Source: a virus | DNA length: 18,722 bases | Strand: one strand, 5' to 3' | IMG/VR virus record: IMGVR_UViG_3300045988_025530 | Shown here: piece after piece, positions 1 to 18,722 of the stretch | Layout of the letters: each line of letters starts with the position of its first letter | Position numbering within the stretch: the first letter of the stretch is position 1 | The notes under the pieces: model-generated | The model's database searches: none | The model's input: the letters and a program-made list of their open reading frames with translations, nothing else | Told to the model about the DNA's origin: nothing | Translations under genes and position numbers: made by a program

Positions 1-8
1 TCCGATCT
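1..8. other. Probable Illumina adapter remnant (TCCGATCT = 3' end of ...GCTCTTCCGATCT) fused to the genome terminus
   Basis: The first 8 nt are TCCGATCT and the last 8 nt are AGATCGGA, the start of the read-through adapter AGATCGGAAGAGC. The match is only 8 nt but exact at both ends. Confidence 0.65.
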
Positions 9-232
9 AAAAGGAGGGGTGGCCTCCTGGCAGCTGGCCTTTTTCCACAACTGTTCTGTTGTGTGTTTTTGTTCTTGTGTTTTGTTCTGTGTTTTTCATT
101 GCTGTTCTTGTCTTGTCATTTGTTATCACCTCTGTTGTATTCTCTTTCCTTGTTCTTTTTTCGTCGGGTTTTTTTGATGTTTCTGCGTGTCGTGTTTTGT
201 GGTGTTGTATTATATGAGTATCGGCCAAGGTA
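1..232. repeat. Left inverted terminal repeat (ITR); 224 bp if the 8-nt adapter is removed
   Basis: Nt 1-232 equal the reverse complement of 18491-18722 (compared by eye). ORF-track translations 7..228(-) and 18495..18716(+) are identical. Imperfect similarity continues to about 244/18479 (GGAAGGATGG). There is a GC-rich terminal block at 9-43, followed by an extremely T/G-rich tract. Confidence 0.95.
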
Positions 233-244
233 ATGGAAGGATGG
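192..244 (+). promoter_or_regulatory. Putative early promoter + RBS cassette, copy 1 (inner edge of left ITR)
   Basis: GTGTTTTGTGGTGTTGTATTAT (-10-like TATTAT at 208-213) ... TATCGGCCAAGG ... GGAAGGATGG. Near-identical blocks occur at 561-616 and, inverted, at 18479-18531, each directly upstream of an inward-reading ORF. The -35 is weak. Confidence 0.4.
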
Positions 245-254
245 AAAATAAAAA

Positions 255-510
255 ATGATTAATTTTAATGCTTATGTTATCGAGCTTGAAGCTGATAATA
301 GCTATAAGGTGTGCATTGAAATGTGTACAGGGTATTGTTACTAATGATGGCCTTATCGATGATAGTGTTACTACGTTTGAGTCGGCACTTTCAACGGTTA
401 TTGAGATTATGCTGAGTGATGATTATGACTATGTTGAAGTTAGTCGTGGTTTATCTCAAAAAGGCCGTTTGTGTCGTAAGTATGTTATCTCGGTTGATGA
501 CGGGGATTGA
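255..510 (+). pseudogene. Small left-arm ORF, paralog of 864..1109, interrupted by a +1 frameshift near nt 333
   Basis: ATG at 255 gives MINFNAYVIELEADNSYKVCIEMCTG.. and stops at 342-344. The +1 frame (ORF 268..510) continues GIVTNDGLIDDSVTTFESALSTVI...VISVDDGD. The two pieces align colinearly and gap-free with MFKVNAYVTEVEPGHVYSVDVDGFEKIVTACREIDNGEVTFKSALTRVL...VVTIDDFVW (864..1109) if one nt around 333 is skipped. Confidence 0.5.
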
Positions 511-520
511 TAACAATAAG

Positions 521-560
521 CCCGGTAGGTCAATGGCCTACCGGGTTCGTTGTTTGTGTT
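521..560 (+). terminator. Rho-independent terminator after the first left-arm ORF
   Basis: CCCGGTAGG (521-529) / CCTACCGGG (537-545) form a 9-bp stem with a 7-nt loop, followed by the T-rich TTCGTTGTTTGTGTT. Confidence 0.7.
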
Positions 561-616
561 GTGTTTTGTGGTGTGGTATTATGTTAATTATCAGCCAAAG
601 GATGAAGGAAGGATGG
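561..616 (+). promoter_or_regulatory. Putative promoter + RBS cassette, copy 2 (internal duplicate of the ITR inner edge)
   Basis: GTGTTTTGTGGTGTGGTATTAT, with TGgTATTAT (an extended -10-like box) at 574-582, then TATCAGCCAAAGG and AAGGAAGGATGGTGGTTGAGATG. The last part matches the right-end copy AAGGAAGGATGGCGGTTGATATG. Confidence 0.4.
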
Positions 617-858
617 TGGTTGAGATGTGGCATTATTTTACTGTTGTTGACACATATACGGGGTTGGACCGTGGTTTTCGGTGGCGTGAGGCGGTTTGCG
701 GTTACTGTGGGGTTGATTATCATTTTCAAATGTATGATGATATGTGTGGCCGCTGGATTCCGGTGAGGTCTTTTTTTGACGTGGGTGACGGTTTTGAGTA
801 TTGTCGTAATTTTGATTTTAAGGAATTTTATAGGACTTATGGTGAGAGGTTTGTTTGA
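613..858 (+). CDS. Hypothetical small protein (81 aa, MVVEMWHYF...)
   Basis: ATG at 613 sits directly after the GGAAGGA RBS of cassette copy 2. It lies in the frame of ORF 550..858 and has the T/G-rich coding strand typical of both arms. No recognisable family. Confidence 0.55.
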   Translation: MVVEMWHYFTVVDTYTGLDRGFRWREAVCGYCGVDYHFQMYDDMCGRWIPVRSFFDVGDGFEYCRNFDFKEFYRTYGERFV

Positions 859-863
859 GTAGA

Positions 864-1109
864 ATGTTTAAGGTTAATGCTTATGTGACTGAGGTTGAAC
901 CGGGTCATGTGTACTCGGTTGATGTTGACGGTTTTGAGAAAATTGTTACTGCTTGTAGGGAGATTGATAATGGTGAGGTCACGTTTAAGTCAGCTCTTAC
1001 TAGGGTTCTTGAACATGATTATGGTGATTGTGATTTTGATTTCATATGTCGTGGTGTTAAGGACGGTGTTGGTTGCTATGTTGTTACAATTGATGATTTT
1101 GTGTGGTGA
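864..1109 (+). CDS. Hypothetical small protein (81 aa; intact paralog of 255..510)
   Basis: ORF 855..1109. ATG at 864 gives MFKVNAYV, which aligns with MINFNAYV of the first copy. The same 3' context GATTGATAACAA(A)TAAGCCC plus hairpin follows both copies. Confidence 0.6.
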   Translation: MFKVNAYVTEVEPGHVYSVDVDGFEKIVTACREIDNGEVTFKSALTRVLEHDYGDCDFDFICRGVKDGVGCYVVTIDDFVW

Positions 1110-1118
1110 TTGATAACA

Positions 1119-1147
1119 AATAAGCCCCGCATTTTGCGGGGCTTATT
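1119..1147. terminator. Bidirectional rho-independent terminator between convergent left-arm genes and the lysis cassette
   Basis: AATAAGCCCCGCA (1119-1131) / TGCGGGGCTTATT (1135-1147) form a perfect 13-bp stem with loop TTT and A/T-rich flanks on both sides. It lies between the stop at 1109 (+) and the stop at 1161 (-). Confidence 0.8.
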
Positions 1148-1160
1148 CGTGCTGGGGAGG

Positions 1161-2228
1161 TTAGTAGTAGAGTACTTCTCCGGGGTAGATGAGGTTCATG
1201 TTACCCGAGCTGTACCCGGTGATGTTGTACATGCTGACCCCAAGATATGCGGCAATGCCTGATAGTGTGTCGCCTGACTGTACCACGTATGTGCGCGACA
1301 CTGTTGCAGTGTTGCCGCCGCCATTGTGACAGATTTTATCACCGGGGTATACGATGGACGGGTTGCCGCTTGGCACGGTGACGTTCCACCAATCAGACCA
1401 GAACATGGAAACGTACTGTCCAGACTGGATGATAACACAATCAGTGTTGCATGGGGTGTTCGGCGTGCTGGGTTGCGGTGCGGGTTGCGGTGTGGGTTGC
1501 GGTGTGGGATTGGGTGCAACCTGCCCGCTACCCGCGTATGCGTGCCACGTGTTGAGGTCGCCGTAGACTACGCTTAGGTCAACTCCTCCAGTCCAGCCAT
1601 TGACGTAGCCGTTGCCGGTGTACTGCCATGCGACAGCAAACGGCCAATTGCGTAGTGTGGGTTGAACCGCTGGAGGGTTGAAGCCGTAGATTGGTGTATA
1701 GCCTAGCGTATATGCGGCAATCCACAGCCCATAATCTCCGGCGACAACCGCCGACCAATCATAACTATTTTCCGCGTACTGGTTCGTGTAGATAATCGGT
1801 TTGGTGCCCCATACGGCTTCCACGGTTTGAAGCCATGTGAGCGCCCAACTGGTGTCCCATAGGGCGTTAGGCTCCCAGTCGAGGATTGGCACGATGCCTT
1901 TGCCAATGTATCCGCGTGTGTGGTCGATAAAGTAATTGGCCTCATCGACGGCGCTGTTTTCCGTGTGCGCGAAGTGGTAGACGCCGACACCCTGCCCTGC
2001 CGCCAAGGCGTCCTGTACCACGCGGTCACAATCGGGGTTGACGTATCCGATACCCTCGGTGGCTTTGGCGACTACGATTTGCGCGCCAGTGGTGGTGACG
2101 TTGATACCAGTTTGCCAACTGGATACGTCTATCATGTCCGCCGCGTTTGCGGTTGGCGCTAATGCCAACAGCAGTGCGGCGATTGCGGCAATCATACTAT
2201 AGGCGATTGCTTTAATCTTCTTTACCAC
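1161..2228 (-). CDS. Endolysin: N-terminal Sec-type signal peptide + GH25 muramidase + Pro-rich linker + C-terminal LysM domain(s)
   Basis: MVKKIKAIAYSMIAAIAALLLALAPTANA|AD is a signal-peptide-like N-terminus with an AxA site. GH25-like motifs are present: MIDVSSWQ, KATEGIGYVNP, GVYHFAH, ILDWE. The linker is PNPTPQPTPQPAPQPSTPNTP. The C-terminus YVVQSGDTLSGIAAYLGVSMYNITGYSSGNMNLIYPGEVL is LysM. The GTG start at 2228 is preceded by AGGAAGGA with a 5-nt spacer. Confidence 0.88.
   Translation of the reverse strand: MVKKIKAIAYSMIAAIAALLLALAPTANAADMIDVSSWQTGINVTTTGAQIVVAKATEGIGYVNPDCDRVVQDALAAGQGVGVYHFAHTENSAVDEANYFIDHTRGYIGKGIVPILDWEPNALWDTSWALTWLQTVEAVWGTKPIIYTNQYAENSYDWSAVVAGDYGLWIAAYTLGYTPIYGFNPPAVQPTLRNWPFAVAWQYTGNGYVNGWTGGVDLSVVYGDLNTWHAYAGSGQVAPNPTPQPTPQPAPQPSTPNTPCNTDCVIIQSGQYVSMFWSDWWNVTVPSGNPSIVYPGDKICHNGGGNTATVSRTYVVQSGDTLSGIAAYLGVSMYNITGYSSGNMNLIYPGEVLYY
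1470..1517. repeat. 12-nt tandem repeat (about 4 units GGGTTGCGGTGY) encoding the (T/A)PQP linker of the endolysin
   Basis: gggttgcggtgc gggttgcggtgt gggttgcggtgt gggattgggtgc, read directly from the sequence. Confidence 0.8.
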
Positions 2229-2577
2229 CGTTTTCCTTCCTGTCGATGTTGAAAATGTTGAGAATACTGGAGCCGCTTAACTCGGGGTTGATTTTTACGC
2301 AATTCTCCATGATTGAGGTAATCTCAATCAGGCAGATGCCTACGCAAACCGGGATGAACACCGGTAGTCCGATTCCGAGATTGATGTAGTCCGAACCGTA
2401 TTCTACAATCAGCGCGACACAGATTACGGCAAGGTAGGCGAATTTGTGTCCGAGCCCCCTCCGCATTCTCTCACTGGACAGCTTGCCGTGCATGATTGCG
2501 TTTACCACGCCGGTGATATAGTCAATCAGCACCAATAAAAATACAATGCCGATAACGATAAATTCATGGATTGGCAT
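2212..2577 (-). CDS. Holin (3 predicted TMDs; resembles the Phage_holin_4/TcdE-like family)
   Basis: 121 aa with three hydrophobic segments (FIVIGIVFLLVLIDYITGVVNAI, FAYLAVICVALIVEYG, LPVFIPVCVGICLIEITSIM) and a charged C-terminus (DRKENGGKED). RBS is GAGGAA. It lies immediately upstream of, and overlaps by 17 nt, the endolysin. Confidence 0.8.
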   Translation of the reverse strand: MPIHEFIVIGIVFLLVLIDYITGVVNAIMHGKLSSERMRRGLGHKFAYLAVICVALIVEYGSDYINLGIGLPVFIPVCVGICLIEITSIMENCVKINPELSGSSILNIFNIDRKENGGKED

Positions 2578-2586
2578 GAATATTCC

Positions 2587-3693
2587 TCACTTTCTTATAC
2601 CTGATTGCTGTAGTAAGCCGCCAAGTATCATACTGAATTCCGCCTTGATTTGTGGTGTTTCAAAACGCAATCGTCCGACGCGGTAGGCGTTTAGTATTTT
2701 CTGCGTCATATCATCTGAGCGTTTGAGCATCATGCAATCATTATCGACTAGTCGATAATCAAACGTAAAATCTCTAGTGATTTTAGGTTGCTTTTTGGTT
2801 ATGACATATAATACTTCGTCCGTGTCGCTTAATTGCTGGTATACGTTAAAAATACCGTATTCTGTGGTTCTCAGCGTGAACGCATAACCGGCGTTGTTGA
2901 AATCACTGATGAGGGTATTGGCGTTATCCCTAAAATCATTGTTGATTGCATAATTCGCATAATTTTCATCATATTTGCGTAGGAACGTGCCGAATTTGGA
3001 CGAGGCCACCTTTGCGCTGAACCCGCCATAATCGGCCAATTCCACCATGATAAACCCGTCGCAATAGCGTTGGTATTGCGTATGATTATCCAACTGTGGT
3101 TTTAGGTTGATATTGAATGCCGAAAAATACGGGTTGGCGAGGGTCACGGCGTTACTGCACATGATTACGCGAGTCCTATCATTCCACCGGTCAACCGTAT
3201 TGTAAAATTCCTCAAGCGAGGTCACTTCACCGCCCAAATACCGCATATTATCGGGGAAGATTTCATCGAAAACAATGGTGCGCACCTTGGGATACGCAAC
3301 CGATTTCACTTGTCCCGCCTGCGATAGGGCGATGAAGTACCCCATGATATGCCATGTGGGGCGTGTCTTGCCATGCTTGTCCGTGATGGCGTCCCTATCG
3401 TCCAGCCAATGACATTCCGCCTGATTGCCGGACACGCGAAACTCCAATCCCGGGTATTGCTCCGCGATATCCGCGAACCATGTGCCCTTGTTTTTCTGCT
3501 CCTCCGCCGTTCTGCGTAGATAGATGAACTGCCAGCGTTTTTTAATCCAGTCGCCTATGACCAGTTTTTTGGCACCGTAGGTTTTTCCGAGACCGCGCGC
3601 GCCAATGACGAACATCCAAGGCGCGTGGTAGGATAACACGCGCCCATAATCGTAATAATCGCCCTCGGCTAACAGTTTCTCCATATATATCAT
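2587..3693 (-). CDS. DNA encapsidation (packaging) ATPase, phi29 gp16-like
   Basis: Walker A GARGLGKT and Walker B TIVFDEIF. At 368 aa it is close to phi29 gp16 (332 aa), and it sits in the late operon. There is no obvious SD; the start could be the ATG at 3693 or at 3684. Confidence 0.8.
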   Translation of the reverse strand: MIYMEKLLAEGDYYDYGRVLSYHAPWMFVIGARGLGKTYGAKKLVIGDWIKKRWQFIYLRRTAEEQKNKGTWFADIAEQYPGLEFRVSGNQAECHWLDDRDAITDKHGKTRPTWHIMGYFIALSQAGQVKSVAYPKVRTIVFDEIFPDNMRYLGGEVTSLEEFYNTVDRWNDRTRVIMCSNAVTLANPYFSAFNINLKPQLDNHTQYQRYCDGFIMVELADYGGFSAKVASSKFGTFLRKYDENYANYAINNDFRDNANTLISDFNNAGYAFTLRTTEYGIFNVYQQLSDTDEVLYVITKKQPKITRDFTFDYRLVDNDCMMLKRSDDMTQKILNAYRVGRLRFETPQIKAEFSMILGGLLQQSGIRK

Positions 3694-3714
3694 TATGGCA
3701 CGACATACGGACTT

Positions 3715-4932
3715 TTAGAAGTTCGGTGGGGCACTAGCGCCGTCCCATACGACTAGCAGATTATACACGGTCCGATACCGGCTCGGGTATTGCCCGAAAA
3801 CACTGTCATTAAGCAGATTATCCAATAAACCGCCCAATGTGGTTGCTTTCGGTAGCGCCTCGGCGTATGCCGGGCCTTGATGATATGCAGACGCCCATAG
3901 TATCTGCATTTTCGCGTCCGAGTAGACTTGCGGATAATTGTTGTAATCCGTCTCGAACTGGTCACGTTGCCCCTGATGTGATTCGGCGCGTTGCGCCCAT
4001 GTTTTGAACGCCGCCGACTCCGTAGGGGTAAGAGGGCGTGTAAACGGCCCGCCATTGCCCATGAGTGCCGCTATCTCGGGGCATGTTTTGGCAAACGTCT
4101 CATAGCCTGTCGGGTCGGCGGTTTTCATCGCATTCAACACGTCCAACCGACGGTTAAACGACCATTGCGCAATCCCTATGCCCTGCCTGTTGGCTAATTC
4201 GACCGCGCCCCATTGCAATGAGCTTTCCACCGTGCCGATACAGTAGAGTGCGTAACTGCTTTTGCCGTTGCCTGTAGAGGGCGTGGCTTGGCCGCCCGAG
4301 TCACTGGGCGCTTTAACGCTACCCTTGGCCTTCCATGTTTGGGCCGTGGCTTTGTAGAAAATCATGGCACCCGCGCCACTGTCGTTGTCGCGGTAATGGT
4401 AGATAAGATTGTCGCCCTGTTGTTGTATCCACACGTCACTGCTGGATATGCTACCCGAGTTGTTCGAGCCGGTAGGGTTCGAGCCACTGTCATTGTCGCC
4501 GCCGTCCGGTTTTTTGCGCGGGTGCAAATATCCGATATACGCTTTTTGCAATGGGAGTAGTTTATGCACGCTTGGCTCGGGGTTTTGCGTAATCACGTCG
4601 ATGGAATCGCCCTGTATTCCATCAACGACAATGGCCACGTGCGTTGACGGATAATTGGGATAGCAGACCTGCCATATGGCTACGTCGCCGGGCATAGGGT
4701 TCCATGTGTTGTCTTTTTTCTCGAAAATCTCCCCGACTCTTGCGCTTACGGGATGATGTGTGTATAATCCCCCGGCCCAACCGGTAGGGGTGATACAATC
4801 CTGAACACTACACCCGTACTCATCCATGCAATATTTTGCCCACAAGTCCCAGCATTGCGGGCCCCAACTGCCGTCCATGTCCCAAAAGTGGTTTTCGGTC
4901 TGTTTCACCCATGTCCTGAAGTCAACTGCCAT
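3715..4932 (-). CDS. Tail-associated peptidoglycan hydrolase: N-terminal CHAP domain + C-terminal phi29 gp13-type lysozyme-like domain
   Basis: CHAP-like Cys/His signature (WGPQCWDLWAKYC ... PSTHVAIVV). Gly/Ser/Asn linker (GGDNDSGSNPTGSNNSGS). The C-terminal VESSLQWGAVELANRQGIGIAQWSFNRRL resembles phi29 gp13 SESTINPG...LGFGLVQWT. Its position in the tail module matches gp13. Confidence 0.7.
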   Translation of the reverse strand: MAVDFRTWVKQTENHFWDMDGSWGPQCWDLWAKYCMDEYGCSVQDCITPTGWAGGLYTHHPVSARVGEIFEKKDNTWNPMPGDVAIWQVCYPNYPSTHVAIVVDGIQGDSIDVITQNPEPSVHKLLPLQKAYIGYLHPRKKPDGGDNDSGSNPTGSNNSGSISSSDVWIQQQGDNLIYHYRDNDSGAGAMIFYKATAQTWKAKGSVKAPSDSGGQATPSTGNGKSSYALYCIGTVESSLQWGAVELANRQGIGIAQWSFNRRLDVLNAMKTADPTGYETFAKTCPEIAALMGNGGPFTRPLTPTESAAFKTWAQRAESHQGQRDQFETDYNNYPQVYSDAKMQILWASAYHQGPAYAEALPKATTLGGLLDNLLNDSVFGQYPSRYRTVYNLLVVWDGASAPPNF

Positions 4933-4942
4933 ACATAACAGT

Positions 4943-4972
4943 ATACCCCGCCCGGACTACCGGACGGGGTAT
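4943..4972 (-). other. Intergenic stem-loop (possible attenuator/terminator or 5' structure)
   Basis: ATACCCCG-c-CCGG acta CCGG-a-CGGGGTAT (12 bp with one mismatch). There is no clear U-tract on the minus strand. Confidence 0.4.
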
Positions 4973-4988
4973 GTTTCACGTGAAACAT
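4971..4988. promoter_or_regulatory. 18-bp perfect palindrome ATGTTTCACGTGAAACAT (candidate operator / RNA hairpin), site 1
   Basis: Perfect dyad read directly, in the 73-nt gap between the fibre gene stop (5006) and the tail-lysin start (4932). The same core recurs at 10961, 14009 and 14617. Confidence 0.5.
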
Positions 4989-5005
4989 GGGGCGTTACGC
5001 TGGTA

Positions 5006-5938
5006 TCAGATTACAAAATAAGAGAGTTGCAGTGTCTGTTTCAGCTGAGTGTTTGTCTTGATTGTTCCCTGACAATAGAAAGATACTACCCCATCTCCGG
5101 TGATACTAATGTTGCATGGCCCGGAGTCATTACCATACGTGAACGGATAGGAATTCATAAAGCCGTTCGGTCGATATCCTTCCGGCATTGTCCCGATAAT
5201 GAGTGAACCGGGGTTCACGTTCGACGTGCAGTTAGCGTTGGAGTGCCCATCTGGCGAACCGAAACGCACCATGATGTTGACGAATTTTGACAGCGGTGAG
5301 TAATATGCCGTCCATGATACGTTGGAAAAATGATTAGTCAGCACGTTAATTCGCTGAACCAATGCCGTCGCTGATTGTCCCAAGGTTTTCAGGTTGGTTA
5401 ATTCTTCCTGTACGTTCGTCGCCGCCGCCGTCGCGTTTGTCGCTTCAGTGTGGATTTGCTGTGCGGTGCCTGAGTATCCGCCCTGCTTGGTGAACGTCGT
5501 GTCCACCTGATTTCTGGTGTACACACTGCTGGCGTCCGCCTTACCTTCAACCCTATTGGTCAAGCCCGACACGGTGCCCCGTAGTGAGGAAAGTTCGGCG
5601 TCCTCCGCCTTGCCGTTGATAGTGTTCATAAGGTTCTGCGCGGTCGTAGGAGACGTGACGCCGAGCTTGCTGAAATAGTCATCCAATTCGGCAATATCGT
5701 TCTTGTTGGTCTGCGCAAGCGCCGCCGCGTCATCCGCCGCCTGCTTCGCCTCGCCTGCCGCTGTGTTCGCGTTGTTCGCCGCCGCCGTCGCCGTGGTGAT
5801 GTTGGTCGCGTTAGCGTACATCTGATTATCGATTGTCGTCATTGCATCAGTGAAGTCACCGCGCCATGACGGCCGGTCGTTCGGATTGTCGCCAAACGCC
5901 GGCAGATTATAGTGTCCGGTATGCTGTGTAGTTGACAT
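5006..5938 (-). CDS. Tail fibre / receptor-binding appendage protein (long form)
   Basis: 310 aa. The N-terminal about 45 aa are shared with the next ORF (HYNLPAFG..DRPSWRGDFTDAMTTIDNQ). The centre is Ala/Thr/Asn-rich and coiled-coil-like; the C-terminal half looks like a beta-rich globular domain. RBS is GAAGGAG. It lies in the tail module. Confidence 0.6.
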   Translation of the reverse strand: MSTTQHTGHYNLPAFGDNPNDRPSWRGDFTDAMTTIDNQMYANATNITTATAAANNANTAAGEAKQAADDAAALAQTNKNDIAELDDYFSKLGVTSPTTAQNLMNTINGKAEDAELSSLRGTVSGLTNRVEGKADASSVYTRNQVDTTFTKQGGYSGTAQQIHTEATNATAAATNVQEELTNLKTLGQSATALVQRINVLTNHFSNVSWTAYYSPLSKFVNIMVRFGSPDGHSNANCTSNVNPGSLIIGTMPEGYRPNGFMNSYPFTYGNDSGPCNISITGDGVVSFYCQGTIKTNTQLKQTLQLSYFVI

Positions 5939-5956
5939 TATGCTACTCCTTCACTG

Positions 5957-6373
5957 TTACTTGGCGGAACCGATACGGACGATGCCGTTCGCGTCCTTAT
6001 ACATCGAATCAAGCTCGGTCGCCGTCAATCCGAGCGTACTGGGCTGAGCGGCGGTTTTATCGACCTTGCCCGCCAGCCCCGAGGTGAGCGCGTTGGTGGT
6101 GGCGAACCCGCTTGTATCCGGGATGTCGGTTTTGCGTGCGATAGTGTCCGCCACGCCCAGCGGAGAACCGGATGTACCGTTACCGGTGAGGTCGGCGGTG
6201 TGCTCCACCGTCGTAAGCCCGCCCTCAGTAGCCGACGCGATATCATCGGCGTTCCGTTTGAGCTGTGCGTCGATTTTCGCCATGTCGCCGTTATAGTCGC
6301 CGAGCCACGTGGGGCGGTCGGAGCCGGCGAACTGTGAGAGATTATAGTTTCTGGTATGGTTGGTTGCGGTCAT
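5957..6373 (-). CDS. Short tail fibre/appendage protein sharing the N-terminal anchor with 5006..5938
   Basis: 138 aa. NYNLSQFAGSDRPTWLGDYNGDMAKIDAQ aligns with the N-terminus of the 310-aa ORF. It also has a fibre-like repeat VEHTADLTGNGTSGSPLGV. Confidence 0.5.
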   Translation of the reverse strand: MTATNHTRNYNLSQFAGSDRPTWLGDYNGDMAKIDAQLKRNADDIASATEGGLTTVEHTADLTGNGTSGSPLGVADTIARKTDIPDTSGFATTNALTSGLAGKVDKTAAQPSTLGLTATELDSMYKDANGIVRIGSAK

Positions 6374-6378
6374 GATGG

Positions 6379-7014
6379 TCAGTCCTTTCTATCGAAATTG
6401 TCAGCGGTCGGGTTGCGTTCGACATAGCGCGCATCCGCTTCGGATTGCGTGATATACGCCATGTCGGCGGGCGGATTCTCGGGCATGGATTTCCCGTAGG
6501 GGAATTGGGAGCGGCCCGGAAAATCACCGGGTACGCAATTATCAACGGCGGTTGCTTTCAAATCATATTCGCGCGCCTTAAGCGACAATCCGTCGTATTC
6601 CTGCGCGGTCAACCGCATGTCATCATAGTCACCCCAGAACAGTCCGTGATTGCGCGCATTATCGTACATGCCGCCGAGCACGTCCCCTAGCGGTTGTGTG
6701 GTGCCGTACACTGGTGAGGTGGCTACGCCCTGTTGTTCCATTTCATGAATCAGGGCCAGCAGTTCCGCGCGCAGGTCGGCCATGGCCTTGTTGACTTGCG
6801 TCACGGTGTCCGCAAGAGTCTTATCCACGGATGATGCGAGGTCGCTGGTGACTCCCTCCAGCCTGCTCAAATCGCATTGAAGGGTGTCGAGATTATAGCG
6901 TAGGCATTCAATCAACTGCAACGTGGTCAATCCGTCCCGATAGGTGAACGGCACGGACGTGGGTACCCCGTCAAACAGGCGTTGCCGTGGAATCGTCGCG
7001 TTAATGGCAACCAT
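6379..7014 (-). CDS. Hypothetical tail/collar-associated structural protein
   Basis: ORF 6379..7026. The ATG at 7014 is preferred because it follows GGGAG with a 5-nt spacer; the ATG at 7026 has almost no spacer. There is a central coiled-coil-like segment (LSRLEGVTSDLASSVDKTLADTVTQVNKAMADLRAELLALIHEME). Function is inferred from position only. Confidence 0.5.
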   Translation of the reverse strand: MVAINATIPRQRLFDGVPTSVPFTYRDGLTTLQLIECLRYNLDTLQCDLSRLEGVTSDLASSVDKTLADTVTQVNKAMADLRAELLALIHEMEQQGVATSPVYGTTQPLGDVLGGMYDNARNHGLFWGDYDDMRLTAQEYDGLSLKAREYDLKATAVDNCVPGDFPGRSQFPYGKSMPENPPADMAYITQSEADARYVERNPTADNFDRKD

Positions 7015-7016
7015 GA

Positions 7017-7811
7017 TTACTCCCATTCTCCATAGTTATGGCAGTTACTGAAAATGGTATCATACGACCCCCACATCTGCATAAAACACGGTTCGAGACT
7101 CCGCACGACTTCCATATCCACGTTGATAATCGCATTCCGGTATTCCTGTATGAGGCTCATGGCGCTTTGGCTACGTCCGGTCACGTGGCTTTTGCCCTTG
7201 GAATTACTTGAATCGTGTTGATAGTCGGTCGTGCTATGGGCGGTGGTGTGACTGGTTGAATCCTGCGAGCTGGACGCGGTGCCCGAACTGTCCGCCTGCG
7301 ACTCGTTCGCATGACTGGCGTAGCGGGAAAAGTCGCCCTGCACGCCGGTCTGCGGCACGTCACTATCGAAACTTTTCGACGTGGTGGTGCTGGAATTATC
7401 CGACTTGCTGGTGCTGTTACTGGTCGAGTCCTGTGTGCTGGACGCCTTGCCGGACGATTGGGATTCACTGCCGTTCTCGCTGTCCGTGGTCATGTCCATG
7501 GAATCCAACGGATTGTATTCCATGTCCAACGTCCGGTAGCGCTCGTTGAAATAGGGCATGATTTCCGCCATAGTCATCCCCAAATAGAAGATGAACTGTT
7601 GCGCGGTTTCCTGTCCTATCTCCCGAAGCGCGTAATGACGGATGATTTTCTCGTTCAGCTCGGCTCGATGCGATTCATTGTAAATCGGGTAATAGTCGGC
7701 GCTGAGATGTAGTTTAGTGTCAGTGTCGTAGCCCATGTTAATGAGATTGCCGAGGGTTTCGGTGTACTCTCCCGGCGTTTCCATTGCATAGGCGCTGAAA
7801 TCCTGTGTCAC
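7017..7811 (-). CDS. Lower collar protein (phi29 gp11 position) with Ser/Thr-rich insertion
   Basis: It lies directly after the portal gene, coupled through a GTGA overlap, with RBS GGAGGTG. The N-terminal region (NEKIIRHYALREIGQETAQQFIFYLGMTMAEIMPYFNERY) resembles lower-collar proteins of small podoviruses as I remember them. The size (264 aa) is close to gp11 (293 aa). Confidence 0.6.
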   Translation of the reverse strand: MTQDFSAYAMETPGEYTETLGNLINMGYDTDTKLHLSADYYPIYNESHRAELNEKIIRHYALREIGQETAQQFIFYLGMTMAEIMPYFNERYRTLDMEYNPLDSMDMTTDSENGSESQSSGKASSTQDSTSNSTSKSDNSSTTTSKSFDSDVPQTGVQGDFSRYASHANESQADSSGTASSSQDSTSHTTAHSTTDYQHDSSNSKGKSHVTGRSQSAMSLIQEYRNAIINVDMEVVRSLEPCFMQMWGSYDTIFSNCHNYGEWE

Positions 7812-8758
7812 AACACACCTCCGATACCCGCGTCATACGAGGCGGGCATATCAATATCAGTCGTGCCGGTCGCGCTGGAGTCCAGTGCGTTTGGTACGCC
7901 GGAGCTTTGCGCGTCCGCATACTCAACCCAGACATTAAGAGATGGCCACAAACGGTTAATTTCCGTTGCCGCCGTCTGCCGGGCCTTGAGGAAGCTCAAC
8001 CGGAACACATCCGTTTTCTCATTGGCCTGCGCCACCTCGTCGGAGATGAGCCGTTCCTTTTTCTCGGTGCCGCTGGACTGGATGCCCAGATACCCCAGCA
8101 CCTCGTTGGTCACTTGGGTTTTCTGTTGGATGAACTTGTCCAACAGGTACGGGGTGGTGTTGGGCCACGGCTGGAACATGCTACCGGGGTCGAGCGAATC
8201 ATAGCCGACGATATAATCCTGCCCATCCTGCCGTTGCTGTAGCATGTTCTGCACGGTCAACTTGGTACGCGGGTCGGCGGTGATAATGGTCGGAAGCTTC
8301 AAACTCTCCAAGTTCACATCATACGCCTTGTCAATGTCCGCCAACCGCCGCGCATACTGCCATAGAATATCCTTGAAACTCATGCGCATACGATTATCCC
8401 AAATGGGGATGCACTCCCGGCCCGCCTTGAGTTGCTTGTAATGATAGTTGACTCCGACCGGCTCAAAACACGTCGGATTATTATACACGTTCAACCGGCC
8501 TTGATAACCGGCTTGCGTGGCGAGGAACCGGCCGATACGCTTGTCCTCGAAAAACAACGCGCACCCGTATTCACACAGACACATTTCCAACCACCGTTCA
8601 TCCACTGTCGGCGGCAGTCCCCGCCAGCTGAACCGGTTCAACGCCAGTTCCTCCAGCAAATGATAGTACATTGCATCAAGACCGGCGGCGCGTGCCTTCG
8701 CGTAGTTGCCACGCGGATGCAACGCGCCGCCAACCCGGTTTCTCTTAGACCTGCTCAT
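7808..8758 (-). CDS. Portal / upper collar connector protein (phi29 gp10-like)
   Basis: 316 aa versus 309 aa in phi29. FSWRGLPPTVDERWLEMCLCEYGCALFF compares with phi29 [28 protein letters not shown], and GTEKKERLISDEVAQANEK with NLEKKERMVTDEVSSNDEQ. Confidence 0.9.
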   Translation of the reverse strand: MSRSKRNRVGGALHPRGNYAKARAAGLDAMYYHLLEELALNRFSWRGLPPTVDERWLEMCLCEYGCALFFEDKRIGRFLATQAGYQGRLNVYNNPTCFEPVGVNYHYKQLKAGRECIPIWDNRMRMSFKDILWQYARRLADIDKAYDVNLESLKLPTIITADPRTKLTVQNMLQQRQDGQDYIVGYDSLDPGSMFQPWPNTTPYLLDKFIQQKTQVTNEVLGYLGIQSSGTEKKERLISDEVAQANEKTDVFRLSFLKARQTAATEINRLWPSLNVWVEYADAQSSGVPNALDSSATGTTDIDMPASYDAGIGGVL

Positions 8759-8770
8759 ACTACCATCATA

Positions 8771-11104
8771 TCACTCATAGCTGATGCCCGATAGTGGCTC
8801 ATTGTCCGCCCAGTCCGTCACGCCAATATACTCCGGTTTGCTCCATACGGTCACGCCCCGCTCGAACATGCCCTTGATGGTCAGACGGTATTCCTCCGGC
8901 AACGTGCCGCGAACATACGCCTCCTGCATCTGCCAAAACGTGAACTTCTTCATGCATTCCAGCGAGGCGGGCGGGGTGATGAAACGCTGGACGAAATACC
9001 CATACCGTAGCATGTATTCGCCTGCGGCCCTCAGGGCACTGGGGGCGCACGTTTTGAACCTGACCAGCACGCCCATGATTCCATTGCTCAAATTGAACAT
9101 GTCGCCACCGAGCGCGCCCGAGGTGGTTGGCGGCGTCAACTGCATTTGCTGGACTTGCGCGTTGATTCCCGCAATGGCGTTCTGGTAGTCGCCTTGGGCG
9201 GCGTAGGCGGCCAGTCCATAATTGGCCTGTGAGGTGATGGCATTGAGTTGGTTGCTCAATGCGGTCGCGCCGCTTGCATAGGCGTTCGCCTGCGAAGTGG
9301 ACGCCGTATTGGTGGCAATCTGATTTGCCGTACTGGCGGCGGCGGTGGAATTTGAAATAGCCGCCGAGGAATTGATGCCGTGGTTGGCGATGTCCATTTG
9401 AGCGGTGCCGAGGAACGCGCCGCCGATTGCGTTCGCCACTCCCATTGGGCTACGGGAGGCTATGGCGTTCAGACTACCGCCGATAGCTCCCGCCATACCA
9501 TTGAGGTTATTGTTACTGATGTTCTGTTGCACCTGCAATCCGGCCATCTGGCTGGCTCTGTCCTGACTGATGGCAAGGGACTGGTTCAGCGAGTTCGCCG
9601 TAATCGCATTGTTCGCGGTGCGGTTCTCATTGGCCCAATTGGTTTGCTGTGCGGCGTATTCGCGTTGCCACATTGCGTTCGAGTTGGCGACATCCGCCGA
9701 CGCCAATGCTTTTTGTCGCGTCCATTGCGCGGATTCCTGAGCATAGGCGCGGGTGTATGCGCTGTTCGCCATAGCCAATGCCCCGCCATTGTTGACAACG
9801 CTGAAATGAGGCAGATTGGTGATTCCAAAACTCGCATTAAGCATTTCACCGCCGTCAATCGGCAGACCGTAACCTCGATTGTTGATTTGGAGTGGGGTCA
9901 GCGTGTCCGCCCCGGCCTCATTGTATCCGGGGACATAAAAATTGATTCGTGTACCGGATGGCGCATAGGTGTACGTTTCCCTGATAGTGAGGTTATCGGA
10001 CTGGATGTCTTCCGGCCTGTAGTTGATTGTCGTTCCGTTGAGGCAACTGCATTCCACGACGCAATAGGGGTAGCAGTATAGTTTACGAAGATTGCGGTAT
10101 CGTTGCGGGATGTTAAAAAGGTTCCTGAAATCGGATACCGTCATGATGTCCTCGTAGCGCATGTCCGAGTCTACGCCGCTTTGGAAACCATAGACTCGTC
10201 CATGTTGCGCGTCAACCGACTGGCCGAAGATTTGTGTTACCTCCTGACCGTAGCGGTTGATGTAATCCTGTGGGATTTTCGGCACCATGTACACGGCGCA
10301 AATGCCTTGGGTAATCCACGGGTATGATGTTCCGGCCGCCATGATGTTCCACACGTAACTTATTCGGGAGTCACAATAGTAGACATTGCATCCATCCGTC
10401 GCACCCTCGAATATACTGCCCGTCGCCGTACGCAAATCGGGTTTCGACTCACTGCCGGGGGATTTGGTCAAATCCGTGGTGCTCACAATAATGACGCCAT
10501 AATCAACCCAATCCAATCCGCCATGCACGGTGTCCAGATGCTCCCCGGATATGATGGAATGATACCGTTGCGCCGTCGTTACCATCTCACTGCCGGTATC
10601 CAGACCCTCGGGGAGTGCCAGATAGGTGCGCCCGTAACCGTCCCACTGGTGTTCATTGGCCACACCGATATGACCGCGCGTCACATAGCAACTGCCGAAC
10701 GTGACATCATGCTGGAAACTCTGCCATACATCCAGCATCAAAACCAACTGGGTGCAATGGGCGTTGACGTATTCGACGCGCTGGATGAAGTAGTACCATG
10801 CGCGCGGCCCCTCAAGCTCGGGGTAATCATTATAGGCCACCAGATAATTCCAGTTCGACGCCTCATTGAATGGGAGTTCGACGCGGGCGGGCGCGTTGAA
10901 GATGTGCATGATGGCCGGGCGGCATTCCACGCCATCCAGCTTATCAAACCACTGTTCTTGTGTTTCACGTGAAACAAACCGGACAACATCCCGGTAGGAC
11001 GCATCCCATGGGACGCGGCAGAGTTTCAGCGTGGTGTTGGGTGTCCATTCCGCCCATGAGAAATTAGCCTCCACGTAGGGGTTCACATCGTCAATCATTG
11101 TCAA
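8771..11104 (-). CDS. Tail knob protein (phi29 gp9-like) with expanded low-complexity loop
   Basis: [44 protein letters not shown] compares with phi29 [54 protein letters not shown] compares with MYPYCVTE. The C-terminal LRYGYFVQR...GVTVWS compares with HKYGYKINR...GITLWH. RBS is GGAGG. Confidence 0.85.
   Translation of the reverse strand: [777 protein letters not shown]
10961..10976. repeat. 16-bp perfect palindrome TGTTTCACGTGAAACA, site 2 (inside the tail-knob gene)
   Basis: Read directly. It encodes V-S-R-E-T (residues 44-48) on the minus strand. Confidence 0.5.
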
Positions 11105-11120
11105 GCCTCCGGTATGACAA

Positions 11121-11155
11121 GGCCCGGAGCGCTCACGTGGATTACGCTCCGGGCC
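11121..11155 (-). terminator. Stem-loop 2 downstream of the major capsid gene (attenuating terminator candidate)
   Basis: GGCCCGGAGCG (11121-11131) / CGCTCCGGGCC (11145-11155) form a perfect 11-bp stem with a 13-nt loop containing CACGTG. On the minus strand it is followed by TTGTCAT, a weak U-tract. Confidence 0.5.
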
Positions 11156-11176
11156 TTGTATTGCATCTCGCCGTGA

Positions 11177-11204
11177 GGGAGGGTAGCCAACCGGCTACCC
11201 TCTC
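11177..11204 (-). terminator. Stem-loop 1 immediately after the major capsid gene stop
   Basis: GAGGGTAGCC (11179-11188) / GGCTACCCTC (11193-11202) form a 10-bp stem with a 4-nt loop, extendable by 2 bp. Confidence 0.5.
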
Positions 11205-11213
11205 ATTATATCA
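11205..11213 (-). promoter_or_regulatory. Extended -10 box TGATATAAT overlapping the capsid gene stop codon
   Basis: The minus strand reads GCA TGA TATAAT GAGAGG, a perfect TGnTATAAT. No good -35 was seen. Confidence 0.35.
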
Positions 11214-12950
11214 TGCGGTCACGGTCACATTCTTCTTGCCGGATGCGCCGAACAGCGTGGCGGTGATATCGGATGCACCTGCCTTGACGCCGGTCACGAC
11301 GCCCGACTCGGACACGGTGGCGTTGGCCGTGGTGCCGGATGTCCATGCGGCTTGCGCGGTCACGTCGGCGGTTCGCCCGTCAATCATGGTCGCCGTAGCG
11401 GTCGCCTGCACCGATTTACCCACTCCTACATTCGGGACGTTGACGGCAATCGACGCGATAATCGACGGGTTGAATCCGATAACACCGTCGCCGACCACCG
11501 GCACGTCCAAGGCGGCGGATACGGTGCCCGGCACCTCCGGTGTCGCCGGATTCGTGTACAGGGCGGTGGCCGTAACCGGGATAGTGGTGTTCGGTTCGTC
11601 GAGGCCGACCACCAGCACACCGGTGGGCGAAATGTAGGTATACTCGCTCTTCAGCTTGGCGGTGTCGCCGATACGATATTCCACCGCGTCGGAACGGAAC
11701 GTGGCCGTGCCATCATTGCCGATGGTCGTGTCGGCTGTGACCTGTACCGCGCCGCCACGCGCCACGTCCGTCGGGGTTTCCGTGCCACCACCGTACATGG
11801 CGAGCTTAAGTTGGAAGGTCGGCGTCTTGGCCGTCGTACCTGTGGGAGCCACCACCTTGGAAGTGGAACCCGCGCCCATCCAGAACATGACGGCGGGGGC
11901 GAAACCGGACACCGAGATAATGTGCTGGACGTGCAGATAATGGTTCACCGAGTTGATGTTCACCGGATTGATCTGCTGGGTCATCTCATTGATTACAGGG
12001 ATGTCAATGAGGAATTTATCAGTGGTGAGAATGGCCTGCACGCCATTCATGCCGAACCTGTCCTGCGGGATAACGATAATCCGGTCGATGGTCGGCTCCG
12101 CGTCGGTACGCTGGAACACCGTGGCCAGACCCTGCACGTCAAGCGCCGACTTGACTTCGGGGGAGCAGAACAGTACGAGTTCGTCGGGGCGGGCAAACGT
12201 CGGCATGTGACGCGCATTATATCGGGTGGACACGAATTTCAGCGTGTCCGCCCAAGCGCGAATCTGGCGCAACATGTCGCGCGCGTCGGTTTCCGTCGAA
12301 CCCATGTCGTTAAGGTCATGCTCCATGTGGACGCGCCAGTATCCGCCGAGCTTCGCATACTCGACGAACTGGTGGCACATGGCCTCGAACAAGTCAACCT
12401 CGGCGGCATTATAGCAGGAGGTGAGAATCTGGGAGGTGAGCGAGGCCAGACCGGTTTCGGAGGTGAACGCACGTTGGAGTGTTTTATCCTCCGTGGTAGC
12501 AGGGTAGAAGTGGGTAAAGTCGAGACGGTGGTAGAGGCTATCCACGTCGATTTTCCATTTGCGGAAGTTGTCCGCGCCCAAGTATTCCGCGTCCGGGTCG
12601 TACACCTGTGCGAGTGGCATACCTACGGCGATTTCCTGCCACGTGTCGCCATACGCCTGAGATGCACGCTGGAAAACACTCAGCGGGTTGTTCCAACGCC
12701 ACGTGTTCACGTAAGTACCGCCGATACGGTTCACCAGCGCCGAGTAAAACTCGTTCTTCAACTGGGTGGAAGACATGAGGGTGGCCATCTGGCGGTCCAT
12801 GTTCATCTGAGTGGCCGAAGGCATACGCCTCTGATACTCGGGAGATGCCTCATTGCGAATCATGTTGAGAATCTGCGCGTTATTGAACTCGGTGAGCGGG
12901 CGCAGTTGCTGTTTCGGCGTCACCACTGGAGTGGTTAGCATGATAATCAT
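11211..12950 (-). CDS. Major capsid protein (phi29 gp8-like, HK97 fold inferred) with C-terminal Ig-like (Big_2-type) domains
   Basis: [28 protein letters not shown] compares with phi29 [62 protein letters not shown] compares with [34 protein letters not shown]. The C-terminal [55 protein letters not shown] is a Big_2-like repeat. The start may be the ATG at 12950 or at 12941. Confidence 0.92.
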   Translation of the reverse strand: [579 protein letters not shown]

Positions 12951-12964
12951 TTCCTTCCTGACTG

Positions 12965-13306
12965 TTAGTCTTCAAACAGGTCATCGAATGTACTGTAGAT
13001 GCCGTTGTAGTCATCGTCGGTCATTTCAGCCGATTCCGGCGTCGCATTATCGTCCGGGCCGTCGTTGAACACGTGGTCTGCGGCGGCGTCGCGCATAGCC
13101 TCAATGGTTTTGGAGAGTTCCGCCACGGTCGCTTCCAAGGCGCTCAACCGGTTGGCCATGTCGGCGTCCTTATCGTCGCCCGCGTCCTCGGGTTCGCCAT
13201 TGTCCTGCGTTTCAGGCTCCGGGTTTGGCGTATTATCGTCGGTCGGCCCGGCGTCCGGTTCGGTGTCGGGCGTGGTGTCCGGTTCGGTGTTTTCGGTATC
13301 GTCCAT
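12965..13306 (-). CDS. Scaffolding protein (phi29 gp7 position), highly acidic
   Basis: 113 aa from the ATG at 13306 (RBS AAGGGG, 7-nt spacer; the track ORF starts at GTG 13312). Termini are very D/E-rich and there is a central helix, ANRLSALEATVAELSKTIEAMRDAAA. It lies immediately upstream of the capsid gene. Confidence 0.7.
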   Translation of the reverse strand: MDDTENTEPDTTPDTEPDAGPTDDNTPNPEPETQDNGEPEDAGDDKDADMANRLSALEATVAELSKTIEAMRDAAADHVFNDGPDDNATPESAEMTDDDYNGIYSTFDDLFED

Positions 13307-13315
13307 AATCACCCC

Positions 13316-13486
13316 TTAAAGTAAGTGGCATGACGGCAATCACGCCGTCATGCCGGTTTGCTAGGCTGTGCGGGTTCCCTCGCCGTCGCTGGGCGTTGGC
13401 TACGCACGTCTACATCCGACCGAATCGCCTTACCGATTTGCCTGCCGGTCGGGCCATCGAATCGACTTGGGACGCACACCCCGCTA
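13316..13486 (-). ncRNA. Candidate about 160-170 nt structured RNA or regulatory 5' leader of the late operon (hypothetical)
   Basis: The 181-nt gap between pol and scaffold is GC-rich, has no plausible ORF, and has an extended -10 box at its upstream edge. Visible pairings (minus-strand RNA): 13490-13473 with 13372-13353 (about 16 bp, interrupted); CCGACCG 13452-13446 with CGGUCGG 13422-13416, enclosing AAUCG/CGAUU (13438-13434 / 13427-13423); and a perfect 11-bp terminal hairpin at 13354-13327. Confidence 0.3.
13327..13354 (-). terminator. Perfect 11-bp stem-loop just upstream of the scaffold RBS (terminator/attenuator candidate)
   Basis: GGCATGACGGC aatcac GCCGTCATGCC. On the minus strand it is followed by ACUUACUUUAAGGGG, which is moderately U-rich. 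Confidence 0.5.
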
Positions 13487-13492
13487 CCGGAT

Positions 13493-13501
13493 ATTATAGC
13501 A
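13493..13501 (-). promoter_or_regulatory. Extended -10 box TGCTATAAT overlapping the DNA polymerase stop codon (candidate middle/late promoter)
   Basis: The minus strand reads CTTTTA TGC TAT AAT ATCCGG, a perfect TGnTATAAT. The -35 region (TGATGA at 17-nt spacing) is poor, which extended -10 promoters tolerate. Confidence 0.45.
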
Positions 13502-14954
13502 TAAAAGTATGGCCGTCATCATTGATATGGCGTGAACCGGGTATAAACTCATCATAGGGGATGGGGGCGGCTCGATGTACGCCGCTCAAACGCATTACCG
13601 TATCGCCGCCCGTTTCCACGCCGCAATATTTGCGATTGCCGAGGATACGGAGCCTGTCATAGGTGTGGTCGTTTTTCCACGCGCCTAGTTTTCGGTCATC
13701 CGTTTCTATACCTGCGGGCGCGTCCAGCCCTTCCAGTATCATGCCGTCGGTATCGGCGTAGAGTACGCGCTCGGCGTTATCGTTCATGGCGCGGGATAGT
13801 ATTCGCCTCCCGTAGGCGTTGACATATGCGGCGGTTGGCAACCATGCCAGACTGTTGGCCGACTCGGGTTTATCCACGGTAAAATCCACGCCACCGTCCA
13901 CGGACGGTTTCGGGTGTAACATGGGCCGGTAGAGGGAGGCCCCGAATTTTCCCACCAGTGAATTCAGCAACAGTTTCGCCATCTGCCTGCGCTCCCCGGT
14001 TTCTGTTTGTTTCACGTGGAACCATTTGTCCACGTATGTGTAGTAGAGTCCGTGTGATTTGCGGAATTTCCAGCCGCCGATATGCTCCCACACATGGATG
14101 TCATAGTTTTCGGCCAGCGTTTCCCAATCCACATCCGTGACCGGCATAGTTACGACGCCGAGCGTACTATCCAGACGTTCACCCTCATACCCCCATACGG
14201 GTAGGATATTGGTGAGTGTCGCCGTTTTTCCCGGTTTCAACCTTGCATCAAACGCAATGACATCGATATGGAGCGGATAGTCATTGTCATGTTGATACTT
14301 CCCGTCGTACCATATGGGTGAGCCTACCGGCATGGGCGCATCGCGCATGATACTCGGGTAGAGGCTGTTCACGTCCCAGCTTCGGCAATCCCGGTATTCG
14401 CCCGGCTTGCTGTATACTATCGCCCCATAGTAGGCGGGGCGCATACGGTGATAAACATCTTTGTCCAATGACGGAAAATGACGTTTGAATCCGGCGTAAT
14501 CCCCGTCGATATAGTCGGTCATTGCCATTGACGCTATCGTAGTGCCCCTGAGATTCAGGGAAGCGCATTCCTGCGCGATATTCCACGTGGTTTCCAAGTC
14601 ATCCGCGCCGCCGAATGTTTCACGTAAAACATTCAAGCCATCGTCGCGCGTAATATTGCGCACGTCCACAAAATCCACGGTGATACCGCCCATGCGCACG
14701 CGGAAACTGTAGAAATGTCCACGGATGTTAAACGTGCCCCACACACCGTCCTTGGCTGGGTTCGACTGCGAGGGGAGTCGTTTCAACAGTTCGGCGGCTA
14801 TGGGCTTGATGTCCTGCCATCCGTGGGCACACCATACGCGCGTATGATAATTGAGCATGGTGAGACGGATGACGGTGTTCACCGTCAATGGTTCCATGCC
14901 GTCATCCGTCAATAGTGTTGCGCCGTCTGTTGCCGCCGTTCGACGCTCTTTCAT
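13494..14954 (-). CDS. Family-B protein-primed DNA polymerase (phi29 gp2-like), short N-terminal domain
   Basis: Motif A is DVNSLYPSIM (phi29 DVNSLYPAQM). DGKYQHDNDYPLHIDVIAFDARLKPG compares with EGKYVWDEDYPLHIQHIRCEFELKEG. YxGA is PAYYGA. Motif B is KLLLNSLVGKF (phi29 KLMLNSLYGKF). Motif C is LYADTDGM (phi29 IYCDTDSI). KxY is NRKY. RBS is AAAGGA. Confidence 0.95.
   Translation of the reverse strand: MKERRTAATDGATLLTDDGMEPLTVNTVIRLTMLNYHTRVWCAHGWQDIKPIAAELLKRLPSQSNPAKDGVWGTFNIRGHFYSFRVRMGGITVDFVDVRNITRDDGLNVLRETFGGADDLETTWNIAQECASLNLRGTTIASMAMTDYIDGDYAGFKRHFPSLDKDVYHRMRPAYYGAIVYSKPGEYRDCRSWDVNSLYPSIMRDAPMPVGSPIWYDGKYQHDNDYPLHIDVIAFDARLKPGKTATLTNILPVWGYEGERLDSTLGVVTMPVTDVDWETLAENYDIHVWEHIGGWKFRKSHGLYYTYVDKWFHVKQTETGERRQMAKLLLNSLVGKFGASLYRPMLHPKPSVDGGVDFTVDKPESANSLAWLPTAAYVNAYGRRILSRAMNDNAERVLYADTDGMILEGLDAPAGIETDDRKLGAWKNDHTYDRLRILGNRKYCGVETGGDTVMRLSGVHRAAPIPYDEFIPGSRHINDDGHTFML
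14009..14022. repeat. Palindrome GTTTCACGTGGAAC (one mismatched pair), site 3 (inside pol)
   Basis: Read directly. The minus strand encodes F-H-V-K-Q (TTC CAC GTG AAA CAA), a different codon register from sites 2 and 4. Confidence 0.45.
14613..14634. repeat. 22-bp palindrome GAATGTTTCACGTAAAACATTC (one mismatched pair), site 4 (inside pol)
   Basis: Read directly. The minus strand encodes N-V-L-R-E-T-F. Confidence 0.45.
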
Positions 14955-14966
14955 GATTCCATCCTT

Positions 14967-15911
14967 TTAGTGTCGTGCCGCGCTGGTCATCCATTCATCG
15001 AGTCGCGTCTCTACATCACCCGCGTCCGCCTTCGTCTCCCATTTATGTGTCTTATCATTATACCATGTAGCTTCCCGTACCACGGTGCCAAAATTCGTGT
15101 TGTTTATCAACCATCGTTTTTGACGGTTCGATAAAGACGCGAATTTTCGGGCGACATTGGCGTCGAATGCTTCGAGTTGCTGTTCGACCCTATCAAAATC
15201 CGCAACCCCCTCGTTCTCGGGAATCTTTCCAGTACCTGCATGTAATGGCGCGCGTCCTACAAGCCCGGCGTATTCGAGTATCTCCCTTTCAAGCCTACTC
15301 CTGCCCCCCTCTCGTATCATCATACGCGCGTGGCTCATGCCACGCTCCGAACCGAACACGTTCTCCCGGTTGCGCGTGAGTTCGTCACGCGCCGAACCGC
15401 CGACCGTATGAGTGCCTAACACATCAAACGGGGATTCTCCAGCGCGTTCCATCTCACGCATTTCGCCCACGGTGTAGTTGGCCATGCTCAATGCGTCGAA
15501 TTGTTGGGCGCGTTTGATTTTCCGCCGTGCCTCGATACGGCGGCGCTGTTGCTGTCGTAATGTTTTCCGACGTTTCGTCGGGGCGGCGGCGATTTCCGCG
15601 TCGGTAATCAACGGACGCGCCGCCAGTTCCCTATCGAGTTTCGTAATATGCACATCCGGGACAACCTGATACGGCTCGTTGTCCCGGGCCCTTAGGGCTT
15701 GCTGTTGTTCCCCGAACTCCTGCCCGATACGGCGTGCAACCTGTTCGAGTTGTTGGGCGCTGAGTTTTCCCAGAAACGTTTCGGTGATTTGCTTGGGGAG
15801 GTGTCCGGTACTGTAATCCCTGACTGCTTGCTCTCGGCGTACCTGTGCCGACCTGATAGCGGCGTTGCGTTTCAGATTGTTGGCGCGTCGGTTGTTTTTA
15901 CGTTTTGCCAC
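14967..15911 (-). CDS. Putative terminal protein (replication primer), basic
   Basis: It lies immediately upstream of the polymerase, as phi29 gene 3 does. The N-terminus is Arg/Lys-rich (AKRKNNRRANNLKRNAAIRSAQVRRE, compared with phi29 TP ARSPRIRIKDNDKAEYARLVKNTKAKIARTKKK), with a second basic patch PTKRRKTLRQQQRRRIEARRKIKRAQ. The GTG at 15911 is preferred (RBS AAGGGGGAG), because the track start TTG 15986 would put a strong hairpin inside the CDS. No sequence-level homology could be verified. Confidence 0.5.
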   Translation of the reverse strand: MAKRKNNRRANNLKRNAAIRSAQVRREQAVRDYSTGHLPKQITETFLGKLSAQQLEQVARRIGQEFGEQQQALRARDNEPYQVVPDVHITKLDRELAARPLITDAEIAAAPTKRRKTLRQQQRRRIEARRKIKRAQQFDALSMANYTVGEMREMERAGESPFDVLGTHTVGGSARDELTRNRENVFGSERGMSHARMMIREGGRSRLEREILEYAGLVGRAPLHAGTGKIPENEGVADFDRVEQQLEAFDANVARKFASLSNRQKRWLINNTNFGTVVREATWYNDKTHKWETKADAGDVETRLDEWMTSAARH

Positions 15912-15937
15912 AGTCTCCCCCTTGCGAGTATGAAACA

Positions 15938-15971
15938 CCCCTCGCCGCAAGGATGGAAAAACGACGAGGGG
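15938..15971 (-). other. Stem-loop in the SSB-TP intergenic region (attenuator/terminator candidate)
   Basis: CCCCTCGCCG (15938-15947) / CGACGAGGGG (15962-15971) form a 10-bp stem with one G-U in the RNA and a 14-nt loop. On the minus strand it is followed by UGUUUCAUACU. Confidence 0.4.
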
Positions 15972-16035
15972 TGAGTTTGGCGGCAACGTCCCTATAGAGA
16001 CATTGCCATGTTATCATATGATGTGGACAATTAGT

Positions 16036-16473
16036 TTACTTGCGGCCCTTTTCCGACACAAGTTCGAGGTCGAAGAATTTATAGCCACGGCGGCTTTTCT
16101 TTTCCACCACCTTGAGAACAAGCGGATGGTCCCACGTGTCCGGCGTGCCGAAGATGGCGAACAGATTGCCGAAAGCGTGTGCCAGCGTAGGGGACGCGGC
16201 GGCGAAGTCGCCTTCCTCCGCGTGGATTACAACGCGGGTGGAAGAGTTGATTTCGCCCGTTTCCTGATTGGCTACCTCGATGGCCTGAGCAAGCACGTTG
16301 GTCACATGCAGTGGCTCATTGAGATGTTCGTCAACCTTGTCGGCGGTCTGCATGGCGTTATACAACGCCATTTTACCATCCATAGTGTCAGTGTTGAAGA
16401 AATGGGATACGGCGTTGGCACCGTTCGCCGCAAAATTATTGCCGTTCGTTACGGTCAGTTCGTTGTCAGCCAT
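16036..16473 (-). CDS. ssDNA-binding protein, phi29 p5-like
   Basis: VVIHAEEGDFAAASPTLAHAFGNLFAIF...LVLKVVEKKSRRGYKFFDLELVS compares with phi29 p5 TIFAADGSLYSAISKTVAEAASDLIDLV...FKVKVVQGTSSKGNVFFSLQLS. It sits between the p6-like ORF and the TP, as in phi29. RBS is AAGGAAAGG. Confidence 0.6.
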   Translation of the reverse strand: MADNELTVTNGNNFAANGANAVSHFFNTDTMDGKMALYNAMQTADKVDEHLNEPLHVTNVLAQAIEVANQETGEINSSTRVVIHAEEGDFAAASPTLAHAFGNLFAIFGTPDTWDHPLVLKVVEKKSRRGYKFFDLELVSEKGRK

Positions 16474-16502
16474 TGTGTTGCCTTTCCTTACAGGGTTAGT
16501 GA

Positions 16503-16814
16503 TTATTCTTCCTCGGAGATGATATCATCTTCAACCACGTTGCCGTTCATCGACCCCGGATAGTCGATAATGGTATCATCCCCAAACTCACAATTAGCCC
16601 AATAGATTGCCTCATCCATGCGCGTCGCCTGAGCATGATATTCGGCAGACACGGGGAGCATGTCCTTGTTAATCTTACGGGCTTTCTTCATTGCCATGTC
16701 AGGCGTGCGGCACGCGCCATCCACGACTACCTCGGCGTCAACAAGTTCCCCGTTTTCGCCGCGCGTAACACCGCGCACAATACTATAGTGCTTGGCTCGC
16801 TTAATATATGCCAT
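16503..16814 (-). CDS. Putative dsDNA-binding (histone-like) protein, phi29 p6-like
   Basis: 103 aa (phi29 p6 is 104 aa) with an acidic C-terminal tail (VVEDDIISEEE). There is weak colinear similarity: GACRTPDMAMKKARKINKDMLPVSAEYHAQATRMDEAIYWA compared with GNLTMEQAQWRMKRKYKGEPVQVVSVEPNTEVYELPVEKFLEVA. It has the same position relative to SSB/TP/pol. RBS is AAGGTGG. Confidence 0.4.
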   Translation of the reverse strand: MAYIKRAKHYSIVRGVTRGENGELVDAEVVVDGACRTPDMAMKKARKINKDMLPVSAEYHAQATRMDEAIYWANCEFGDDTIIDYPGSMNGNVVEDDIISEEE

Positions 16815-16831
16815 AATCGTGCCACCTTTTC

Positions 16832-17341
16832 TTAATGTTGCTGTTGTCGCGACATTCTTGCAATGTCTTCATCAGTATACCGTGCGTCGGTCAGATTGTC
16901 AAAACGGAGGCACGCAATTTTGATGATAGTCTGAGCGAACCCATCAACCTCCCAAGTCTTGCACATCTCATAGCAGGTTGCGCCCTTGACATGGCAGACA
17001 GCGCACCACGCCACCATTGCCGGACAGTAAATAAGCCCGGACAACATTTCAATGCCCTGCGTTCGTGATAATGCGGCGTACATTGACGAATGAGGCGAGA
17101 TGCTTAGACAAATGTTCGCCGCATGTTCGATACTGTCGGCAAACGCCACCTGACCTCCCTGAGGCTTATAGAAATCCTTAAGCAGTGCCACAGTGCGGCA
17201 AAACGTTTCCCAATCGCCCTCACCACGGTTGTATTCCCGCAAGTGCAGATTACGCCGACGGCCACGAATGACACGGCGCACACGGTCATCGTCCAGCACG
17301 CCATCGTCAAACCAATTCGTACGGTCATCATTGCTCTTCAT
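16832..17341 (-). CDS. Hypothetical early protein (169 aa)
   Basis: ORF 16832..17350. The ATG at 17341 is preferred (GAGAGG RBS, 9-nt spacer). No recognisable motif. Confidence 0.55.
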   Translation of the reverse strand: MKSNDDRTNWFDDGVLDDDRVRRVIRGRRRNLHLREYNRGEGDWETFCRTVALLKDFYKPQGGQVAFADSIEHAANICLSISPHSSMYAALSRTQGIEMLSGLIYCPAMVAWCAVCHVKGATCYEMCKTWEVDGFAQTIIKIACLRFDNLTDARYTDEDIARMSRQQQH

Positions 17342-17343
17342 AA

Positions 17344-17589
17344 TCAACACCTCTCTACCAACGACGTATCAGCCAGCGCCCTCGCATCAACCAGCATATG
17401 AGCCACCTGAGCGTAATCACACGCATCAAACGCCACAGCCGACCAAACCAAACGACGCCCGCCGCCGTCCTGAGGCCGCACCCCATACCGCAGTTCATAC
17501 GTCCGATTATGAGGACAATACACCAGCCGCACATCACCAGACTTAAGCTTGGATGGAATCACGGCCACGACTTCATCATTCGCCATCAT
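17344..17589 (-). CDS. Hypothetical early protein (about 81 aa)
   Basis: ORF 17344..17592 with tandem ATGs after GAAGAAGGTG. It is tightly packed against the downstream ORF. Confidence 0.5.
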   Translation of the reverse strand: MMANDEVVAVIPSKLKSGDVRLVYCPHNRTYELRYGVRPQDGGGRRLVWSAVAFDACDYAQVAHMLVDARALADTSLVERC

Positions 17590-17625
17590 CAAACACCTTC
17601 TTCTTCCTCGAACGGTAAACGCACT

Positions 17626-18054
17626 TCAACATCTTTCTATATCCTTCGCTTCCATAATCACAGTAGAACAACCCTTTGCCAAACACTTTGCATCATACGA
17701 CACAGTACGTTTGAGCTCATCAAAACCACGGAATTCGGCAAATTTCACGTCAAGATGCAAGGGGTCGGATTCGCCTTTCCATTGCAATACATCTATATTC
17801 AGTCTCATCCATTGGAGTTCAATGAACTTATTATAGAGGCACACCGAAGCATGAACATCGCCATCAATGCACTTCATAACACCCTTATGCTTCCTGCAAA
17901 ATCTGACAGGAATGAAATACTCCAGCTCATTTGAAAACGAATTACATCCTACACCAGCGCAGGCCGTTATATAAATAAAATAATTGTCAGGCAATAGACT
18001 ATTAAACAGGTTCACAATAATGTTATCATTAAAATAATTCATCTTTATTCTCAT
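17626..18054 (-). CDS. Hypothetical early protein (142 aa), Cys-rich, encoded in a low-GC island
   Basis: The ORF has an ATGA overlap with the upstream ORF. It contains 9 Cys, including CAGVGC, CRKHKGVMKC and CLAKGC. Local GC looks about 30-40% against more than 50% elsewhere (by-eye counts). Confidence 0.5.
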   Translation of the reverse strand: MRIKMNYFNDNIIVNLFNSLLPDNYFIYITACAGVGCNSFSNELEYFIPVRFCRKHKGVMKCIDGDVHASVCLYNKFIELQWMRLNIDVLQWKGESDPLHLDVKFAEFRGFDELKRTVSYDAKCLAKGCSTVIMEAKDIERC

Positions 18055-18233
18055 AATTCCACAACCTTATAACGCAATTCGATACAATAATACACGCCCG
18101 CCAAATCAACACCGCCATAATACTCGACGGCCTTGATTGCACAGGCATGACTATTACATTCAGCTACGCACTCACATTTGCCATCACTATAATGACGTAG
18201 CACAGCGAATACTTGAACAAGTTTCACGCCCAT
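18051..18233 (-). CDS. Hypothetical early protein (60 aa), Cys-rich
   Basis: The ORF overlaps both neighbours (10 nt and 4 nt), consistent with translational coupling. It contains CECVAECNSHAC. Confidence 0.4.
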   Translation of the reverse strand: MGVKLVQVFAVLRHYSDGKCECVAECNSHACAIKAVEYYGGVDLAGVYYCIELRYKVVEL

Positions 18234-18481
18234 CTCATCACCACCATTTCCTTACCATAAAAACGCTCAGGATGCTCAGAAACAAACCTCATCAAGCGAT
18301 AAACAAAACCCACCATATTATCCATAGCCGAACAAACCTCACCAGTACAAGGGTCATACGTTTCAGTAAAAAACCTTACAACCACGAACCTCTTTAAGCG
18401 ATAACGCAAGACAAGAACCTCCCTCCCATCCAGCTCACGAGCCTCAAAACGAACAGAAACACCAGTCATATCAACCGCCAT
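18224..18481 (-). CDS. Hypothetical first early protein (85 aa, MAVDM...)
   Basis: ATG at 18481 follows AAGGAAGGA of the right-end promoter/RBS cassette. Its N-terminus MAVDM mirrors MVVEM of the ORF at 613. Confidence 0.55.
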   Translation of the reverse strand: MAVDMTGVSVRFEARELDGREVLVLRYRLKRFVVVRFFTETYDPCTGEVCSAMDNMVGFVYRLMRFVSEHPERFYGKEMVVMRWA

Positions 18482-18531
18482 CCTTCCTTATACCTTGGCC
18501 GATACTCATATAATACAACACCACAAAACAC
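18479..18531 (-). promoter_or_regulatory. Putative early promoter + RBS cassette, copy 3 (inner edge of right ITR)
   Basis: This is the reverse complement of copy 1 through GGCCAAGGTA, followed by TAAGGAAGGATGGCGGTTGATATG. The TATTAT -10-like box lies at 18510-18515 (minus strand). Confidence 0.4.
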
Positions 18532-18722
18532 GACACGCAGAAACATCAAAAAAACCCGACGAAAAAAGAACAAGGAAAGAGAATACAACAGAGGTGATAA
18601 CAAATGACAAGACAAGAACAGCAATGAAAAACACAGAACAAAACACAAGAACAAAAACACACAACAGAACAGTTGTGGAAAAAGGCCAGCTGCCAGGAGG
18701 CCACCCCTCCTTTTAGATCGGA
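18491..18722. repeat. Right inverted terminal repeat
   Basis: Exact reverse complement of 1-232. Confidence 0.95.
18715..18722. other. Probable Illumina adapter remnant (AGATCGGA)
   Basis: It matches the first 8 nt of the AGATCGGAAGAGC read-through adapter. Confidence 0.65.

Follow-up and report, generated by a model that had tools for sequence, protein, structure and literature searches.

Genome Organization and Gene Content

The window analyzed here is the whole 18,722-nt stretch of IMG/VR virus record IMGVR_UViG_3300045988_025530. Its features are collected in Table 1, with Pfam assignments at curated thresholds and PHROGs profiles as a second set. A reading of the sequence alone had proposed a phi29-type gene set (polymerase, SSB, capsid, tail knob, portal, and ATPase) in a Cp-1-like layout. 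The Pfam and PHROGs families confirmed the gene set, and the layout held as well, with all family-assigned genes on the minus strand and only three small ORFs converging from the left. The converging arm also contains a bidirectional terminator-like hairpin at 519-547. The tail fibre or appendage-region proteins are partly common to BadAztec1. The same reading had noted a PQPTPQP linker in the endolysin and a structural region well above 50% GC. The linker is present as PNPTPQPTPQPAPQP between the GH25 and LysM domains, and GC content reaches 0.61 in the structural region, compared with 52.9% for the whole window and 0.40 at the ends. By these assignments, the full phi29-type set is present in the order of Av-1, Cp-1, and Badaztecvirus. 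The early genes would run leftward from the right end.

Table 1. Features of the 18,722-nt window
Feature	Position	Strand	Basis or detail
Adapter remnant TCCGATCT, non-phage	1..8	.	Longer TTCCCTACACGACGCTCTTCCGATCT at same spot in relative L020
Left ITR, 224 bp, 5'-AAAAGGAGGGG	9..232	+	Perfect repeat; contigs L012, L015, and L026 begin at this base
Three small ORFs, short rightward arm	268-510, 550-858, 855-1109 (arm 268..1109)	+	No family match
Endolysin: GH25 muramidase, Pro/Gln/Thr linker, LysM	1161..2228	-	Pfam
Holin (Phage_holin_4_1)	2212..2577	-	Pfam
gp16-type DNA packaging ATPase (Podovirus_Gp16)	2587..3693	-	PF05894, E 5e-42
Tail-associated cell-wall hydrolase: CHAP and tail lysozyme domain	3715..4932	-	Pfam, PHROGs
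parS site 1, perfect TGTTTCACGTGAAACA	4972..4987	.	Intergenic
Three tail fibre / appendage-region proteins	5006-5938, 5957-6373, 6379-7026	-	Position; weak PHROG matches only
Lower collar (gp11 / adaptor Ad4)	7017..7811	-	PHROGs only: phrog_3225, E 8e-29
Portal / upper collar (gp10, Phage_connector)	7808..8758	-	PF05352, E 5e-43
Tail knob (gp9-like; phi29_gp9_C and Caud_tail_N)	8771..11104	-	Pfam, PHROGs
parS site 2, perfect	10961-10976		Inside tail knob gene
Major capsid protein (Phi29_MCP), C-terminal Big_2 domain	11211..12950	-	Pfam, E 5e-87
Acidic scaffold-like protein	12965..13312	-	Position and composition; no family match in PHROGs search
Small RNA gene	13320..13501	-	Extended -10 TGCTATAAT 13501-13493; start ~13485-13488; core 13484-13360; hairpin 13354-13327
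Protein-primed-type family B DNA polymerase (DNA_pol_B_2), 486 aa	13494..14954	-	Pfam, E 2e-35
parS-like site, 2 mismatches	14008-14023		Inside polymerase gene
parS-like site, 1 mismatch	14616-14631		Inside polymerase gene
Candidate terminal protein, 314 aa, GTG start 15911	14967..15911	-	Synteny / position only
phi29 p5-type SSB (Phi29_Phage_SSB)	16036..16473	-	Pfam, E 4e-14
Putative early ORFs of 103, 172, 82, 142, 60, and 85 aa	16503..18481	-	No function assigned from family searches
Right ITR, 224 bp	18491..18714	-	Perfect repeat
Adapter remnant AGATCGGA	18715..18722	.	Reverse complement of 1-8, given the perfect repeat

Relationship to Known Phages

Bacillus phage phi29 shares with the window the folds or families of the capsid, portal, tail knob, lower collar, gp16 ATPase, and polymerase. 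A run of A likewise opens its 5' ends. It differs in its 6-bp inverted terminal repeat (ITR), divergent early and late operons, a packaging RNA (pRNA) at the left end, and a polymerase that proofreads. Streptococcus phage Cp-1 has a long ITR (236 bp) and a single long transcription unit met by a short converging arm. Its scaffold gene is preceded by two mapped late start sites, which we count as a likeness to the window. However, only 5/24 proteins are common to Cp-1 (24-31%), which infects a low-GC Firmicute, retains an intact Exo domain, and carries no parS. Actinomyces phage Av-1 (Dybvigvirus) has an actinobacterial host and the identical order SSB-TP-pol-...-MCP-tail-portal-collar-...-ATPase-holin-lysin, and small ORFs at its far end run the opposite way. 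It differs in sharing seven of the 24 proteins (29-38%), in a 566-aa polymerase that keeps the Exo motifs, in a record that puts a predicted packaging RNA at the right end and not after pol, and in having no parS.

The Bifidobacterium isolates BadAztec1 and BadAargau2 (genus Badaztecvirus), BD811P1-3, and BP1 have the same gene order as the window. They also have a short polymerase without exonuclease motifs, the gene family at the terminal protein (TP) position, and a promoter-small RNA-hairpin unit after pol. Fourteen of the 24 proteins are common, at 29-57% amino acid identity (MCP 37-42%, polymerase 34-36%), but these isolates show no nucleotide-level match, have no parS, and carry other endolysin and fibre genes.

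The sequence-only reading had regarded actinobacterial phages of this type as rarely described. This view does not stand, as they have been published for Actinomyces, Bifidobacterium, Arthrobacter, Curtobacterium, Microbacterium, and Eggerthella. No named phage matches the window at the DNA level, so it represents a new genus-level lineage. Near-identical uncultured genomes are public. There are about 110 close uncultured relatives, and an NCBI MAG labelled B. breve holds a 91%-identical polymerase. IMG/VR contig IMGVR_UViG_3300045988_014762, also uncultured, is 96% identical in nucleotide sequence over nearly the whole genome. This contig, classed by IMG/VR as ITR-ended in a record without family, genus, or annotation, shares 23 of the 24 genes and the ITR ends with the window. 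It differs in lacking window 17630-18107 and, with it, most of the 142-aa Cys-rich ORF. Nextera adapter-derived sequence (45 nt) occupies its ends, with the first ~10 true bases missing.

Genome Termini

Self-comparison of the window revealed a perfect inverted repeat, with 1-232 and 18491-18722 being 100% complementary. The 232-bp perfect ITR reported from the sequence alone was thus real as a repeat but overstated in length. The window start TCCGATCT and end AGATCGGA are junction bases of the Illumina TruSeq adapter. Because these 8 nt at each end are adapter, the ITR (9-232 and 18491-18714) is 224 bp and the genome is 18,706 bp. A longer adapter stretch, ...CCCTACACGACGCTCTTCCGATCT, was found at the same position in one relative's contig, and other relatives' contigs have Nextera ends. 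These TruSeq and Nextera adapters lie no more than a few bases from the terminal base. Three independent public contigs from other samples begin at exactly AAAAGGAGGGG. The earlier view of the window as a complete linear genome was upheld, with adapter abutting the terminal base at which these three assemblies start. Read from these sequences, the genome termini are physical ends bearing 224-bp inverted repeats with a 5'-AAAA start.

One could argue instead that the ITRs are an assembly artefact and that the window is an arbitrary linearization of a circular, concatemeric, or terminally redundant molecule, given that assemblers can make inverted ends and that adapter at the contig ends reveals imperfect read trimming. 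We find this scarcely credible. Adapters ligate to real fragment ends, one terminal base opens the three independent contigs, and tagmentation libraries end a few bases short of that base, as expected for a physical end. In addition, the record of BadAztec1, an isolated relative, is linear and has a 259-bp ITR, and the present genome encodes a protein-primed-type polymerase.

Host Prediction

CRISPR arrays were searched in three genomes, one each of B. adolescentis, B. ruminantium, and B. pseudocatenulatum, with species names taken from an exact GroEL look-up. Each array held 2-5 matching spacers, which were clustered, 28-37 nt long, and 86-96% identical. Additionally, a gene 65% identical to the endolysin is present in a Bifidobacterium phasiani genome. 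The actinobacterial host suggested earlier, for which a CRISPR-spacer check had been proposed, was borne out by these spacers and this gene. The host is Bifidobacterium, and the host species most likely belongs to the B. adolescentis group.

A different actinobacterium or another gut Gram-positive would fit the imperfect spacer matches and the phage GC content, which lies below that of B. adolescentis (~59%). Such a host is nevertheless very unlikely. About 10 spacer matches lie in genuine CRISPR arrays from three species of Bifidobacterium, the closest isolated phages all infect this genus, and the endolysin homologue comes from one of its genomes. The parS sites of the window are those of Bifidobacterium, though parS is widely conserved.

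Replication Proteins

The window polymerase lacks the Exo I, II, and III motifs, as does its whole clade. DxE, Nx2-3(F/Y)D, and Yx3D were absent from every clade member of 475-490 aa and kept in all relatives of 550-600 aa. This pattern suggests that the proofreading active site was lost from the phi29-type polymerase. By sequence search, only residues 155-443 aligned, to phi29 polymerase 206-500. An AlphaFold model (pLDDT 90) superposed over its full length on phi29 polymerase with a TM of 0.85.

The candidate terminal protein has a basic N-terminus, and T272 and Y284 are invariant in the family alignment. Compared with known TPs, it showed no similarity by sequence, profile, or predicted fold. 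We infer that this genome is protein-primed. The 314-aa protein would prime replication by the phi29-type polymerase, starting at the 3'-TTTT ends and involving sliding-back.

A Conserved Small RNA

A small RNA of ~165 nt, promoter to terminator, lies between the pol and scaffold genes. It has its own extended -10 promoter, which overlaps the pol stop codon, and its own hairpin terminator. The promoter-RNA-hairpin unit was found at the same spot in 14 of 14 sampled lineages, one of which has a variant -10 box (TGCTACACT). In the alignment, 98.7% of cells pair, and compensatory changes occur at 19 of 39 pairs. A covariance model recovered the RNA where expected in four lineages outside its training set (E 5e-9 to 1e-3) and missed BadAztec, BP1, BD811P1, and two further lineages. 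On the alignment from this model, 43 of 51 pairs were compensatory.

We lean toward the conserved RNA corresponding to the pRNA of phi29 and linking the portal to the ATPase. Like pRNA, it is laid out as a closing 5'/3' helix, a junction, and an arm with a bulge and a hairpin, and the bulge-to-loop complementarity covaries, its sequence differing between lineages (p ~0.006 to 3e-4). The phage also has a gp16-type ATPase and a portal with a basic N-terminus (MSRSKRNR, from a comparison of N-termini), whose counterparts both work with pRNA in phi29. This N-terminus resembles the N-terminal RKR of the phi29 portal, which we take to be the pRNA-binding site. No other candidate RNA was found.

Less probably, the RNA forms a structured leader at the 5' end of the late operon or acts as its attenuator, or has another role such as regulation or counter-defence. 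In the window it could be a leader because the U-tract of the hairpin is poor and there is no separate late promoter behind it; in this lineage, the scaffold SD and ATG come 12-20 nt past the hairpin. Loop-loop complementarity amounts to just 3 bp (GGC/GCC) in the lineage of the window, and the Rfam pRNA model had no match. The hairpin loop GUGAUUG is kept from lineage to lineage, hinting at a site for protein binding or regulation. Against a leader, the RNA is a stand-alone unit in BP1 and BD811P1, since a U-tract terminator ends it there and the scaffold gene has a second, separate extended -10 promoter downstream of that terminator.

Host-Type parS Sites

Four parS sites were found in the window, compared with 0.1 expected. 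The same 16-mer occurs in only 5-6 copies in each Bifidobacterium host genome, nearly all around parB, and a reversed-pattern control gave 0 matches in these genomes. The site positions are kept in relatives with only 54-75% polymerase identity. phi29 carries five host-type parS sites (PMC2731898), nearly identical in sequence to the four described here. Their role is tied to spore entrapment, a rationale that does not carry over because the Bifidobacterium host is non-sporulating.

The four palindromes might instead serve a regulator, of phage or host, as operators, or be carried along by coding constraint. Three of the four are intragenic, the remaining one adjoins a hairpin immediately upstream of the tail-lysin gene, a possible place for an operator, and the benefit known from phi29 is absent. 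We consider this unlikely in view of the identity to host sites around parB, the positional conservation, and the phi29 precedent; family searches also found no phage ParB or other DNA-binding family among the window proteins. From their sequence identity, we infer that the putative parS sites function in loading host ParB, which would bind phage DNA through these four copies as Spo0J does on phi29.

Conclusions

Taken as a whole, our findings are very probably best explained by a complete linear dsDNA genome of an uncultured, apparently virulent phi29-like podophage infecting Bifidobacterium. Judged from its sequence, the phage belongs to a known kind, the phi29-type phages of Bifidobacterium. 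It is unusual in its polymerase, which has no proofreading motifs, in a conserved small RNA, possibly a packaging RNA, and in its four host-type parS sites. Packaging of the genome into proheads would use the portal and the gp16-type ATPase. In delayed or carrier-state infection, parS and host ParB may carry phage genomes into daughter cells, a role to which we give an even chance.

Gene content and layout

An earlier, sequence-only reading of this genome had described a phi29-type gene set in a Cp-1-like layout, and the Pfam and PHROGs matches and annotated gene orders agree with it. The virion and packaging set is complete: the major capsid protein (MCP), portal, tail knob and ATPase scored above curated Pfam thresholds, and the lower collar was assigned through PHROGs. 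Av-1 (an Actinomyces phage), Cp-1 (a Streptococcus phage) and the Bifidobacterium phage BadAztec1 have the same annotated gene order as the window, where only three small ORFs (268-1109) lie on the plus strand. BadAztec1 also has a similarly long inverted terminal repeat (ITR), at 259 bp. The GC content of the genome is 52.9%. The small early and left-arm ORFs matched no family in Pfam, PHROGs or NCBIfam, and hence no exonuclease, ParB or regulator was identified among them. An alternative genetic code was ruled out, as table 11 leaves all genes open. An integrated prophage or plasmid was also ruled out, as the genome has no integrase or partition protein and carries a full lysis and virion set.

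Features of the genome, with positions in the window and the basis of each assignment
Feature	Position	Strand	Basis or location	Mismatches to parS
GH25 + LysM endolysin	1161-2228	minus	Pfam	
Holin	2212-2577	minus	Pfam	
gp16-type ATPase	2587-3693	minus	Pfam	
CHAP / tail-lysozyme protein	3715-4932	minus	Pfam, PHROGs	
parS	4972-4987		intergenic	0
Lower collar	7017-7811	minus	PHROGs	
Portal	7808-8758	minus	Pfam	
gp9-type tail knob	8771-11104	minus	Pfam, PHROGs	
parS	10961-10976		tail knob gene	0
Phi29_MCP + Big_2	11211-12950	minus	Pfam	
Small RNA unit	13320-13501	minus		
DNA_pol_B_2 polymerase	13494-14954	minus	Pfam	
parS	14008-14023		polymerase gene	2
parS	14616-14631		polymerase gene	1
phi29-type SSB	16036-16473	minus	Pfam	

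Two regions stood out apart from these genes. A 480-bp segment (17630-18107) that contains most of a 142-aa Cys-rich ORF (17626-18054) is missing from G001, the closest relative (IMG/VR contig IMGVR_UViG_3300045988_014762, 96% identical). Since this stretch is absent there and had no homologue in any phage compared, we regard the ORF as an accessory early gene. A second extended -10 box, TGATATAAT (11213-11205, minus strand), lies where the capsid gene ends, with strong hairpins after it within region 11105-11213. Its design is that of the box at the polymerase stop codon, and it may point to a further short transcript or to an attenuator.

Genome ends

A perfect inverted repeat links window positions 1-232 and 18491-18722, and it had been read as a 232-bp ITR. 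The repeat is present at both ends, but its outermost bases belong to sequencing adapters. The window starts with TCCGATCT|AAAAGGAGGGGTGGCC, in which TCCGATCT is the final eight bases of the Illumina TruSeq adapter, and ends with the reverse complement of TCCGATCT, AGATCGGA. G001 opens with Nextera sequence, GTCTCGTGGGCTCGGAGATGTGTATAAGAGACAG, and picks up the sequence of the window roughly 10 nt in from the true end; about 45 of the 273 nt in its apparent ITR are adapter-derived. Ten contigs of relatives could be anchored at this end; among them, L020 carries TTCCCTACACGACGCTCTTCCGATCT and L022 a Nextera sequence, and three others (L012, L015 and L026) have their first base exactly at AAAAGGAGGGG. 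Adapter thus abuts the same base at which independent assemblies begin, which is good evidence for a physical end. Adapter removal and the starts of the relatives give a true molecule of 18,706 bp (window 9-18714) with perfect ITRs of 224 bp, each end having carried 8 nt of adapter. Genomes of phi29-like protein-primed podophages are linear dsDNA of about 12-27 kb with inverted terminal repeats, and the corrected molecule is of this form.

In public IMG/VR records of this clade, Nextera or TruSeq adapter occupies positions 1-45 of L002 and the first 20-26 bases of L020 and L022. Reported ITR lengths are inflated in this clade, whose public virus records end in adapter sequence. Just inside the AAAA terminus, window 9-40 contains an AGGAGG...CCTCCT inverted repeat, the equivalent of which in relatives is GGGGCCCC; it may be an origin or a recognition element for the terminal protein (TP) and polymerase. 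A 27-nt block at the inner edges of the ITRs (187-213 and 18510-18536) recurs with 93% identity at 556-582, before the second left-arm ORF, and looks like a repeated promoter cassette.

Relatives and host

At the nucleotide level, a megablast search of 50,697 phage records with the full window as query returned only one match, of 245 nt at 80%, to an unverified faecal contig. The nearest isolates were found by protein. They are the Bifidobacterium podophages BadAztec1/2, BadAargau2, BD811P1-3 and BP1, with an MCP 37-42% identical and a polymerase 34-36% identical. Of 24 proteins, 14 are shared with the Bifidobacterium isolates, seven with Av-1 and five to six with Cp-1 and phi29. By ICTV convention, genus-level genome nucleotide identity is about 70%; the window falls short of this for Badaztecvirus, the nearest genus, and full-length protein matches are 31-47% identical.

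Uncultured relatives were abundant. Polymerase relatives are encoded on 110 IMG/VR contigs, the best 80 of which are all at least 87% identical, and a clade-profile search of IMG/VR confirmed 212 contigs with a polymerase of the same short clade. Some polymerase protein clusters hold from about 900 up to 2,144 members. The polymerase of this clade was also seen, at 91% identity, as protein P0012 in an NCBI MAG labelled Bifidobacterium breve, probably a phage contig binned with the bacterial MAG. Since no deposited phage matches at the DNA level beyond those 245 nt, the isolates match at the protein level and uncultured relatives are plentiful, the genome is, by sequence comparison, a new genus-level lineage of phi29-like Bifidobacterium phages, a group already known. 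The earlier observation and its interpretation stand with three corrections. The ITR is shorter; the type is not rarely described, given more than 200 IMG/VR contigs and the existing isolates; and the novelty is that of a genus-level lineage within a known group, of which a 96%-identical uncultured relative, G001, is already public.

The suggestion of an actinobacterial host was borne out. The phage genome was compared by BLAST with one genome per species for 151 Bifidobacterium species, and clustered 28-37-nt matches at 86-96% identity were obtained in three of them, corresponding to CRISPR spacers. Exact GroEL matches identified these as B. adolescentis (G003, five matches, 33-nt repeat), B. 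ruminantium (G078, three matches, 29-nt repeat) and B. pseudocatenulatum (G069, two matches, 33-nt repeat). We take the 33-nt repeats to be I-C-like and the 29-nt repeat to be I-E-like. In addition, a gene in B. phasiani is 65% identical to the endolysin. These sequence matches settle the host genus as Bifidobacterium, and the host species probably lies within the B. adolescentis group.

Polymerase and candidate terminal protein

The polymerase is a protein-primed-type family B enzyme (PF03175, E 2e-35). Sequence searches covered only its polymerisation part, with residues 155-443 matching phi29 206-500 and PHROG 1907 starting from residue 134. The enzyme has 486 aa, about 90 fewer than the phi29 polymerase. 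We compared it with Av-1, Cp-1, phi29 and 18 canonical relatives of 548-600 aa in two alignments (A2 and A3). The 3'-5' exonuclease motifs ExoI (DFET), ExoII (HNLxFD) and ExoIII (YxxxD) were kept in all canonical sequences. The window polymerase belongs to a clade of 475-490 aa, comprising its 34-94% identical relatives and all Bifidobacterium phage isolates, in which ExoI reads DGAT or similar with the Glu lost, ExoII is unconserved and the ExoIII region is deleted. The near-invariant N-terminal acidic residues of this clade are the ExoI Asp and the Asp in the window's FVDVRN. The AlphaFold model (pLDDT 90.3) nevertheless superposes on the phi29 polymerase along its whole length (TM 0.85, E 6e-40). 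With the motifs lost and the predicted fold kept, the exonuclease domain appears to survive as a scaffold without its active site. From the alignments and the model, we infer that the 486-aa enzyme lacks proofreading. Searches of the phage genome with Pfam, PHROGs and NCBIfam found no separate exonuclease. This raises the question of whether a protein-primed phage can dispense with proofreading, and whether its loss drives the dense microdiversity of the clade.

The ORF at 14967-15911, between the SSB and polymerase genes, most likely starts at GTG 15911, behind AAGGGGGAG, and encodes a basic protein of 314 aa. By synteny, it is a candidate TP. It is 31% identical to the protein at the same position in BadAztec1, and its family spans all lineages, with a basic N-terminus and invariant T272 and Y284, which are candidate priming residues from conservation. 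No match was obtained with the Av-1 TP by BLASTP, with PDB sequences by a profile of 12 homologues, or in Pfam, PHROGs and NCBIfam, and Foldseek found no match of its AlphaFold model (pLDDT 80, pTM 0.50) to the phi29 TP.

A predicted structured RNA between the polymerase and scaffold genes

Within the largest non-coding gap (13313-13493), which follows the polymerase gene, is an extended -10 box, TGCTATAAT, in which the polymerase stop codon lies. After the box come about 125 nt whose conservation exceeds that of the flanking genes, and next a 12-bp hairpin rich in compensatory changes. This unit of promoter, RNA and hairpin occurs after the polymerase gene in every one of the 14 lineages sampled, where polymerase identity falls as low as 35%, including BadAztec1/2, BP1 and BD811P1; one lineage has a variant box, TGCTACACT. 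In both BP1 and BD811P1, a full U-tract accompanies the hairpin and a second extended -10 promoter comes after it, which makes the RNA a gene of its own in these phages. Even very divergent lineages keep the hairpin loop GUGAUUG, a conservation that a simple terminator would not require.

Folding closed a 5'/3' helix around a multi-branch core in 13 of 15 lineage representatives; the exceptions were L099, without the helix, and L101, a partial input. In an alignment of 27 sequences from two lineages, 98.7% of cells were paired, compared with 84% after shuffling and 30-44% after sliding, and both sides change in 19 of 39 pairs. Because the MAFFT alignment A6 misplaces helices P2b and P4 and the bulge and loop columns between lineages, these were left out of the column count, and loop complementarity was scripted instead. 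A covariance model built from the 27 sequences (R1) placed four untrained lineages correctly (E 5e-9 to 1e-3), and 43 of 51 pairs were compensatory in the model-fitted alignment. R1 made no detection in BadAztec1/2, BP1, BD811P1, L099 or L101, though the unit is visible there by eye, or in Av-1, Cp-1 and phi29. The conserved unit is very likely a real structured RNA.

The predicted unit is organized like a packaging RNA (pRNA), with its own promoter and terminator, a 5'/3' closing helix and a multi-helix junction. Its predicted length, about 130-165 nt from a start near 13485-13488, falls in the range of about 120-174 nt expected of a pRNA. Its elements are a long helix that closes the structure, a junction, one arm that bears a 5' bulge and an inner hairpin, and another hairpin; pRNA has a comparable arrangement in its A helix, CE loop, E hairpin and D loop, and complementary CE-type and D-type loops serve ring formation. 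The bulge and second-hairpin loop can pair in each of several lineages through different sequences (GGC/GCC, UGGCA/UGCCA, GACUA/UAGUC, GUCG/UGAC, UUGC/GCAA, AACC/GGUU and AUCAG/CUGAU). Summed bulge-loop complementarity exceeded that of permuted pairings, with p of about 3e-4 for curated, partly hand-defined loops and about 0.006 for objective regions; the window's own pair, GGC at 13442-13440 with GCC at 13400-13398, has only 3 bp. Portal proteins of the clade have a basic N-terminus, like that of phi29. The Rfam Phage_pRNA covariance model did not recognize the unit, and a search with all Rfam families at E <= 1 gave no pRNA and only a match to Atu_C10, no better than chance, on the hairpins that follow the capsid gene. 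Known pRNAs share only about 12% sequence similarity (PMC5066667), and a 2024 review confines pRNA to phi29 and its relatives among Bacillus phages (PMC11476376). On balance, we lean slightly towards the small RNA being the pRNA counterpart.

In the window's lineage, the RNA may double as a late leader. In Cp-1, two late starts have been mapped, 136 and 41 nt before the scaffold gene (L092 4735-4880), an arrangement that resembles the BP1 order of RNA, second promoter and scaffold gene. This L092 stretch folded only modestly better than shuffles (z -2.5). A pRNA-like region in Cp-1 was reportedly proposed by Martin et al. in 1996. The ready covariance model and specific compensatory mutations make the candidate packaging RNA testable.

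Host-type parS sites

The palindrome TGTTTCACGTGAAACA occurs at four places in the window, compared with 0.1 expected by chance; a count of four was never reached in 200 shuffles. The B. adolescentis genome has just six copies of this 16-mer when at most one mismatch is allowed, and all six are within 5 kb around parB. Genomes of B. pseudocatenulatum and B. ruminantium are similar; across hosts there are 5-6 copies per genome, nearly all around parB. A reversed-pattern control gave zero matches in the three genomes. A motif rare in host genomes, clustered at parB and without matches in the control is the host's chromosome partition site, parS. Two to four sites were found in 74 of 80 close loci, and the two polymerase-gene sites recur at the corresponding codons in lineages whose polymerases share 54-75% identity. 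The sites are absent from the 44% lineage, BadAztec, BP1, BD811P1, Av-1 and Cp-1. No phage ParB was found among the window ORFs with Pfam, PHROGs and NCBIfam, and the phage, lytic by its gene content, thus carries four host-type sites, two of them perfect, without a ParB of its own.

The precedents for host-type parS sites on a lytic phage are phi29 and Nf. To our knowledge, hijacking of host ParB/parS has been described solely for spore entrapment, in phi29. Five sites in phi29 are nearly identical to those of the window; they are parS sites bound by Spo0J and used in spore entrapment (PMC2731898). Judging from the sites, host ParB would load on the phage DNA. In a non-sporulating host, the most likely benefit would be the delivery of phage genomes to both daughter cells when infection is delayed or in a carrier state. 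Whether ParB/parS hijacking also serves a lytic phage in a non-sporulating gut bacterium is the question posed by these sites.

Implications

Taken jointly, the three features suggest a tentative and rather doubtful overall reading, in which a very common human-gut Bifidobacterium phage lineage combines a proofreading-dead polymerase, a packaging RNA not of the Bacillus type and riding on the host ParABS system. Under this reading, the protein-primed polymerase would be naturally proofreading-dead. A packaging RNA unrelated in sequence to Bacillus-phage pRNAs would be made between the polymerase and scaffold genes. The four chromosomal parS sites would hook the phage to host ParABS, allowing it to persist in dividing, non-sporulating cells. 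The interest of the genome lies in these three sub-features, each of which can be tested directly by experiment. If true, pRNA-dependent packaging would reach beyond Bacillus phages. As the lineage appears common, it probably has a bearing on how the B. adolescentis group fares ecologically.

Follow-up and report, generated by a model that had tools for sequence, protein, structure and literature searches.

Four copies of one palindrome in a phi29-like genome

What can a single palindrome, present four times in a small phage genome, once between genes and three times within them, be for? The window analysed here, that is, the whole stretch of 18,722 nucleotides (IMG/VR record IMGVR_UViG_3300045988_025530), is the complete genome of a protein-primed phi29-like podophage with 232-bp terminal repeats (Table 1); bases 1-8 of the left repeat resemble an Illumina adapter. 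The 14-mer GTTTCACGTGAAAC occurs exactly at 4973-4986 and 10962-10975, and with one mismatch each at 14009-14022 and 14617-14630. Motif statistics over the window gave 0.10 expected matches with 0-1 mismatch against the four found, and none of 200 shuffles reached four, so that an earlier note, made from the letters of the window, was right that four near-identical copies are not due to chance. With its flanks the core becomes the 16-mer TGTTTCACGTGAAACA, to which the four sites, S1 to S4, show 0, 0, 2 and 1 mismatches, respectively. On the coding strand S3 reads GGTTCCACGTGAAACA; its mismatches affect the outermost base and position 5, which is ‘N’ in the Bacillus subtilis consensus. Counted from the TTG at 11104, S2 covers codons 43-48; with the ATG at 11098, the likely start, these become 41-46. 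As the same note had observed, the coding registers differ: S2 and S4 share one (V-S-R-E-T and V-L-R-E-T), S3 is offset by one base, and S1 is non-coding.

Two lesser repeats in that note fared worse. The half-sites at 17743 and 18222 do not exceed chance (of the eight TTTCACG in the window, against an expectation of 3.2, six belong to the full sites S1 to S4), and the swapped repeat GTGAACCggGGTTCAC at 5203 is not conserved, being found in 0 of 61 relatives.

Table 1. Coordinates of the four sites and of the features around them in the window
Feature	Position	Strand	Remarks
Left inverted terminal repeat	1..232		End of linear genome, presumably terminal-protein-capped
CHAP lysin gene	3715-4932	-	Neighbour of S1
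Terminator-like hairpin, 13 base pairs	4943..4972	-	Adjoins S1; precedes CHAP lysin gene
parS S1	4972..4987		Perfect TGTTTCACGTGAAACA; intergenic, between the stop of the tail gene and the pre-CHAP lysin hairpin
Tail gene	5006-5938	-	Other neighbour of S1
gp9-like tail-knob gene	8771..11104	-	Contains S2
parS S2	10961..10976		Perfect 16-mer in tail-knob gene; reads R-F-V-S-R-E-T-Q
Protein-primed type-B DNA polymerase gene	13494..14954	-	Contains S3 and S4
parS S3	14008..14023		In DNA polymerase gene, codons 311-316 (W-F-H-V-K-Q); 2 mismatches
parS S4	14616..14631		In DNA polymerase gene, codons 108-113 (V-L-R-E-T); 1 mismatch
Right inverted terminal repeat	18491..18722

By sequence, the palindromes are parS sites of the host type

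The 16-mer TGTTTCACGTGAAACA has served as the parS search consensus for gut bacteria, with at most two mismatches to the 16-bp palindrome as the customary limit (PMC10197239), and the B. subtilis parS consensus is TGTTNCACGTGAAACA (PMC7022226). All four sites lie within two mismatches of TGTTNCACGTGAAACA, and the same scan recovers, as a positive control, the five reported sites of phi29. Judged by sequence, the four palindromes are canonical chromosomal parS, the site of ParB/Spo0J, and we infer that ParB binds them here.

Whose ParB this would be follows from the predicted host, which CRISPR spacers and an endolysin match identify as Bifidobacterium. Several spacers in the CRISPR arrays of three Bifidobacterium genomes match the window at 91-96% identity, the best genome match of the endolysin is a B. 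phasiani gene (65% identical), and exact-protein matches came from human gut metagenomes wherever the sample type was given. The CRISPR-matched hosts, which encode ParB, carry the same sequence themselves: 6-8 sites sharing the 14-bp core lie within about 5-10 kb around parB (the ParB_N gene). All 61 genomes compared from the genus contain such sites, 1-18 per 1.5-3.3 Mb, compared with 0-3 for a reversed control. This rarity rules out that the motif is simply an abundant host k-mer, one of the refuting outcomes that the earlier note had envisaged. More generally, chromosomal ParB-parS systems of Actinobacteria and Firmicutes use the same 16-bp palindrome, with the same tolerant positions, as the phage. 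Whereas the chromosomal sites of the host cluster around parB, those of the phage are not near any oriC and sit on a foreign, linear 18.7-kb replicon, about 100 times as densely as on the chromosome. They are a borrowed copy of parS, not a chromosomal centromere.

The phage itself encodes no recognisable partner for these sites. None of the ORFs of the window matched a ParB, ParA or HTH family, and no p4-like regulator could be recognised among them, as had been noted before; nor did any match an integrase or repressor, so that the phage looks strictly lytic. Several early ORFs lack any family match, which leaves room for the sites to be operators of a phage-encoded dimeric protein, for instance an unannotated early protein, with an incidental likeness to parS. 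The variant spelling shared by the sites of three relatives (L064, L065 and L072), as if they co-evolved with a phage protein, would suit such an operator. We nevertheless regard it as highly improbable, given that the sites are identical to host parS over the 14-bp core and tolerate changes at the same positions, that unrelated phi29-like lineages with no early genes in common have this 16-mer as well, and that the phi29 sites are reported as host Spo0J sites (PMC2731898).

Conservation and turnover among relatives

The 61 near-complete relatives of the phage contain 184 sites, with three or four sites in 50 of them and one or none in five. The polymerase sites are the most constant: S3 occupies identical codons in 58 of the 61, and S4 is present in 60, with a perfect core in most although the window has one mismatch there. 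S1 is found at the same place in about 17 of the 61, and also in MT836241, which has a clade-B capsid. S2 is restricted to the 34 relatives that have the same knob allele as the window. The second knob allele reads R-F-E-S-P-Q-K-Q at this position and has a parS in the upstream MCP-knob spacer instead, inside a 26-bp palindrome; among the relatives compared, no genome combines the knob-codon and the spacer site. One parS has thus turned over between the codons of the knob and the spacer upstream, depending on the allele.

Within the two polymerase sites, third-codon positions underwent 5.9 changes on the tree versus 10.4 for the gene (P = 0.009). Synonymous positions thus change about half as often inside the sites as elsewhere, the kind of check that the earlier note had proposed, and its view that conservation acts at the DNA or RNA level is borne out in that selection acts on the DNA and not on the protein. 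This tree-based test took the place of a cruder diversity test on 45 polymerases, in which the sites ranked only at the 8th-10th percentile. The positions that do vary in the phage polymerase sites (1/16 and 5) are those variable among host sites. Some replacement changes also fall inside sites among the relatives, and S3 and S4 of the window are imperfect; we take the constraint to be moderate. Other Bifidobacterium podophage polymerases have WYGRKS or WSELKQ at the position of S3.

The sites of a small sub-lineage have a symmetric variant form, GTCTCACGTGAGAC. No site in 151 Bifidobacterium genomes matches it, a point against the host-ParB reading, and co-evolution with a variant host parS finds no support in these genomes. 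The sites are not a general trait of Bifidobacterium podophages either. In 1.3 Mb of sequence from the BP1/BD811P-like lineage, whose host genus is also Bifidobacterium, no site occurs, nor does any in 80 BP1-like contigs, and the scan found none in the isolated podophages BP1, BD811P2, BadAztec1 and BadAargau2, which implies that parS is dispensable for the growth of such phages.

Might the repeats act as hairpins in RNA or DNA, as processing sites or terminators, or be functionless repeats that arose by chance or hitch-hiking? In the second knob allele, the spacer site forms the middle of a 26-nt hairpin (-18.9 kcal/mol) with a U-run behind it, and this copy probably doubles as a terminator. 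For the sites at large we find this explanation barely credible: the core hairpin has a predicted energy of no more than -2.3 kcal/mol and is disfavoured by its surroundings (at 14008 the predicted fold leaves it unused), the copies are alike in sequence and not merely in structure, chance predicts 0.1 sites against the four found, and a related lineage has none. When the earlier note offered a dimeric regulator, RNA processing hairpins or nucleoprotein-organising sites as possible roles, it was right about the kind of site with one of these, a site for a host dimeric DNA-binding protein or one that organises nucleoprotein; the hairpins found no support, and it did not recognise parS.

What the borrowed sites may do

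For phi29, five parS bound by the host Spo0J are reported, and they work together with Spo0A boxes to trap the phage genome in the forespore (PMC2731898). Like phi29, the window phage is a small podophage with a protein-primed linear genome, no parB of its own and several host-type parS (four instead of five), in both cases scattered through the genome and partly intragenic. Unlike phi29, it has an actinobacterial host, and its sites have moved between coding and non-coding positions. The spore-forming host with Spo0J and Spo0A is lacking, since Bifidobacterium is not known to form spores or to possess Spo0A. Identification of the host thus rules out spore entrapment of the phi29 style, and the purpose of the phage sites must be a different one.

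Lacking a ParB gene, the phage most likely borrows the ParB of its host. We consider it probable that its host-type parS load this protein and that the resulting complex positions or partitions the unintegrated phage genome, which we see as its most likely purpose. After entry of the linear DNA into a Bifidobacterium cell, host ParB dimers, which are CTP-dependent clamps, would load at S1-S4 and spread over the 18.7-kb genome into a partition-type nucleoprotein complex. ParB-CTP builds up on DNA only if the molecule is closed or has blocked ends (PMC7053999), and the covalently bound terminal proteins may be the end-blocks that keep the clamps from sliding off. The host ParABS system could then position and partition the unintegrated genome during slow or suspended lytic development, in a carrier state, as a non-sporulating counterpart of the Spo0J-dependent forespore delivery of phi29.

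The same evidence of identity and enrichment would also be expected if the sites were a sponge for ParB. Hundreds of replicating genomes with three or four sites each would titrate the ParB of the chromosome, and the phage would gain from the disturbance of origin segregation, SMC loading and division in the infected cell. Titration fits several sites per genome and an apparently strictly lytic phage. We judge it unlikely, however: in most bacteria the loss of ParB has mild effects, which take generations to show, and a lytic cycle is brief; a parS-bearing relative in Enterococcus faecium persists as an episome; and the phi29 sites are reported to serve positioning (PMC2731898).

Alternatively, spreading ParB might silence or time phage transcription, or shield the DNA from host nucleases. 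S1 and the spacer site lie at borders of transcription units, intergenic sites adjoin or sit within terminator-like hairpins, and the sites of other phi29-like phages are mostly intergenic, all of which would be consistent with such a role. Two of the four sites, however, are deep in the polymerase gene, far from promoters, and chromosomal ParB has weak effects on transcription, so that this role appears very unlikely.

The carrier state that partition of the unintegrated genome would entail has no direct sign for this clade, given that the phage was found neither in 201 Bifidobacteriaceae genomes nor in PLSDB. One fragmented Bifidobacterium assembly contains podophage contigs, distant ones only.

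Host-type parS in other phi29-like phages

The plasmid-prophages P1, N15 and extrachromosomal mycobacteriophages are described as encoding their own ParA, ParB and centromere (PMC7157519). The window phage, by contrast, has the cis site only, encodes neither protein and would rely on those of the host, although the presumed outcome, partition of an unintegrated genome, is shared. Host-type parS occur in at least 119 IMG/VR contigs, versus 2 for the reversed control palindrome, and 22 of the 119 are phi29-like. Clostridium perfringens phage phiZP2 has six and E. faecium phage vB_EfaP_2/Chl-5 two; these phages and gut metagenome contigs resemble the window phage in that they lack parB and contain one to six copies of its 16-mer, but differ in their low-GC Firmicutes hosts and mostly intergenic sites. 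Our literature search found no paper that describes these parS.

The parS of phi29, usually seen as a curiosity of sporulation, thus recur in many cultured and uncultured phi29-like phages, including some whose hosts never sporulate. It is possible, and we propose it tentatively, that borrowing of the host centromere is general in protein-primed phi29-like phages of Firmicutes and Actinobacteria and not tied to sporulation, the terminal caps retaining the ParB clamps and the ParABS-partitioned episome giving rise to a heritable carrier state. If so, nominally virulent gut phages could be heritable in non-spore-forming Bifidobacterium and Enterococcus. In the gut of infants, bifidobacteria predominate. 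On a phage of theirs, a conserved host centromere suggests a concrete and testable route, through ParB, to persistence or host manipulation, and the sites could serve as a sequence marker to predict carrier-state behaviour, which is undesirable in therapy or starter cultures. One such case is on record: in two clinical isolates, the parS-bearing E. faecium phage is entered in the database as a ‘plasmid’ of 18 kb, which amounts to a carrier state in a non-spore-forming host.

Sequence identity of the palindromes

The palindrome GTTTCACGTGAAAC occurs exactly at positions 4973 and 10962 of the window and with one mismatch each at 14009 and 14617. These four copies, against 0.10 expected and a number reached in none of 200 shuffles, bear out the earlier note in its claim that they exceed chance, and so does their recurrence inside genes in different registers: the three coding copies use two codon registers, one common to V-S-R-E-T and V-L-R-E-T and the other that of W-F-H-V-K-Q, and the fourth is intergenic. 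Flanking bases lengthen the palindrome to the 16-mer TGTTTCACGTGAAACA, which, judged by its sequence, is the canonical chromosomal parS, where ParB/Spo0J loads. The B. subtilis consensus is TGTTNCACGTGAAACA, and GTTTCACGTGAAAC-type sites occur across many phyla (PMC7022226); the customary search in gut bacteria uses the perfect 16-mer with at most two mismatches (PMC10197239). The earlier interpretation, which had nucleoprotein-organising sites among its options, was partly right in kind but missed the identity of the motif. The isolated half-sites that it listed occur at chance level and the 'swapped' repeat at 5203 is conserved in none of 61 near-complete relatives.

Phage phi29 is reported to carry five parS sites, and host Spo0J to be involved in segregating its genome into the prespore, jointly with Spo0A boxes, which shut down the lytic cycle (PMC2731898). 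As a positive control, our scan of phi29 recovered five sites, four with one mismatch and one with three. The window is another case of a phage-borne host parS, although its host, unlike that of phi29, is a non-spore-forming actinobacterium.

The window is a complete, linear phi29-like podophage genome with perfect inverted terminal repeats of 232 bp and nearly all genes on the minus strand. It codes for a type-B protein-primed DNA polymerase, phi29-type SSB and capsid proteins, a gp9-like tail knob, a gp10-like connector, a lower collar, a gp16 packaging ATPase, a holin, a GH25-LysM endolysin and a CHAP tail lysin; it encodes neither ParB nor ParA. Positions 1-8 (TCCGATCT) and their complement at 18715-18722 resemble Illumina adapter tails; if they are, the true ends start with AAAAGGAGG and the repeats measure 224 bp. 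The polymerase (13494-14954) is short (486 aa), and family profiles only start to match at residue ~130, implying an unusually small or divergent N-terminal exonuclease region.

Sites and arrays with coordinates, and parS counts in isolated phages (sites with at most two mismatches)
Feature	Source or host	Position	Description
parS S1	window	4972-4987	perfect TGTTTCACGTGAAACA; intergenic
parS S2	window	10961-10976	perfect TGTTTCACGTGAAACA; coding, tail knob, V-S-R-E-T
parS S3	window	14008-14023	two mismatches; coding, polymerase, W-F-H-V-K-Q
parS S4	window	14616-14631	one mismatch; coding, polymerase, V-L-R-E-T
CRISPR array L101	Bifidobacterium G164	C1:1458180-1461216	several spacers against the window's phage clade
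CRISPR array L105	Bifidobacterium G173	C2:14459-17490	several spacers against the window's phage clade
phiZP2 (L396)	C. perfringens	5202, 8229, 8254, 10328, 12203, 12228	6 parS sites
vB_EfaP_2/Chl-5 (L392)	E. faecium	1252, 4784	2 parS sites
CH17P1	Hungatella		1 parS site
CS229P2	C. symbiosum		1 parS site
CI644P5	C. innocuum		1 parS site
Cp-1, Av-1, P68, GA-1	various hosts		0 parS sites

The host and its own parS sites

Judged by capsid protein (37-42% amino acid identity) and endolysin (57%), the closest named phages infect Bifidobacterium, and the best endolysin match among 185,579 species genomes is in B. phasiani (65% over the full length). Compared with 151 Bifidobacterium genomes, the whole window yields clusters of 28-37-nt matches (86-96% identity) in three of them; the two clusters checked belong to arrays whose repeats are I-C-like (ATTTCAATCCACGC...GCGAC) and I-E-like (GGGATCATCCCCGCGCATGCGGGGAACAC), which identifies them as CRISPR spacers against the window's clade. 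Exact copies of the connector protein come only from metagenome or run assemblies, human gut metagenomes where the sample type is given. On these comparisons we assign the host to Bifidobacterium, at genus level only. A similar pair of short matches lies at G202:C1:1625954-1626524, and contigs C10, C142 and C261 of a fragmented Bifidobacterium assembly (G228) hold distant podophages with capsids 41-43% identical in amino acids to the window's. In a close relative (L383, Logan assembly of ERR15315865), a 60-aa early gene at 58-240 matches Pfam AcrIC5 (anti-CRISPR I-C), in agreement with the I-C spacers of Bifidobacterium; none of the window's small early ORFs matched AcrIC5.

All 61 sampled Bifidobacterium genomes contain parS, with 1-18 sites per 1.5-3.3 Mb against 0-3 for the reversed control pattern, a density about 100 times lower than in the phage. 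In B. phasiani the six sites (at most two mismatches) fall inside 6.5 kb of one contig, and the three genomes with spacer-type matches have 6-8 sites each within a few kb either side of a ParB_N gene; in G202 three sites are outlying, away from that cluster. Given these counts, the motif is a rare, clustered centromere in Bifidobacterium, which rules out the abundant host k-mer that the earlier note had named as its refutation.

Maintenance and turnover of the sites

In IMG/VR, more than 100 relatives share 87-98% polymerase identity with the window. The 61 near-complete ones (1.04 Mb) carry 184 sites: three in 32 genomes, four in 18, two in 6, one in 4 and none in 1. One polymerase site keeps its codons in 58 of these 61 genomes and the other in 60 (at most three mismatches), and their 14-bp core is perfect in most, so that the window's own copies are slightly decayed. 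By contrast, parS is absent from 80 contigs (1.30 Mb) of a second lineage, whose capsids are 80-90% identical to those of B. pseudocatenulatum phage BP1 and B. dentium phage BD811P2, and likewise from the isolated phages BP1, BD811P2, BadAztec1 and BadAargau2. The sites are hence a clade-specific, maintained trait that this phage type does not require. A contig from human faeces whose capsid is BP1-like (MT836241.1, L085) matches window positions 4748-4992 at 10859-11099 with 80% nucleotide identity, a similarity confined to the CHAP-lysin start and S1, which suggests that this module moves with its parS by recombination between the two lineages.

The polymerase residues encoded by the palindromes differ from those of other Bifidobacterium podophages (FHV versus YGR, SEL or GDL; VLR versus ELF), and the protein has been bent to accommodate parS. 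On a maximum-likelihood tree of 80 polymerase genes, parsimony counts gave 5.9 third-codon changes inside the two sites versus a gene average of 10.4 (permutation P = 0.009), with change most frequent at the outermost base and at position 5, which the B. subtilis consensus leaves as 'N'. Mismatches fall at positions 1/16 and 5/12 in 27% and 5% of 286 distinct phage-site instances and in 42% and 4% of 26 host sites, a comparison with an ascertainment bias in that only sites with at most three mismatches were counted. The constraint is real but moderate. A phage-encoded protein binding these sites is unlikely, since phage and host sites share both sequence and mismatch-prone positions.

The third site takes two forms. 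In 34 of the 61 genomes, the window included, it lies inside the knob gene (CGG TTT GTT TCA CGT GAA ACA CAA = RFVSRETQ). The other 27 carry a diverged knob allele whose homologous codons read RFESPQKQ, with 8/16 mismatches to parS, and in 24 of these a perfect parS lies ~150 bp upstream, between the capsid and knob genes; both forms together occur in 0/61. That the same 16-mer stands at two places that are not homologous, only one of them coding, argues strongly for selection on the DNA word itself; the earlier note had proposed that conservation probably acts at the DNA or RNA level. The spacer copy sits within GGGAGTGTTTCACGTGAAACACTCCC, a perfect palindrome of 26 bp with a T-run behind it, which makes a terminator-like hairpin of -18.9 kcal/mol (L188, L210, L187, L190, L246 and L251), and the window's spacer (11105-11210) has instead two other hairpins, one with CACGTG in the loop. 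The spacer copy of parS probably doubles as a terminator. On fold analysis, RNA hairpins, one of the earlier options, are an unlikely explanation of the sites.

In a small sub-lineage (L064, L065 and L072, the last equal to L247 and others), the first polymerase site reads GTCTCACGTGAGAC, a symmetric double variant, and the knob site reads GCTTCACGTGAGAC. The word GTCTCACGTGAGAC is absent from all 151 Bifidobacterium genomes; it could reflect decay or a changed partner.

parS in other phages and its possible role

At least 119 IMG/VR contigs contain the 16-mer without mismatch, compared with 2 that contain the reversed palindrome. Among those listed, 22 have at least two phi29 hallmark genes, mostly with 32-49% GC and up to six sites, and just one of the 22 is from the window's clade. 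Of the 119 listed (L257-L375), 93 are not phi29-like; some of these have 4-5 sites in 1 kb (e.g. L277, L316) and may represent plasmid-like elements or origin regions of chromosomes classed as viral. Among isolated phages, all phiZP2 sites lie between annotated genes and include two tandem pairs 25 bp apart. In two E. faecium clinical isolates the genome of the E. faecium phage was deposited as an 18-kb 'plasmid' (CP063571.1, NZ_CP019991.1; 95% identity), a carrier state in a non-spore-forming host; 201 Bifidobacteriaceae genomes and PLSDB contain no comparable record for the window's phage. A 2024 review of phi29-like phages mentions neither parS nor Spo0J, and our literature search found no paper describing such phage-borne sites outside the phi29 group.

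These comparisons show a phage carrying its host's centromere word, maintained by selection. Bifidobacterium is not known to form spores or to have Spo0A, so that the prespore rationale of phi29 cannot apply. Host ParB would load at the phage parS and then spread. Clamps of ParB-CTP build up on DNA only if it is closed or blocked at its ends; from free ends they run off (PMC7053999). A linear genome that is capped by terminal protein and can be loaded at several points is a plausible substrate, and this may explain why parS recurs in protein-primed phages. The precedent of phi29 and the episomes of E. faecium support what is the most likely reading: ParABS would position or partition the unintegrated genome while infection is slow or suspended. 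We rank titration of ParB by the phage sites second, and ParB-dependent silencing or shielding third.

Follow-up and report, generated by a model that had tools for sequence, protein, structure and literature searches.

A structured RNA gene between the polymerase and scaffold genes of phi29-like phages related to Bifidobacterium podophages: a candidate divergent packaging RNA

The window, which here means the whole stretch of viral DNA that was analysed (18,722 bp; IMG/VR record IMGVR_UViG_3300045988_025530), is a complete linear genome that ends in perfect terminal inverted repeats of 232 bp. Its gene set is that of a phi29-like podophage, with profile matches to the polymerase (PF03175), the capsid protein Phi29_MCP (PF25622), PF05894, and PF05352. 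The packaging ATPase is matched by Podovirus_Gp16 (PF05894; 4.8e-42, profile positions 6–319 of 331) and the connector, or portal protein, by Phage_connector (PF05352; 4.5e-43). The connector has a basic N-terminus, MSRSKRNR, similar in this respect to phi29 gp10, of which the N-terminal RKR end is RNA-binding. The other genes of the window encode SSB, tail knob, upper and lower collar, holin, and a GH25-LysM endolysin, and the capsid protein carries an Ig-like domain. None of the phage records compared at the DNA level is close to the window; by polymerase, the nearest cultured relatives are the Bifidobacterium phages BadAztec1, BD811P1-3, and BP1, with 34–36% identity. One near-identical polymerase (n = 1) is filed under a Bifidobacterium breve MAG.

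The B-type polymerase gene lies on the minus strand at 13494–14954 and ends in the stop codon TAA at 13496–13494. The next gene on the 3' side encodes an acidic scaffold-like protein of 113 amino acids, for which the most plausible start is the ATG at 13306–13304, with the ribosome-binding site AAGGGG upstream. Between them lies a non-coding gap of 187 nt (13307–13493, minus strand), and only the 232-bp inverted-repeat termini are longer non-coding stretches. The earlier note had described it as the largest non-coding gap with a length of 181 nt; the first part holds for internal gaps, while the length was counted from an upstream GTG and becomes 187 nt with the ATG. The description of the gap as GC-rich is borne out by the 61% GC of positions 13001–13500 against approximately 54% genome-wide. 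A plus-strand open reading frame of 75 amino acids overlaps the gap. A coding gap was considered and rejected, in agreement with the earlier reading that no plausible reading frame is present: gap lengths in 79 distinct relatives range from 195 to 201 nt, and the indels are not multiples of three.

The gap at this site is kept in more than 150 relatives with lengths of 171–230 nt and polymerases down to 35% identity. These relatives comprise 80 IMG/VR genomes, 12 more distant assemblies, approximately 80 metagenome loci, and three isolates, all of which have the gap. The polymerases of the IMG/VR relatives are 87–98% identical to that of the window, and their gaps occur in the 79 distinct versions mentioned above. 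Absence of the region from close relatives, which the earlier note had named as an argument against a functional RNA, was not seen, since the gap is present in 80 of 80 IMG/VR relatives. IMG/VR contained the clade of the window only, and scans of it with two distant polymerases returned no further relatives. The distant relatives (polymerase identity from 75% down to 35%) were obtained from public assemblies and a metagenome scan, and a search of a genome collection returned distant polymerases only. The Eggerthella phage LE1-1 is without a gap after its polymerase gene, and the Microbacterium phage Curie has a gap of 177 nt. In the isolate records of BadAztec1, BD811P1, and BP1, the element described below is present and the gap is unannotated.

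Of the 131 alignment columns between 13485 and 13355, 68% are invariant in the window clade, compared with 6–7% of third codon positions in the flanking genes and 0% in the spacer between promoter and predicted start. Between clades, the sequence is almost wholly replaced and the architecture is retained. Four things stay constant across clades: an extended -10 spanning the polymerase stop codon, a helix that joins the two ends of a stretch of approximately 130 nt, the design of an inner arm, and a 3' hairpin with the loop GCGUGAUUGC or a close variant of it. The loop motif GCGUGAUUGC does not recur elsewhere in the window genome.

The extended -10 TGCTATAAT (13493–13501, minus strand) overlaps the polymerase stop codon, as had been noticed from the sequence of the window. 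The promoter is predicted in silico and is present in every clade, the motif being kept as TG(C/T)TAT(A/G)AT in all relatives. It is also enriched on the coding strand: TGNTATAAT has four genomic copies, all on that strand, against 0.56 expected, and none of 200 shuffles reached four. No good -35 hexamer was found near TGCTATAAT. The 7-nt spacer that follows (13492–13486) has no invariant column in the window clade, and near-invariance begins at 13485. Because the spacer is variable and invariance sets in at this very position, selection starts exactly where a transcript from this promoter is expected to start, and position 13485 (A, minus strand, 7 nt past the -10) is the predicted transcription start.

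The minimum free energy fold is more stable than chance (-82.9 kcal/mol, z = -3.5, with none of 200 shuffles as stable), a comparison that the earlier note had proposed. All elements of the fold are read on the minus strand, and sister clade D aligns column for column with the window clade. The outer part of the closing helix has the 5' strand GCGGGGUGUGCGUCC (13470–13484) and the 3' strand GGAACCCGCACAGCCUAGC (13360–13378); it is invariant in the window clade, has compensatory changes relative to clade D, and is the proposed counterpart of the pRNA A helix. The inner part has its 5' strand GUCGAUUCGAUGG at 13454–13466 and its 3' strand at 13382–13392, with four of 10 pairs compensatory relative to clade D and one pair that alternates between GC and AU within the window clade. 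The 3' strands of both parts belong to the consensus fold and take part in the compensatory changes. A long-range helix between the two ends of the RNA had been proposed before; its inner part, GCGGGGUGUGCG with CGCACAGCCUAGC, is present and invariant. Its outer CCGG/CCGG pairs were rejected, as relatives have CUAACAG there and the pairs lie upstream of the onset of conservation.

The closing helix encloses a long arm and a short arm. The long arm is composed of the C helix, with CCGACCG (13446–13452) pairing with CGGUCGG (13416–13422), a CE-type 5' internal loop GCAGGCA (13439–13445), and the E helix AAUCG/CGAUU with the hexaloop GUAAGG at 13433–13428 (13423–13438 in all). This extended stem-loop had been drawn in the same way from the window alone and is real: four of the seven C-helix pairs, which read CCUCAUG/CGUGAGG in clade D, and two pairs of the E helix are compensatory. 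A pairing of the E loop with the tail (GUAAG/CUUAC) is possible in the window and was rejected by eye, being impossible in clades that have other E loops. The junction strand AUGUAGACGU (13406–13415), of which all columns except one are invariant in the window clade, leads from the C arm to the D arm, and its AUGUA is common to the window clade and clades D and C. The D hairpin GCGU-AGCCA-ACGC (13393–13405) forms the short arm, and its closing pair alternates among UA, CG, and UG in the 79 relatives. A single-stranded linker AAACC (13355–13359), 5 nt long, connects to the 3' terminal hairpin (13327–13354), which has 12 pairs including one G-U, against the 11 bp claimed previously, and the loop GCGUGAUUGC at 13345–13336. 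Five of its pairs are compensatory, and it may be a counterpart of pRNA domain II or a terminator. The remainder of the gap (13307–13326) consists of the weakly U-rich tail ACUUACUUUA and the ribosome-binding site of the scaffold-like gene.

The earlier note had suggested looking for covariation in related genomes, and compensatory changes do support the helices. The consensus fold of the window clade is 97.7% paired; most pairs never vary and seven are compensatory, including five of the 3' hairpin. Taken together with clade D, the window clade has 15 compensatory pairs distributed over all helices of domain I, while slid controls have 0–3. Clade B, which consists of 28 sequences including the isolates BD811P1 and BP1, has 96% of cells paired and 27 of 48 pairs compensatory; its shuffled controls gave 11 ± 2.2 compensatory pairs (0 of 500 reached 27) and its slid controls 6–9. 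A MAFFT alignment over all clades was unusable, and the loops of single lineages were parsed by hand. Invariant G-U pairs identify the minus strand of the window as the one that folds. From these comparisons, we regard the gap as holding a real RNA gene that is structured and strongly selected.

In nearly every lineage, the internal loop of the long arm is complementary to the D loop, with sequences that differ among lineages. In the window, GGC (13442–13440) of the CE-type loop is complementary to GCC (13400–13398) of the D loop; both are invariant in the 79 relatives and hence offer no covariation of their own within the window clade. The loop pairs are GGC/GCC in the window clade and L196, UGGCA/UGCCA in clade D, UCAC/GUGA in clade C, and GCCA/UGGC or ACCA/UGGU in clade B; among other single lineages, they are UUGC/GCAA (L088), GUCG/UGAC (L089), GACUA/UAGUC (L083), and AACC/GGUU (L233). 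One loop-loop position of clade B is GC in 19 sequences, GU in five, and AU in four, and 97% of the cells in its loop pairs are paired. Each of the AU sequences has GC sequences as nearest neighbours, so this change took place repeatedly. Over 14 lineages with hand-parsed loops, own loop pairs were more complementary than mismatched ones (permutation p ~0.002). Loop complementarity is slight or absent in L087 and L173, and clade F has an ambiguous D hairpin. In phi29, the CE and D loops of neighbouring pRNAs pair (AACC/GGUU) and build a ring on the prohead (PMC5066667). By analogy, we infer that the loops would pair between molecules rather than within one, although an intramolecular pairing could also account for their complementarity.

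The surroundings of the 3' hairpin differ among clades. In clade B, it is followed by the U-tract CAUUUUAUUUU and then by a second extended -10 CATGATATAAT, behind which lie a leader of approximately 40 nt, AAGGAG, and the scaffold gene. On this sequence layout, the clade B RNA is a separate gene with its own predicted promoter and terminator and is not coupled to the late genes, an arrangement that speaks against a leader acting only in cis. The hairpin stem is G+C-rich, and the U-tract that is clear in clade B is weak in the window and absent in several clades; the window hairpin (13354–13327) appears in the list of terminator-like structures with a tail, ACUUACUUUA, that just passes a simple scan. 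The window clade has no second promoter and no space for a separate late promoter, and most other clades are likewise without one, so late transcription must cross the RNA gene. This is a genuine departure from phi29. In the window clade, the RNA may only be the 5' part of the late mRNA, and a discrete 3' end would presumably come from partial termination or processing.

Bacillus-phage pRNAs have been reported to share only 12% sequence similarity with their structure kept, and conservation among them is highest in the 3' domain II (PMC5066667). The family described here behaves similarly, with a sequence that diverges freely and a conserved structure and 3' domain. Its fold corresponds helix by helix to the Rfam pRNA consensus, as that consensus was seen on the phi29 control. 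On phi29, it runs from the A helix through a bulged 9-bp C helix, a CE loop of 9 nt, an E helix of 4 bp with the hexaloop UUGAGU, the C return, UUU, and a D helix of 6 bp with a 5-nt loop to the A return. The order here is closing helix, C helix, internal loop, E hairpin, C return, junction, D hairpin, closing return, linker, and 3' hairpin. Across the family, the bulged C helix has approximately 9 bp (7 bp in the window clade), the 5' internal loop 6–10 nt, the E helix 3–5 bp (5 bp in the window) with a loop of 5–9 nt, and the D stem 4–8 bp. In several lineages, the E hairpin reads CGUA-UUGGGU-UACG, close to the phi29 E loop UUGAGU. In both systems, a domain I of approximately 120–130 nt is closed by its own ends, opens into a three-way junction, and is followed by a linker and a 3' hairpin domain, and the CE and D loops are complementary and covary, a feature regarded as the hallmark of pRNA. 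The 3' domain, a 5-nt linker and a hairpin with a loop motif kept in every clade, has the layout of pRNA domain II. The likeness extends to the promoter and the genome: the phi29 pRNA promoter A1 and the window promoter both read ATGCTATAAT, transcription starts 8 nt past the -10 in phi29 and is predicted to start 7 nt past it here, and both phages have a Gp16-type ATPase and a gp10-type connector.

The differences from the phi29 pRNA are also clear. The gene sits between the polymerase and scaffold genes and not near the genome end; the earlier note had drawn on the phi29 pRNA gene being downstream of the polymerase end of the early operon, and that gene does not directly follow the polymerase gene but lies approximately 800 nt and several small open reading frames beyond, near the end of the genome. 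The C–D junction strand has 0–10 nt here and UUU in phi29, no CCA bulge could be identified in the A helix, the 3' hairpin carries its own loop motif and has no sequence similarity to phi29 domain II, most clades are without a separate late promoter after the RNA, and the hosts are Bifidobacterium (Actinobacteria) instead of Bacillus.

Neither the whole window nor the gap by itself had a relevant match in Rfam. Among the relatives, RF00044 matched the L089 element over its full length with 24.9 bits (E = 0.54 in 61 kb and 0.0018 in a 206-nt stretch); it was the best family for that stretch and placed C, CE, E, and D as in the hand parse, while a clearly spurious match to the other strand there reached E = 0.01. 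L233 and L088 gave no match to RF00044. The gathering score of this family is 100 bits, far above the 24.9 bits of the best relative, compared with 145 bits for the phi29 control. Covariance models built from the family itself connected its clades at the syntenic site. The clade B model found L196 (8e-15), L199 (1.5e-8), clade C (1e-6), and L233; a model of clades B and C with L196, L199, and L233 found L088 (0.0025) and L089; and a model of the window clade and clade D found L174 (0.0012), with weaker matches to L173, L089, and L172. None of these three models found the phi29 pRNA, so there was no reciprocal match. The sequence-level links to the phi29 pRNA are weak; as Rfam membership was not obtained, the pRNA claim rests on architecture, covariation, and context.

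On this basis, the RNA is probably, with a chance somewhat better than even, a divergent packaging RNA and the counterpart of the phi29 pRNA. The earlier suggestion of a pRNA-like non-coding RNA gains from the conserved fold, the compensatory helices, the layout, the covarying loops, and the clade B transcription unit; the discrete 3' end that it included did not find the same backing in the window clade. According to the proposed mechanism, an RNA of approximately 160 nt (from ~13485 to ~13320, minus strand) would be transcribed from the extended -10 at the polymerase stop codon. Its domain I of approximately 126 nt is closed by a long interrupted helix in which the 5' and 3' ends pair; from the three-way junction behind it branch a long arm (C helix, 7-nt internal loop, 5-bp E helix, and hexaloop) and a short D hairpin, and a 5-nt linker connects the domain to the 3' hairpin with the conserved loop. 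Copies of the RNA would join head to tail through the internal-loop GGC of one and the D-loop GCC of the next, and the resulting ring would sit on the portal of the empty prohead, where the protruding closing helices would dock the Gp16-type ATPase.

A rather unlikely alternative is that the RNA acts in cis as a structured 5' leader of the late scaffold-capsid operon and controls either the passage of transcription through the terminal hairpin or how the scaffold gene is translated, for example, as a processive antitermination element of the HK022 put type or as a protein-binding leader that times late expression. In its favour, the scaffold ribosome-binding site comes directly after the RNA, with no second promoter in the window clade and most other clades, so late genes must be transcribed through the RNA, and the 3' hairpin resembles a leaky terminator. 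The clade B RNA is nevertheless fully conserved despite a U-tract terminator and a new promoter before the late genes, and the covarying loop-loop complementarity and the pRNA-like layout would have no role in a leader; the Rfam scans of window and gap also returned no riboswitch or leader family. Three clades allow an alternative pairing that joins the D-hairpin region to the 3' strand of the closing helix. It corresponds to the competition between two GUGCG segments in the earlier note, the second of which is part of the D helix in the hairpin, and its statistic (permutation p = 0.046) is marginal and confounded. The switchable leader or attenuator proposed there is weakened by the uncoupling in clade B, and a conformational switch is conceivable but not supported. 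The put RNAs act in cis on RNA polymerase and consist of two stem-loops in approximately 70 nt. Like putL and putR of HK022, the present RNA is structured, lies just 3' of a phage promoter, and precedes a hairpin that needs read-through; it differs in being a three-way-junction RNA of approximately 130 nt with loop-loop complementarity, which is cut off from the late genes in clade B. Similarly, the 3' hairpin shares with intrinsic terminators a G+C-rich stem of 12 pairs and, in clade B, a U-tract; it departs from them in the window tail ACUUACUUUA, in the several clades without any U-tract, and in a loop conserved in all clades, as ordinary terminators need no loop conservation.

An equally improbable explanation is a trans-acting phage RNA with another role, for instance in regulating genes of the host or the phage, in sequestering a host protein as a decoy, or as a scaffold that has nothing to do with packaging, in which case its likeness to pRNA would be convergent. 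In favour of this are the RNA's own promoter and terminator in clade B, the conserved 3' hairpin loop, which hints at a specific binding partner, and the weak sequence links to the phi29 pRNA. Against it stand the agreement with pRNA in helix order, most element lengths, and loop complementarity and the co-occurrence of a phi29-type ATPase and connector, and complementarity to a target was not found. Far less probable still is an element acting at the DNA level (an operator array or a replication or recombination site), or simply a terminator and a promoter without a functional RNA. The position at the boundary of early and late genes and the presence of a promoter and a hairpin would fit such an element; the compensatory changes that keep pairs, including G-U pairs possible on one strand only, the 68% of invariant columns over 131 nt, and the architecture kept while the sequence is replaced between clades speak against it.

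According to reviews up to 2024, pRNA is found in phi29 and related Bacillus phages alone (PMC5066667, PMC11476376), and a 2024 review of phi29-like phages that lists these Bifidobacterium phages gives the same account. The statement in the earlier note that no pRNA is established outside the Bacillus phi29 group agrees with the literature searches, which found no report elsewhere and no earlier description of this element. To our knowledge, pRNA is the sole known RNA essential to a viral DNA-packaging motor. We give an even chance to a broader reading, in which the element is a true packaging RNA, pRNA-dependent packaging is ancestral to the phi29-like phages including lineages that infect Actinobacteria and are common in the gut (human and bee), and the RNA in most of them is the 5' end of the late capsid mRNA, released at the 3' hairpin. 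The invariant loop of that hairpin would then serve as a recognition site for some factor, and the production of the motor RNA would be coupled to the production of the capsid.

Such an RNA would amount to a second and highly divergent family of pRNAs, carried by Bifidobacterium phages that are abundant in the gut and include three cultured isolates. It would correct the current annotations, which leave the gap empty, and could be used as a seed for a new covariance model across small podophages. The phi29 pRNA is widely used in RNA nanotechnology, and the family supplies dozens of natural covarying variants of a kissing loop and a three-way junction. A family of this kind would also bear on the means by which an ATPase of the same type is attached to the portal in other phi29-like phages, and on whether pRNA is ancient or a late invention.

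The loop of the hairpin at the 3' end of the RNA element (13354-13327), GCGUGAUUGC at 13336-13345 of the window, is the only sequence common to every clade; each related locus carries it at the corresponding position, with CGUUAUUG, CAUUAUUG, and GCGAUUG as variants. The stem of this hairpin, unlike its loop, covaries freely across clades. Neither a partner nor a function was found for the conserved loop.

In Microbacterium phage Curie (L271, PP059645), an unannotated gap of 177 nt at 3969-4145 immediately precedes the genes for the scaffold-like and capsid proteins and has a three-way-junction-like fold followed by a strong U-tract terminator; the two loops of this fold lack complementarity. 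Clostridium phage CI55P1 (L272, OP172759) possesses a 150-nt gap at 4453-4602, flanked by the polymerase and packaging-ATPase genes, which carries TGCTACAAT and a long inverted repeat spanning the polymerase gene end.

The A1 promoter of phi29 (L266, EU771092, 328-356), which drives the pRNA, shares the identical 10-mer ATGCTATAAT with the window promoter at 13493-13502, and this probably reflects convergence on the extended -10 consensus. The window has extended -10 motifs (TGNTATAAT) at three more sites, 11205-11213, 12408-12416, and 15057-15065, all on the coding strand. The motif at 11213-11205 overlaps the TGA stop codon of the capsid gene, the same arrangement as found at the polymerase stop codon, and is followed by a gap of 106 nt and then the tail gene.

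The protein-primed polymerase of the window (13494-14954) comprises only 486 aa, and its length is 475-490 aa across the whole window clade, while the other phi29-like polymerases found have approximately 560-600 aa; PHROG and Pfam profiles cover only the middle part of the window polymerase. Within the endolysin gene, three to four tandem copies of a GGGTTGCGGTG-like 12-nt repeat lie at 1469-1516 between the GH25 and LysM domains, presumably constituting a repetitive linker.

The window is a complete linear genome because it is bounded by perfect terminal inverted repeats of 232 bp (1-232 and 18491-18722), which are far longer than the 6-bp repeats of phi29. Its termini are AT-rich, with a strong GC skew that is opposite in sign between the two ends. 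An 18-bp palindrome, ATGTTTCACGTGAAACAT with the core TGTTTCACGTGAAACA, occurs four times, at 4971-4988, 10960-10977, 14007-14024, and 14615-14632; one copy is intergenic, upstream of the gene at 3715-4932 and adjoining a strong hairpin (4972-4943), and the remaining copies are located within the tail and polymerase genes. This palindrome could serve as an operator for a phage regulator.

Follow-up and report, generated by a model that had tools for sequence, protein, structure and literature searches.

The sole DNA polymerase of an 18.7-kb phage genome is most likely a proofreading-dead replicase whose N-terminal domain survives as a scaffold. Judging from its sequence, the genome, analysed here as a window of 18,722 nt that comprises the whole stretch of IMG/VR record IMGVR_UViG_3300045988_025530, would very probably be copied without error correction. 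Loss of proofreading had been the main conclusion of an initial annotation, and it holds; it is strengthened by an incomplete DEDDy site, replaced DNA ligands, poor conservation across a clade of relatives and a fast-changing N-terminal domain, although the residue assignments behind it do not stand.

The genome is that of a complete, linear, phi29-like podophage with 232-bp terminal repeats. It also encodes a phi29-type SSB, and both features are found in the genome organisation of phi29 itself.

Positions 1..232, no strand: left inverted terminal repeat, 232 nt, 100% complementary to 18491-18722.
Positions 18491..18722, no strand: right inverted terminal repeat, pairing with 1..232.

Its nearest relatives are Bifidobacterium phages. 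Against the cultured Bifidobacterium podophages, including the genus Badaztecvirus, the longest megablast match was 245 nt at 80%, and the polymerase is 34–36% identical, over 89–96% of its length, to those of BadAztec1 (NC_048858, 469 residues), BD811P1-3 (OP172658-60; 483 residues in BD811P3) and BP1 (PQ571273, 471 residues). On these comparisons the phage would form a genus-level lineage separate from Badaztecvirus and the other cultured Bifidobacterium podophages, with which it has the wider clade and the gene order in common.

Positions 13494..14954, minus strand: DNA polymerase, 486 residues, from the ORF and its translation; the sole polymerase found in the genome.
Positions 14967..15986, minus strand: candidate terminal-protein gene, 339 residues, assigned by position only, directly upstream of the polymerase gene.

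The polymerase matched PF03175 at 123.4 bits (cut-off 25.8), with residues 130–341 covering profile positions 166–390 only, and the N-terminal domain, residues 1–142, gave no match to the N-terminal section of that profile. Further matches were to PHROG 1907 (E 7e-55) and to the phi29 polymerase structure 1xhx (residues 155–443 against phi29 206–500, E 9e-44). An AlphaFold model of the 486-residue chain (pLDDT 95, pTM 0.92) retrieved 2pyj_B by Foldseek (E 5e-40, TMq 0.85), superposing over the whole phi29 chain; the whole-chain TM-score was 0.85 to phi29, compared with at most 0.45 to RNA/DNA-primed family B polymerases. Family and architecture are those of phi29 gp2 (PDB 1XHX, 2PYJ, 2EX3).

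Positions 14355..14375, minus strand: motif A, DVNSLYP, with catalytic Asp194 and steric-gate Tyr199 intact.
Positions 13944..13964, minus strand: motif B, NSLVGKF, residues 331–337, with Val334 instead of a near-universal Tyr (phi29 Y390).
Positions 13743..13760, minus strand: motif C, YADTDG, with both Asp intact.

Compared with the family patterns DxxSLYP (A), Kx3NSxYG (B) and YxDTDS (C), the residues D194, Y199, K327, N331, G335, D401 and D403 are all present, the catalytic aspartates among them, and Val334 for the motif B tyrosine is the single departure; motif B keeps the equivalents of phi29 K383 and N387. Both TPR1 and TPR2 are in place, as phi29 206–500 aligned continuously without large gaps, and the model has a β-hairpin, residues 345–361, at the TPR2 position. 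Because the polymerisation half is complete, with its three motifs, the steric-gate tyrosine, TPR1 and TPR2, the enzyme presumably still carries out terminal protein-primed strand displacement, starting at the inverted terminal repeats and replicating processively.

The 339-residue candidate terminal protein gave no notable Pfam or PHROG match. An ORF of 317–351 residues occupies the equivalent place in BadAztec1, BD811P3 and BP1, which share the order candidate terminal protein, polymerase, small ORF, capsid, and records of Microbacterium and Curtobacterium phages annotate the gene in this position as terminal protein. The candidate ORF lies in the frame of the polymerase, with one TAA and four codons between them. 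We considered a read-through fusion of the two proteins and dismissed it, since the frames differ in BadAztec1 and BD811P3; the shared frame was taken as a coincidence.

The unusual length of the polymerase, and nothing more, could suggest an artefact of start-codon choice, frameshift or assembly, or else a decaying gene in a phage replicated by another polymerase. Existing data already refute this reading, to which we attach practically no probability. A stop codon directly precedes the ORF, for which a ribosome-binding site is present; this rules out a wrong start or a lost upstream exon. The same short form is seen in more than 80 clusters of 486-residue proteins from independent metagenomes, and again in three groups of phages isolated and sequenced independently of one another. 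The polymerase motifs show no variation, the model is confident throughout, and no ORF of the genome gave a Pfam or PHROG match to a second DNA polymerase. For some clade members we had considered a complete absence of strand β1; this was dropped, as an in-frame GTG lies nine codons before the annotated ATG of BadAztec1, so that annotated starts may be too short.

Positions 14529..14954, minus strand: N-terminal domain, residues 1–142, a miniaturised and catalytically incomplete DnaQ-like (exonuclease) fold.

The segment given in the initial annotation does encode these residues, and the domain was rightly recognised there as short: 142 residues, where phi29 has 189–192 and canonical relatives have 180–215, in a protein of 486 residues as against 575 in phi29. 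Aligned by hhalign, 27 short-clade N-terminal domains matched 120 canonical exonuclease domains with a probability of 97.4% and an E-value of 1.5e-11, over residues 21–142 of our polymerase and 40–192 of phi29, with a 27-residue gap over phi29 ~140–166. The domain was modelled with a pLDDT of 92–98, and its order of strands and helices matches that of phi29. Profile alignment and model thus agree on an RNase H-like/DnaQ fold and identify the domain as genuinely homologous to the exonuclease domain, though shorter by about 50 residues. Residues 72–121 also weakly matched a designed protein, ThreeFoil (3pg0, E 0.0015), which was taken as chance.

The sequences IRLTMLNYH, TRVWCAHGW, FNIRGHF, FGGAD (residues 114–118) and NSLVGKF all occur where the initial annotation placed them. 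It had anchored its alignment by setting TRVWCAHGW against CRVWAYGYM, on strand β2 of phi29. By MAFFT, hhalign and the secondary structure of the model, TRVWCAHGW instead falls on the ExoII strand, ADLYFHNLKF in phi29, and because the anchor was wrong, the mapping of exonuclease-motif residues was wrong as well. FNIRGHF, taken for ExoII (HNLKFDG), pairs with phi29 ISRMGQWY. The corrected alignment locates the following relics.

Positions 14916..14930, minus strand: TDGAT, a possible ExoI relic; D10 may correspond to phi29 D12, and Ala stands at the position of catalytic Glu14.
Positions 14811..14825, minus strand: HGWQD, the ExoII relic; H44 aligns with N62, Q47 with F65 and D48 with D66 (hhalign and MAFFT).
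Positions 14592..14609, minus strand: GADDLE, the deletion site and ExoIII relic; the 27-residue gap lies between G116 and A117, followed by D119, which aligns with D169.

The pairing of D10 with D12 comes from a gapless offset-2 match only, together with a position right after β1 (residues 4–9), and is tentative because residues 1–20 lie outside every formal alignment. The ExoI glutamate has no equivalent, being Ala12 by the offset-2 match and Ala7 by MAFFT. One of two MAFFT alignments shifts the ExoII register by one residue; the register of D119 with D169 is the same in MAFFT, hhalign and the HMMER profile against 1xhx. The earlier view that the ExoI and ExoII acids are absent is therefore right for the ExoI glutamate, but not for D48 at the D66 position or, possibly, D10 at that of D12. 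For ExoIII the annotation had offered FGGAD at best, and it had named an aspartate of GADDLE in a metal-binding position by formal alignment as a result that would refute proofreading loss; D119 occupies just such a position, and an absence of acids at ExoII and ExoIII does not hold for this phage. Conservation of D48, D119 and possibly D10 in our polymerase and its near sub-clade does run against that loss, and with D48 at D66 and D119 at D169, weak residual or altered activity in the sub-clade is possible from sequence.

Much of the remaining site is gone. The 27-residue deletion takes out phi29 K143, the lysine of the Kx2h motif, and Y165, the tyrosine of ExoIII, and the ssDNA ligands N62, F65, S122 and L123 are all substituted. 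Read across the catalytic and ligand positions, canonical D-E-T-N-F-D...K-Y-Y-D becomes R-A-A-H-Q-D...gap-gap-gap-D. Of the four carboxylates of DEDDy exonucleases the glutamate is missing, and the tyrosine of Yx3D, which orients the attacking water in these enzymes, lies inside the deletion. Motifs ExoI, ExoII and ExoIII are typical of the polymerase family, but membership of it does not depend on them. With the glutamate replaced by alanine, the lysine and tyrosine deleted and the ligands replaced, the domain most likely provides no useful proofreading. The place of the phi29 ssDNA-binding motif is taken by a sequence specific to the clade.

Positions 14646..14666, minus strand: DVRNITR (D97-x-x-N100-h-x-R103), at the place of the phi29 (S/T)Lx2h motif, YDSLKKLP.

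Changes extend to elements that contact the primer terminus. The replacement of the motif B tyrosine by valine (phi29 Y390, here Val334) was correctly read in the initial annotation, and three further changes accompany it.

Positions 13806..13820, minus strand: Tx2GR motif, here NAYGR, with Asn379 instead of phi29 Thr434.
Positions 13626..13634, minus strand: KxY motif, here RKY, with Arg441 instead of the otherwise invariant phi29 Lys498.
Positions 13497..13580, minus strand: shortened thumb, 28 residues past the conserved Gly (phi29 G532), compared with a canonical median of 46.

The thumb, 18 residues shorter than that of phi29, is without the loop bearing phi29 K538, K555, K557 and Q560, and without the C-terminal K575.

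The short form belongs to one monophyletic clade of 28 representatives, with a support of 100 in a tree of the polymerase half only, and the 27-residue deletion is carried by all 28. The E14 position is never acidic among them; the D66 position is Asp in nine and the D169 position Asp or Glu in ten. Only the sub-clade P0001/87/88/93/95-98 retains D48, and the D119 position elsewhere in most of the clade holds P, V, A, N, R, H or a gap. Most members retain the Asp-Gly of the TDG turn, with the +2 position never acidic. N100 is invariant and R103 nearly so. The motif B tyrosine is absent from all 28 representatives (V in 18, I in 7, T in 2, A in 1) and present in 111 of 120 canonical enzymes. 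None of 27 short-clade sequences has the KxY lysine, found in all 120 canonical ones, and the Tx2GR position is Asn in 18 of the 27 as against Thr in 116 of the 120. The thumb loop is absent throughout. Relatives across the short clade thus share the substitutions, a point that the initial annotation had proposed to check. Dividing N-terminal domain identity by polymerase-domain identity gives 0.53 for 343 pairs within the short clade and 0.94 for 1752 pairs of canonical enzymes, so that relative to the polymerase half the short-clade domain changes about twice as fast as canonical exonuclease domains, a sign of relaxed constraint. Among 81 near relatives the domain varies as little as the remainder of the protein, which indicates that it is still under selection. 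The short form is an old and stable state that marks one clade of Bifidobacterium-type podophages; other actinobacterial podophages have canonical polymerases of 562–603 residues.

Within the sub-clade, the N-terminal domain could be a working, if unusual, exonuclease, with D10, D48, D119 and perhaps one further acid of the β2–β3 hairpin (D17, D18 or E21) binding metal and excising mismatches, and with proofreading attenuated, not lost. The alignment of D48 and D119 with D66 and D169, and the position of D10 after β1, as that of D12 in phi29, agree with this. So does conservation: D10 and D48 are invariant or nearly so among 81 near relatives, D119 is invariant, E21 is conserved in 78 of the 81, and D10, D48 and an acid at 119 are retained in the sub-clade down to ~48% identity. 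We nevertheless consider an active exonuclease improbable. The E14 position is non-acidic in every clade member, and in DEDD exonucleases such as phi29, Klenow fragment and DnaQ, loss of the ExoI glutamate alone cuts activity by orders of magnitude. Moreover, K143 and Y165 are deleted, N62, F65, S122 and L123 are replaced, and sister lineages freely swap D48/D119 (Pro in P0098, Val in P0099 and P0101) with the architecture otherwise unchanged.

Fidelity could also be kept by proofreading in trans, through a host exonuclease (for example of the DnaQ-like or PHP-domain kind) or an unannotated small early phage protein, which would make the site in cis dispensable. Some nine early ORFs could be assigned to no family by Pfam or PHROGs and leave room for such a protein; the age and success of the clade fit as well, although they show only that the loss is tolerated. 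We think this very improbable. A separate exonuclease gene was sought elsewhere in the genome, and in neither arm did an ORF match an exonuclease family of Pfam or PHROGs. In addition, the enzyme encircles DNA with TPR2 and thumb (PMC6351526, PMC1475753), giving a separate protein little access to the primer end, and the elements for primer hand-over have themselves decayed.

Beyond the short clade, at least 20 more representatives with a degenerate exonuclease are dispersed among canonical polymerases, and these sequences show that decay of the exonuclease arose several times among phi29-like polymerases. Motif B has a Tyr or a Phe in 112 of the 120 canonical enzymes and in 10 of the 48 exonuclease-degenerate ones. 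As just four phylogenetically independent, supported contrasts are available (about 3 concordant and about 0.1 opposite; sign test p~0.25), the link between exonuclease loss and motif B tyrosine loss is suggestive only.

Our preferred reading is a replicase dead for proofreading. Its N-terminal domain descends from a 3′–5′ exonuclease domain, with the fold retained and trimmed to 142 residues, and is probably kept as a wall of the downstream-template tunnel, together with TPR2, for strand displacement, and probably also as a surface on which the terminal protein docks. In step with this, the parts that in phi29 hold the primer terminus and pass it between the two active sites have changed, by Tyr to Val, Lys to Arg, Thr to Asn and deletion of the thumb loop. 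By analogy, such retention fits phi29 biochemistry, in which the downstream-template tunnel is built from TPR2 and the exonuclease domain, and strand displacement is lost in mutants of the metal ligands of the exonuclease site (PMC6351526). Fidelity may be lower, although the polymerase site of phi29 can by itself select bases at 10^4-10^6 (PMC6351526). In phi29, Tyr390 governs insertion and extension preferences (PMC1976434), and the thumb coordinates synthesis with degradation (PMC1475753).

Laboratory exonuclease-minus phi29 polymerases (D12A/D66A; N62D) should have a similar phenotype, polymerisation without proofreading. In these mutants one or two residues are exchanged and the domain keeps its full size; strand displacement is impaired in D12A/D66A (PMC6351526). 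In our polymerase, by contrast, the Glu, Lys and Tyr are gone, Asp is kept in the sub-clade, the domain has shrunk and the primer-terminus contacts are remodelled; as the phage must replicate 18.7 kb, some compensation is implied.

Eukaryotic family B offers an analogous case, an inactivated exonuclease fold kept as a structural domain. In Pol α the catalytic residues are lost and the fold is retained. Pol ζ likewise retains the fold after loss of its catalytic residues (PMC7544198). Both belong to unrelated, RNA/DNA-primed lineages of large, multi-subunit enzymes, neither of them a sole replicase, whereas the enzyme described here is the only replicase of its virus.

Closer comparisons come from BadAztec1, BD811P and BP1, whose polymerases fall in the same short clade with the 27-residue deletion, the motif B tyrosine loss and the short thumb. 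They are distant members of other sub-clades, without the Asp at the D66 and D169 positions that our polymerase keeps, and unlike it BD811P and BP1 have Asn-Thr-Asp in motif C. Their records annotate the gene simply as DNA polymerase, and we found no paper commenting on its exonuclease domain. Literature searches, which lay outside most subscription journals, likewise returned no earlier description of exonuclease-deficient phi29-like phage polymerases. The current annotation masks repeated exonuclease decay among these enzymes.

Among viral replicases, the phi29 polymerase is the textbook example of self-sufficiency and high fidelity, and it serves as a workhorse enzyme for amplifying DNA and for single-molecule sequencing. 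These applications need engineered exonuclease-minus variants, which suffer from impaired strand displacement. If our reading is true, the short-clade enzyme must have re-solved strand displacement and the handling of the primer terminus without an exonuclease site. It would then be a compact (486 residues), ready-made, exonuclease-minus strand-displacing polymerase, possibly tolerating damaged or modified nucleotides, and the clade would offer natural solutions for the design of such enzymes.

It is possible, though on balance doubtful, that a gut-phage clade with a natural, stably exonuclease-null, Tyr390-less polymerase of phi29 type mutates at a rate 1–2 orders of magnitude above other double-stranded DNA phages, as a built-in mutator strategy against Bifidobacterium defences. 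The finding raises a testable question about the mutation rates and evolvability of small double-stranded DNA phages in the human and bee gut. An old and abundant phage clade without proofreading, with a shrunken domain and re-tuned primer-terminus contacts, would mean that this mode of replication can do without the exonuclease.

The window (18,722 nt) is a linear genome, complete and bounded by perfect 232-bp inverted terminal repeats, and carries a phi29-type gene set: a major capsid protein of the Phi29_MCP family, upper and lower collar proteins, a tail protein, a packaging ATPase, a holin, an endolysin, a phi29-type SSB and a family B polymerase. By megablast, no close genome was found among deposited phages. 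The features considered here are:

13494-14954, minus strand: polymerase ORF, 486 aa, with a stop codon directly before it and a ribosome-binding site
14529-14954, minus strand: polymerase residues 1-142 (N-domain)
14967-15986: candidate terminal-protein ORF, 339 aa, upstream of the polymerase, assigned by position only

Polymerase residues 155-443 align with residues 206-500 of the phi29 enzyme (reference sequence from NC_011048; E 9e-44). Motif B reads NSLVGKF, with Val334 at the position of phi29 Tyr390, as the initial annotation had reported; each sequence string that it quoted is found at the residues given. The Pfam DNA_pol_B_2 match is restricted to residues 130-341 (profile positions 166-390), so the section of the model that describes the exonuclease finds nothing in this protein. 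The nearest polymerases, at 34–36% identity, belong to the Bifidobacterium phages BadAztec1/2/4, BadAargau2, BD811P1-3 and BP1, which share with the window the gene order unnamed 317–351-aa ORF, polymerase, small ORF, capsid. More than 80 metagenomic protein clusters contain 486-aa polymerases 86–94% identical to ours, and one near-identical cluster is labelled as originating from a Bifidobacterium breve MAG. The idea that the short polymerase is an artefact or pseudogene is refuted by these many independent copies and by its intact motifs. In contrast to its 486 residues, the polymerases of the actinobacterial podophages Microbacterium Curie (603 aa), Curtobacterium Prophecy (583 aa) and Eggerthella LE1-1 (562 aa) are full-length and canonical (exonuclease residues read for Curie and LE1-1).

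The N-domain is indeed short, with 142 residues against 189–192 in phi29 and 180–215 in canonical, full-length relatives. Relatives gathered by a word-indexed search and by a profile search run exhaustively over 1.8 billion representatives fall into a short form of 454–496 aa and a canonical form of ~550–600 aa. Profile-profile comparison of 27 short-form N-domains with 120 canonical exonuclease domains gave a probability of 97.4% (E 1.5e-11), placing our residues 21-142 on phi29 40-192 (canonical numbering) with a single 27-residue gap at phi29 residues ~140-166. An AlphaFold2 model built from an alignment of 100 sequences (mean pLDDT 95, pTM 0.92; N-domain blocks 92–98) reproduces the succession of strands and helices seen in the phi29 exonuclease domain: β1 (4-9), a hairpin (13-22), a helix (25-31), a strand (37-42), a helix (46-59), three strands (70-97) and helices up to residue 132. 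Its top Foldseek match is phi29 polymerase 2pyj_B (E 5e-40, TMq 0.85), spanning the whole target, while RNA/DNA-primed PolBs score far lower (TM 0.45 or less). Together, the profiles and the predicted structure indicate that the N-domain is no new domain but a genuine exonuclease fold of much reduced size. A weak repeated match of residues 72-121 (window 14592-14741) to the designed β-trefoil ThreeFoil (PDB 3pg0; E 0.0015) is probably due to chance.

The earlier anchoring of TRVWCAHGW to phi29 CRVWAYGYM is not upheld: every formal alignment, like the secondary structure of the model, places it on the strand preceding ExoII (phi29 ADLYFHNLKF). The resulting correspondences are as follows.

Phi29 exonuclease residues and their counterparts in the window polymerase
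N62 (ExoII): H44
F65 (ExoII): Q47
D66 (ExoII): D48
S122 / L123: V98 / R99
K143 (Kx2h), Y165 (ExoIII): deleted
D169 (ExoIII): D119

A HMMER profile against 1xhx, setting A117-D118-D119 on K167-N168-D169, agrees with the last assignment. The description of GADDLE as ExoIII "at best" was right in spirit. One of its Asp residues does fall on a canonical metal-binding position, formally the very outcome that the initial annotation had named as refuting its claim, and this has to be set against the other evidence. Residues 1-20 lie outside the hhalign coverage; there, RRTAATDGAT matches phi29 RKMYSCDFET without gaps at an offset of two, and D10 directly follows β1 in the model. D10 is tentatively a relic of D12, with Ala12 in place of Glu14. 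Of the four carboxylates, two and possibly a third are therefore kept, and the ExoI Glu, Kx2h Lys, ExoIII Tyr and ssDNA ligands are missing.

Exonuclease positions were read against phi29 in 176 representatives. With hardly an exception, the canonical enzymes (n=120) carry D-E-T-N-F-D, S-L and K-Y-Y-D. The 27-residue deletion is common to all 28 short-form sequences, and their E14 position is never acidic; Asp occupies the D66 position in nine and Asp or Glu the D169 position in ten, with P, V, A, N, R, H or a gap in the others. Such free variation is not that of residues needed for catalysis. D48 and D119 occur together only in the sub-clade of our polymerase (P0001, P0087, P0088, P0093, P0095-P0097), in which P0098 keeps D48 but not D119; the sister lineages P0099-P0101 carry Thr or Ser in place of D66 and, in place of D169, Val (P0099, P0101) or Glu (P0100). 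Residual exonuclease activity in this sub-clade is unlikely. The whole N-domain evolves faster than the polymerase half in the short clade (ratio of N-domain to polymerase-domain identity 0.53 over 343 pairs, versus 0.94 over 1752 canonical pairs). It is not decaying: its variability across 81 near relatives does not exceed that of the remaining protein (mean minor-residue frequency 0.082 versus 0.086). An invariant motif of its own, D97-x-x-N100-h-x-R103, occupies the site of the phi29 (S/T)Lx2h motif. At the nucleotide level, the N-domain coding region contains a palindrome-bearing 24-mer (14609-14632; core GTTTCACGT.AAAC) that adjoins the deletion and ExoIII-relic site. An intergenic copy at 4971-4994 shows 88% complementarity to it, and there is one more copy at 10961-10980.

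In a tree from the polymerase half alone, the 28 short-form representatives form one group with full support. All lack the motif B Tyr (V 18, I 7, T 2, A 1), which is present in 111/120 canonical enzymes. The KxY Lys (phi29 K498) is Lys in 120/120 canonical and 0/27 short sequences (Arg441 in ours), Tx2GR Thr434 is Asn in 18/27, and thumb columns K538, K555, K557 and Q560 are deleted in 27/27, the chain ending 18 residues earlier (28 residues past a conserved Gly versus 46). In phi29, mutational work from the Salas laboratory assigned KxY and Tx2GR to primer-terminus stabilisation and the coordination of synthesis with degradation. The thumb likewise stabilises the primer terminus and coordinates the two activities (PMC1475753), and Tyr390 is among the elements with these roles (PMC1976434). 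The joint change of motif B, KxY, Tx2GR and thumb is consistent with an enzyme in which transfer of the primer to a second active site has ceased. Motif C is Asn-Thr-Asp (YANTDG) instead of Asp-Thr-Asp in 10/27 short-clade and 0/120 canonical sequences: BD811P3 (L002 2342-3793), BP1 (L003 2378-3793), P0128, P0129, P0131, P0132, P0134, P0138, P0169 and P0098; ours keeps DTD. In BadAztec1 (NC_048858; L001 2435-2477), the open polymerase frame extends 14 codons beyond the annotated ATG on its 5' side and includes a GTG nine codons ahead of that ATG; the deposited start may be too short.

At least 20 further representatives of 511–577 aa, outside the Bifidobacterium-phage clade, also lack the canonical ExoI/II/III residues; they are metagenomic and scattered among canonical enzymes (P0140, P0142, P0148, P0163, P0165, P0171, P0180, P0213, P0215, P0216, P0231, P0237, P0238, P0259-P0262, P0265, P0267). 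Given this scatter, and at least eight changes of exonuclease state on a quick IQ-TREE tree, the exonuclease seems to have decayed on several occasions. The motif B Tyr is also lost in half of these 20; with just four supported independent contrasts, the link between the two losses is suggestive, not demonstrated.

The enzyme presumably uses the candidate terminal protein as its primer at the terminal repeats and copies the genome by strand displacement. This 339-aa protein, larger than the 266-aa phi29 terminal protein, is very basic near its N-terminus and had no detectable family; its larger size goes together with the shortened thumb and N-domain of the polymerase, and the two conceivably co-adapted. 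Its ORF is in the same frame as the polymerase, separated by one TAA and four codons (14955-14969), probably by coincidence and not as a read-through fusion, since the corresponding genes of BadAztec1 and BD811P3 are in different frames. In phi29, the downstream-template tunnel is built from the exonuclease domain and TPR2, and strand displacement is lost when the exonuclease metal ligands are mutated (PMC6351526). This may be part of the explanation for the retention of the fold, and perhaps of the surviving Asp residues. The N-domain would serve both for docking and as the tunnel wall facing TPR2. This polymerase most probably does not proofread; the supply of proofreading in trans is very improbable, as no Pfam or PHROG exonuclease family matched any ORF of the genome. 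The aromatic Tyr390 of phi29 controls the choices made at insertion and extension, 8-oxo-dG in the template being one example (PMC1976434), so with Val in its place base selection may be relaxed too.

A review of phi29-like phages covering Badaztecvirus and BD811P1 is silent on their exonuclease domains (PMC11476376), a survey of PolB diversity speaks of exonuclease inactivation in other PolB groups only (PMC7544198), and a targeted literature search found no description of an exonuclease-degenerate phi29-type phage polymerase. Judged from its sequence, the enzyme is a naturally exonuclease-degenerate, miniaturised protein-primed polymerase; mutator or enzyme-engineering consequences, if true, would raise its importance.
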